Shown here: positions 1-64,000 of the stretch, piece by piece
Numbering within the stretch: the first letter of the stretch is position 1
Layout of the letters: each line of letters starts with the position of its first letter
Source: Heterodontus francisci
Taxonomy: Eukaryota
Assembly: GCF_036365525.1 (NCBI RefSeq)
Contig: NC_090399.1
Span: 20,160,529 to 20,224,528, forward strand
DNA: 64,000 nt
Reading direction: 5' to 3'
Translations under genes and position numbers: made by a program
The notes under the pieces: model-generated
Told to the model about the DNA's origin: nothing
The model's database searches: none
The model's input: the letters and a program-made list of their open reading frames with translations, nothing else

Positions 1-384
1 ACAGGGACAGACTCTGTGCCAGATACCTGTACCCCATTGCTTACCCCTGGTAAGTCGTCCCCCGAAACAGTATCCAAAACGGTATACCTGTTGTTGAGAG
101 AAACGGCCACAGGGGATCCCTGCACTGCCTGCTGGTTCCCTCTCCTTCCCCTGACGGTAACCCATCTACCTACTTCTTTTACCTGAGGTGTGACTACCTC
201 CCCATAACTCCTCTCAATAACCCCCTCCGCCTCCCGAATGATCCGAAGTTGCTCCAGCTCCAGTTCCCTAACGCGGTTCACGAGGAGCTGGAGTTGGGTG
301 CACTTCCCGCAGATGCAGTCAGCAGGTGCACTCTTGGCGACCCTTACCTCCCACATTCTGCAGGAGGAACATACAACTGCCTTA
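1..384 (-). mobile_element. CR1 LINE, 5' portion (ORF1 zinc-finger/leucine-zipper region), cut by the window edge; same insertion as 17432-21334
   Basis: Near-identical to 20945-21334 (6-bp indel near 250 plus a few SNPs) and has the same junction ...ctgcctta|acagactggtgtacgtc. Confidence 0.93.
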
Positions 385-529
385 ACAGACTGGTGTACGT
401 CAAGAATATCAATGTGATACCAAGAAACAACTGAAGACACTGGATGCTGCAAAGGCAATGGACCTTGACAACGTTCCGGCAATAGTACTGAAGACCAGTA
501 CCTGATATGAAATGTGACCCGTGGTAAGA

Positions 530-1110
530 TGGAATTTCTTCTGGAAATCGGTTTTGCAGGATGAATTTCCTGGAATATTTCCAGAATGTGTTGTGACAAG
601 GTCCCAGGCTCATAAGGTTAAACAAGATGAGATGGATTCAGATGTTTTCGAGGACAATTCCGATGTTTGGTTGGCTGAAATATTTTTCAGGGATTTGGAT
701 GAGGACATTGGTGTTAAAGGCTCCAAGGTTAACAATGGGGAATTGTTTAGCAGATCTCCCGTGATTTTGGGATACAACAGGCAGATCCTGATTTTAGGAG
801 CTTGTCTCAGGTGACCTGTTTTGAGCCACAGACTGAAAAGTTTTATTAGTGTTATTACGTCAAGAAAGATGAGGAAGTGGAGACCTCTCCGCTGATGAGG
901 ATTGGGCTGTAATCCATCAAATGGTTGTCCCTCCTTGCTATCATAGTGTAATTTAGAGAATTGCCAATGAAATCCCAGGTCATTTGTGTTTTCCAAAAAC
1001 TCAGGTTAGGGTAATGACATATTTTTACTAGCAAAGCTGCATCAGGATGTGGTTCACTATTGTAAGACATGCCACACATGTCAAATGGTTGGGATCCACA
1101 GCCTATATCT
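530..1110 (+). mobile_element. Degenerate Gypsy/Ty3 LTR-retrotransposon pol fragment (integrase zinc-binding region); recurs at ~21480, ~37005 and ~53660
   Basis: Broken frames give FPECVVTRSQ, RKWRP..ADEDW, GHL..KT and YCKTCHTCQMVG (HHCC-type motif). Confidence 0.7.
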
Positions 1111-1287
1111 TTTCCTTTGCCACCTATCTCAATAAAAGCAGATTTCCTTTCATTATCAAAAGTCTTTTCTTTCCAATTTCTCTGAAAGTTTCCAAATTGA
1201 GGCCTGTGACAACTGCTTTGTGAATCAATTCATAATCATGTGCTACTATTGCGGCTTCCTTTATTTTACAAACTTCATTTTTAAAAA

Positions 1288-1657
1288 TTTGTTTGTGGGA
1301 TGTGGGCGTTGCTGGCTAGGCCAGCATTTATTGCCCATCCCTAAATGCCTTTGAACTGAGTGGCTTGCGAGGCCATTTCAAAATGCTTTTTTGGGTCTGG
1401 AGTCACATGGAGGTCAGACCACGTAAGGATGGCAGATTTCCTTCCGAAAAGGACATTAGTTAAACAGATGGGTTTTTATAACAACTGACAAAGATTTCAT
1501 GGTCACCATTAAACTAGCTTTTTAATTCCAGAATTGTGAAGAAAATTCAAACTTCACCTTCACCTATGGTGGGATTCGATCCCATGTCCTCAGATTTTCA
1601 GTTTGTGCTCTGGAATACTAGTTTAATGACATTAACACTCTGCCGCGACCTCCCCCA
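1288..1657 (-). mobile_element. tRNA-derived SINE with CR1-like tail, diverged; copies at ~37770-38138 and ~54425-54794, truncated in unit 2
   Basis: The minus strand has a B-box-like ggatcgaatcccacc near 1570-1585 and a tail gggatgggcaataaatgctggcctagccagc, as I recall for shark CR1/SINE 3' ends. Confidence 0.6.
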
Positions 1658-3084
1658 TGTTGCTTCATTTGGAAACTTATTCCTGAACAAATAATATGTT
1701 TCAAATCTTCCATCAGAATTACTTCCCTCAGGCTCTCAAAGTCTTGTGCAATCTTTATTGACCTATACCACCTATCAAATTCAATCGTGTCTTTCAACAG
1801 GAAATAGGAGAAATACTTGAAGGGAAAAGAAATGGGAGTAGAGGGGGAAAGGACCGGATGTGGGACTAGATAAATTGCTCTTGCAGAGAGTAGGCACGGG
1901 CTTGATGGGCCGAATCACCTCCTTCACGAGGAGTGACGGCGCCCATTAAGGCCCGATCACTCACTAATCGAGGAAGAGGTCTTGCAAATAAAGATGAGTG
2001 TTGAGGCTGGAGGACACATCCTGCAGGTTTCTTGTCTAATTTACAGTGTGCCCGTTCTGAACGAAATCTCACACTGACACACAATGCATCGCAAAATTCA
2101 GCTGCTTTCAGCTGACGCTCATCAGTCTTTGCTTGACCTCAGTCCTAAATACTAATTCTTGACCTTCTGTTCTATTTCAGGGCAATGGAATGTGCCCAGA
2201 ACCTGAGGTGTGGGAAATGGGTTGCACTTGTGATCATGCAGAAGCACCCACGCTTACTTCCGCAAGCATCAGCTCAGAGACTTGCATTGCCAGTACTTTA
2301 GTTGGTATGCAAGATGGTTATGGACTGTTCGACTCAAGGAGCACCAGAGAATGGAAAATGGGTAGCGTGATTGGATGGTTAGTAAGGGGCTTTCTGTAGG
2401 AAGAGCTAACATCTTAAAGAGCACAGCTGAAGATTTCGAGGACACAGTCAACATTCAAAAACTGATTCCTATTTACCAGGGCTATTTCAGTGCTTTGGGC
2501 AGCCTGCCTGCGATTCGACACACAATGACAGAGAGCATGGAAAAATCCAGCTCCAGCTATTGGTGGGCGGGGTGTGGGGGTGGGGGGCGCGAGAGGGGGA
2601 GGCGTGTGTGTTTGTGAGGGGTGGGGTGGGCGTGTGAATGGATCATTCAGAACGGTTTTAACACCTTAATGTCGAGAATGGAGTGAGACAATTGAAGTCA
2701 ACGGAACTGAGTATTGGAAGGGGCGCATAAAGGGCAGTCGATTCCATGCCACCCACATTGCTTTCATGCCAAAGGCGAACTATTATCCTGTCGATACATA
2801 GACTGCTTTAGGGAAATAGCAGATCCACCTTGTATTCCTGCTGATTTATATTATTCCTTTTTAGTAATGCATCAAAGACAGCCTGCGCTACAATTAAACT
2901 GCTTCTTACAATACAGACATCAACAACGACCTGCGGGGCACAAACCAGGCAGAACCACTTTTGCTGCCTTTTCTTCCAGATGCCGCTATTCAGTGCTATT
3001 GAAGTCAAGTAGATTGAATATCGGTAGGGGCGTGTAACAAGCCACCAATGCAATGCCACCTGCTTTGTCAATATCCACCCCCGT

Positions 3085-3400
3085 GTACTTGTATGGCATG
3101 TTTAATGCAGAAAACCATCCCAAAGCACTTCAGAGAGGCCGAATCAAATAATAATAGATATTGAACCAAGAGTAATTCTGAGAATAGGATTGGTCAAAAA
3201 GGTGAGTGTCAGGGACTGTCTTGAAGGAGTTGAGGGATAGTAAGGTGGAGCGGTTTAGAGCAGCAATTCCACAGAGCGGGTGTCTGTGGCTCCAGGTTTG
3301 ACAGCAAGAGGGGATCGAGTCTTTGCTGAAGATGTCGTAATTGAAGAGGGAGGACAGTTGGGATGTTAGGCATGGAGCAGGTCAAAGGGATAGAAAGAGA
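3085..3400 (-). mobile_element. Old L2-like LINE 3' fragment upstream of the gene (all units)
   Basis: Reverse-complement similarity to the L2-like 3' end at 11100-11345 (ttggtcaaa...ggtttag...aattccacagagc). Confidence 0.5.
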
Positions 3401-3916
3401 GAATAGGCTGAAGATCAGGGAGGGTGGCTAATCGGAACCTGGACAGTAATAATCGGCGTAGCTTTGACGTTAGACCATTGTGTCAAACCTGTGGTACGGA
3501 CTGCACCACTCGGGAAGAAGCTCTCCTGATTTTTATTTCCAACAAAGTCAAAATTACCCCACTTAGCTCTGCTGGCGTCAAAGGCATGAACCAGGGTTTG
3601 AACGTCTGATGCATTGACGAAAAGCTAGAGTTCGACAACATTAAGACAGTGAAACTTGTCGGTCTATATTCACTTCTCGGTTCAACCTAAACACAATGTC
3701 CCATTAACGCTGAGCTGCTGTGATCAAAATGCAGCAACGGAGCAAGAGTCTCAGAGGCGAGGATTTTTTCAGTCTGAGATTGCACACTGTTTTTAACTCT
3801 CTGGGGATCGGGGAGTTCACGTTAATTGCTGGTTTATGAAGAGATGTAGTAACTTGTTTGTTTGAAAGCATCTAGCTAATGACACCGGTTCTGTGACCTC
3901 ACTCTCTCACTGGACG

Positions 3917-3933
3917 ATTGGCTCGTGTACAAA
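3917..3933 (+). promoter_or_regulatory. Putative core promoter of copy 1 (inverted CCAAT ATTGG plus TACAAA at the TATA position)
   Basis: 60 nt upstream of the ATG; the aligned site is TATAAA in copies 2 and 4. Confidence 0.35.
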
Positions 3934-3987
3934 TGAGGTTGTTTCAGTGCATTGCCTCGCATCTACCGCTCCTGGTTTTCGAAGAAA

Positions 3988-4051
3988 ATGGGACGACAGG
4001 CACTTCCGATAGAAATGTTGTATCCTATTCTCGCAGTTATTGGCATTCCTG
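3988..4051 (+). CDS. GPR139/GPR142-like GPCR copy 1, coding exon 1 (MGRQALPIEMLYPILAVIGIP + 1 nt)
   Basis: aaaATGg Kozak context and donor G|gtaagt at 4052. Splicing to 6122 restores TM1 GIPANLL (human GPR139 has GLPANIL). Confidence 0.9.
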
Positions 4052-4470
4052 GTAAGTAATTCGAAACTATCCTGAAAAATTTAGTGCACCATTGCTAAAC
4101 TGCATTATTATTTTCCCTGTGTGTTTTTGTTATTGTCGTTGTTGTCTTTGTGGCGGTAATTTGCATTGGCCAGGTGGAAAGGACGATCAATAGAATGCTC
4201 GCCCATTGATGAGCTCGTCCGATTTTGGTCCCCTTTGATGTTTATGTTAATGGCTCAGTCCTGTTCTGTACCACTGGGCGGGCAGTCAATCCCTCCGCAT
4301 AACAAAGTGAAAATGGACCCTGTGTCATTTGGACTGAGCAGTGGCTCTGTCGGTCGCAATCTCTGCTTTGAGTCGGATAATCTTGCGTTTCCCTCCCATT
4401 TCAGTGAGTTGAGTTCATACTGTAAGCTGCCATTTCGGTGCAATATTGATGAAGTGATGCTATTTTGTCG

Positions 4471-5235
4471 AATCATAGAATGGTTACAGCACAGAAGGAA
4501 ACCATTCATCACGTCGTGTCCATGCCAGTTCTCAGGGAGTGCAGCACAGCTCGTCCCATTCCCTAGTCTTTCCCCCTGAGCCCAGCATTTCTCACTTCAG
4601 ATAAATATTCTATTCCCTTTTGAAAGCCACAATTCAATCTGCCTTCACCACACTCTCAGGCAGTGGATGCCAGATCCGAACCATTCACTGCATAAGATAA
4701 CTTTTCCTCCCCTTTGATTCTTTCACCAAACACTTTAAATCGGTGTCCTCTGATTCTCGACCCTCCCGCCAATGGCAACAGTTTCTCTCTATCTATTCTG
4801 TCCTGTCCCCCTCATGATTTTGAATACCTCTATCAAATCTCCTCTCAATTATCTCTTCTTTAAGCAGAATAGTCCCAACAGAACAGTAAATGAAGTCCCT
4901 CATCCCCAGAACCATTTTGTAAATATTTTCTGCACGCTCTTCAATGCTTTCACGTCCTTCCTAAAGTGTGGTGCCCAGAATTGTATAGAATACTCCAGCT
5001 GAGGCCGAGCCAGTGTTTTATAATGGCCCGACATTAACTTCCTTGCTTTTCTACCCTATGCTGCGATCTATAAAGCCCAGGATCCGTAATCCTTATTTAC
5101 CAATTTCTCAACCTGACCTGTCACCTTCAACGATTTGTGCTCATACACCCGTCCCCCACATCCCCGCCAGAACCCTCTGCTCCTGCACCTTCTTTAGAAT
5201 TGTTTATCCATTATTTTATATTTCCTTTCCTCATT
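4471..5235 (-). mobile_element. Intronic CR1 LINE 3' fragment (RT C-terminus plus tail); copies at ~24321, ~40945 and ~57598
   Basis: The minus strand encodes YKTLARPQLEYSIQFWAPHFRKDVKALKRVQK, homologous to YKTLVRPHLEYCVQFWSPH in the 863-aa CR1 ORF2. Confidence 0.85.
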
Positions 5236-6121
5236 CTTAAAATCATCTTTTTATGAGACGTTAAAAAGTAACTGATTTAATTTTAATAAAAATGCAGTAC
5301 TGGTTCAGCTGGATACAATCGTCATACTGCTAAATGTTGAATTAAATCTCAAACTATTCACGTATGGGGTAATTTTCACTTTGTATTAACATCAATGTGC
5401 AAGAAAGACGGAAGGGCTGTAAAATACGGGGCCCATTTGATATCAATTGCTTTTGGTTTTTTTTGCACGGCAATGAAAGTTAAAAATGTTCCCAAGGTTT
5501 CTATTTGCATTGAAAGGGAGATAAAACAGCATTAATCAGTAATAGGCAAGGAATGTTTATACGTTTTAACCTCATCGAACCGTAAAAAACTGATTGCATT
5601 GGATGAAACTCTGATTTTACCTGTCGCCCGATTTTCTTCTCTATTGAAGTCACTGTGAACAACATTGGACGGAACGAGCATCCCATAGAATCCGTCAGCA
5701 TCCGGCCCAGCAAGTTACTTCCAAATGGCTCCCATTAATGTTTTCATATTAGAATATCTTGAAGTTACCGCAGGGAAAAAATGTCTGGCAAGAAGATGGG
5801 GAAGTTTGCAGCAGCTGCTATGTGACAATTTATTCCAATCCAGGTTAACTATTAGCTATATTGTGCAATGGGTAATACTGAATTCACCGCCCCTTGTACA
5901 TTCAGCCTGTTACTCTCTTCCAATGACTTCCATGGAAAAAAAATGGATGGCCAATTAGATACCGCTATTTGACCCGGTCACACATGGCTAAAATTACCCC
6001 CGGTTCCTCCACCCCACAACTCCCAGCCTTATGATGCTTAACACCAGATTTCCAACTTGCTGTCAGTGTACATCTCTGTTGAATTTTTCTGTTAAATTTC
6101 CTGTTTTTGCATTTCTCCTAG

Positions 6122-7020
6122 CAAACCTGCTGTCATTTCTGGTTCTTTTCCAAAGGAAATGCGGTCTTTCCAAAGGAATCACTCATTATATGATGGCCAT
6201 GGCCGTGGGAGAACTCATGGTCCTTATCTTTAATGTTATTGTGAGCCAAATCATCAAGTATCATTTTCCAGATTCATTGCTGAACTACACTTCCACGTGT
6301 CGTTTTACTGTCTTCATGCAAGGGTTTAGCATTCAGCTCTCTATCTGGTTCACAATGTCGTTCACCTTTGACCGTTTTGTTGCAATTTGTTGCCAGAAAT
6401 TGAAATCAAGATATTGCACCGAAAGGACAGCCACCATGGTTGTAACGGCCATGTGTGTGCTCAACATTTTGATCAATATTCCCATGCCTTTCCGCTATGA
6501 GCCCGATTATATTCTCAACAATATACAGTGGGGCTGCCGCACCATCACAGGATATTTTACTTCACCCGCATGGAAGGTTCACCAATGGATTACCAATCTC
6601 TCAAGTACATTACTTCCAATTCCTTTGCTGCTGCTGTTGAACTCTCTCACCGTCAGGCACATTTTATTAGCCAGTAGAGCTCGCAAAGCCCTGAAGAGCA
6701 ACAACAATGGAAAAACCGGCAGTGATCCCGAGATGAAGAACAGAAGAACATCCATCATTCTACTCTTTGCTATCTCGGGCACTTTTATTGTGTTGTCGGC
6801 GCCTATTACCGTAATACACATCTGTGTCGGTGTCACACAGACACTCGATTTCCAAGGTTCAAACTCACTTTATTTGGCAATTAGAATCACATTTCTGTTG
6901 ATGTGCACCAGCTCCTGTACAAACACTTGTATTTATGCACTGACACAGAGGAGATTCAGAGCGGAGATCAAAAATATGGTGAAATATCCGTATTATCTCA
7001 TTGTTAAATTATTTAAATAA
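6122..7020 (+). CDS. GPR139/GPR142-like class A GPCR copy 1 (type A), coding exon 2; spliced gene 3988-7020, 320 aa
   Basis: Polypyrimidine tract plus ctag acceptor at 6120-6121. Seven hydrophobic helices once spliced, SIWFT..FTFDRF (GPR139 SIWIT..LTIDRY), LLLNSL in TM5, NTCIY..RRFR. 64+899 nt = 321 codons, no internal stop. Confidence 0.95.
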
Positions 7021-7026
7021 TTGTTG

Positions 7027-7032
7027 AATAAA
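7027..7032 (+). other. Candidate polyadenylation signal AATAAA (a second one at 7305-7310); both conserved in all copies
   Basis: Hexamer downstream of the stop codon; usage cannot be tested from sequence. Confidence 0.3.
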
Positions 7033-7334
7033 GTAAGTGATATCAAACTTCAATTAATTGCCTGGCATTTACTTTGCAACTTTGCACAATGTCTTTTAAA
7101 GTTCTAAGGGCAACACAACCCACAGTTTGGAAGAGTCCACTTGATTTATAAATTCCACTAAGAATTTGAATAAGTTGAGGAGGCAGAATCATCCCCTTCA
7201 AAATTTCCGGTTATGGTTGTTTATCCGGTTATTAATGTCCACGCACTTGGAATGACGAATTGGAGGATGATGTGACATAGCAGAGCGCCTTGACAGGTTC
7301 AAATAATAAAGATCTTTCAACACACTGACATCCG

Positions 7335-8470
7335 AATTTGGAGCAGGAGTAGGCCTGTCATTCCTTCAAGCCTGCTCCGCCATTTGATAAGATCATGGCA
7401 GATCTGGTTATGGCCTCAAATTTCCTGTCTACCTGATGTAATTTTGACTCCCTTATCAATCAGGATTCTATCTAAAACAGCACCTCAAGAGTCAGATCAC
7501 CATGAAATACAATGGGATATTGTGTTTGATGGCAGATGTTATGGAATATAAATATCGAGATTTAGTGGTGAATCTCTCCCAGACTTTTGTGAGACCAAAC
7601 CCGCAGTATTTTGTGCTGTTTTGGACTCAACACTGTTGGCCAATTTGGATGTAATAGTGAGGACACAGCGTAGTAAACTCACTAGCATGATGTCGGACAT
7701 GAATAAATCCAAATATGAAAAATGAGTTCGTTCTCAATCAGAAGAGAAGAGATTTCAGGCTGAATTAATAGAGATGGTTGCAGTAATGAAAGCCTGGAGC
7801 AGAATAGATAGATGCAACGATTGATGGGTCTATCAGCAGTGAACATAGATCTTGAGAGTAAATGAAAGAGATTTAGGACAGAGAACAGAAGAAACTTTGT
7901 GACACCTAGAATTGTGAAGCTGTGACTTGGATTTTTGGAGTTATTGATTGAAGCAGAGACTGTGACAACTTTAACGGGTTTGATATGATGTTTCAAGATC
8001 AATGAATAAAGTAATATTGGAGCAGTGCGACCAGATATGATTAAAACTATTGCTTATGTAGATGACAAATACAGATGTGGGTTGATCTGCCCCAACGACC
8101 TGCTTTCGTGTTGCAATTTCTATGAAATTCATTTTTTCATGTGGTAATTGATTTGTTTTCTTGTGCTGGCAAGACTTCATGTTTGGCCAATTCCTTGCAG
8201 CCCTGAGGATGTGATGGCCAGCCTTCAATTTTACCTGCTGCTCTCCTTCTGATGGTGCAGCAGCGATGATGCCAGGAAGGGAATCCCAGGATACAGATAC
8301 AGCGACCATGAACAAATTGTGACATATGTCTAAGCTAGAATGGTATGTGACTTACAAATGATGATGTTCCAATGACATTTTGTTCCTGTGCTTCTCGGTG
8401 GGAGAGGTTGCAGGTGAGGAAGTTGCTGTCGAATTAAACTTGATGGTTTGCTGCAGTGCATCCGATAAAC
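7335..8470. mobile_element. Cluster of old CR1 3'-end fragments (~7335-7435 minus, ~7780-8125 plus, ~8190-8470 minus); present in all units
   Basis: Recognisable tail text ggagcaggagtaggcc...gcctgctccgccatttgataagatcatggc, and RFRTENRRNF resembling RYRTDVRGSFF of ORF2. Confidence 0.55.
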
Positions 8471-10316
8471 TGTATTTTCAGGAACCATTGTGTGTCAGCT
8501 GCAGAGGGAAGGACACTGAGCTCAGGGACATGGGCACTGATGAAGGGAACTGCTCTGTCCCATATGAGATTGAGCTTCTGGAGTTGTATAGTTCCTGCAC
8601 CCATCCTGTCGATTGGTCTATATTCCCTCACACACCTGACTTGTGGCCTTTCCTTGATGTTGAGGATTTGGAACGGGATCGGGGTGAAGGGAGAGGTGCG
8701 AGCGGATGTGTGCCACTCGGAGACGCCGTGGTACTGATAGTTAGCAGGTAAAACAATATCAAATTGATGCAGTACGTATTGCTCTTCTGAGATTTCAACT
8801 GAAGAAATGGGATGCAGCAGAGCAGAGGAAGTTTTTTCTGTCTCCATTTAAGCTGTGCTCCAGCTGACCTCAGCGTGTCTCCACGCAAAACTATGAAAGT
8901 TCTTGGCAATGCTTTCAAGCTCAATCAGGCTGATCGTATAAAGCATTCTGTTCTCTCATTAATAGTGAATCTTTTACAAAGGCAATGAATAAACCGTGTC
9001 TGGTGTCTACCTCAACATGGTGCGGGGTTGGCACCCCAACGTTCTCCCGACGTCGGGTTCCCGACCCCCAGAAGGAAAATCCTTTTCACCAAAAGGAGGC
9101 ACGGTTGACTTGGCAACAAGTCCACTGTCACACTGAGGCCCTGTCACTAACTGAAAAACGACAGGTGGGAAAACTTCCAGCGCTCTCGACAAGTCTTTTC
9201 TTTTCCCCTTGCAGAACCTGTGTTTCCAGTTTTTATTAAACTTTCTGTCGTTTGGAAATCCCACAGACGATGTTCCAATCTTCATTCTCAATATGGATGG
9301 GATAACCAGCGGGATTCCTGCAGAAATAATTTCCCTATCCCTCTCCACGTTATGGCAGGAGATGGGGAAACCCACCCACAACCACATCCTCTCCCACCCA
9401 TTGGAAATTCCATCCCTCAAAAATGTTTCCTCTGGCAGAATATTTCGGAGCTGTGTCATATTGTTCTTGTATTTGACAGAGAGTTGGACCTTGTGATTGA
9501 GAAACTGCAGGTCTGTTTCAGGCCGTTGACCCAATATAAATGGCCTCCTTCATTTTGCAGCACATCTCATGACCTTGGGTTTCTACTTGCTTTTGGCTTG
9601 ACCAACTGTTCTCGTTTCGCCCTCGTTCCTGCTCTCGAGCAGTGGCTTTTACTGAATTTTCTTTTCTTCACATAACACAGATATGACATGATCACCCATT
9701 TTGCAGCATTATCCAAAGTTAAAATTGCACCGCCACCACCGCACAAATCCCCTCATCCCTCGCTCAGTTCCAATCCTAGAAGAAACCATTCTGTCCTTTT
9801 TCAGCGTGGTAGCATTCTTGCCTCCTCGTCAGAACGTCACCAGAGACATAAACGCACAATCTAGGCTGCCGCTCCAGTGAGGGAGTGCTGCACTGTCGTA
9901 GGTGCTATCTTGTGGATGAGACATTAAACCAAGGCCCTGCCTGCCCTCTCAGGTGGACGGAAAAGACGCTGTGTCACTATTTTAAGGACTTCACCCCTTC
10001 CTCGGCTCTTCGGCTGCTGAACCCCTCATCCAGGACTTTGTTACCTCTAGACTTGACTATTCCAATGTTCTTCCGACCAGTCTCCCACATTCTTCCCTCA
10101 TAAATTTGAGGGCATCCGAAACCTTGCTCCCCACGTCTGAACTCACACCAAGTCCTGTTCACCAACACCCCTGTGTTTGCTTACTTATTTTGGCTATCAG
10201 TTTAGTAATAACTTGATTTTAAAATTCCCATCCTTGTTTTCAAAGGCCACCATGGTCTCACCCCTCCCTATCTCTGTAATCTCCTACAGCCCCACAACCC
10301 TCTGGGATATCTACAC

Positions 10317-11059
10317 TGCCCGACCTGAACTCGATGGGACCTGACATGTGTCTGGTGCGGGTTGGGTCACTCTTCTGGGCCCGGTTTTCGGGCTCATGTC
10401 GGGTCTGAGTCAGACACACACAGTATTAATTGGACTTGAAAGGTTGTTTAAAAGGATTAAGATTGGAGCCATGAAGTCAGTGATTGTTTGGTCACAAGTT
10501 AAACAGAAACCCATGGAGTTGTGCCCATTCAGGTTGTGCCACGCTGTACCAGTATCCGCATTGCTTAAAATAAAAACCTCAATTGCCCGAAGGCTCAGAA
10601 AATATCATTATACATTAACTAGACACCTGCTTTACAGGTCGAAATACTTGCTGTAAGTTTATCCAGTGAGCAGCTGAGATGCCGAGGCCAGGAAAGTCCT
10701 GAGTGATTAATTATTATTACAGTACTGTATTGTATATGTGGTAGAATGGAGTCCTGACAGTGATCATTTTATATTTTTTTATATAAATACTGTATATTTT
10801 ATAATAATTAATCTCTCAGGACCTTCCTGGTCTCTGCATCTCAGCTGCTCACTGGATAAACTTGTAGCAAGTATTTCAACTGAAAAAGTGAAAAACAGAT
10901 TCGGAGTTGGAAGGTAGGTAAAGTGAACATTCCGTTGGTCGGGTTGGGTCGGACTCGGGTCGGGTTGGGCATGGGAAAAAATGGAAGGACTCAGACCAGG
11001 TTGGGCTCGGGTACGATGTGGTTCTGTTGTTTTTTTTTTCAGACCCGAGCAGGCCTTTC
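10317..11059. mobile_element. Non-autonomous hAT-like DNA transposon (MITE); copies at 30179-30910, 46794-47525 and from 63814
   Basis: Subterminal CCCGAC/GTCGGG motif clusters at both ends; 8-bp target-site-like duplication atctacac / atct(c/a)cgc (7/8 match in units 2 and 3); interrupts a contiguous L2 sequence. Confidence 0.6.
10641..10877. repeat. Long inverted repeat (~77-bp arms, AT-rich loop); copies at 30492-30728 and 47107-47343
   Basis: gaaatacttgctgtaagtttatccagtgagcagctgagatgc... pairs with ...gcatctcagctgctcactggataaacttgtagcaagtatttc. Confidence 0.92.
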
Positions 11060-11851
11060 ATCTCCGCTTCTCTGATTCTGGCCTCGTGAGCTCCAACATT
11101 GGTGGCTGTGACTTCAGGTGCCTAGCCCCAAGCTCTGGAATTCCCTCACTCAACCTCTCCACTTCTCTCTCCTCCTTAAAGAAATTCATTAAAAACCTAC
11201 CACTCTGACCAAGCCTTTGGTCATCAGCTATAATATCATCTTTTGTCACTTGGTCAAAGTTTGCTTATAATGCTCTTGTGAAGTGCCTTGTGATGTTATA
11301 TTACATTAAAGGTGCAATATAAATGCAAGTTGTTTTTGTTGTTGTTGAAGAAGACTGGGGGTGTTCTCCCCAACTTCACTAAAACAGATGATCTAGTCAT
11401 TTATCTCATTGCTGTTTGTGGGAGTTTGCTGCTGTGTGTAAACTGGATGCTGCATTGTCTACATTTCAAGAGTGACTGCATTTCAAAAAGGAGTCGAATT
11501 GGCTGTGATGCACTTTTGGATGTCCTGGGGTGGTGAAAGGTGATTTATAAATGGAAATCTTTCAGGTCTTGCTTGACTGAAGACCAGCGTGGTCTGAAAT
11601 GCTCAGGAAGATGACTGTGCATACAAACGAACAATTCAAAGGTCAGGTGCATCAGAAGGGAAAAACTCAGGTAGCAGAGACACTGAGAGATATATGAAGC
11701 AGGAAAGCAAATTTCAATCAAAACAGTTGTTACAAGGGAAAGTGTATTAGCACACTTCCAAATAGAAATAATCAGAATAAGTATAGACAATCAAAACTGT
11801 TAGGAATCAATTCACAGAAGTCATCCAAATACTTGGTTCAATTACAGGCAT

Positions 11852-12115
11852 CACACATGCACACTCACACACACTCACACAGAGAGTAACACACACAGGT
11901 TGGAGTGTGTCACAAAGAGTAACACACGGGGCGGAGTGAGTCTCTCACACACACAGAGTAACACAAAGGCTGGAGTGTGTCAAACACACACAGAGTAACA
12001 CAAAGGCTGGAGTGTGTCACACAACATGACACGCAGGTTGGAATTTTCAAACACACTTAGTAACATACAGGCAGGGTCAGGCACACAAACAGAGTAACAC
12101 ATAGGCTGGGGTCAG
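11852..12115. repeat. CA-rich minisatellite (~34-38-bp unit cacagagtaacacacaggctggagtgtgtca(ca)n); copies at ~31692-31955 and ~48308-48572
   Basis: Directly visible tandem units. Confidence 0.88.
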
Positions 12116-12117
12116 TC

Positions 12118-15100
12118 TTTAAACATTAATCTTTATTGCATAATAACTATATACACTCCACACTAGCCTGTGTGTCTCCTTCAAAAGCATTGCTGTAACT
12201 GTTCTTGAGTCTCTCCCACATGATTTCTTAACTCATCCTGGTGGGCAGTAATCTTTACGTTCTCTCAAGATTAACCCTTTGATACCCTTATACTACATTT
12301 TCCCCACGTTTTTAGCCTAAGATATATTTAGACACATTCATTTTTTCATTTACACGCTATCCTATCTCCTCCCAAGTCTCTGACTTCATAGATTCAACCT
12401 ATCAGGAGGCTTCACAACTCTTCCTAATCTTGGTGGTCGTCAGATGTGAAAGATTGATAATCTTTCTCTGATCCCTTGTTTCTTGACTTGGACGGTCTTC
12501 GTTGAGTTTTGTAGCATTTGGCACTTTTTGATTTTTCGGTTCATCATCTGAGTCATCTAACTGTGTAACTAACGTCTTTGATGTAAAGGAATAAGATTCC
12601 TTCTATTTCTCCATTTAGGATCTTCTTGAGTCCATAGTAGAGAAGATCGCTGTTGATTCTCATCTTTCTGGAGAATTACCCTGTCTCTCTTTTGGTTTCG
12701 TACCCATACTTTTTGCCCTTCTGACAACTTTGGTAGGTTTCAGGTACGGAACCTTCTGTAATGATAATGGGTCTGCTTGTTTCAATATATCTTTTCTATG
12801 TCCAGTATTTTCTGATAATCCTTGCCTTGCAATCCTGGAAGTAACTTCTTGCATAGAATTGGAAATTGCTTTTGAAGTTTTCATTAAGAGTTGTGATGGC
12901 GTTAATCTGCACAATAATGGAGTAGTTCTGTATGTCAGTCGTGCTAAATGGAAATCTCTTTTTTTTCAATCAACATAATTTTAATGGTTCTGACTGCTCG
13001 CTCAGCTTCTCCATTTGATTGTGGATACTTAGGAGAGCTTATTAGGTGAACAAATCCACATTATTCTGCAAAGTGCGTGAAGTAATCGTTTGCAAATTAC
13101 AGTCCATTATCAGATAATATCTGATCAGGTATACCAGGTGTTGTGAAACTTCTTGTAAAACTCTGATGACTGCTTCAGTTGTTGTTGTGTTGTCCATCTT
13201 AACTTCGATCCATCCTGAGAAGTAATCAACTATAATTAGCTAGGCTCTTCCTTCAAAGAAGAACAAATCCACGGTCCAGTTGAGAATTGGGTCGAAATTA
13301 GAGTTTCTCTTTGATCTTGTCTTCCCCAGTTCTCTGTCAGTGTAGCACTCCTGTGAAACTCACTGCATTTCTGTTTCTCTCTCTGCTAATCTTTGAGCAG
13401 CACGGCGGGCTGTGAAATATTGCATTGTGTGGGCTCTGTAGCGAAATCTGGACTCTCTGCAAAACTCAGGTCAGGGTAGGGGGCTCTTCCTCTGTCCTCA
13501 CTCCTGGATTATTCTCGTTAATCTACTTCAACTTTCTCAATAATATGAAGATCAATAAAAGTTCTTCTACTTAAGACTGTGAACTCCTGATTTCTTAGGA
13601 CGTACAGTGTTTCTAATATTTACTTTCCATTATATTGAAGCGTTGCTTGTAACTTCCCCTTTACTTCAAGTACAAGACCTCCTGGGCCATGCAACTGAGT
13701 TTCTATTGCTTGCTCCGGTGTCAAGTTTGAAATGTGTCTGCTGACCAAAATGCTCGTTTCGGATCATTGATCTCACCCAGAAAATATTTCGATTGGTCTG
13801 CTGCAGGAGCTTCTGTAACTTCATTTATCTCTCTATTCTTAACTACTTTTCCTTTAGAGGTTGATGTGGTCACGATTTTATTTCAGCATAATCTTACTGA
13901 GATGCCCTATTTTTCTGTAATAAAGGCATTCTGCTCTATTGGCGGGACACTGTCCATGCCTGTGGGACGTTTTTGCACCACAATGTTTAAGGACATCTTT
14001 TGCTCTGCCCCCTGGTGTTCCTGTTTTCCTGGTACCTCTTGTTCAGCCGTCTGGTGAAGGAACGGAACTGTTACAGGAGGATTCCTGTACCGGGGTCTTT
14101 CCTCACCTCGTATGATTGGTCTGTTATTGCTGCAATAATTGATGTCGGCAACAAAAGCTTTCAAGACCTGTTCAAATTTTGTTGATTTTCTCAATACGCT
14201 GCTATTATATCATCAGCTACAGCACCAATTAAATACAATTATGTATTCATTATGGATCCCTTGTGACTTTTGAAACTCTCTGGAACTCCCAATTTTTGAT
14301 CCATTTTAAAAAAATTTATAGACTTTTTAGCGTGTTCCCCTTTCAGAAAATCTTTTTCTCACACTAGCTTGCTTTGATGGAGTGTAGCAGGTCTTTGAGA
14401 GAGTTCCTGATGTTTTAAATAGGCTTTCTAGGGGTTTTCCCTTTGCTTAAGCAGCTCACTTATATCTTTATTTATTCTGAGATACAGCACTGAAACAGGC
14501 CCTTTGGCCCACCGAGTCTGTTCCAATCAACAACCACCCATTGATACTAACTCTACACTACCCCCATATTTTCTACCACATCCCCACCATTCTCCTACCA
14601 CCTGCCTACACTAGGGGCAATTTACAATGGCCAATTTACCTATCAACCTGCAAGTCTTTTGGAGGTGGGAGGAAACCGGAACACCCGGCGGAAACCCACG
14701 CAGACACAGGGAGAACTTGCAAACTCTGCACAGGCAGTACTCAGAATCGAACCCGGGTCGCTGGAGCTGTGAGGCTGCAGTGCTAACCACTGCGCCACTG
14801 TGCCATTGACAGCTGACGCAGCTATCTATTGGAATTAACAGCGCTGTTCCATAGACAGTTTCAGGGTTTTCCCCTTTTCTTTTTAAGATCACGAGATACT
14901 TCAAGCTTGACTGCTTTAATGATTTTTTCAGGCTTGGCTGCATTAATGGAGATTCTGCTGTATTCGGGGTTTCCCTGCCCTTTTTTTCTCTTCAGTATCG
15001 GACTTTTCCCGTACATTTTTTTCAGTTCGTGTACTTTTCAGGGTTTTCTCCACTCTCCACCCTTGCATTCAGCCTGAGTGAGGGATGGGTTGACCCCATT

Positions 15101-15612
15101 GCTTTTTACTTTCAATCTCACACTGAGCCTTTGGAAAAAATAATTTGGAAAAACTCTTCAAAGTCTTTTTTTAAAACCAGGATTTCTCAGTCATCAGCAC
15201 AATGATTTACCCAATTGCCTGTTTGCAGCCATGCTTCCATTCCATGGAGCTTCTCTCAGCCTTCAAAGATCTGTTGTTTCTTTTTATCTTTTCAGATACT
15301 TATTTTAAATTCTCTCTTCTGGCTGAAGGATGCTAGTTACTTCAAACTTTTTCTTCTGGGTGTAGAATCCCTCCACTGTTCACCATATTATATGTTTGGT
15401 TCTTCATGCTGCCACCGTCAGAGAGGTTCTTAGACTGTCGTGTTTAAACATTAATAATTATTGCACTGTAAGGATATACACTTCACACCAGCCTGTGTGT
15501 CTCCTTCAATAACCACGCTGTAACTGTTCCCAAGTCTCTCCCACATAATCCCTTACATCATCATGGTGGGCAGTAATCTTTATGTTCTCTCAAGATTAAC
15601 CCTTTGATACAT
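12118..15612 (-). mobile_element. Internally deleted Gypsy/Ty3 LTR retrotransposon (LTRs ~12118-12297 and ~15418-15612)
   Basis: ~170-bp diverged direct repeats; tRNA-Leu-like PBS GGTGGCAGC (15408-15416, minus); polypurine tract ggggaaaa next to TG at 12297. Integrase core VDLF, IVDYFSGWIEV, GIPDQILSDNG and YPQSNGEAERAVRT at ~12985-13275; gag-like remnant at ~14100-14250. Confidence 0.85.
14467..14804 (-). mobile_element. HE1-type V-SINE nested in the Gypsy element
   Basis: Minus strand: tRNA head (A box tggcgcagtgg, B box ggttcgatt), V domain gagtttgcaagttctccctgtgtctgcgtgggtttcc, CR1-like tail gggccaaagggcctgtttcagtgctgtatctc. Confidence 0.9.
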
Positions 15613-15624
15613 TTAGATGACAAA

Positions 15625-16260
15625 GCACACAGGCTGAAGTGTGTCACATACACACAGAGTAACACACAGGCTGCAGTGTGTCACATTCACACAGATTAGC
15701 ACACAGGCTGGAGGTATCACATACACACATAGTAACACACAGGCTGCATTGTGTCACAGCAAAGAGTAACACACAGGCTGGAGTGTGTCACATTCACACA
15801 GAGGAACACACAGGCTGGAATGAGTCACAAATGCAAAGTAACACCACAGACTGGAGCCAGTCTCTCTCTCTCACAGAGTGGCACAGAGGCTGGATTGTGT
15901 CACATACACAAAGTAACACACAGGCTGCAGTGTGTCACACAGAGTAACACGCAGGTTGGAATGAGTCACAAATGCAAAGTAACACACAGGCTGGAGTCAG
16001 TCTCACTCGCACACACAGAGTAACACACAGGCTGGAGTTTGTCACATACACAGAGTAACACACAGGCTGGAGTATGTCACATACACGCAGAGTAACACAA
16101 GTTGGAATGAGTCACAAATGCAAAGTAACACACAGGCTGGAGTCAGTCTCACACACACACACACACACACACACAGAAACACACTGGCTGGAGTTTGTCA
16201 CATACACAGAGTAACACACTGGCTGGAGTGTTTCACACACACACACAGAGTAACACACAT
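15625..16260. repeat. CA-rich minisatellite array; shorter copies at ~35563-35945 and ~52180-52600
   Basis: Tandem cacagagtaacacacaggctggagtgtgtca units; repeat number differs between units. Confidence 0.9.
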
Positions 16261-16957
16261 GCTAGATATTCTGGATATTCTTTCACAGGCACAAATAGTT
16301 TTTCTTGTAACTGCATAATAGGTCCTATGGGGTCTGGTAGGTCCATTGGCAGCTTGTCTACAAGGCCATTCATTGTATCAGTGTGTCACACACACAGGGA
16401 ATGTATCCATCTTGCGGATTTTCTGACGGTGGAATTGGATTTGGGCGGCACTTCCGCTCCCTCGCTTTTTGCCTGTTGCCACCCGATTACAAGTGGAAAT
16501 CAAAGTTTCAGCTGCGGGCATGGGAGATACATGCGATCATGTGGTGCGGAATACTTTTCATGGTGGAGCCTGCTGTCATTCAGGGAAGCATTATGCATGG
16601 CATTGGTATAAATAATCCTTCAGTGCAATCAGGGAGGCTCATCAACGAGGCCAGTCTTTTTCAGAGACTTCTAGGCTTTTCCCCTTAAATCTTACCCACC
16701 CTCACCCATCTTTACACCTGTCGCAAACAAAGGCTATGGACCCTGGCAACATTACGGCAATAGCACTGAGGACCTGTGCTCCAGAACTTGCCGCGCCCCC
16801 AGACAAGCAGATTTGAGATGGTGCGGGAGGGGCGGGGCGGCGGGGGCGGGCGGGGCGCGGAATAGTAACTGCAGTGAGACTGGGACACCAGCAGATGGAG
16901 ATGCTGAGCCATTGCTGATGGGAAGGTTTGGTGCTGCTGAGAGTTTGAAAGTTTCCA

Positions 16958-17273
16958 AACACAGAGTAACACGCTGGCTGGAGTGTGTCACAGGCACAGA
17001 GTAACACACTGGCTGGAGTGTGTCACATACACAGAGTAACACGCTGGCTGGAGTGTGTCATATCCACAGAGTAACACACTGGCTGGAGTGTGTCACATAC
17101 ACAGAGTAACACGCTGGCTGGAGTGTGTCACTGGCACAGAGTAACACACTGGTTGGAGTGTGTCACACGCACACACAGAATAACACACTGGCTGGAGTGT
17201 GTCACACACACACAGAATCACACACTGGCTGGAATGTGTACACACACAGAGTAACACACAGGCTGGAGTGAAT

Positions 17274-17304
<31 letters not shown>

Positions 17305-17430
17305 TGACACACTGGCTGGAGTATGTCACACACACAGAGTAATACACTGGCTGGAGTGTGTCACACACACACACACACACACAGAATAACACACTGGCTG
17401 GAGTGTGTAGACACACAGAGTAACACACAG
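16958..17430. repeat. CA-rich minisatellite array (actggctggag variant); copies at ~36515-36868 and ~53171-53524
   Basis: Tandem units; the last unit is the CR1 target site. Confidence 0.9.
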
Positions 17431-17507
17431 AATTAGAATTAGAACATTACAGCGCAGTCCAGGCCCTTTGGCCCTCGATGTTGCGCCGACCTGTGAAACC
17501 ATCTGAC

Positions 17508-20400
17508 CTACACTATTCCATTTTCATCCATATGTCTATCCAATGACCACTTAAATGCCCTTAAAGTTGGCGAGTCTACTACTGTTGCAGGCAGGGCGTT
17601 CCACGCCCCTGCTACTCTCTGAGTAAAAAAACTACCTCTGACATCTGTCCTATATCTATCACCCCTCAACTTAAAGCGATGTCCCCTCGTGTTTGCCATC
17701 ACCATCCGAGCAAAAAGACTCTCACTATCCACCCTATCTAACCCTCTGATTATCTTATATGTCTCTATTAAGTCACCTCTCCTCCTCCTTCTCTCCAATG
17801 AAAACAACCTCGAGTCCCTCAGCCTTTCCTCGGAAGACCTTACCTCCATACCAGGCAACATCCTAGTAAATCTCCTCTGCACCCTTTCCATAGCTTCCAC
17901 ATCCTTCCAATAATGCGGTGACCAGAACTGCACGCAATACTCCAGGTGCGGTCTCACCAGAGTTTTGTACAGCTGCAGCATGACATCGTGGCTCCGAAAC
18001 TCGATCCCCCTACTAATAAAAGCTAACACACCATATGCCTTCTTAACAGCCCTATTAACCTGGGTAGCAACCTTCAGGGATTTATGCACCTGGACACCAA
18101 GATCTCTCTGTTCATCTACACTACCAAGAATCTTCACATTAGCCCAGTACTCTGCATTCCTGTTACTCCTTCCAAAGTGAATCACCTCGCACTTTTCCGC
18201 ATTAAACTCCATTTGCCATCTCTCAGCCCAGCTCTGCAGCCTATTTATGTCCCTCTGTACCCTACAACATCCTTCGGCACTATCCACAACTCCACCGACC
18301 TTAGTGTCATCCACAAATTTACTAACCCACCCTTCTACACCCTCTTCCAGGTCATTTATAAAACTGACAAACAGCAGTGGCCCCAAAACAGATCCTTGCG
18401 GTACACCACTAGTAACTAAACTCCAGGATGAACATTTGCCATCACCCACCACCCTCTGTCTTCTTTCAGCTAGCCAATTTCTGATCCAAAGCTCTAAATC
18501 ACCTTCAACCCCATACTTCTGTATTTTCTGCAATAGCCTACCGTGGGGAACCTTATCAAACGCCTTACTGAAATCCATATACACCACATCCACTGCTTTA
18601 CCCTCATCCACCTGCTTGGTCACCTTCTCGAAAAACTCAATAAGGTTTGTGAGGCACGACCTACCCGTCACAAAACCGTGCTGACTATCGCTAATGAACT
18701 TATTCTTTTCAAGATGATTATACATCCTGTCTCTTGTAACCTTTTCCAACATTTTACCCACAACCGAAGTAAGGCTCACAGGTCTATAATTACCAGGGCT
18801 GTCTCTACTCCCCTTCTTGAACAAGGGGACAACATTTGCTATCCTCCAGTCTTCCGGCATGATTCCTGTCGACAATGACGACATAAAGATCAAGGACAAA
18901 GGCTCTGCAATCTCCTCCCTAGCTTCCCAGAGAATCCTAGGATAAATCCCATCTGGCCCAGGGGACTTATCTATTTTCAAACTTTCCAAAATTGATAACA
19001 CCTCCTCCTTGTGAACCTCAATCCCATCTAGCCTAGTAGCCTGAATCTCAGTATTCTCCTCGACAACATTTTCTTTCTCTACTGTAAATACTGACACAAA
19101 ATATTCATTTAACACTTCCCCTATCTCCTCTGATTCCACACACAACTTCCCACAACTATCCTTGATTGGCCCTAATCTAACTCTAGTCATTCTTTTATTC
19201 CTGATATACCGATAGAAAGCCTTAGGGTTTTCCCTGATCCTATCCGCCAATGACTTCTCGTGTCCTCTCCTTGCTCTTCTTAGCTCTCCCTTTAGATCCT
19301 TCCTGGCTAGCTTGTAACTCTCAAGCGCCCTAACTGAGCCTTCACGTCTCATCTGAACATAAGCCTTCTTCTTCCTCTTGACAAGCGCTTCAACTTCTTT
19401 AGTAAACCACGGCTCCCTCGCTCGACAACTTCCTCCCAGCCTCACAGGTACATACTTATCAAGGACACGCAGTAGCTGCTCTTTGAATAAGCTCCACATT
19501 TCGATTGTTCCCATCCCCTGCAGTTTCCTTCCCCATCCTACGCATCCTAAATCTTGCCTAATCGCATCATAATTTCCTTTCCCCCAGCTATAATTCTTGC
19601 CCTGCGGAATACACCTGTCCCTGCCCATCGCTAAGTTAAACCTAACCGAATTGTGATCACTATCACCAAAGTGCTCACCTACATCTAAATCTAACACCTG
19701 GCTGGGTTCATTACCCAGTACCAAATCCAATGTGGCATCGCCCCAGGTTGGCCTGTCTACATACTGTGTCAGAAAACGCTCCTGCACACACTGGACAAAA
19801 ACTGACCCATCTAAAGTACTCGAACTATAGTATTTCCAGTCGATATTTGGAAAGTTAAAGTCCCCCATAACAACTACCCTGTTACTCTCGCCCCTGTCGA
19901 GAATCATCTTCGCTATCCTTTCCTCTACATCTCTGGAAGTATTTGGAGGTCTAGAAAAGACTCCCAACAGGGTGACCTCACCTCTCCTGTTTCTAACCTC
20001 GGCCCATACTACCTCAGTAGACGAGTCCTCAAACGTCCTTTCTGTCGCTGTAATACTCTCCTTGATTAACAATGCCACACTCCCCTCCTCTTTTACCATC
20101 TTCTCCGTTCTTACTGAAACATCTAAATTCCGGAACCTGCAACATCCATTCCTGCCACTGCTTTACCCATGTCTCCGAAATGACCACTACATCGAGATCC
20201 CAGGTACCAACCCATGCTGCAAGCTCACCCACCTTATTACGGATGCTCCTGGCGTTGAAGTAGACACACTTTAAACCAGGTTGTTGCTTGCCAGTGCCCT
20301 CTTGCGTCCTTGTAACCTTATCCCTGACCTCACTACTCTCAACATCCTGTACACTGGAACTACAATTTAGGTTCCCATCCCCCTGCTGAATTAGTTTAAA
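17508..20400 (-). CDS. CR1 ORF2: APE endonuclease plus reverse transcriptase, with one frameshift near 20080
   Basis: CVYFNARS and ISETW (in the 20029-21549 frame), then MGDFN, SDHN, KSPGPDG, NYRPVSL, MDFSKAFD, GVPQGSVLGP and FVDD in the 863-aa ORF. The expected KRGGGVALL motif is broken by an indel. Confidence 0.9.
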
Positions 20401-21334
20401 CCACCCCCCCCCCCCCCCCCCCCGAAGAGCACTAGCAAATCTCCCCCCCAGGATATTGGTACCCCTCTGGTTCAGATGAAGACCATCCTGTTTGTAGAGG
20501 TCCCACCTACCCCAGAAAGTGCCCCAGTTATCCAGGAAATCAAAACCCTCCCTCCTGCACCATCCCTGCAGCCACGTGTTCAACTCCTCTCTCTCCCTAT
20601 TCCTCGCTTCACTATCACGTGGCACGGGCAACAACCCAGAGATAACAACTCTGTTTGTTCTCGCTCTAAGCTTCCACCCTAGCACCCTGAATTTCTGTCT
20701 TAAATCCCCATCTCTCTTCCTACCTATGTCGTTGGTGCCTATGTGGACCACGACTTGGGGCTGCTCCCCCTCCCCCTTAAGGATCCCAAAAACACGATCC
20801 GTGACATCACGAACCCTGGCACCTGGGAGGCAACATACCAACCGTGAGTCTCTCTCGTTCCCACAGAACCTCCTATCTGTTCCCCGAACTATGGAGTCCC
20901 CAATGACTAATGCTCTGCTCCTCTTCCCCTTTCCCTTCTGAGCAACAGGGACAGACTCTGTGCCAGATATCTGTACCCCATTGCTTACCCCTGGTAAGTC
21001 GTCCCCCGAAACAGTATCCAAAACGGTATACCTGTTGTTGAGAGAAACGGCCACAGGGGATCCCTGCACTGCCTGCTGGTTCCCTCTCCTTCCCCTGACG
21101 GTAACCCATCTACCTACTTCTTTTACCTGAGGTGTGACTACCTCCCCATAACTCCTCTCAATAACCCCCTCCGCCTCCCGAATGATCCGAAGTTCATCCA
21201 GCTCCAGCTCCAGTTCCCTAACGCGGTTCTCGAGGAGCTGGAGTTGCGTGCACTTCCCGCAGATGCAGTCAGCAGGGACACTCTTGGCGACCCTTACCTC
21301 CCACATTCTGCATGAGGAACATACAACTGCCTTA
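20391..21334 (-). CDS. CR1 ORF1: zinc finger/leucine zipper plus SGNH esterase domain; native start codon probably missing
   Basis: CSSC..CGKC followed by a coiled coil LQLLENRVRELELEL, then IGDSIVR, CLPGA, HIGTND and DGLHLN (SGNH blocks). Confidence 0.88.
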
Positions 21335-23766
21335 ACAGACTGGTGTACGTCAAGAATATCAATGTGATACCAAGAAACAACTGAAGACACTGGATGCTGC
21401 AAAGGCAATGGACCTTGACAACGTTCCGGCAATAGTACTGAAGACCAGTACCTGATATGAAATGTGACCCGTGGTAAGATGGAATTTCTTCTGGAAATCT
21501 GTTTTGCACGATGAATTTCCTGGAATATTTCCAGAATGTGTTTTGACAAGGTCCCAGGCTCATAAGGTTAAACAAGATGAGATGGATTCAGATGTTTTCG
21601 AGGACAATTCCGATGTTTTGTTGGCTGAAATATTTTTCAGGGATTTGGATGAGGACATTGGTGTCAAAGGCTCCAAGGTTAACAATGGGGAATTGTTTAG
21701 CAGATCTCCCGTGATTTTGGGACACAACAGGCAGATCCTGATTTTAGGAGCTTGTCTCTGGCGACCTGTTTTGAGCCACAGACTGAAAAGTTTTATTAGT
21801 GTTCTAACGTCAAGAAAGATGAGGAAGTGGAGACCTCTCCGCTGATGAGGATTGGACTGTAATCCATCAAATGGTTGTCCCTCCTTGCTATCATAGTGTA
21901 ATTTAGATAATTGCCAATGAAATCCCAGTCACAGGGCATTTGTGTTTTCCAAAAACTCAGGTTAGGGTAATGACATATTGTTTCTAGCAAAGCTGCATCA
22001 GGATGTGGTTCACTATTGTAAGACATGCCACACATGTCAAATGGTTGGGATCCACAGCCTATATCTTTACCTTTGCCACCTATCTCAATAAAAGCAGATT
22101 TCCTTTCATTATCAAAAGTCTTTTCTTTCCAATTTCTCTGAAAGTTTCCAAATTGAGGCCTGTGACAACTGCTTTGTGAATCAATGCATAATCATGTGCT
22201 ACTACTGCGGCTTCCTTTATTTTACAAACTTCATTTTTTTAAATTTGTTTGTGGGGTGTGGACGTTGCTGGCTCGGCCAACATTTATTGCCCATCCCGAA
22301 ATGCCTTTGAACTGAGTGGCTTGCGAGGCCATTTCAAAATGCTTTTTTGGGTCTGGAGTCACACAATGACAGAGAGCATGGAAAAATCCAGCTCCAGCTG
22401 TTGGAGAGGCGGTGAGGGGGTGGGGGTGGGGGGGGGGGGGGGGTGCGTGTGTGTTTGTGAGGGGTGGGGTGGGCGTGTGTATGGATCATTCAGAACGGTT
22501 TTAACACCTTAATGTCGAGAATGGAGTGAGACAATTGAAGTCAACGGAACTGAGTATTGGATGGGGCGCATAAAGGGCGGTCGATTCCATGCCACCCACA
22601 TTGCTTTCATGCCGAAGGCGAACTGTTATCCTGTCGATATATAGACTGCTTTAGGGAAATAGCAGATCCACCTTGTATTCCTGCTGATTTATATTATTCC
22701 TTTTTAGTAATGCATCAAAGACAGCCTGCGCTACATTTAAACTGCTTCAGACAGTACAGACATCAACAACGACCTGCGGGGCAGAAACCAGGCAGAACCA
22801 CTTTTGCTGCCTTTTCTTCCAGATGCCGATATTCAGTGCTATTGAAGTCAAGTAGATTGAATATCGGCAGGGGCGTGTAACGAGCCACCAATGCAATGCC
22901 ACCTGCTTTGTCAATATCCACTCCCGTGTCCTTGTATGGCATGTTTAATGCAGAAAACCATCCCAAAGCACTTCAGAGAGGCCGAATCAAATAATAATAG
23001 ATATTGAACCAAGAGTAATTCTGAGAATAGGATTGGTCAAAAAGGTGGGTGTTAGGGACTGTCTTAAAGCAGTTGAGGGATAGTAAGGTGGAGCGGTTTA
23101 GAGCAGCAATTCCACAGAGCGGGAGTCTGTGGCTCCAGGTTTGACAGCAAGAGGGGATCGAATGGGGAGTCTTTGCTGAAGAGGTCGTAATTGAAGAGGG
23201 AGGACAGTTGGGATGTTAGGCATGGAGCAGGTCAAAGGGATAGAAAGAGAGAATAGGCTGAAGTTCAGGGAGGGTGGCTAATCGGAACCTGGACAGCAAT
23301 AATCGGCGTAGCTTTGACGTTAGACCATTGTGTAAAACCTGTGGTATGGAGTGCACCAGTCGGGAAGAAGCTCTCCTGATTTTTTTTTCCAACAAAGTCG
23401 AAATTACCCCACTTAGCTCTGCTGGTGTCAAAGGCATGAACGAGGGTTTGAACGTCTGATGCATTGACGAAAAGCTGGAGTTCGACAACATTAAGACGAT
23501 GAAACTTGTCGGTCTGTATCCACTTCTCGGTTCAACCTAAACCCAATGTCCCATTAACGCTCAGCTGCTGCGATCAAAATGCAGCAACGGAGCAAGAGTC
23601 TCAGAGGCGAGGATTTTTTCAGTCTGAGATTGCACACTGTTTTTAATTCTCTGGGGATCGGGGAGTTCATGTTAATTGCTGGTTTATGAAGAGATGTAGT
23701 AACTTGTTTGTTTGAAAGCATCTAGCTAATGACACCGGTTCTGTGACCTCACTCTCTCACTGGACG

Positions 23767-23783
23767 ATTGGCTCGTGTATAAA
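23767..23783 (+). promoter_or_regulatory. Putative core promoter of copy 2 (ATTGG plus TATAAA at 23778-23783)
   Basis: Canonical TATAAA 60 nt upstream of the ATG at 23838. Confidence 0.45.
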
Positions 23784-23837
23784 TGAGGTTGTTTCAGTGC
23801 ATTGCCTCGGATCAACCGCTCCTAGTTTTTGGAGAAA

Positions 23838-23901
23838 ATGGGACGACAGGCACTTCCGATAGAAATGTTCTTTCCGATTCTCGCAGTTATTGGCATTCCT
23901 G
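23838..23901 (+). CDS. GPR139/GPR142-like GPCR copy 2, coding exon 1 (MGRQALPIEMFFPILAVIGIP + 1 nt)
   Basis: ATG in aaaATGg; donor gtaagt at 23902. Confidence 0.9.
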
Positions 23902-25980
23902 GTAAGTAATTCCAAACTATCCTGAAAGATTTAGTGCACCATTGCTAAACTGCATTATTATTTTCCCTGTGTGTTTTTGTTATTGTCGTTGTTGCCTTTG
24001 TGACGGTAATTTGCATTGGCCAGGTGTTAAAGTCGAACAATCGATCGCTCGCCCATTGATGAGTTCGTCCGATTTTCGTTCCCTTTGATGTTTATGTTAA
24101 TGACTCAGTCCTGTTCTATATCACTGGGCGGGCAGTCAATCCCTCCGCATTACAAAGTGAAAATGGACCCTGTGTCATTTGTACTGAGCTGTGGCTCTGT
24201 CGGTCGAAATCTCTGCTTTGAGTCGGATAATCTTGCGTTTCCCTCCCATTTCAGTGAGTTGAGTTCAGACTGTAAGCTGCCATTTCGGTGCAATATTGAT
24301 GAAGTGATGCGATATTGTCGAATTATAGAATTGTTACTGCACAGAAGGAAACCATTCATCACGTCGTGTCCATGCCAGTTCTCAGCGAGTGCAGCACAGC
24401 TCATCCCATTCCCCTGTCTTTCCCCCCGAGCCCAGCATTTTTCTCTTCAGATAAATATTCAATTCCCTTTTGAAAGCCACAATTCAATCTGACTTCACCA
24501 CACTCTCAGGCAGTGGATTCCAGATCCGAACCATTCACTGCGGAAGATAACTTTTCCTCCCCTTTGATTCTTTCACCAAACGCCTTAAATCGGTGTCCTC
24601 TGAAATTCGACCCTCCCGCCAATGGGAACAGTTTCTCTCTATCTATTCTATCCAGTCCCCTCATGATTTTGAATACCTCTCAATATTGCACCTCTCAAAT
24701 CTCCTCTCAATTATCTCTTCTTTGAGCAGAATAGTCCCAACAGAGCAGTAAATGAAGTCCCTCATCCCCAGACCATTTTGTAAATATTTTCTGCACTCTC
24801 TTCAATGCTTTCACGTCCTTCCTAAAGTGTGGTGCCCAGAATTGTATAGAATACTCCAGCTGAGGCCGAGCCAGTGTTTTATAATGGCCCGACATAACTT
24901 CCTTGCTTTTCTACTCTCTGCCACGATCTATAAAGCCCAGGATCCGTATTCCTTATTAACCAATTTCTCAACCTGCCCGATCACCTTCAACGATTTGTGC
25001 TCATACACCCGTCCCCCACATCCCCGCCAGAACCTTCTGCTCCTGAACCTTCTTTAGAATTGTTTATCCATTATTTTATATTGCCTTTCCTCATTCTTAA
25101 AATCATCTTTTTATGAGACGTTAAAAAGTAACTGATTTAATTTTAATAAAAATGCAGTACTGGTTCAGCTGGATACAATCATCATACTGCTAAATGTTGA
25201 ATTAAATCTCGAACTATTCACGTATGGGGTAATTTTCACTTTGTATTAACATCAATGCGCAAAAAAGACGGAAGGGCTGTAAAACACGGGGCCCATTTGA
25301 TATCAATTGCTTTTGTTTTGCTTTGCACGGCAATGAAAGTTAAAAATGTTCCCAATGTTTCTATTTGCATTGAAAGGGAGATAAAACAGCATTAATCAGT
25401 AATAGGCAAGGAATGTTTGTATGTTTTAACCTAATCGAACCGTAAAAAAACTGATGGCATTGGATACAACTCTGATTTTACCTGTCGCCCGATTCTCTTC
25501 TCCATTGAAGTCACTGTGAACAACATTGGGCGGAACGAGCATCCCATAGAATCCGTCAGCATCCGGCCCAGCAAGTTACTTCCAAATGGCTCCCATTAAT
25601 GGTTTCATATTAGAATATCATGAAGTTACCGCAGGGAAAAAATGTCTGGCAAGAAGATGGGGAAGTTTGCAGCAGCTGCTACGTGACAATTTATTCCAAT
25701 CCAGGTTAACTATCAGCTTTATTGTGCAATGGGTAATATTGAATTCACCGCCCCTTGTACATTCAGCCTGTTACTCTCTTCCAATGACTTCCATGGAAAA
25801 AAATGGATGGCCAATTAGATACCGCTATTTGACCCGGTCACACACGGCTAAAATTACCCCCGGTTCCTCCACCCCACAACTCTCAGCCTTATGATGCTTA
25901 ACACCAGATTTCCAACTTGCTGTCGGTGTACATCTCTGTTCAATGTTTTGTTAAATTTCCTGTTTTTGCATTTCTCCCAG

Positions 25981-26879
25981 CGAACCTGCTGTCATTTCTG
26001 GTTCTTTTCCAAAGGAACTGCGGTCTTTCCAAAGGAATCACTCGTTATATGATGGCCATGGCCGTGGGAGACCTCATGGTCCTCATCTTTAATGTTATTG
26101 TGAACGAAATCATCAAGTATCATTTTCCAGATTCAGTGCTGAACTCCACTTCCGCGTGTCGTTTTACTGTCTTCATGCAAGGGTTTAGCATTCAGCTCTC
26201 TATCTGGTTCACAATGTCGTTCACCTTTGACCGTTTTGTCGCAATTTGTTGCCAGAAATTGAAATCAAGATATTGCACCGAAAGGACAGCCACCACGGTT
26301 ATAACGACCATGTGTGTGCTCAACATTTTGAACAATATCCCCATGCCTTTCCGCTATGAGCCCGATTATACTCTCAACAATATACAGTGGGGCTGCCGCA
26401 CCGTCACAGGATATTTTACTTCACCCGCATGGAAGATTCACCAATGGATTACCATCCTCTCAAATGCATTACTTCCAATTCCTTTGCTGCTGCTGTTGAA
26501 CTCTCTCACCGTCAGGCACATTTTATTCGCCAGTAGAGCTCGCAAAGCCCTGAAGAGCAACAACAATGGAAAAACCGGCAGTGATCCCGAGATGAAGAAC
26601 AGAAGAACATCCATCATTCTACTCTTTGCTATCTCGGGCAGTTTTATTGTGTTGTCGGCCCCTATTACCGTAATACACATCTGTGTCGGTGTCACACAGA
26701 CAGTCGATTTCCAAGGTTCAAACTCACTTTATTTGGCAATTAGAATCACATTTCTGTTGATGTGCACCAGCTCCTGTACAAACACTTGTATTTATGCACT
26801 GACACAGAGGAGATTCAGAGCGGAGATCAAAAATATGGTGAAATATCCGTATTATCTCATTGTTAAATTATTTAAATAA
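25981..26879 (+). CDS. GPR139/GPR142-like GPCR copy 2 (type B), coding exon 2; spliced gene 23838-26879, 320 aa
   Basis: Acceptor tttctcccag at 25971-25980; 899-nt open frame; 7TM motifs as in copy 1. Confidence 0.95.
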
Positions 26880-29800
26880 TTGTTGAATAAAGTAAGTGAA
26901 ATCAAACTTCAATTAATTGCCTGGCATTTTCTTTGCAACTTTGCACAATGTCTTTTAAAGTTCTAAGGGCAACACATCCCACAGTTTGGAAGAGTCCATT
27001 TGATTTATAAATTCCAACAAGTATTTGAACAAGTTGAGGAGGCAGAATCATCCCCTTCAGAATCTCTGGTTACGGTTGTTTATCCGGTTATTAATGTCCA
27101 CGCACGTTGAAAGCCGAATTGGAGGATGATGTGACATAGCAGAGCGCCTTGACAGGTTCAAATAATAAAGATCTTTCAGCACACTGACATCCGAATTTGG
27201 AGCAGGAGTAGGCCTGTCATTCCTTCGAGCCTGCTCCGCCATTTGATAAGATCATGGCAGATCTGGTTATGGCCTCAAATTTCCTGTCTACCTGATGTAA
27301 CGCTGACTCCCTTATCAATCAGGATTCTATCTAAAACAGCACCTCAAGAGTCAGATCACCATGAAATACAATGGGATATTGTGTTTGATGGCAGGTGTTA
27401 TGGAATATAAATATAGAGATTTAGTGGAGAATCTCTCCCAGACTTTTGTGAGACCAAACCCGCAGTACTTTGTGCTGTTTTGGACTCAACACTGTTGGCC
27501 AATTTGGATGTAATAGTGAGGACACAGCGTAGTAAACTCACTAGCAAGATGTCGGACATGAATAAATCCAAATATGAAAAATGAGTTCGTTCTCAATCAG
27601 AAGAGAAGAGATTTCAGGCTGAATTAATAGAGATGGTTGCAGTAATGAAAGCCTGGAGCAGAATAGATAGATGCAACGATTGATGGGTCTATCAGCAGTG
27701 AACATAGATCTTGAGAGTAAATGAAAGAGATTTAGGACAGAGAACAGAAGAAACTTTGTGACACCTAGAATTGTGAAGCTTTGACTTGGATTTTTGGTGT
27801 TATTGATTGAAGCAGAGACTGTGACAACGTTAACGGGTTTGATATGATGTTTAAAGACCAATAAATAAAGTAATATTGGAGCAGTGCGACCAGATATGAT
27901 TAAAACTATTGCTTATGTAGATGACAAATACAGACGTGGGTTGATCTGCCCCAACGACCTGCTTTCGTGTTGCAATTTCTATGAAATTCATTTTTTCGTG
28001 CGGTAATTGATTTGTTTTCTTCTGCTGGCAAGACTTCATGTTTGGCCAATTCCTTGCAGCCCTGAGGATGTGATGGCCAGCCTTCAATTTTGCCTGCTGC
28101 TCTCCTTCTGATGGTGCAGCAGCGATGATGCCAGGAAGGGAATCCCAGGATACAGATACAGCGACCATGAACAAATTGTGACATATGTCTAAGCTAGAAT
28201 GGTATGTGACTTACAAATGATGATGTTCCAATGACATTTTGTCCCTGTGTTTCTCGGTGGGAGAGGTTACAGGTGAGGAAGGTGCTGTCTAATTAAACTT
28301 GATGGTTTGCTGCAGTGCATCCGATAAACTGTATTTTCAGGAACCATTGTGTGTCAGCTGCAGAGGGAAGGACACTGAGCTCAGGGACATGGGCCCTGAT
28401 GAAGGGAACTGCTCTGTCCCGTATGAGATCGAGCTTCTTGAGTTGTATAGTTCCTGCACCCATCCTGTCGATTGGTCTATATTCCCTCACACACCTGACA
28501 TGTGGCCTTTACTTGATGTTGAGGATTTGGAACGGGATCGGGGTGAAGGGAGAGGTGCGAGCGGATGTGTGCCACTCTGAGACGCTGTGGTACTGATAGT
28601 TAGCGGGTAAAACAATATCAAATTGATGCAGTACGTATTGCTCTTCTGAGATTTCAACCGAAGAAATGGGTTGCAGCAAAGTAGAGGAAGTTTCTTCAGT
28701 CTCCATTTAAGCTGTGCTCCAGCTGACCTCAGCGTGTCTCCACGCAAAACTGTGAAAATTCTTGGCAATGCTTACAAGCTCAATCAGGCTGATCATGTAA
28801 GACATTCTATTCTCTCACTAATAGTGAATCTTTTACAAAGGCAATGAATAAAACGGATCTGGTGGCTACCTTAACACGGTGCAGGGTTGGCACCCCAACG
28901 TTCTCCCGACGTCGGGTTCCCGACCCCCAGAAGGAAAATCCTTTTCACCAAAAGGAGGCACGGTTGACTTGGCAACAAGTCCACTGTCACACTGAGGCCC
29001 TGTCACTAACTGAAAAACGACAGGTGGGAAACCTTCCAGCGCTCTCGACAAGTCTTTTCTTTTCCCCTTGCAGAACCTGCGTTTCCAGTTTTTTTTTTTA
29101 ACTTTCTGTCGTTTGGAAATCCCACAGACGATGTTCCAATCTTCATTCTCAATATGGATGGGATAACCAGCGGGATTCCTGCAGAAATAATTTCCCTATC
29201 CCTCTCCACGTTATGGCAGGAGATGGGGAGAACCCACCCACAACCACATCCTCTCCCACCCATTGGAAATTCCATCCCTCAAAAATATTTCTTCTGGCAG
29301 AATATTTCGGAGCTGTGTCATATTGTTCTTGTATTTGACAGAGAGTTGGACCTTGTGATTGAGAGACTGCAGATATGTTTCAGGCCGTTGACCCAATATA
29401 AATGGCCTCCTTCATTTTGCAGCACATCTCATGACCTTGGGTTTCTACTTGCTTTTGGCTTGACCAAATGTTCTCGTTTCGCCCTCGTTCCTGCTCTCGA
29501 GCAGTGGCTTTTACTGAATTTTCTTTTCTTCACATAACTCAGATATGACATGATCACCCATTTTGCAGCATTATCCAAATTTAAAATTGCACCGCCACCA
29601 CCGCACAACTCCCCTCATCCCTCGCTCAGTTCCAATCCTAGCAGAAACCATTCTGTCCTTTTTCAGCGTGGTAGCATTCTTGCCTCCTCGTCAGAACGTC
29701 ACCAGAGACTTAAATGCACAATCTAGGCTGCCGCTCCAGTGAGGGAGTGCTGCACTGTCGTAGGTGCTATCTTGTGGATGAGACATTAAACCAAGGCCCT

Positions 29801-31957
29801 GCCTGCCCTCTCAGGTGGACGGAAAAGACGCTGTGTCACTATTTTAAGGACTTCACCCCTTCCTCGGCTCTTCGGCTGCTGAAACCCTCATCCAGGACTT
29901 TGTTACCTCTAGACTTGACTATTCCAATGTTCTTACGACCAGTCTTCCACATTCTTCCCTCATAAATTTGAGGGCATCCGAAACCTTGCTCCCCACGTCT
30001 GAACTCACACCAAGTCCTGTTCACCAACACCCCTGTGTTTGCTTACTCATTTTGGCTATCAGTTTAGTAATAAATTGATTTTAAAATTCCCATCCTTGTT
30101 TTCAAATGCCACCATGGTCTCACCCCTCCCTATCTCTGTAATCTCCTACAGCCCCACAACCCTCTGGGATATCTACACTGCCCGACCTGAACCCGATGGG
30201 ACCTGACATGTGTCTGGTCACTCTTCTGGGCCCGTTTTTCGGGATTATGTCGGGTCTGAGTCAGACACACACAGTATTAATTGGACTTGAAAGGTTGTTT
30301 AAAAGGATTAAGATTGGAGCCATGAAGTCAGTGATTGTTTGGTCACAAGGTAAACAGAAACCCATGGAGTTGTGCCCATTCAGGTTGTGCCACGCTGTAC
30401 CAGTATCCGCATTGCTTAAAATAAAGACCTCAATTGCCCGAAGGCTCAGAAAATATCATTATACATTAACTAGACTCCTGCTTTACAGGTCGAAATACTT
30501 TCTGTAAGTTTATCCAGTGAGCAGCTGAGATGCCGAGACCAGGAAGGTCCTGAGTGATTAATTATTATTACAGTACTGTACTGTATGTGTGGTGGAATGG
30601 AGTCCTGACAGTGATCATTTTATATTTTTTTATATAAATACTGTATATTTTATAATAATTAATCTCTCAGGACCTTCCTGGTCTCTGCATCTCAGCTGCT
30701 CACTGGATAAACTTGCAGCAAGTATTTCAACTGAAAAAGTGAAAAACAGATTCGGAGTTGGAAGGTAGGTAAAGTGAACATTCCGTTGGTCGGGTTGGGT
30801 CGGACTCGGGTCGGGTTGGGCATGGGAAAAAATGGAAGGACTCAGACCAGGTTGGGCTCGGGTATGATGTGGTTCTGTTGTTTTTTTTTTCAGACCCGAG
30901 CAGGCCTTTCATCTACGCTTCTCTGATTCTGGCCTCGTGAGCTCCAACATTGGTGGCTGTGACTTCAGGTGCCTAGCCCCAAGCTCTGGAATTCCCTCAC
31001 TCAACCTCTCCACTTCTCTCTCCTCCTTAAAGAAATTCATTAAAAACCTACCACTCTGACCAAGCTTTAGGTCATCAGCTATAATATCATCTTATGTCAC
31101 TTGGTCAAAGTTTGCTTATAATGCTCTTGTGAAGTGCCTTGTGATGTTATATTACATTAAAGGTGCAATATAAATGCAAGTTGTTTTTGTTGTTGTTGAA
31201 GAAGACTGGGGGTGTTCTCCCCAACTTCACTAAAACAGATGATCTAGTCATTTATCTCATTGCTGTTTGTGGGAGTTTGCTGCTGTGTGTAAACTGGATG
31301 CTGCATTGTCTACATTTCAAGAGTGACTGCATTTCAAAAAGGAGTCGAATTGGCTGTGATGCACTTTTGGATGTCCTGGGGTGGTGAAAGCTGATTTATA
31401 AATGGAAATCTTTCAGGTCTTGCTTTACTGAAGACCAGCCTGGTCTGAAATGCTCAGGAAGATGACTGTGCACACAAACGAACAATTCAAAGGTCAGGTG
31501 CATCAGAAGGGAAAAACTCAGGTAGCACAGACACTGAGAGGTATATGAAGCAGGAAAGCAAATTTGAATCAAAACAAGGGAAAGTGTATTAGCACACTTC
31601 CAAATAGAAATAATCAGAATAAGTATAGACAATCAAAACTGTTAGGAATCAATTCACAGAAGTCATCCAAATACTTGGTTCAATTACAGGCATCACACAT
31701 GCACACTCACACACACTCACACATAGAGTAACACACACAGGTTGGAGTGTGTCACAAAGAGTAACACACGGGGCGGAGTGAGTCTCTCACACACACAGAT
31801 TAACACAAAGGCTGGAGTGTGTCAAACACACAGAGTAACACAAAGGCTGGAGTGTGTCACACAACATGACACGCAGGTTGGAATTTTCAAACACACTTAG
31901 CAACATACAGGAAGGGTCAGGCACACAAACAGAGTAACACATAGGCTGGGGTCAGTC

Positions 31958-34900
31958 TTTAAACATTAATCTTTATTGCATAATAACTATATACACTCCA
32001 CACTAGCCTGTGTGTCTCCTTCAAAAGCCTTGCTGTAACTGTTCTTGAGTCTCTCCCACATGATTTCTTAACTCATCCTGGTGGGCAGTAATCTTTACGT
32101 TCTCTCAGGATTAACCCTTTGATACCCTTATACTACATTTTCCCCACGTTTTTAGCCTAAGATATATTTAGACACATTCATTTTTTCATTTACACGCTAT
32201 CCTATCTCCTCCCAAGTCTCTGACTTCATAGATTCAACCTATCAGGAGGCTTCACAACTCTCCCTAATCTTGTTGGTCGTCAGATGTGAAAGATTGATAA
32301 TCTTTCTCTGATCCCTTGTTTCTTGACTTGGACGGTCTTCGTTGAGTTTTGTAGCATTTGGCACTTTTTGATTTTTCGGTTCATCATCTGAGTCGTCTAA
32401 CTGTGTAACTAACGTCTTTGATGTAAAGGAATAAGATTCCTTCTATTTCTCCATATAGGATCTTCTTGAGTCCGTAGTAGAGAAGATCGCTGTTGATTCT
32501 CATCTTTCTGGAGAATTACCCTGTCTCTCTTTTGGTCTCGTACCCATACTTTTTGCCCTTCTGACAACTTTGGTAGGTTTCAGGTACGGAACCTTCTGTT
32601 ATGATAATGGGTCTGCTTGTTTCAATATGACTTTTCTATGTCCAGTATTTTCTGATAATCCTTGCCTTGCAATCCTGGAAGTAACTTCTTGCATAGAATT
32701 GAAAATTGCTTTTGAAGTTTTCATTAAGAGTTGTGATGGCGCTAATCTGCACAATAATGGAATAGTTCTGTATGTCAGTCGTGCTAAATGGAAATCTCTT
32801 TTTTTTCAATCAACATAATTTTAATGGTTCTGACTGCTCGCTCTGCTTCTCCATTTGATTGTGGATACTTAGGAGAGCTTATTAGGTGAACAAATCCACA
32901 TTATTCTGCAAAGTGCGTGAAGTAATCGTTTGCAAATTACAGTCCATTATCAGATAATATGTGATCAGGTATACCAGGTGTTGTGAAACTTCTTGTAAAA
33001 CTCTGATGACTGCTTCAGTTGTTGTTGTGTTGTCCATCTTAACTTCGATCCATCCTGAGAACTAATCAACTATAATTAGCTAGGCTCTTCCTTCAAAGAA
33101 GAACAAATCCACGGTCTAGTTGAGAATTGGGTCGAAATTACAGGTTCTCTTTGATCTTGTCTTCCCCAGCTTCTTCCCCAGTTCTCTGTCCGTGTAGCAC
33201 TCCTGTGAAACTTACTGCATTTCTGTTTATCTCTCTGCTAATCTTTGAGCAGCACGGCGGGCTGTGAAATATTGCATTGTGTGGGCTCTGTAACGAAATC
33301 TGGACTCTCTGCAAAACTCAGGTCAGGGTATGGGGCTCTCCCTCTGTCCTCGCTCCTGGATTATTCTCGTTTATCTACTTCAACTTTCTCAATAATATGA
33401 AGATCAATAAAAGTTCTTCTACTTAAGTCTGCGAACTCCTGATTTCTTAGGACATACAGTGTTTCTAATATTTACTTTCCATTATATTGAAGCGTTGCTT
33501 GTAACTTCCCCTTTACTTCAAGTACAAGACCTCCTGGGCCATGCAACTGAGTTTCTATTGCTTGCTCCGGTGTCAAGTTTGAAATGTGTCTGCTGACCAA
33601 AATGCTCGTTTCAGATCATTGATCTCACCCAGAAAATATTTCGATTGGTCTGCTGCAGGAGGTTCTTTAACTTCATTTATCTCTCTATTCTTAACTACTT
33701 TTCCTTTAGAGGTTGATGTGGTCACGATTTTATTTCAGCATAATCTTACTGAGATGCCCTATTTTTCTGTAATAAAGGCATTCTGCTCTATTGGCGGGAC
33801 ACTGTCCATGCCTGTGGGACGTTTTTGCAACACAATGTTTAAGGACATCTTTTGCTCTGCCCCCTAGTGTACCTGTTTTCCTGGTACCTCTTGTTCAGCC
33901 GTCTGGTGAAGGAACGGAACTGTTACAGGAGGATTCCTGTACCGGGGTCTTTCCTCACCTCGTATGATTGGTCTGTTATTGCTGCACTAATTGAAGTCGG
34001 GAACAAAAGCTTTCACAACGTGTTCAAATTTTGTTGATTTTATCAATACGCTGCTATTATATCATCAGCTACAGCACCAATTAAATACAATTATTTATTA
34101 ATTTGCTCTGCTTCAGACCTGCTGTCCAATTTCAATACAATTCTATATCTGAGAAATATTTTCCTCTATAGTACCCAGTTTTGAGTCTGATTGGATCCCT
34201 TGTGACTTTTGAAACTCTCTGGAAGTCCCAATTTTTGATCCATTTTTAAAAATTTACAGACTTTTTAGCGTGTTTGCCTTTAAGAAACTCTTTTTCTCAC
34301 ACTAGCTTGCTTTGATGGAGTGTATCAGGTGCTTGAGAGAGTTCCTGATGTTTTAAATAGGCTTTCTAGGGGTTTACCCTTTGCTTCAGCAGCTCACTTA
34401 TATCTTTATTTATTCTGAGATACAGCACTGAAACAGGCCCTTTGGCCCACCGAGTCTGTTCCAATCAACAACCACCCATTGATACTAACTCTACACTGCC
34501 CCCAGGTTTTCTACCACATCCCCACCATTCTCCTACCACCTACCTACACTCGGGGCAATTTACAATGGCCAATTTACCTATCAACCTGCAAGTCTTTTGG
34601 AGGTGGGAGGAAATCGGAACACCCGGCGGAAACCCACGCAGACACAGGGAGAACTTGTAAACTCTGCACAGGCAGTACTCAGAATCGAACCCGGGTCGCT
34701 GGAGCTGTGAGGCTGCAGTGCTAACCACGGCGCCACTGTGCCACTGACAGCTGACACTGCTGTCTATTGGAATTAACAGAGCTGTTCCGTGGACAGTTTC
34801 AGGGTTTTCCCCTTTTCTTTTTAAGACCACGAGATACTTCAAGCTTGACAGCTTTAATTATTTTTTCAGGCTTGGCTGCATTAATGGAGATTCTGCTGTA

Positions 34901-35549
34901 TTCGGGGTTTCCCTGCCCTTTTTTTCTCTTCAGTATCGGACTTTTCCCGTACATTTTTTTCAGTTTGTGCACTTTTCAGGGTTCTCTCCACTCTCCACCC
35001 TTGCATTCAGCCTGAGTGAGGGATGGGTTGACCCCATTGCTTTTTTCTTTCAATCTCACACTGAGACTTTGGAAAAAAGAATTTTTTAAAACTCTTCAAA
35101 GGCTTTTTTTTAAACCAGGATTTCTTAGGCGTCAGCACAATAATTCAGCCGATTGCTTGTTTGCAGCCATGCTTCCATTCTATGGAGCTTCTCTCAGCCT
35201 TCAAAGATCTGTTGTTTCTTTTTATCTTTTCAGATACTTATTTTAAATTCTCTCTTCTGGCTGAAGGATGCTAGTTACTTCAAACTTTTTCTTCTGAGTG
35301 TAGAATCCCTCCACTGTTCACCATATTATATGTTTGGTTCTTCATGCTGCCACCGTCAGAGAGGTTCTTAGACTGGAGTGTTTAAACATTAATCTTTATT
35401 GCATTGTAAGGATATACACTTCACACCAGCCTGTGTGTCTCCTTCAATAACCACGCTGTAACTGTTCCCAAACCTCTCCCACATAATCCCTTACATCATC
35501 ATGATGGGCCCCAATCTTTACGTTCTCTCAAGATTAACCCTTTGATACA
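31958..35549 (-). mobile_element. Gypsy LTR element remnant, unit 2 copy
   Basis: Paralogous to 12118-15612; retains ~95 bp of gag-like sequence (~34100-34190) missing from unit 1. Confidence 0.85.
34405..34742 (-). mobile_element. HE1-type V-SINE, unit 2 copy
   Basis: Paralogous to 14467-14804. Confidence 0.9.
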
Positions 35550-38500
35550 TTTAGATGACAAAGCACACAGGCTGAAGTGTGTCACATACACACAGAGTAA
35601 CACACAGGCTGGAATGAGTCACAAATGCAAAGTAACACCACAGGCTGGAGTCAGTCTCTCTCTCACTCACAGAGTAACACACAGGCTGGGGTTTGTCACA
35701 TACACAGAGTAACACACAGGCTGGAGTATGTCACATACACAGAGTAACACACAGGCTGGGGTATGTCACATACACAGAGGAACACACAGGCTGGAATGAG
35801 TCACAAATGCAAAGTAACACACAGGCTGGAGTCAGTCTCACTCACACACACACACACAGAAACACACAGGCTGGAGTCAGTCTCCCGCACACACACACAC
35901 ACACACACACACAGAAACACACATGCTAGAGTGGGTCACACACACAGGGAATGTATTCATCTTGTGGATTTTCTGACAGTGGAATTGGATTTGGGCGGCA
36001 CTTCCGCTCCCTCGTTTTTTGCCTGTTGCCACCCGATTACAAGTGGAAATCAAAGTTTCAGCAGCGGGCATGGGAGATACATGCGATCATGTGGTGTGGA
36101 ATACTTTTCATGGTGGAGCCTGCTGTCATTCAGGGAAGCATTATGCATGGCATTGTTATAAATAATCCTTCAGTGCAATCAGGGAGGCTCATCAACGAGG
36201 CCAGTCTTTTTCAGAGACTTCTGGGCTTTTCCCCTTAAATCTTACCCACCCTCACCCATCTTTACACCTGTCGCAAACAAAGGCTATGGACCCTGGCAAC
36301 ATTACGGCAAGAGCACTGAGGACCTGTGCTCCAGAACTTGCCGCGCCCCCAGACAAGCAGATTTGTGATGGTGCGGGGGTGCGTGGAGGGGTGGGGTGGG
36401 TGTGGGTGGGGGGGGGAATAGTAACCGCAGTGAGACAGGGACACCAGCAGATGGAGATGCTGAGCCATTGCTGATGGGAAGGTTTGGTGTTACTGAGAGT
36501 TTGACAGTTTCCAAACACAGAGTAACACGCTGGCTGGAGTGTGTCACAGGCACAGAGTAACACACTGGTTGGAGTGTGTCACACGCACACACAGAATAAC
36601 ACACTGGCTGAAGTGTGTCACACACACACAGAGTAACACACTGGTTGGAGTGTGTCACACGCACACACAGAATAACACACTGGCTGAAGTGTGTCACACA
36701 CACACAGAATAACACACTGGCTGGAGTGTGTACACACACAGAGTAACTTACTGGCTGGAGTGTGTCACACACAAACACACAGAATAACACACTGGCTGGA
36801 GTGCGTCACACACACAGAATAACACACTGGCTGGAGTGTGTACACACACAGAGCAACACACAGGCTGGTGTACGTCAAGAATATCAATGTGCTACCAAGA
36901 AACAACTGAAGACACTGGATGCTGCAAAGGCAATGGGCCGTGACAATGTTCCGGCAATAGTACTGAAGACCAGTACCTGATATGAAATGTGACCCGTGGT
37001 AAGATGGAATTTCTTCTGGAAATCGGTTTTGCAGCATGCATTTCCTGGAATATTTCCAGAATGTGTTGTGACAAGGTCCCAGGCTCATAAGGTTAAACAA
37101 GATGAGATGGATTCAGATGTTTTCGAGGACAATTCCGATGTTTGGTTGGCTGAAATATTTTTCAGGGATTTGGATGAGGACATTGGTGTTAAAGGCTCCA
37201 AGGTTAACAATGGGGAATTGTTTAGCAGATCTCCCGTGATTTTGGGACACAACAGGCAGATCCTGATTTTAGGAGCTTGTCTCAGGCGACCTGTTTTGAG
37301 CCACAGACTGAAAAGTTTTATTAGTGTTATTACGTCAAGAAAGATGAGGAAGTGGAGACCTCTCCGCTGATGAGGATTGGGCTGTAATCCATCAAATGGT
37401 TGTCCCTCCTTGCTATCATAGTGTAATTTAGAGAATTGCCAATGAAATCCCAGTCACAGGTCATTTGTGTTTTCCAAAAACTCAGGTTAGGGTAATGACA
37501 TATTGTTACTAGCAAAGCTGCATCAGGATGTGGTTCACTATTGTAAGACATGCCACACATGTCAAATGGTTGGGATCCACAGCCTATATCTTTACCTTTG
37601 CCACCTATCTCAATAAAAGCAGATTTCCTTTCATTATCAAAAGTCTTTTCTTTCCAATTTCTCTGAAAGTTTCCAAATTGAGGCCTGTGACAACTGCTTT
37701 GTGAATCAATTCATAATCATGTGCTACTACTGCGGCTTCCTTTATTTTACAAACTTCATTTTTTAAAATTTGTTTGTGGGATGTGGGCGTTGCTGGCTAG
37801 GCCAGCATTTATTGCCCATCCCTAAATGCCTTTGAACTGAGTGGCTTGCGAGGCCATTTCAAAATGCTTTTTTGTGTCTGGAGTCACATGGAGGTCAGAC
37901 CACGTAAGGATGGCAGATTTCCTTCCGAAAAGGACATTAGTTAAACAGATGGGTTTTTATAACAACTGACAAAGATTTCATGGTCACCATTAAACTAGCT
38001 TTTTAATTCCAGAATTGTGAAGAAAATTCAAACTTCACCTTCACCTATGGTGGGATTCGATCCCATCTCCCCAGATCTTTAGTTTGTGCTCTGGAATACT
38101 AGTTTAATGACATTAACACTCTGCCGCGACCTCCCCCATGTTGTTTCATTTGGAAACTTATTCCTGAACGAATAATATGTTTCAAATCTTCCATCAGAAT
38201 TACTTCCCTCAGGCTCTCAAAGTCTTGTGCAATCTTTATTGACCTACACCACCTATCAAATTCAATCGTGTCTTTCTAAAGGAAATAGGATAAATACTTG
38301 AAGGGAAAAGAAATGCGAGTAGACGGGGAAAGGACCGGATGTGGGACTAGATAAATTGCTCTTGCAGAGAGTAGGCACGGGCATGATGGGCCGAATCACC
38401 TCCTTCACGAGGAGTGACAGCGCCCATTAAGGCCCTATCACTCACTAATCGAGGAAGAGGTCTTGCAAATAAAGATGAGTGTTGAGGCTGGAGGACACAT

Positions 38501-40468
38501 CCTGCAGGTTTCTTGTCTAATTAACAGTGTGCCCGTTCTGAACGAAATCTCACACTGACACACAATGCATAGCAAAATTCAGCTGCTTTCAGCTGACGCT
38601 CATCAGTCTTTGCTTGACCTCAGTCCTAAATACTAATTCTTGACCTTCTGTTCTATTTCAGGGCAATGGAATGTGCCCAGAACCTGAGGTGTGGGAAATG
38701 GGTTGCACTTGTGATCATGCAGAAGCACCCACGCTTACTTCCGCAAGCATCAGCTCAGAGACTTGCATTGCCAGTACTTTAGTTGGTATGCAAGATGGTT
38801 ATGGACTGTTCGACTCAAGGAGCACCAGAGAATGGAAAATGGGTAGCGGGATTGGATGGTTAGTAAGGGGCTTTCTGTAGGAAGAGCTAACATCTTAAAG
38901 AGCACAGCTGAAGATTTCGAGGACACAGTCAACATTCAAAAACTGATTCCTATTTACCAGGGCTATTTCAGTGCTTTGGGCAGCCTGCCTGCGATTCGAC
39001 ACACAATGACAGAGAGCATGGAAAAATCCAGCTCCAGCTATTGGTGGGCGGGGTGTGGGGGTGGGGGGCGCGAGAGGGGGAGGCGTGTGTGTTTGTGAGG
39101 GGTGGGGTGGGCGTGTGAATGGATCATTCAGAACGGTTTTAACACCTTAATGTCGAGAATGGAGTGAGACAATTGAAGTCAACGGAACTGAGTATTGGAT
39201 GGTGCGCATAAAGGGCAGTCGATTCCATGCCACCCACATTGCTTTCATGCCGAAGGCGAACTATTATCCTGTCGATACATAGACTGCTTTAGGAAAATAG
39301 CAGATCCACCTTGTATTCCTGCTGATTTATATTATTCCTTTTTAGTAATGCATCAAAGACAGCCTGCGCTACAGTTAAACTGCTTCTTACAATACAGACA
39401 TCAACAACGACCTGCGGGGCACAAACCAGGCAGAACCACTTTTGCTGCCTTTTCTTCCAGATGCCGCTATTCAGTGCTATTGAAGTCAAGTAGATTGAAT
39501 ATCGGTAGGGGCGTGTAACAAGCCACCAATGCAATGCCACCTGCTTTGTCAATATCCACCCCCGTGTACTTGTATGGCATGTTTAATGCAGAAAACCATC
39601 CCAAAGCACTTCAGAGAGGCCGAATCAAATACTAATAGTTATTGAACCAAGAGTAATTCTGAGAATAGGATTGGTCAAAAAGGTGAGTGTCAGGGACTGT
39701 CTTGAAGGAGTTGAGGGATAGTAAGGTGGAGCGGTTTAGAGCAGCAATTCCACAGAGCGGGTGTCTGTGGCTCCAGGTTTGACAGCAAGAGGGGATCGAG
39801 TCTTTGCTGAAGATGTCGTAATTGAAGAGGGAGGACAGTTGGGATGTTAGGCATGGAGCAGGTCAAAGGGATAGAAAGAGAGAATAGGCTGAAGATCAGG
39901 GAGGGTGGCTAATCGGAACCTGGACAGTAATAATCGGCGTAGCTTTGACGTTAGACCATTGTGTCAAACCTGTGGTACGGACTGCACCACTCGGGAAGAA
40001 GCTCTCCTGATTTTTATTTCCAACAAAGTCAAAATTACCCCACTTAGCTCTGCTGGCGTCAAAGGCATGAACCAGGGTTTGAACGTCTGATGCATTGACG
40101 AAAAGCTAGAGTTCGACAACATTAAGACAGTGAAACTTGTCGGTCTATATTCACTTCTCGGTTCAACCTAAACACAATGTCCCATTAACGCTGAGCTGCT
40201 GTGATCAAAATGCAGCAACGGAGCAAGAGTCTCAGAGGCGAGGATTTTTTCAGTCTGAGATTGCACACTGTTTTTAACTCTCTGGGGATCGGGGAGTTCA
40301 CGTTAATTGCTGGTTTATGAAGAGATGTAGTAACTTGTTTGTTTGAAAGCATCTAGCTAATGACACCGGTTCTGTGACCTCACTCTCTCACTGGACGATT
40401 GGCTCGTGTACAAATGAGGTTGTTTCAGTGCATTGCCTCGCATCTACCGCTCCTGGTTTTCGAAGAAA

Positions 40469-40532
40469 ATGGGACGACAGGCACTTCCGATAGAAATGTT
40501 GTATCCTATTCTCGCAGTTATTGGCATTCCTG
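40469..40532 (+). CDS. GPR139/GPR142-like GPCR copy 3, coding exon 1
   Basis: Identical to copy 1 exon 1; donor gtaagt at 40533. Confidence 0.9.
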
Positions 40533-42595
40533 GTAAGTAATTCGAAACTATCCTGAAAAATTTAGTGCACCATTGCTAAACTGCATTATTATTTTCCCTG
40601 TGTGTTTTTGTTATTGTCGTTGTTGTCTTTGTGGCGGCATTGGCCAGGTGGAAAGGACGATCAATAGAATGCTCGCCCATTGATGAGCTCGTCCGATTTT
40701 GGTCCCCTTTGATGTTTATGTTAATGGCTCAGTCCTGTTCTGTACCACTGGGCGGGCAGTCAATCCCTCCGCATAACAAAGTGAAAATGGACCCTGTGTC
40801 ATTTGGACTGAGCTGTGGCTCTGTCGGTCGCAATCTCTGCTTTGAGTCGGATAATCTTGCGTTTCCCTCCCATTTCAGTGAGTTGAGTTCATACTGTAAG
40901 CTGCCATTTCGGTGCAATATTGATGAAGTGATGCTATATTGTCGAATCATAGAATGGTTACAGCACAGAAGGAAACCATTCATCACGTCGTGTCCATGCC
41001 AGTTCTCAGGGAGTGCAGCACAGCTCGTCCCATTCCCTAGTCTTTCCCCCTGAGCCCAGCATTTCTCACTTCAGATAAATATTCTATTCCCTTTTGAAAG
41101 CCACAATTCAATCTGCCTTCACCACACTCTCAGGCAGTGGATGCCAGATCCGAACCATTCACTGCGGAAGATAACTTTTCCTCCCCTTTGATTCTTTCAC
41201 CAAACGCCTTAAATCGGTGTCCTCTGATTCTCGACCCTCCCGCCAATGGGAACTTTTTCTCTCTATCTATTCTGTCCTGTCCCCCTCATGATTTTGAATA
41301 TCTCTATCAAATCTCCTCTCAATTATCTCTTCTTTAAGCAGAATAGTCCCAACAGAACAGTAAATGAAGTCCCTCATCCCCAGAACCATTTTGTAAATAT
41401 TTTCTGCACGCTCTTCAATGCTTTCACGTCCTTCCTAAAGTGTGGTGCCCAGAATTGTATAGAATACTCCAGCTGAGGCCGAGCCAGTGTTTTATAATGG
41501 CCCGACATTAACTTCCTTGCTTTTCTACCCTATGCTGCGATCTATAAAGCCCAGGATCCGTAATCCTTATTAACCAATTTCTCAACCTGACCTGTCACCT
41601 TCAACGATTTGTGCTCATACACCCGTCCCCCACATCCCCGCCAGTACCCTCTGCTCCTGCACCTTCTTTAGAATTGTTTATCCATTATTTTATATTTCCT
41701 TTCCTCATTCTTAAAATCATCTTTTTATGAGACGTTAAAAAGTAACTGATTTAATTTTAATAAAAATGCAGTACTGGTTCAGCTGGATACAATCGTCATA
41801 CTGCTAAATGTTGAATTAAATCTCGAACTATTCACGTATGGGGTAATTTTCACTTTGTATTAACATCAATGTGCTAGAAAGACGGAAGGGCTGTAAAATA
41901 CGGGGCCCATTTGATATCAATTGCTTTTGTTTTTTTTTGCACGGCAATGAAAGTTAAAAATGTTCCCAAGGTTTCTATTTGCATTGAAAGGGAGATAAAA
42001 CAGCATTAATCAGTAATAGGCAAGGAATGTTTATACGTTTTAACCTCATCGAACCGTAAAAAACTGATTGCATTGGATGAAACTCTGATTTTACCTGTCG
42101 CCCGATTTTCTTCTCTATTGAAGTCACTGTGAACAACATTGGGCGGAACGAGCATCCCATAGAATCCGTCAGCATCCGGCCCAGCAAGTTACTTCCAAAT
42201 GGCTCCCATTAATGTTTTCATATTAGAATATCTTGAAGTTACCGCAGGGAAAAAATGTCTGGCAAGAAGATGGGGAAGTTTGCAGCAGCTGCTATGTGAC
42301 AATTTATTCCAATCCAGGTTAACTATTAGCTATATTGTGCAATGGGTAATATTGAATTCTCCGCCCCTTGTACATTCAGCCTGTTACTCTCTTCCAATGA
42401 CTTCCATGGAAAAAAACTGGATGGCCAATTAGATACCGCTATTTGACCCGGTCACACATGGCTAAAATTACCCCCGGTTCCTCCACCCCACAACTCCCAG
42501 CCTTATGATGCTGAACACCAGATTTCCAACTTGCTGTCAGTGTACATCTCTGTTGAATTTTTCTGTTAAATTTCCTGTTTTTGCATTTCTCCTAG

Positions 42596-43494
42596 CAAAC
42601 CTGCTGTCATTTCTGGTTCTTTTCCAAAGGAAATGCGGTCTTTCCAAAGGAATCACTCATTATATGATGGCCATGGCCGTGGGAGACCTCATGGTCCTTA
42701 TCTTTAATGTTATTGTGAGCCAAATCATCAAGTATCATTTTCCAGATTCATTGCTGAACTACACATCCACGTGTCGTTTTACTGTCTTCATGCAAGGGTT
42801 TAGCATTCAGCTCTCTATCTGGTTCACAATGTCGTTCACCTTTGACCGTTTTGTCGCAATTTGTTGCCAGAAATTGAAATCAAGATATTGCACCGAAAGG
42901 ACAGCCACCATGGTTGTAACGGCCATGTGTGTGCTCAACATTTTGATCAATATTCCCATGCCTTTCCGCTATGAGCCCGATTATATTCTCAACAATATAC
43001 AGTGGGGCTGCCGCACCATCACAGGATATTTTACTTCACCCGCATGGAAGGTTCACCAATGGATTACCAATCTCTCAAGTACATTACTTCCAATTCCTTT
43101 GCTGCTGCTGTTGAACTCTCTCACCGTCAGGCACATCTTATTAGCCAGTAGAGCTCGCAAAGCCCTGAAGAGCAACAACAATGGAAAAACCGGCAGTGAT
43201 CCCGAGATGAAGAACAGAAGAACATCCATCATTCTACTCTTTGCTATCTCGGGCACTTTTATTGTGTTGTCGGCCCCTATTACCGTAATACACATCTGTG
43301 TCGGTGTCACACAGACACTCGATTTCCAAGGTTCAAACTCACTTTATTTGGCAATTAGAATCACATTTCTGTTGATGTGCACCAGCTCCTGTACAAACAC
43401 TTGTATTTATGCACTGACACAGAGGAGATTCAGAGCGGAGATCAAAAATATGGTGAAATATCCGTATTATCTCATTGTTAAATTATTTAAATAA
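42596..43494 (+). CDS. GPR139/GPR142-like GPCR copy 3 (type A), coding exon 2; spliced gene 40469-43494, 320 aa
   Basis: Acceptor ctag with AG at 42594-42595; protein differs from copy 1 only by D versus E in TM2. Confidence 0.95.
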
Positions 43495-46400
43495 TTGTTG
43501 AATAAAGTAAGTGATATCAAACTTCAATTAATTGCCTGGCATTTTCTTTGCAACTTTGCACAATGTCTTTTAAAGTTCTAAGGGCAACACAACCCACAGT
43601 TTGGAAGAGTCCACTTGATTTATAAATTCCACTAAGAATTTGAATAAGTTGAGGAGGCAGAATCATCCCCTTCAGAATCTCTGGTTACGGTTGTTTATCC
43701 GGTTATTAATGTCCACGCACTTGGAATGCCGAATTGGAGGATGATGTGACATAGCAGAGCACCTTGACAGGTTCAAATAATAAAGATCTTTCAACACACT
43801 GACATCCGAATTTGGAGCAGGAGGAGGCCTGTCATTCCTTCGAGCCTGCTCCGCCATTTGATAAGATCATGGCAGATCTGGTTATGGCCTCAAATTTCCT
43901 GTCTACCTGATGTAACGCTGACTCCCTTATCAATCAGGATTCTATCTAAAACAGCACCTCAAGAGTCAGATCACCATGAAATACAATGGGATATTGTGTT
44001 TGATGGCAGGTGTTATGGAATATAAATATAGAGATTTAGTGGTGAATCTCTCCCAGACTTTTGTGAGACCAAACCCGCAGTATTTTGTGCTCTTTTGGAC
44101 TCAACACTGTTGGCCAATTTGGACGTAATAGTGAGGACACAGCGTAGTAAACTCACTAGCATGATGTCGGACATGAATAAATCCAAATATGAAAAATGAG
44201 TTCGTTCTCAATCAGAAGAGAAGAGATTTCAGGCTGAATTAATAGAGATAGTTGCAGTAATGAAAGCCTGGAGCAGAATAGATAGATGCAACGATTGATG
44301 GGTCTATCAGCAGTGAACATAGATCTTGAGAGTAAATGAAAGAGATTTAGGACAGAGAACAGAAGAAACTTTGTGATACCTAGAATTGTGAAGCTGTGAC
44401 TTGGATTTTTGGAGTTATTGATTGAAGCAGAGACTGTGACAACTTTAACGGGTTTGATATGATGTTTAAAGACCAATGAATAAAGTAATATTGGAGCAGT
44501 GCGACCAGATATGATTAAAACTATTGCTTATGTAGATGACAAATACAGACATGGGTTGATCTGCCCCAACGACCTGCTTTCGTGTTGCAATTTCTATGAA
44601 ATTCATTTTTTCGTGTGGTAATTGATTTGTTTTCTTCTGCTGGCAAGACTTCATGTTTGGCCAATTCCTTGCAGCCCTGAGGATGTGATGGCCAGCCTTC
44701 AATTTTACCTGCTGCTCTCCTTCTGATGGTGCAGCAGCGATGATGCCAGGAAGGGAATCCCAGGATACAGATACAGCGACCATGAACAAATTGTGACATA
44801 TGTCTAAGCAAGAATGGTATGTGACTTACAAATGATGATGTTCCAATGACATTTTGTCCCTGTGTTTCTCGGTGGGAGAGGTTACAGGTGAGGAAGGTCC
44901 TGTCGAATTAAACTTGATGGCTTGCTGCAGTGCATCCGATAAACTGTATTTTCAGGAACCATTGTGTGTCAGCTGCAGAGGGAAGGACACTGAGCTCAGG
45001 GACATGGGCACTGATGAAGGGAACTGCTCTGTCCCGTATGAGATCGAGCTTCTTGAGTTGTATAGTTCCTGCACCCATCCTGTCGATTGGTCTATATTCC
45101 CTCACACACCTGACATGTGGCCTTTACTTGATGTTGAGGATTTGGAACGGGATCGGGGTGAAGGGAGAGGTGCGAGCGGATGTGTGCCACTCTGAGACGC
45201 TGTGGTACTGATAGTTAGCGGGTAAAACAATATCAAATTGATGCAGTACGTATTGCTCTTCTGAGATTTCAACCGAAGAAATGGGTTGCAGCAAAGTAGA
45301 GGAAGTTTCTTCAGTCTCCATTTAAGCTGTGCTCCAGCTGACCTCAGCGTGTCTCCACGCAAAACTGTGAAAATTCTTGGCAATGCTTACAAGCTCAATC
45401 AGGCTGATCATGTAAGACATTCTATTCTCTCACTAATAGTGAATCTTTTACAAAGGCAATGAATAAAACGAATCTGGTGGCTACCTTAACACGGTGCAGG
45501 GTTGGCACCCCAACGTTCTCCCGACGTCGGGTTCCCGACCCCCAGAAGGAAAATCCTTTTCACCAAAAGGAGGCACGGTTGACTTGGCAACAAGTCCACT
45601 GTCACACTGAGGCCCTGTCACTAACTGAAAAACGACAGGTGGGAAACCTTCCAGCGCTCTCGACAAGTCTTTTCTTTTCCCCTTGCAGAACCTGCGTTTC
45701 CAGTTTTTTTTTTTAACTTTCTGTCGTTTGGAAATCCCACAGACGATGTTCGAATCTTCATTCTCAATATGGATGGGATAACCAGCGGGATTCCTGCAGA
45801 AATAATTTCCCTATCCCTCTCCACGTTATGGCAGGAGATGGGGAGAACCCACCCACAACCACATCCTCTCCCACCCATTGGAAATTCCATCCCTCAAAAA
45901 TATTTCTTCTGGCAGAATATTTCGGAGCTGTGTCATATTGTTCTTGTATTTGACAGAGAGTTGGACCTTGTGATTGAGAAACTGCAGATATGTTTCAGGC
46001 CGTTGACCCAATATAAATGGCCTCCTTCATTTTGCAGCACATCTCATGACCTTGGGTTTCTACTTGCTTTTGGCTTGACCAAATGTTCTCGTTTCGCCCT
46101 CGTTCCTGCTCTCGAGCAGTGGCTTTTACTGAATTTTCTTTTCTTCACATAACTCAGATATGACATGATCACCCATTTTGCAGCATTATCCAAATTTAAA
46201 ATTGCACCGCCACCACCGCACAACTCCCCTCATCCCTCGCTCAGTTCCAATCCTAGCAGAAACCATTCTGTCCTTTTTCAGCGTGGTAGCATTCTTGCCT
46301 CCTCGTCAGAACGTCACCAGAGACTTAAATGCACAATCTAGGCTGCCGCTCCAGTGAGGGAGTGCTGCACTGTCGTAGGTGCTATCTTGTGGATGAGACA

Positions 46401-48574
46401 TTAAACCAAGGCCCTGCCTGCCCTCTCAGGTGGACGGAAAAGACGCTGTGTCACTATTTTAAGGACTTCACCCCTTCCTCGGCTCTTCGGCTGCTGAAAC
46501 CCTCATCCAGGACTTTGTTACCTCTAGACTTGACTATTCCAATGTTCTTATGACCAGTCTTCCACATTCTTCCCTCATAAATTTGAGGGCATCCGAAACC
46601 TTGCTCCCCACGTCTGAACTCACACCAAGTCCTGTTCACCAACACCCCTGTGTTTGCTGACTCATTTTGGCTATCAGTTTAGTAATAAATTGATTTTAAA
46701 ATTCCCATCCTTGTTTTCAAATGCCACCATGGTCTCACCCCTCCCTATCTCTGTAATCTCCTACAGCCCCACAACCCTCTGGGATATCTACACTGCCCGA
46801 CCTGAACCCGATGGGACCTGACATGTGTCTGGTCACTCTTCTGGGCCCGTTTTTCGGGATTATGTCGGGTCTGAGTCAGACACACACAGTATTAATTGGA
46901 CTTGAAAGGTTGTTTAAAAGGATTAAGATTGGAGCCATGAAGTCAGTGATTGTTTGGTCACAAGGTAAACAGAAACCCATGGAGTTGTGCCCATTCAGGT
47001 TGTGCCACGCTGTACCAGTATCCGCATTGCTTAAAATAAAGACCTCAATTGCCCGAAGGCTCAGAAAATATCATTATACATTAACTAGACTCCTGCTTTA
47101 CAGGTCGAAATACTTGCTGTAAGTTTATCCAGTGAGCAGCTGAGATGCCGAGACCAGGAAGGTCCTGAGTGATTAATTATTATTACAGTACTGTACTGTA
47201 TGTGTGGTAGAATGGAGTCCTGGCAGTGATCATTTTATATTTTTTTATATAAATACTGTATATTTTATAATAATTAATCTCTCAGGACCTTCCTGGTCTC
47301 TGCATCTCAGCTGCTCACTGGATAAACTTGCAGCAAGTATTTCAACTGAAAAAGTGAAAAACAGATTCGGAGTTGGAAGGTAGGTAAAGTGAACATTCCG
47401 TTGGTCGGGTTGGGTCGGACTCGGGTCGGGTTGGGCATGGGAAAAAATGGAAGGACTCAGACCAGGTTGGGCTCGGGTATGATGTGGTTCTGTTGTTTTT
47501 TTTTTCAGACCCGAGCAGGCCTTTCATCTACGCTTCTCTGATTCTGGCCTCGTGAGCTCCAACATTGGTGGCTGTGACTTCAGGTGCCTAGCCCCAAGCT
47601 CTGGAATTCCCTCACTCAACCTCTCCACTTCTCTCTCCTCCTTAAAGAAATTCATTAAAAACCTACCACTCTGACCAAGCTTTAGGTCATCAGCTATAAT
47701 ATCATCTTATGTCACTTGGTCAAAGTTTGCTTATAATGCTCTTGTGAAGTGCCTTGTGATGTTATATTACATTAAAGGTGCAATATAAATGCAAGTTGTT
47801 TTTGTTGTTGTTGAAGAAGACTTGGGGTGTTCTCCCCAACTTCACTAAAACAGTTGATCTAGTCATTTATCTCATTGCTGTTTGTGGGAGTTTGCTGCTG
47901 TGTGTAAACTGGATGCTGCATTGTCTACATTTCAAGAGTGACTGCATTTCAAAAAGGAGTCGAATTGGCTGTGATGCACTTTTGGATGTCCTGGGGTGGT
48001 GAAAGCTGATTTATAAATGGAAATCTTTCAGGTCTTGCTTTACTGAAGACCAGCCTGGTCTGAAATGCTCAGGAAGATGACTGTGCACACAAACGAACAA
48101 TTCAAAGGTCAGGTGCATCAGAAGGGAAAAACTCAGGTAGCACAGACACTGAGAGGTATATGAAGCAGGAAAGCAAATTTGAATCAAAACAAGGGAAAGT
48201 GTATTAGCACACTTCCAAATAGAAATAATCAGAATAAGTATAGACAATCAAAACTGTTAGGAATCAATTCACAGAAGTCATCCAAATACTTGGTTCAATT
48301 ACAGGCATCACACATGCACACTCACACACACTCACACATAGAGTAACACACACAGGTTGGAGTGTGTCACAAAGAGTAACACACGGGGCGGAGTGAGTCT
48401 CTCACACACACAGATTAACACAAAGGCTGGACTGTGTCAAACACACACAGAGTAACACAAAGGCTGGAGTGTGTCACACAACATGACACGCAGGTTGGAA
48501 TTTTCAAACACACTTAGCAACATACAGGAAGGGTCAGGCACACAAACAGAGTAACACATAGGCTGGGGTCAGTC

Positions 48575-51500
48575 TTTAAACATTAATCTTTATTGCATAA
48601 TAACTATATACACTCCACACTAGCCTGTGTGTCTCCTTCAAAAGCCTTGCTGTAACTGTTCTTGAGTCTCTCCCACATGATTTCTTAACTCATCCTGGTG
48701 GGCAGTAATCTTTACGTTCTCTCAGGATTAACCCTTTGATACCCTTATACTACATTTTCCCCACGTTTTTAGCCTAAGATATATTTAGACACATTCATTT
48801 TTTCATTTACACGCTATCCTATCTCCTCCCAAGTCTCTGACTTCATAGATTCAACCTATCAGGAGGCTTCACAACTCTCCCTAATCTTGTTGGTCGTCAG
48901 ATGTGAAAGATTGATAATCTTTCTCTGATCCCTTGTTTCTTGACTTGGACGGTCTTCGTTGAGTTTTGTAGCATTTGGCACTTTTTGATTTTTCGGTTCA
49001 TCATCTGAGTCGTCTAACTGTGTAACTAACGTCTTTGATGTAAAGGAATAAGATTCCTTCTATTTCTCCATATAGGATCTTCTTGAGTCCGTAGTAGAGA
49101 AGATCGCTGTTGATTCTCATCTTTCTGGAGAATTACCCTGTCTCTCTTTTGGTCTCGTACCCATACTTTTTGCCCTTCTGACAACTTTGGTAGGTTTCAG
49201 GTACGGAACCTTCTGTTATGATAATGGGTCTGCTTGTTTCAATATGACTTTTCTATGTCCAGTATTTTCTGATAATCCTTGCCTTGCAATCCTGGAAGTA
49301 ACTTCTTGCATAGAATTGAAAATTGCTTTTGAAGTTTTCATTAAGAGTTGTGATGGCGCTAATCTGCACAATAATGGAATAGTTCTGTATGTCAGTCGTG
49401 CTAAATGGAAATCTCTTTTTTTTCAATCAACATAATTTTAATGGTTCTGACTGCTCGCTCTGCTTCTCCATTTGATTGTGGATACTTAGGAGAGCTTGTT
49501 AGGTGAACAAATCCACATTATTCTGCAAAGTGCGTGAAGTAATCGTTTGCAAATTGCAGTCCATTATCAGATAATATGTGATCAGGTATACCAGGTGTTG
49601 TGAAACTTCTTGTAAAACTCTGATGACTGCTTCAGTTGTTGTTGTGTTGTCCATCTTAACTTCGATCCATCCTGAGAAGTAATCAACTATAATTAGCTAG
49701 GCTCTTCCTTCAAAGAAGAACAAATCCACGGTCTAGTTGAGAATTGGGTCGAAATTACAGGTTCTCTTTGATCTTGTCTTCCCCAGCTTCTTCCCCAGTT
49801 CTCTGTCCGTGTAGCACTCCTGTGATACTTACTGCATTTCTGTTTATCTCTCTGCTAATCTTTGAGCAGCACGGCGGGCTGTGAAATATTGCATTGTGTG
49901 GGCTCTGTAACGAAATCTGGACTCTCTGCAAAACTCAGGTCAGGGTATGGGGCTCTCCCTCTGTCCTCGCTCCTGGATTATTCTCGTTTATCTACTTCAA
50001 CTTTCTCAATAATATGAAGATCAATAAAAGTTCTTCTACTTAAGTCTGCGAACTCCTGATTTCTTAGGACATACAGTGTTTCTAATATTTACTTTCCATT
50101 ATATTGAAGCGTTGCTTGTAACTTCCCCTTTACTTCAAGTACAAGACCTCCTGGGCCATGCAACTGAGTTTCTATTGCTTGCTCCGGTGTCAAGTTTGAA
50201 ATGTGTCTGCTGACCAAAATGCTCGTTTCAGATCATTGATCTCACCCAGAAAATATTTCGATTGGTCTGCTGCAGGAGCTTCTGTAACTTCATTTATCTC
50301 TCTATTCTTAACTACTTTTCCTTTAGAGGTTGATGTGGTCACGATTTTATTTCAGCATAATCTTACTGAGATGCCCTATTTTTCTGTAATAAAGGCATTC
50401 TGCTCTATTGGCGGGACACTGTCCATGCCTGTGGGACGTTTTTGCAACACAATGTTTAAGGACATCTTTTGCTCTGCCCCCTAGTGTACCTGTTTTCCTG
50501 GTACCTCTTGTTCAGCCGTCTGGTGAAGGAACGGAACTGTTACAGGAGGATTCCTGTACCGGGGTCTTTCCTCACCTCGTATGATTGGTCTGTTATTGCT
50601 GCACTAATTGAAGTCGGGAACAAAAGCTTTCACAACGTGTTCAAATTTTGTTGATTTTATCAATACGCTGCTATTATATCATCAGCTACAGCACCAATTA
50701 AATACAATTATTTATTAATTTGCTCTGCTTCAGACCTGCTGTCCAATTTCAATACAATTCTATATCTGAGAAATATTTTCCTCTATAGTACCCAGTTTTG
50801 AGTCTGATTGGATCCCTTGTGACTTTTGAAACTCTCTGGAAGTCCCAATTTTTGATCCATTTTTAAAAATTTACAGACTTTTTAGCGTGTTTGCCTTTAA
50901 GAAACTCTTTTTCTCACACTAGCTTGCTTTGATGGAGTGTATCAGGTGCTTGAGAGAGTTCCTGATGTTTTAAATAGGCTTTCTAGGGGTTTACCCTTTG
51001 CTTCAGCAGCTCACTTATATCTTTATTTATTCTGAGATACAGCACTGAAACAGGCCCTTTGGCCCACCGAGTCTGTTCCAATCAACAACCACCCATTGAT
51101 ACTAACTCTACACTGCCCCCAGGTTTTCTACCACATCCCCACCATTCTCCTACCACCTACCTACACTCGGGGCAATTTACAATGGCCAATTTACCTATCA
51201 ACCTGCAAGTCTTTTGGAGGTGGGAGGAAATCGGAACACCCGGCGGAAACCCACGCAGACACAGGGAGAACTTGTAAACTCTGCACAGGCAGTACTCAGA
51301 ATCGAACCCGGGTCGCTGGAGCTGTGAGGCTGCAGTGCTAACCACGGCGCCACTGTGCCACTGACAGCTGACACAGCTGTCTATTGGAATTAACAGAGCT
51401 GTTCCGTGGACAGTTTCAGGGTTTTCCCCTTTTCTTTTTAAGACCACGAGATACTTCAAGCTTGACAGCTTTAATTATTTTTTCAGGCTTGGCTGCATTA

Positions 51501-52166
51501 ATGGAGATTCTGCTGTATTCGGGGTTTCCCTGCCCTTTTTTTCTCTTCAGTATCGGACTTTTCCCGTACATTTTTTTCAGTTCGTGCACTTTTCAGGGTT
51601 CTCTCCACTCTCCACCCTTGCATTCAGCCTGAGTGAGGGATGGGTTGACCCCATTGCTTTTTTCTTTCAATCTCACACTGAGACTTTGGAAAAAATAATT
51701 TTTTAAAACTCTTCAAAGGCTTTTTTTTAAACCAGGATTTCTTAGGCGTCAGCACAATAATTCAGCCGATTGCTTGTTTGCAGCCATGCTTCCATTCTAT
51801 GGAGCTTCTCTCAGCCTTCAAAGATCTGTTGTTTCTTTTTATCTTTTCAGATACTTATTTTAAATTCTCTCTTCTGGCTGAAGGATGCTAGTTACTTCAA
51901 ACTTTTTCTTCTGAGTGTAGAATCCCTCCACTGTTCACCATATTATATGTTTGGCTCTTCATGCTGCCACCGTCAGAGAGGTTCTTAGACTGTAGTGTTT
52001 AAACATTAATCTTTATTGCATTGTAAGGATATACACTTCACACCAGCCTGTGTGTCTCCTTCAATAACCACGCTGTAACTGTTCCCAAACCTCTCCCACA
52101 TAATCCCTTACATCATCATGATGGGCCGCAATCTTTACGTTCTCTCAAGATTAACCCTTTGATACA
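48575..52166 (-). mobile_element. Gypsy LTR element remnant, unit 3 copy
   Basis: Nearly identical to 31958-35549. Confidence 0.85.
51022..51359 (-). mobile_element. HE1-type V-SINE, unit 3 copy
   Basis: Paralogous to 14467-14804. Confidence 0.9.
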
Positions 52167-52537
52167 TTTAGATGACAAAGCACACAGGCTGAAGTGTGTC
52201 ACATACACACAGAGTAACACACAGGCTGGAATGAGTCACAAATGCAAAGTAACACCACAGGCTGGAGTCAGTCTCTCTCTCACTCACAGAGTAACACACA
52301 GGCTGGGGTTTGTCACATACACAGAGTAACACACAGGCTGGAGTTTGTCACATACACAGAGTAACACACAGGCTGGAGTATGTCACATAAACAGAGTAAC
52401 ACACAGGCTGGGGTATGTCACATACACAGAGGAACACACAGGCTGGAATGAGTCACAAATGCAAAGTAACACACAGGCTGGAGTCAGTCTCACTCACATA
52501 CACACACAGAGAAACACACAGGCTGGAGTCAGTCTCC

Positions 52538-52573
<36 letters not shown>

Positions 52574-55500
52574 CACACATGCTAGAGTGGGTCACACACA
52601 CAGGGAATGTATCCATCTTGTGGATTTTCTGACGGTAGAATTGGATTTGGGCGGCACTTCCGCTCCCTCGTTTTTTGCCTGTTGCCACCCGATTACAAGT
52701 GGAAATCAAAGTTTCAGCAGCGGGCATGGGAGATACATGCGATCATGTGGTGTGGAATACTTTTCATGGTGGAGCCTGCTGTCATTCAGGGAAGCATTAT
52801 GCATGGCATTGTTATAAATAATCCTTCAGTGCAATCAGGGAGGCTCATCAACGAGGCCAGTCTTTTTCAGAGACTTCTGGGCTTTTCCCCTTAAATCTTA
52901 CCCACCCTCACCCATCTTTACACCTGTCGCAAACAAAGGCTATGGACCCTGGCAACATTACGGCAAGAGCACTGAGGACCTGTGCTCCAGAACTTGCCGC
53001 GCCCCCAGACAAGCAGATTTGTGATGGTGCGGGGGTGCGTGGAGGGGTGGGGTGGGGGTGGGTGGGGGGGGGAATAGTAACCGCAGTGAGACAGGGACAC
53101 CAGCAGATGGAGATGCTGAGCCATTGCTGATGGGAAGGTTTGGTGTTACTGAGAGTTTGACAGTTTCCAAACACAGAGTAACACGCTGGCTGGAGTGTGT
53201 CACAGGCACAGAGTAACACACTGGTTGGAGTGTGTCACACGCACACACAGAATAACACACTGGCTGAAGTGTGTCACACACACACAGAGTAACACACTGG
53301 TTGGAGTGTGTCACACGCACACACAGAATAACACACTGGCTGAAGTGTGTCACACACACACAGAATAACACACTGGCTGGAGTGTGTACACACACAGAGT
53401 AACTTACTGGCTGGAGTGTGTCACACACAAACACACAGAATAACACACTGGCTGGAGTGCGTCACACACACAGAATAACACACTGGCTGGAGTGTGTACA
53501 CACACAGAGTAACACACAGGCTGGTGTACGTCAAGAATATCAATGTGCTACCAAGAAACAACTGAAGACACTGGATGCTGCAAAGGCAATGGGCCGTGAC
53601 AATGTTCCGGCAATAGTACTGAAGACCAGTACCTGATATGAAATGTGACCCGTGGTAAGATGGAATTTCTTCTGGAAATCGGTTTTGCAGCATGCATTTC
53701 CTGGAATATTTCCAGAATGTGTTGTGACAAGGTCCCAGGCTCATAAGGTTAAACAAGATGAGATGGATTCAGATGTTTTCGAGGACAATTCCGATGTTTG
53801 GTTGGCTGAAATATTTTTCAGGGATTTGGATGAGGACATTGGTGTTAAAGGCTCCAAGGTTAACAATGGGGAATTGTTTAGCAGATCTCCCGTGATTTTG
53901 GGACACAACAGGCAGATCCTGATTTTAGGAGCTTGTCTCAGGCGACCTGTTTTGAGCCACAGACTGAAAAGTTTTATTAGTGTTATTACGTCAAGAAAGA
54001 TGAGGAAGTGGAGACCTCTCCGCTGATGAGGATTGGGCTGTAATCCATCAAATGGTTGTCCCTCCTTGCTATCATAGTGTAATTTAGAGAATTGCCAATG
54101 AAATCCCAGTCACAGGTCATTTGTGTTTTCCAAAAACTCAGGTTAGGGTAATGACATATTGTTACTAGCAAAGCTGCATCAGGATGTGGTTCACTATTGT
54201 AAGACATGCCACACATGTCAAATGGTTGGGATCCACAGCCTATATCTTTACCTTTGCCACCTATCTCAATAAAAGCAGATTTCCTTTCATTATCAAAAGT
54301 CTTTTCTTTCCAATTTCTCTGAAAGTTTCCAAATTGAGGCCTGTGACAACTGCTTTGTGAATCAATTCATAATCATGTGCTACTACTGCGGCTTCCTTTA
54401 TTTTACAAACTTCATTTTTTAAAATTTGTTTGTGGGATGTGGGCGTTGCTGGCTAGGCCAACATTTATTGCCCATCCCGAAATGCCTTTGAACTGAGTGG
54501 CTTGCGAGGCCATTTCAAAATGCTTTTTTGTGTCTGGAGTCAGATGGAGGTCAGACCACGTAAGGATGGCAGATTTCCTTCCGAAAAGGACATTAGTTAA
54601 ACAGATGGGTTTTTATAACAATCGACAATGGTTTCATGGTCACAATTAGACTAGCTTTTTAATTCCAGAATTGTGAAGAAAATTCAAACTTCACCTTCTC
54701 CTATGGTGGGATTCGATCCCATCTCACCAGATTTTTAGTTTGTGCTCTGGAATACTAGTTTAATAACATTAACACTCTGCCGCGAACTCCCCCATGTTGT
54801 TTCATTTGGAAACTTATTCCTGAACGAATACTGTGTTTCAAATCTTCCATCAGAATTACTTCCCTCAGGCTCTCAAAGTCTTGTGCAATCTTTATTGACC
54901 TATACCACCTATCAAATTCAATCGTGTCTTTCAAAAGGAAATAGGATAAATACTTGAAGGGAAATGAAATGGGAGTAGAGGGGGAAAGGACCGGATGTGG
55001 GACTAGATAAATTGCTCTTGCAGAGAGTAGGCACGGGCATGATGGGCCGAATCACCTCCTTCACGAGGAGTGAGAGCGCCCATTAAGGCCCTATCACTCA
55101 CTAATCGAGGAAGAGGTCTTGCAAATAAAGATGAGTGTTGAGGCTGGAGGACACATCCTGCAGGTTTCTTCTCTAATTTACAGTGTGCCCGTTCTGAACG
55201 AAATCTCACACTGACACACAATGCATAGGAAAATTCAGCTGCTTTCAGCTGACGCTCATCAGTCTTTGCTTGACCTCAACCCTAAATACTAATTCTTGAC
55301 CTTCTGTTCTATTTCAGGGCAATGGAATGTGCCCAGAACCTGAGGTGTGGGAAATGGGTTGCACTTGTGATCATGCGGAAGCACCCACGGTTACTTCCGC
55401 AAGCATCAGCTCAGAGACTTGCATTGCCAGTACTTTAGTTGGTATGCAAGATGGTTATGGACTGTTCGACTCAAGGAGCAGCAGAGAATGGAAAATGGGT

Positions 55501-57114
55501 AGCGGGATAGGATGGTTAGTAAGGGGCTTTCTGCAGGAAGAGCTAACATCTTAAAGAGCACAGCTGAAGATTTCGAGGACACAGTCAACATTCAAAAACT
55601 GCTTCCTATTTACCAGGGCTTTTCCAGTGCTTTGGGCAGCCTGCCTGCGATTCGACACACAATGACAGAGAGCATGGAAAAATCCAGCTCCAGATGTTGG
55701 AGAGGGGGTGAGGGGGTGGGGGGTGTGTGTGTTTGTGAGGGGTGGGGTGGGCGTGTGTATGTATCATTCAGAACGGTTTTAACACCTTAATGTCGAGAAT
55801 GGAGTGAGACAATTGAAGTCAACGGAACTGAGTATTGGAAGGGGCGCATAAAGGGCACTCGATTCCATGCCACCCACATTGCTTTCATGCCAAAGGCAAA
55901 CTATTATCCTGTCGATATATAGACTGCTTTAGGGAAATAGCAGATCCACCTTGTATTCCTGCTGATTTATATTATTCCTTTTTCGTAATGCATCAAAGAC
56001 AGCCTGCGCTACAGTTAAACTGCTTCTTACAATACAGACATCAACAACGACCTGCGGGGCACAAACCAGGCAGAACCACTTTTGCTGCCTTTTCTTCCAG
56101 ATGCCGATATTCAGTGCTATTGAAGTCAAGTAGATTGAATATCGGCAGGGGCGTGTAACGAGCCACCAATGCAATGCCACCTGCTTTGTCAATATCCACT
56201 CCCGTGTACTTGTATGGCATGTTTAATGCAGAAAACCATCACAAAGCACTTCAGAGAGGCCGAATCAAATAATAATAGATATTGAACCAAGAGTAATTCT
56301 GAGAATAGGATTGGTCAAAAAGGTGGGTGTTAGGGACTGTTTGAAGCAGTTGAGGGATAGTAAGGTGGAGCGGTTTAGAGCAGCAATTCCACAGAGCGGG
56401 TGTCTGTGGCTCCAGGTTTGACAGCAAGAGGGGATCGAATGGGGAGTCTTTGCTGAAGAGGTCGTAATTGAAGAGGGAGGACAGTTGGGATGTTAGGCAT
56501 GGAGCAGGTCACAGGGATAGAAAGAGAGAATAGGCGGAAGTTCAGGGAGGGTGGCTAATCGGAACTTGGACAGCAATAATCGGCGTAGCTTTGCCGTTAG
56601 ACCATTGTGTAAAACCTGTGGTACGGACTGCACCACTCGGGAAGAAGCTCTCCTGATTTAATTTTCCAACAAAGTCGAAATTACCCCACTTAGCTCTGCT
56701 GGTGTCAAAGGCATGAACGAGGGTTTGAACGTCTGATGCATTGACGAAAAGCTGGAGTTTGACAACATTAAGACGATGAAACTTGTCGGTCTATATTCAC
56801 TTCTCGGTTCAACCGAAACCCAATGTCCCATGAACGCTGAGCTGCTGCAATCAAAAAGCAGCAACGGAGCAAGAGTCTCAGAGGCGAGGATTTTTTCAGT
56901 CTGAGATTGCACACTGTTTTTAATTCTCTGGGGATTGGGGAGTTCACGTTAATTGCTGGTTTATGAAGAGATGTAGTAACTTGTTTGTTTGAAAGCATCT
57001 AGCTAATGACACCAGTTCTGTGACCTCACTCTCTCACTGGACGATTGGCTCGTGTATAAATGAGGTTGTTTCAGTGCATTGCCTCGGATCAACCGCTCCT
57101 AGTTTTTGGAGAAA

Positions 57115-57178
57115 ATGGGACGACAGGCACTTCCAATAGAAATGTTCTTTCCGATTCTCGCAGTTATTGGCATTCCTG
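57115..57178 (+). CDS. GPR139/GPR142-like GPCR copy 4, coding exon 1 (type B)
   Basis: ATG at 57115; donor gtaagt at 57179; TATAAA at 57055-57060. Confidence 0.9.
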
Positions 57179-59183
57179 GTAAGTAATTCCAAACTACCCT
57201 GAAAGATTTAGTGCACCATTGCTAAACTGCATTATTATTTTCCCTGTGTGTTTTTGTTATTGTTGTTGTTGCCTTTGTGACGGTAATTTGCATTAGCCAG
57301 GTGGTAAAGTCGAGCATTCGATCGCTCGCCCATTGATGAGTTCGTCCGATTTTCGTTCCCTTTGATGTTTATGTTAATGGCTCAGTCCTGTTCTATATCA
57401 CTGGGCAGGCAGTCAATCCCTCCGCATTACAAAGTGAAAATGGACCCTGTGTCATTTGTACTGAGCTGTGGCTCTGTCGGTCGAAATCTCTGCTTTGAGT
57501 CGGATAATCTTGCGTTTCCCTCCCATTTCAGTGAGTTGAGTTCAGACTGTAAGCTGCCATTTCGGTGCAATATTGATGAAGTGATGCGATATTGTCGAAT
57601 TATAGAATTGTTACAGCACAGAAGGAAACCATTCATCACGTCGTGTCCATGCCAGTTCTCAGGGAGTGCAGCACAGCTCATCCCATTCCCCTGTCTTTCC
57701 CCCCGAGCCCAGCATTTTTCTCTTCAGATAAATATTCAATTCCCTTTTGAAAGCCACAATTCAATCTGCCTTCACCACACTCTCAGGCAGTGGATTCCAG
57801 ATCCGAACCATTCACTGCGGAAGATAACTTTTCCTCCCCTTTGATTCTTTCACCAAACGCCTTAAATCGGAGTCCTCTGAAATTCGACCCTCCCGCCAAT
57901 GGGAACAGTTTCTCTCTATCTATTCTATCCAGTCCCCTCATGATTTTGAATACCTCTCAATATTGCACCTCTCAAATCTCCTCTCAATTATCTCTTCTTT
58001 GAGCAGAATAGTCCCAACAGAGCAGTAAATGAAGTCCCTCATCCCCAGACCATTTTGTAAATATTTTCTGCACTCTCTTCAATGCTTTCACGTCCTTCCT
58101 AAAGTGTGGTGCCCAGAATTGTATAGAATACTCCAGCTGAGGCCGAGCCAGTGTTTTATAATGGCCCGACATTAACTTCCTTGCTTTTCTACTCTCTGCC
58201 ACGATCTATAAAGCCCAGGATCCGTATTCCTTATTAACCAATTTCTCAACCTGCCCTGTCACCTTCAACGATTTGTGCTCATACACCCGTCCCCCACATC
58301 CCCGCCAGAACCTTCTGCTCCTGAACCTTCTTTAGAATTGTTTATCCATTATTTTATATTGCCTTTCCTCATTCTTAAAATCATCTTTTTATGAGACGTT
58401 AAAAAATAACTGATTTAATTTTAATAAAAATGCAGTACTGGTTCAGCTGGATACAATCGTCATACTGCTAAATGTTGAATTAAATCTCGAACTATTCACG
58501 TATGGGGTAATTTTCACTTTGTATTAACATCAATGCGCAAGAAAAATGGAAGGGCTGTAAAACACGGGGCCCATTTGATATCAATTGCTTTTGTTTTGCT
58601 TTGCACGGCAATGAAAGTTAAAAATGTTCCCAATGTTTCTATTTGCATAGAAAGGGAGATAAAACAGCATTAATCAGTAATAGGCAAGGAATGTTTATAT
58701 GTTTTAACTGAATCGAACCGTAAAAAACTGATGGCAGTGGATACAACTCTGATTTTACCTGTCGCCCGATTCTCTTCTCTATTGAAGTCACTGTGAACAA
58801 CATTGGGCGGAACGAGCATCCCATAGAATCCGTCAGCATCCGGCCCAGCAAGTTACTTCCAAATGGCTCCCATTAATGGTTTCATATTAGAATATCATGA
58901 AGTTACCGCAGGGAAAAAATGTCTGGCAAGAAGATGGGGAAGTTTGCAGCAGCTGCTACGTGACAATTTATTCCAATCCAGGTTAACTATTAGCTATATT
59001 GTGCAATGGGTAATATTGAATTCTCCGCCCCTTGTTCATTCAGCCTGTTACTCTCTTCCAATGACTTCCATGGAAAAAAAATGGATGGCCAATTAGATAC
59101 CGCTATTTGACCCGGTCACACATGGTTAAAATTACCCCCGGTTCCTCCACCCCACAACTCTCAGCCTTATGATGCTGAACACC

Positions 59184-59539
59184 GGCACTGTGGGCGGCAC
59201 AGTGGCGCAGTGGTTAGCACCGCAGCCTCATAGCTCCAGGGACCCGGGTTCGATTTCGGGTACTGCCTGTGTGGAGTTTGCAAGTTCTCCCTGTGTCTGC
59301 GTGGGTTTTCTCCGGGTGCTCCGGTTTCCTCCCACAAGCCAAAAGACTTGCAGGTTGATAGGTAAATTGGACATTACAAATTGTCACTAGTATAGGTAGG
59401 TGGTAGGGAAATATAGGGACAGGTGGGGATGTTTGGTAGGAATATGGGATTAGTGTAGGATTAGTATAAATGGGTGGTTGATGTTCGGCACAGACTCGGT
59501 GGGCCGAAGGGCCTGTTTCAGTGCTGTATCTCTAATCAA
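59184..59539 (+). mobile_element. Young full-length HE1-type V-SINE, private to the copy 4 intron
   Basis: A and B boxes, V domain and CR1-like tail; flanked by acc/acc. The empty site aacaccagatttcc is present in copies 1-3, and the intron is 360 nt longer than in copy 2. Confidence 0.95.
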
Positions 59540-59617
59540 ACCAGATTTCCAACTTGCTGTCGGTGTACATCTCTGTTCAATGTTTTGTTAAATTTCCTGT
59601 TTTTGCATTTCTCCCAG

Positions 59618-60516
59618 CGAACCTGCTGTCAGTTTTGGTTCTTTTCCAAAGGAACTGCGGTCTTTCCAAAGGAATCACTCGTTATATGATGGCCATGGCC
59701 GTGGGAGACCTCATGGTCCTTATCTTTAATGTTATTGTGAGCCAAATCATCAAGTATCATTTTCCAGATTCATTGCTGAACTACACTTCCGCGTGTCGTT
59801 TTACTGTCTTCATGCAAGGGTTTAGCATTCAGCTCTCTATCTGGTTCACACTGTCGTTCACCTTTGACCGTTTTGTCGCAATTTGTTGCCAGAAATTGAA
59901 ATCAAGATATTGCACCGAAAGGACAGCCACCACGGTTATAACGACCATGTGTGTGCTCAACATTTTGATCAATATTCCCATGCCTTTCCGCTATGAACCC
60001 GATTATACTCTCAACAATATACAGTGGGGCTGCCGCACCGTCACAGGATATTTTACTTCACCCGCATGGAAGATTCACCAATGGATTACCATCCTCTCAA
60101 ATGCATTACTTCCAATTCCTTTGCTGCTGCTGTTGAACTCTCTCACCGTCAGGCACATTTTATTAGCCAGTAGAGCTCGCAAAGCCCTGAAGAGCAACAA
60201 CAATGGAAAAACCGGCAGTGATCCCGAGATGAAGAACAGAAGAACATCCATCATTCTACTCTTTGCTATCTCGGGCACTTTTATTGTGTTGTCGGCCCCT
60301 ATTACCGTAATACACATTTGTGTCGGTGTCACACAGACACTCGATTTCCAAGGTTCAAACTCACTTTATTTGGCAATTAGAATCACATTTCTGTTGATGT
60401 GCACCAGCTCCTGTACAAACACTTGTATTTATGCACTGACACAGAGGAGATTCAGAGCGGAGATCAAAAATATGGTGAAATATCCGTATTATCTCATTGT
60501 TAAATTATTTAAATAA
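59618..60516 (+). CDS. GPR139/GPR142-like GPCR copy 4 (B/A mosaic), coding exon 2; spliced gene 57115-60516, 320 aa
   Basis: Acceptor ctcccag with AG at 59616-59617; 899-nt open frame. Confidence 0.95.
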
Positions 60517-63500
60517 TTGTTGAATAAAGTAAGTGAAATCAAACTTCAATTAATTGCCTGGCATTTTCTTTGCAACTTTGCACAATGTCTTTTAAAGTTC
60601 TAAGGGCAACACATCCCACAGTTTGGAAGAGTCCACTTGATTTATAGATTCCAATAAGAATTTGAACAAGTTGAGGAGGCAGAGTCATCCCCTTCAGAAT
60701 CTCTGGTTACGTTTGTTTATCCGGTTATTAATGTCCACGCACTTTGAATGCCGAATTGGAGGATGATGTGACATAGCAGAGCGCCTTGACAGGTTCAAAT
60801 AATAAAGATCTTTCAACACACTGACATCCGAATTTGGAGCAGGAGTGGGCCAATCGTTCCTTCAAGCCTTCTCCGCCATTTGATAAGATCATGGCAGATC
60901 TGGTTATGGCCTCAAATTTCCTGTCTACCTGATGTAACGCTGACTCCCTTATCAATCAGGATTCTATCTAAAACAGCACCTCAAGAGTCAGATCACCATG
61001 AAATACAATGGGATATTGTGTTTGATGGCAGGTGTTATGGAATATATATATCGAGATTTAGTGGTGAATCTCTCCCAGACTTTTGTGAGACCAAACCCGC
61101 AGTATTTTGTGCTCTTTTGGACTCAACACTGTTGGCCAATTTGGATGTAATAGTGAGGACACAGCGTAGTAAACTCACTAGCAAGATGTCGGACATGAAT
61201 AAATCCAAATATGAAAAATGAGTTCGTTCTCAATCAGAAGAGAAGAGATTTCAGGCTGAATTAATAGAGATAGTTGCAGTAATGAAAGCCTGGAGCAGAA
61301 TAGATAGATGCAACGATTGATGGGTCTATCAGCAGTGAACATAGATCTTGAGAGTAAATGAAAGAGATTTAGGACAGAGAATAGAAGAAACTTTGTGACA
61401 CCTAGAATTGTGAAGCTGTGACTTGGATTTTTGGAGTTATTGATTGAAGCAGAGACTGTGACAACTTTAACGGGTTTGATATGATGTTTAAAGACCAATG
61501 AATAAAGTAATATTGGAGCAGTGCGACCAGATATGATTAAAACTATTGCTTATGTAGATGACAAATACAGACATGGGTTGATCTGCCCCAACGACCTGCT
61601 TTCGTGTTGCAATTTCTATGAAATTCATTTTTTCGTGTGGTAATTGATTTGCTTTCTTCTGCTGGCAAGACTTCATGTCTGGCCAATTCCTTGCAGCCCT
61701 GAGGATGTGATGGCCAGCCTTCAATTTTACCTGCTGCTCTCCTTCTGATGGTGCAGCAGCGATGATGCCAGGAAGGGAATCCCAGGATACAGATACAGCG
61801 ACCATGAACAAATTGTGACATATGTCTAAGCTAGAATGGTATGTGACTTACAAATGATGATGTTCCAATGACATTTTGTCCCTGTGCTTCTCGGTGGGAG
61901 AGGTTACAGGTGAGGAAGGTCCTGTCGAATTAAACTTGATGGCTTGCTGCAGTGCATCCGATAAACTGTATTTTCAGGAACCATCGTGTGTCAGCTGCAG
62001 AGGGAAGGACACTGAGCTCAGGGACATGGGCACTGATGAAGGGAACTGCTCTGTCCCGTATGAGATCGAGCTTCTTGAGTTATATAGTTCCTGCACCCAT
62101 CCTGTCGATTGGTCTATATTCCCTCACACACCTGACTTGTGGCCTTTACTTGATGTTGAGGATTTGGAACGGGATCGGAGTGAAGGGAGAGGTCCGAGCG
62201 GATGTGTGCCACTCGGAGACGCCATGGTACTGATAGTTAGTTTGTAAAACAATATCAAATTGATGCAGTATGTATTGCTCTTCTGAGATTTCAACCGAAG
62301 AAATGGGTTGCAGCAAAGTAGAGGAAGTTTCTTCAGTCTCCATTTAAGCTGTGCTCCAGCTGACCTCAGCGTGTCTCCACGCAAAACTGTGAAAATTCTT
62401 GGCAATGCTTACAAGCTCAATCAGGCTGATCATGTAAGACATTCTATTCTCTCATTAATAGTGAATCTTTTACAAAGGCAATGAATAAAACGGATCTGGT
62501 GGCTACCTCAACACGGTGCAGGGTTGGCACCCCAACGTTCTCCCGACGTCGGGTTCCCGACCCCCAGAAGGAAAATCCTTTTCACCAAAAGGAGGCACGG
62601 TTGACTTGGCAACAAGTCCACTGTCACACTGAGGCCCTGTCACTAACTGAAAAACGACAGGTGGGAAACCTTCCAGCGCTCTCGACAAGTCTTTTCTTTT
62701 CCCCTTGCAGAACCTGCGTTTCCAGTTTTTTTTTAACTTTCTGTCGTTTGGAAATCCCACAGACGATGGTCTAATCTTCATTCTCAATATGGATGGGATA
62801 ACCAGCGGGATTCCTGCAGAAATAATTTCCCTATCCCTCTCCACGTTATGGCAGGAGATGGGGAGAACCCACCCACAACCACATCCTCTCCCACCCATTG
62901 GAAATTCCATCCCTCAAAAATATTTCTTCTTTCAGAATATTTCGGAGCTGTGTCATATTGTTCTTGTATTTGACAGAGAGTTGGACCTTGTGATTGAGAA
63001 ACTGCAGGTATGTTTCAGGCCGTTGACCCAATATAAATGGCCTCCTTCATTTTGCAGCACATCTCATGACCTTGGGTTTCTACTTGCTTTTGGCTTGACC
63101 AAATGTTCTCGTTTCGCCCTCGTTCCTGCTCTCGAGCAGTGGCTTTTACTGAATTTTCTTTTCTTCACATAACTCAGATATGACATGATCACCCATTTTG
63201 CAGCATTATCCAAATTTAAAATTGCACCACCACCACCGCACAACTCCCCTCATCCCTCGCTCAGTTCCAACCCTAGAAGAAACCATTCTGTCCTTTTTCA
63301 GCGTGGTAGCATTCTTGCCTCCTCGTCAGAACGTCACCAGAGACTTAAACGCACAATCTCGGCTGCCGCTCCAGTGAGGGAGTGCTGCACTGTCGTAGGT
63401 GCTATCTTGTGGATGAGACATTAAACCAAGGCCCTGCCTGCCCTCTCAGGTGGACGGAAAAGACGCTGTGTCACTATTTTAAGGACTTCACCCCTTCCTC

Positions 63501-64000
63501 GGCTCTTCGGCTGCTGAAACCCTCATCCAGGACTTTGTTACCTTTCGACTTGACTATTCCAATGTTCTTACGACCAGTCTTCCACATTCTTCCCTCATAA
63601 ATTTGAGGGCATCCTAAACCTTGCTCCCCACGTCTGAACACACACCAAGTCCTGTTCACCAACACCCCTGTGTTTGCTGACTCATTTTGGCTATCAGTTT
63701 AGTAATAAATTGATTTTAAAATTCCCATCCTTGTTTTCAAATGCCACCATGGTCTCACCCCTCCCTATCTCTGTAATCTCCTACAGCCCCACAACCCTCT
63801 GGGATATCGACACTGCCCGACCTGAACCCGATGGGACCTGACATGTGTCTGGTGCGGGTTGGGTCACTCTTCTGGGCCCGGTTTTCGGGATTATGTCGGG
63901 TCTGAGTCAGACACACACAGTATTAATTGGACTTGAAAGGTTGTTTAAAAGGATTAAGATTGGAGCCATGAAGTCAGTGATTGTTTGGTCACAAGGTAAA

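Follow-up and report, generated by a model that had tools for sequence, protein, structure and literature searches.

A GPR139-related receptor family with an estimated 10,000 loci in a shark genome, seen from a tandem array of four intact genes

The window analyzed here, a stretch of 64,000 nucleotides of the Heterodontus francisci genome, contains four of 16 recent tandem copies of a receptor gene, all belonging to a single old subfamily within a very large receptor family of chondrichthyans. Judging from motif counts, this family has about 10,000 loci in the assembly, most of them apparently intact, and we assign a probability of roughly 0.55 to its being a ligand-diversified chemosensory repertoire. 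No description of the family was found in the literature searched. All four window genes are intact, co-oriented and located on the plus strand, and each has a 64-nt exon 1 (GT donor) joined in phase 1 to exon 2 (AG acceptor), giving a spliced product of 320 aa. The first-pass annotation of this DNA had described four such seven-transmembrane genes, in agreement with the exon and splice coordinates and with matches to the Pfam model 7tm_1 (E 1.5e-18 and 4.6e-19 for the two window proteins scanned). The array is laid out as follows.

3988..4051, plus strand: copy 1 exon 1, coding for a short N-terminus and the beginning of TM1 in 21 codons + 1 nt, ATG at 3988
6122..7020, plus strand: copy 1 exon 2, remainder of TM1 to the stop codon; type A protein, D2.50E present
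23838..23901, plus strand: copy 2 exon 1, ATG at 23838
25981..26879, plus strand: copy 2 exon 2, type B protein
40469..40532, plus strand: copy 3 exon 1, ATG at 40469
42596..43494, plus strand: copy 3 exon 2; its type A protein differs from that of copy 1 at 1 aa and was folded with pLDDT 86.8
57115..57178, plus strand: copy 4 exon 1, ATG at 57115
59618..60516, plus strand: copy 4 exon 2; its type B protein differs from that of copy 2 at 10 aa
36860..53516, plus strand: one full repeat unit of 16.66 kb, holding copy 3, from self-alignment
17511..21567, minus strand: young CR1-type LINE between copies 1 and 2, outside the receptor gene, with an esterase-domain ORF1 and an endonuclease-RT ORF2
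3..617, minus strand: second copy of this LINE, represented by its 5' part where the window begins (96% aa identity)
4692..5139, minus strand: LINE RT fragment, old and decayed, within the copy 1 intron (counterparts at 24448-24999, 41181-41613 and 57725-58286)
15626..17433, no strand assigned: CA-rich satellite, 35-37 bp (counterparts at 35564-36868 and 52181-53524)
59183..59540, plus strand: 357-bp SINE-like insertion in the intron of copy 4 only, labelled from its appearance with no library search

In self-alignment, the repeat units are 95.6-98.0% identical across 3.5-20 kb. The ATG-to-ATG distances in the window are 19.85, 16.63 and 16.65 kb; thus, the proposed period of one gene per ~16.6 kb holds for two of the three spacings, and the first is larger because the CR1-type LINE is inserted there. 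The array was also expected to run past both window ends, and it does: there are 16 copies with 92-100% identity at C29:19.93-20.28 Mb, 13 of them co-oriented within 237 kb. Between window copies there are differences of 1-23 aa, and some insertions are private to one copy (the SINE-like one in the copy 4 intron and the LINE after copy 1), which rules out that the copies are assembly duplicates.

None of the 16 copies of the local array has a stop codon in exon 2 (0/16). For the 13 collinear copies (the non-collinear L008, L009 and L013 were left out), the flanks predict ~7 stops or frameshifts in exon 2, and none was seen. The earlier contrast between preserved frames and decaying retroelements stands with regard to the frames; however, the decayed intronic LINE pieces are an unfair control. 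Their identity to the young LINE is just 35-57% and every unit has them, so that their decay predates the duplications.

Genome-wide, exact motif counts in exon 2 yielded 2,580 strict and 5,918 loose TM3 sites (reversed-pattern controls 0 and 0) and 1,027 TM7 sites (control 0), and the exon-1-plus-donor motif was found at 10,576 sites (control 1). The loose TM3 motif recovers 32/52 independently found genes; its 5,918 sites thus correspond to ~9,600 exon-2 loci. At C5:200-208.5 Mb, 39 of 45 TM3 sites have a same-strand exon-1 site within 30 kb upstream (random mean 6.9, maximum 15). Exon 1 was located within 4.2 kb in 18/60 loci and within 10 kb in 11/20, and the others were likely missed due to longer introns or divergent exons. 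In samples of motif-bearing loci from the first-listed contigs (C3-C23), exon 2 was open in 28/40, 17/20 and 13/20 TM3-picked loci and in 15/20 TM7-picked loci, i.e., 73/100 open and 27/100 broken when pooled, suggesting that ~70% of the family loci have an open exon 2. Intact receptors are estimated at ~4,300 (floor) to ~7,000 (central estimate). The first-pass annotation had named a mere handful of copies genome-wide as an outcome fatal to its proposal; the family exceeds this by three orders of magnitude, and the motif counts, the clustering and the broken exon 2s support the lineage-specific birth-and-death expansion that it had suggested. The family spreads through tandem as well as segmental duplication, and copies are often lost.

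Part of these counts could in principle come from uncollapsed haplotypes or false duplications. In one sample, small scaffolds with high numbers account for 52 of 135 matches (~39%). Copies there show 97.3-99.98% identity across 10 kb, including a C918 pair with 99.98% identity; some of these may be assembly duplicates, and the distinct specificities are therefore far fewer than the loci. As an explanation of the family, such an artefact is nevertheless very improbable: 104 intact sampled genes form 39 clusters at 80% identity, near-identical copies occur in groups of five or six, i.e., more than two haplotypes, hundreds of the sites listed fall within contigs 56-288 Mb in length, the window copies have their private insertions, and annotated family members exist in many other species.

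Another explanation is genomic drift, in which segmental duplication without selection would have multiplied a modest functional core in this 6-Gb genome, leaving most copies redundant or silent. Near-identical copies at ~370-420-kb spacing (97-99.98% identity over 10 kb), the 27 broken exon 2s and the similar divergence of exon 2 and flanks in the 13 collinear copies (0.077 vs 0.085 changes per site) are consistent with it. We consider drift unlikely as the whole account, given the absence of disabling changes against ~7 expected and the sharing of subfamilies between sharks and rays; it may explain the size of the family without removing its function. The family is found in sharks, rays and a chimaera, and the window subfamily, which forms one branch (SH-aLRT 99) common to sharks and rays, was detected in sharks and rays of 16 named species, with 53-97% identity.

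With regard to origin, the tree and the shared intron suggest that the family descends from a GPR139/142-related lineage of fish orphan genes. In the tree, its sister is a salamander gene (Pleurodeles/Ambystoma, SH-aLRT 99), and the next branches are a coelacanth/teleost group (93) and the L094 group, which extends from chimaera to teleosts (94); it should be noted that these are quick trees, rooted at the midpoint and lacking both bootstrap values and an outgroup of other vertebrate peptide receptors. The fish GPR139-like orphans, known as 'GPR210A/B' and a third set (PMC6504862), and the salamander gene appear low-copy in our searches, unlike the family. A GPR139 query on this genome returns GPR139, GPR142, one single-copy fish gene and then family members (17/17 inspected). 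The phase-1 intron just before N1.50 is shared with GPR139 and GPR142, and three family genes and L094 have their acceptor at the codon position seen in these two receptors.

The window genes are, however, not GPR139 orthologues, so that the original assignment as GPR139/142-like is correct as to relatedness only. GPR139 and GPR142 are present as separate single genes in this genome, and both are single-copy in mammals; the true GPR139 orthologue, L031, matches the human protein at E 1e-163 and has one genomic motif match. Orthologues of the two receptors from rays to mammals and sturgeon show 83-96% conservation, whereas family members are only 26-33% identical to true GPR139 and number in the thousands. 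GPR139/GPR142, class A orphans with L-Trp and L-Phe as activators, form the best sequence match among solved structures, although a weak one (E 5e-7), and GPR139 lacks in the alignment the C3.25 that the family has. The Trp/Phe pocket of GPR139, as given in PMC7318219, consists of E3.32, F3.33, H5.43, W6.48, R6.51 and N7.38. The window protein has Q, G, T, S, I and F at the six aligned places, none being kept; among the 39 clusters, F is found in 11/39, H in 16/39, W in 37/39 and R in 4/39, and E is outside the seven commonest residues at 3.32. The suggestion of amino-acid sensing by homology is thus rejected, due to the low identity and the lost pocket residues.

By sequence, the window proteins are class A (rhodopsin-like) GPCRs. 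Among the 39 clusters, D3.49, R3.50 and Y7.53 are retained in 39/39, D2.50, W6.48 and N7.49 in 37/39 each, P5.50 in 36/39 and C3.25 in 38/39; departures from the class A motifs are P6.50, present in 2/39 clusters, and T at 7.50, and the window subfamily has S6.48 and P6.50. The AlphaFold model of copy 3 shows seven TM helices plus helix 8, with a predicted peptide-receptor-type disulfide and ECL2 hairpin, and its best Foldseek matches are peptide and chemokine GPCRs (TM-score ~0.7).

The signature of a ligand-diversified repertoire is found at the level of the family. Across the 39 clusters, columns with at least 90% conservation are 58/173 on the intracellular side vs 6/125 on the pocket side, and positions 3.32, 3.33, 5.43, 6.51 and 7.39 are hypervariable. 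In six recent arrays, dN/dS is 0.36 for the intracellular half vs 0.65 for the pocket half (Fisher p 3e-8); the former value, among recent paralogues, argues against drift. Both values are below 1 and no region with dN/dS above 1 was detected in these arrays, so that relaxed constraint accounts for the 0.65 equally well as diversifying selection. The pocket-side excess is seen in four of the six arrays and is absent in the window array (extracellular 0.34 vs intracellular 0.43) and the C17 array (0.59 vs 0.62); the repertoire argument therefore rests on the whole family and not on the four copies studied here.

The subfamilies also have one ordered core promoter in common, which likewise speaks against drift, as it is retained in old subfamilies. 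The names of factors attached to its elements, e.g., Fox-like, are assignments that we assume. In copy 1 the elements are in the same order as in other subfamilies.

3850..3935, plus strand: core promoter of copy 1
3855-3862, plus strand: Fox-like site
within 3850..3935, plus strand: TAAT element, followed by a TG(T/C)AAC-like element, degenerate in copy 1
3905-3916, plus strand: palindrome-like element
3927-3934, plus strand: degenerate TATA, GTACAAAT

The TATA element is degenerate in the window copies. Among 20 genes from different subfamilies, in which the elements are at fixed spacing, the Fox-like element was found in 14 (shuffle mean 0.45), TG(T/C)AAC in 13 (0.8) and TATAAA in 13 (1.7), and the positions of the TAAT elements and the palindrome-like site are conserved. 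Mouse OR promoters follow a homeodomain plus EBF grammar (PMC5608512), and the resemblance of the family promoters to it is weak. EBF-type sites with up to two mismatches are present in 16/20 promoters vs 5.4 shuffled, yet also in 10/20 far-upstream controls; the strict consensus was found in 0/26 promoters, and with one mismatch in 3/20. Homeodomain sites, likewise a weak match to consensus motifs, are present in 9/20 vs 4.9 shuffled. The palindrome is not enriched as an X-box (RFX; 13/20 vs 12.2 shuffled), and octamer, ETS, CCAAT and CRE motifs show no enrichment in family promoters.

Taken as a chemosensory repertoire, the family would work as follows. Whereas the ligand pocket varies, the G-protein-facing surface and the core promoter are common to all members, and each receptor would bind its own extracellular ligand, probably a peptide or another larger cue soluble in water, as suggested by the predicted disulfide and ECL2 hairpin. 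Signals from the whole family would enter a single pathway in a single cell class, most likely water-facing chemosensory cells expressing one or a few members each. Olfactory neurons are a plausible site, at somewhat less than even odds, and other sensory epithelia an improbable one. The window copies, as types A and B, would be almost redundant forms of a single specificity common to sharks and rays.

The family resembles OR, TAAR, V1R/ORA, V2R/OlfC and T2R receptors in its clustered birth-and-death evolution with many pseudogenes, variable pocket, conserved intracellular motifs and a promoter grammar common to its members. It differs in ancestry, being grouped with GPR139 relatives in the tree, and in having two coding exons. 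Membership in these families is not supported, as only 7tm_1 matched the two window proteins at E <=0.001 and the nearest relatives are GPR139-like. According to PMC10869828, cartilaginous fishes have many olfactory neurons and only 20-62 known olfactory receptor genes, and the largest known olfactory repertoire is 2,514, below even our floor for intact receptors. Tentatively, sharks and rays may smell, or sense water-borne peptides, mainly via this family derived from a GPR139-like orphan, with several thousand intact genes in this shark, a shared promoter code and a choice of one or few per cell. If so, no larger receptor gene family would be known in vertebrates, and it would explain huge olfactory organs alongside seemingly only ~40 olfactory receptor genes; an olfactory role would add a new vertebrate chemoreceptor family several times the size of the elephant or echidna OR sets. 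Regardless of function, ~10,000 loci carrying the automatic label 'probable GPR139', as had been anticipated, overturn the relative paucity of GPCRs claimed for cartilaginous fishes (PMC8455134).

A variable pocket, a fixed signalling face and rapid turnover would equally fit pathogen sensing, in which leukocytes or sentinel cells of skin, gill or gut detect microbial or parasite peptides, like MRGPRs or FPRs; mammalian families of this type are clustered and fast-evolving, and the predicted fold is peptide-receptor-like. We regard immune or barrier surveillance as rather unlikely, because pocket-half dN/dS is below 1, ETS/PU.1-type sites are not enriched (7/26 vs 5.1 shuffled) and NF-kB-type and IRF-type sites are found in 2/26 promoters each.

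An internal or reproductive role, with endogenous peptides acting on germ cells, enteroendocrine cells or brain as for GPR139 (brain) and GPR142, seems a distinctly poor fit: endogenous ligands need no thousands of variable pockets, and conserved single-copy relatives fit for such roles are present. The Fox-like and palindromic elements might also suit a ciliated, endocrine or spermatid programme. Srw/Srx Pfam models match some family members and GPR139 itself, and nematode srw receptors have a chemosensory role. The closest characterized relatives are internal metabolite or peptide receptors, according to PMC7318219 and PMC12208981, the latter of which relates GPR139 to MIP, proctolin and FMRFamide receptors. 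A gastropod expansion from the same receptor stock, ~450 FMRFamide/MIP-receptor-like genes in Lymnaea, is tied to reproduction by its authors (PMC11589774); the chondrichthyan family is an independent, vertebrate expansion, about twenty times larger. An immune or reproductive role would still leave it the largest vertebrate GPCR expansion found in the literature searched, with gene choice as a problem of unprecedented scale.

Transcript observations come from three runs of a guessed RNA type from one sample (contigs, tissue unspecified), compared with window positions 3700-7700 at 85% likeness. Cover falls on intronic repeats and, in short parts and at low depth, on exon 2; exon 1 has none, and the exon 1-exon 2 joint is absent among the 15 joints listed of 138; these data weigh neither way on expression. 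The Logan proteins P0057 and P0094 start within exon 2 and thus carry no splice information. The account of the catshark in PMC11979771 describes V2Rs as the main olfactory family and places no GPCR among the 50 most abundant and specific genes of a brain-plus-olfactory library, which is weak counter-evidence to the chemosensory reading because sparse receptors would rank low.

As to whether the genes are cargo of a mobile element, sequence that the window unit has in common with other loci beyond the gene itself amounts to short patches. Elsewhere in the window, the young CR1-type LINE is present only as ORF1 stubs (36844-37092 and 53500-53748). Frames of at least 300 aa in 31 flanks of 10 kb, apart from two unassigned ones, are judged by eye to be receptor or LINE-like.

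The four co-oriented receptor genes of the window are intact, as the first-pass annotation had claimed: in each copy a 64-nt exon 1 is joined across a phase-1 GT-AG intron (2.06-2.44 kb) to an exon 2 that closes a 320-aa frame, and both copies that were scanned (n = 2) match Pfam 7tm_1. The repeat units carrying copies 1-4 are 95.6-98.0% alike. Two protein types alternate along the window (A-B-A-B); within a type, the distance is 1 aa (copies 1 and 3) or 10 aa (copies 2 and 4), and between the types it is 16-23 aa. The proposed unit of about 16.6 kb agrees with two of the ATG spacings (16.63 and 16.65 kb) and not with the first, which is 19.85 kb because a young LINE was inserted there.

Repeats in and near the receptor genes (window positions)
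17511-21567 and 3-617: young LINE of CR1 type, present in some units, whose long open frames span 884 and 512 codons
55708-55762: two-copy 26-bp G-rich repeat, reported upstream of copy 4 only

Other units have no full CR1-type LINE and hold only an ORF1 stub adjoining a 35-37-bp satellite, as if the element had been lost by recombination within that satellite. No long 26-bp satellite was seen upstream of copies 1-3 in the window. Two patches of the unit, 37611-38111 and 50861-51361, are common to 12-23 and 44-45 other fetched loci, respectively, and are probably interspersed repeats. The array runs past both window ends, as had been supposed; the local array comprises 16 copies at C29:19.93-20.28 Mb (C-numbers denote assembly contigs) in a genome of 6.0 Gb. 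Preservation of the frames also held up: among the 13 collinear array copies used for the estimate (three non-collinear copies were dropped), exon 2 contains no nonsense or frameshift changes, compared to 3.3 and 3.9 expected from the flanks.

The window receptors are not GPR139, because the genome has a separate, true GPR139 gene from which the window protein is distant. A GPR139-type TM3 pattern has one genome match, and this gene scores E 1e-163 against human GPR139, compared to only E 5e-7 for the window protein, and is 83-96% identical to its orthologues in species ranging from rays to sturgeon and mammals. A genome search with the true GPR139 returned GPR139, GPR142, the locus L094 and 135 weaker matches at 26-32%, and all 17 of the weaker matches inspected were members of the family to which copies 1-4 belong. 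L094 (C3:166.5 Mb) is a conserved, apparently single-copy GPR139-like orphan, mislabelled GPR139, with orthologues in sharks, rays, chimaera, coelacanth, lungfish, sturgeon and teleosts; no tetrapod relatives were found among its best 120 matches. A phase-1 intron just before N1.50 is common to GPR139, GPR142, L094 and the family. In the comparison with true orthologues recommended in the first-pass annotation, the window genes stand apart from GPR139 and probably belong to a related group. Amino-acid sensing, proposed from the same homology, is not sustained: the window protein differs from GPR139 at all six agonist-site positions given in PMC7318219.

In quick trees, built without bootstrap and rooted at the midpoint, a single branch separates the 58 family rows from all others (SH-aLRT 100); outside the family, a salamander gene (99) comes closest, followed by a coelacanth/teleost group (93) and the L094 group (94). 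In these trees, no gene from outside the chondrichthyans stands nearer to the family than the salamander GPR139-like gene (protein records P0470, P0528 and P0531), which offers a tractable proxy for the ancestral function. Such fish paralogues have been named GPR210A/B, with no shark included in the portion of that study consulted (PMC6504862). Of the best 120 relatives, 118 are named proteins, and every one of these is from a shark or ray; a Callorhinchus protein is placed inside the family. The window subfamily is common to 16 named sharks and rays; therefore, it is older than the shark-ray split.

The first protein search of the genome raised 12,396 preliminary candidates; 138 of them were scored, each with E <1e-72. 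Exact degenerate patterns found 2,580 (strict TM3), 1,027 (TM7), 5,918 (loose TM3) and 10,576 (exon-1 end plus donor) sites, so that the expansion envisaged earlier amounts to thousands of sites and not a handful. Of 52 genes identified in other ways, 32 contain the loose TM3 motif (95% interval 0.47-0.75), and scaling by this recovery yields about 9,600 loci (7,900-12,600), in agreement with the exon-1 count. In an 8-Mb cluster, 39 of 45 TM3 sites have a same-strand upstream exon-1 site (random 6.9) and therefore represent whole genes. We judged exon 2 by eye from translations of 100 loci, drawn from the 100 sites at the head of the list for each pattern (contigs C3-C23); it was open in 28/40, 17/20 and 13/20 TM3-picked loci, the last becoming 12/20 under a stricter scripted rule, and in 15/20 TM7-picked loci. 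From these fractions we estimate about 7,000 intact genes, with a floor of about 4,300. In one locus, L043 (C7:137.76 Mb), a LINE RT fragment inserted in TM5 interrupts the gene in frame.

Reversed-pattern controls gave 0, 0, 0 and 1 sites for strict TM3, TM7, loose TM3 and exon-1-plus-donor, respectively. An assembly artefact is, in our view, a very improbable explanation of the family. High-numbered small scaffolds hold 52 of the 135 GPR139-search matches, and the 11 such copies examined are 97.3-99.98% alike over 10 kb; therefore, many are redundant and some may be assembly duplicates. About 6,000 loci would be left if every small-scaffold copy were removed. Family genes lie along nearly the entire 90-Mb contig C21 (0-78.5 Mb), where a single motif variant has 75 sites over 2.7-78.5 Mb, and near the ends of the largest contigs (C5:200-208.5 Mb; C4:204-207 Mb; C7:137-138.8 Mb). 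Near-identical copies recur at 370-420-kb spacing (C48:17.98/18.39 Mb; C1848:1.01/1.38/1.80 Mb; C918:0.31/0.73 Mb), which suggests giant segmental repeat units. The loci L132, L133, L142 and L143 (C1, C7) form a subfamily with a longer exon 1 and a repeated 14-aa N-terminal unit that includes a sequon for N-glycosylation; the Heptranchias proteins of 435-493 aa may belong to this subfamily.

We grouped 104 intact sampled exon-2 proteins into 39 clusters at 80% identity. Columns at least 90% conserved among clusters number 58 of 173 on the intracellular side and 6 of 125 on the pocket side, and the usual pocket positions vary widely across the family. Within six recent arrays, dN/dS stays below 1 throughout, at 0.65 towards the pocket and 0.36 on the inner side (Fisher p 3e-8), by a simple change count on genes chosen as intact, in which relaxed and positive selection are indistinguishable. 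The contrast is seen in 4/6 arrays; it is absent from the window array (pocket and inner values 0.34/0.43) and the C17 array (0.59/0.62). A family grown mostly by drift is a reading we consider unlikely. In copy 1, residue 52 (window 6209-6211) is E at the sodium-site position 2.50, its sole difference from copy 3; D is present there in 37/39 clusters. At exon 2 residues 247-249, the window subfamily is atypical, with S at 6.48, compared to W in 37/39 clusters, and a P at 6.50 that most of the family has lost.

The structure model of copy 3 exon 2, built from a 47-row alignment (pLDDT 86.8), has seven helices, helix 8 and short ECL2 strands; C3.25 is conserved in 38/39 clusters, and the ECL2 cysteine is in the family consensus. 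The model resembles peptide receptors (opioid, CCK1, neurotensin), with GPR139 at rank 21, and GPR139 has itself been tied to MIP and FMRFamide receptors (PMC12208981). We regard a reproductive or endocrine use as improbable for a repertoire with so variable a pocket.

When aligned, the promoters of 20 genes drawn from different subfamilies show one ordered core, with a Fox-like TGTTTGTT in 14 (shuffled 0.45; far control 0), a TAAT element, TG(T/C)AAC in 13 (0.8; 1), and a palindrome-like element about 20 nt ahead of TATAAA, the last in 13 (1.7; 0). Factor names on these elements, such as Fox-like, are presumed. The TATA of the window subfamily is degenerate. Being common to old subfamilies, the core would point to use in one cell class. 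Immune or barrier sensing is a use that we think rather unlikely; leukocyte-type motifs showed no enrichment. Measured against controls, the promoters resemble the Lhx2/Ebf arrangement described for mouse ORs (PMC5608512) weakly.

The sequences point to the ancestry of the family and show its size, its turnover, the purifying selection on it, a signalling face that is conserved beside a pocket that varies, and a shared promoter. Its members would recognise many different ligands and feed one pathway in one cell class. Our preferred reading from these sequence features, with a probability of roughly 0.55, is use in chemosensory cells facing water. Olfactory use in particular is a tentative suggestion, somewhat short of even odds; it gains from the few known OR genes in cartilaginous fishes (mean 43.8, 20-62) despite many olfactory neurons, the largest vertebrate set being 2,514 (PMC10869828). 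For the catshark, the set comprises 2 ORs and 6 OR-like genes, together with 32 V2Rs of canonical type (PMC11979771). In a snail, the same receptor stock has expanded to about 450 genes (PMC11589774).

Judged from the genome, the family is real and striking: a GPCR repertoire shaped by birth and death, new in its ancestry and unprecedented in size. Searches of the literature outside subscription journals found no description of it; no paper pairing GPR139 with shark concerns it by title or abstract, and "GPR139" is absent from the main text of the catshark sensory paper. A whale shark paper describes GPCRs as relatively scarce in cartilaginous fishes (PMC8455134). The present analysis adds the family count, the sister gene in salamanders, the intron held in common, the split in selection between the two sides of the receptor, and the order of elements in the promoter core. 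Among public models, the nearest is P0001 (310 aa, under the label Heterodontus francisci), which has a different acceptor; this acceptor is wrong in the 310-aa public models of the window array, which drop part of TM1. Other public models are misleadingly named, for example as cephalotocin, melatonin, opioid or C5a receptor-like.
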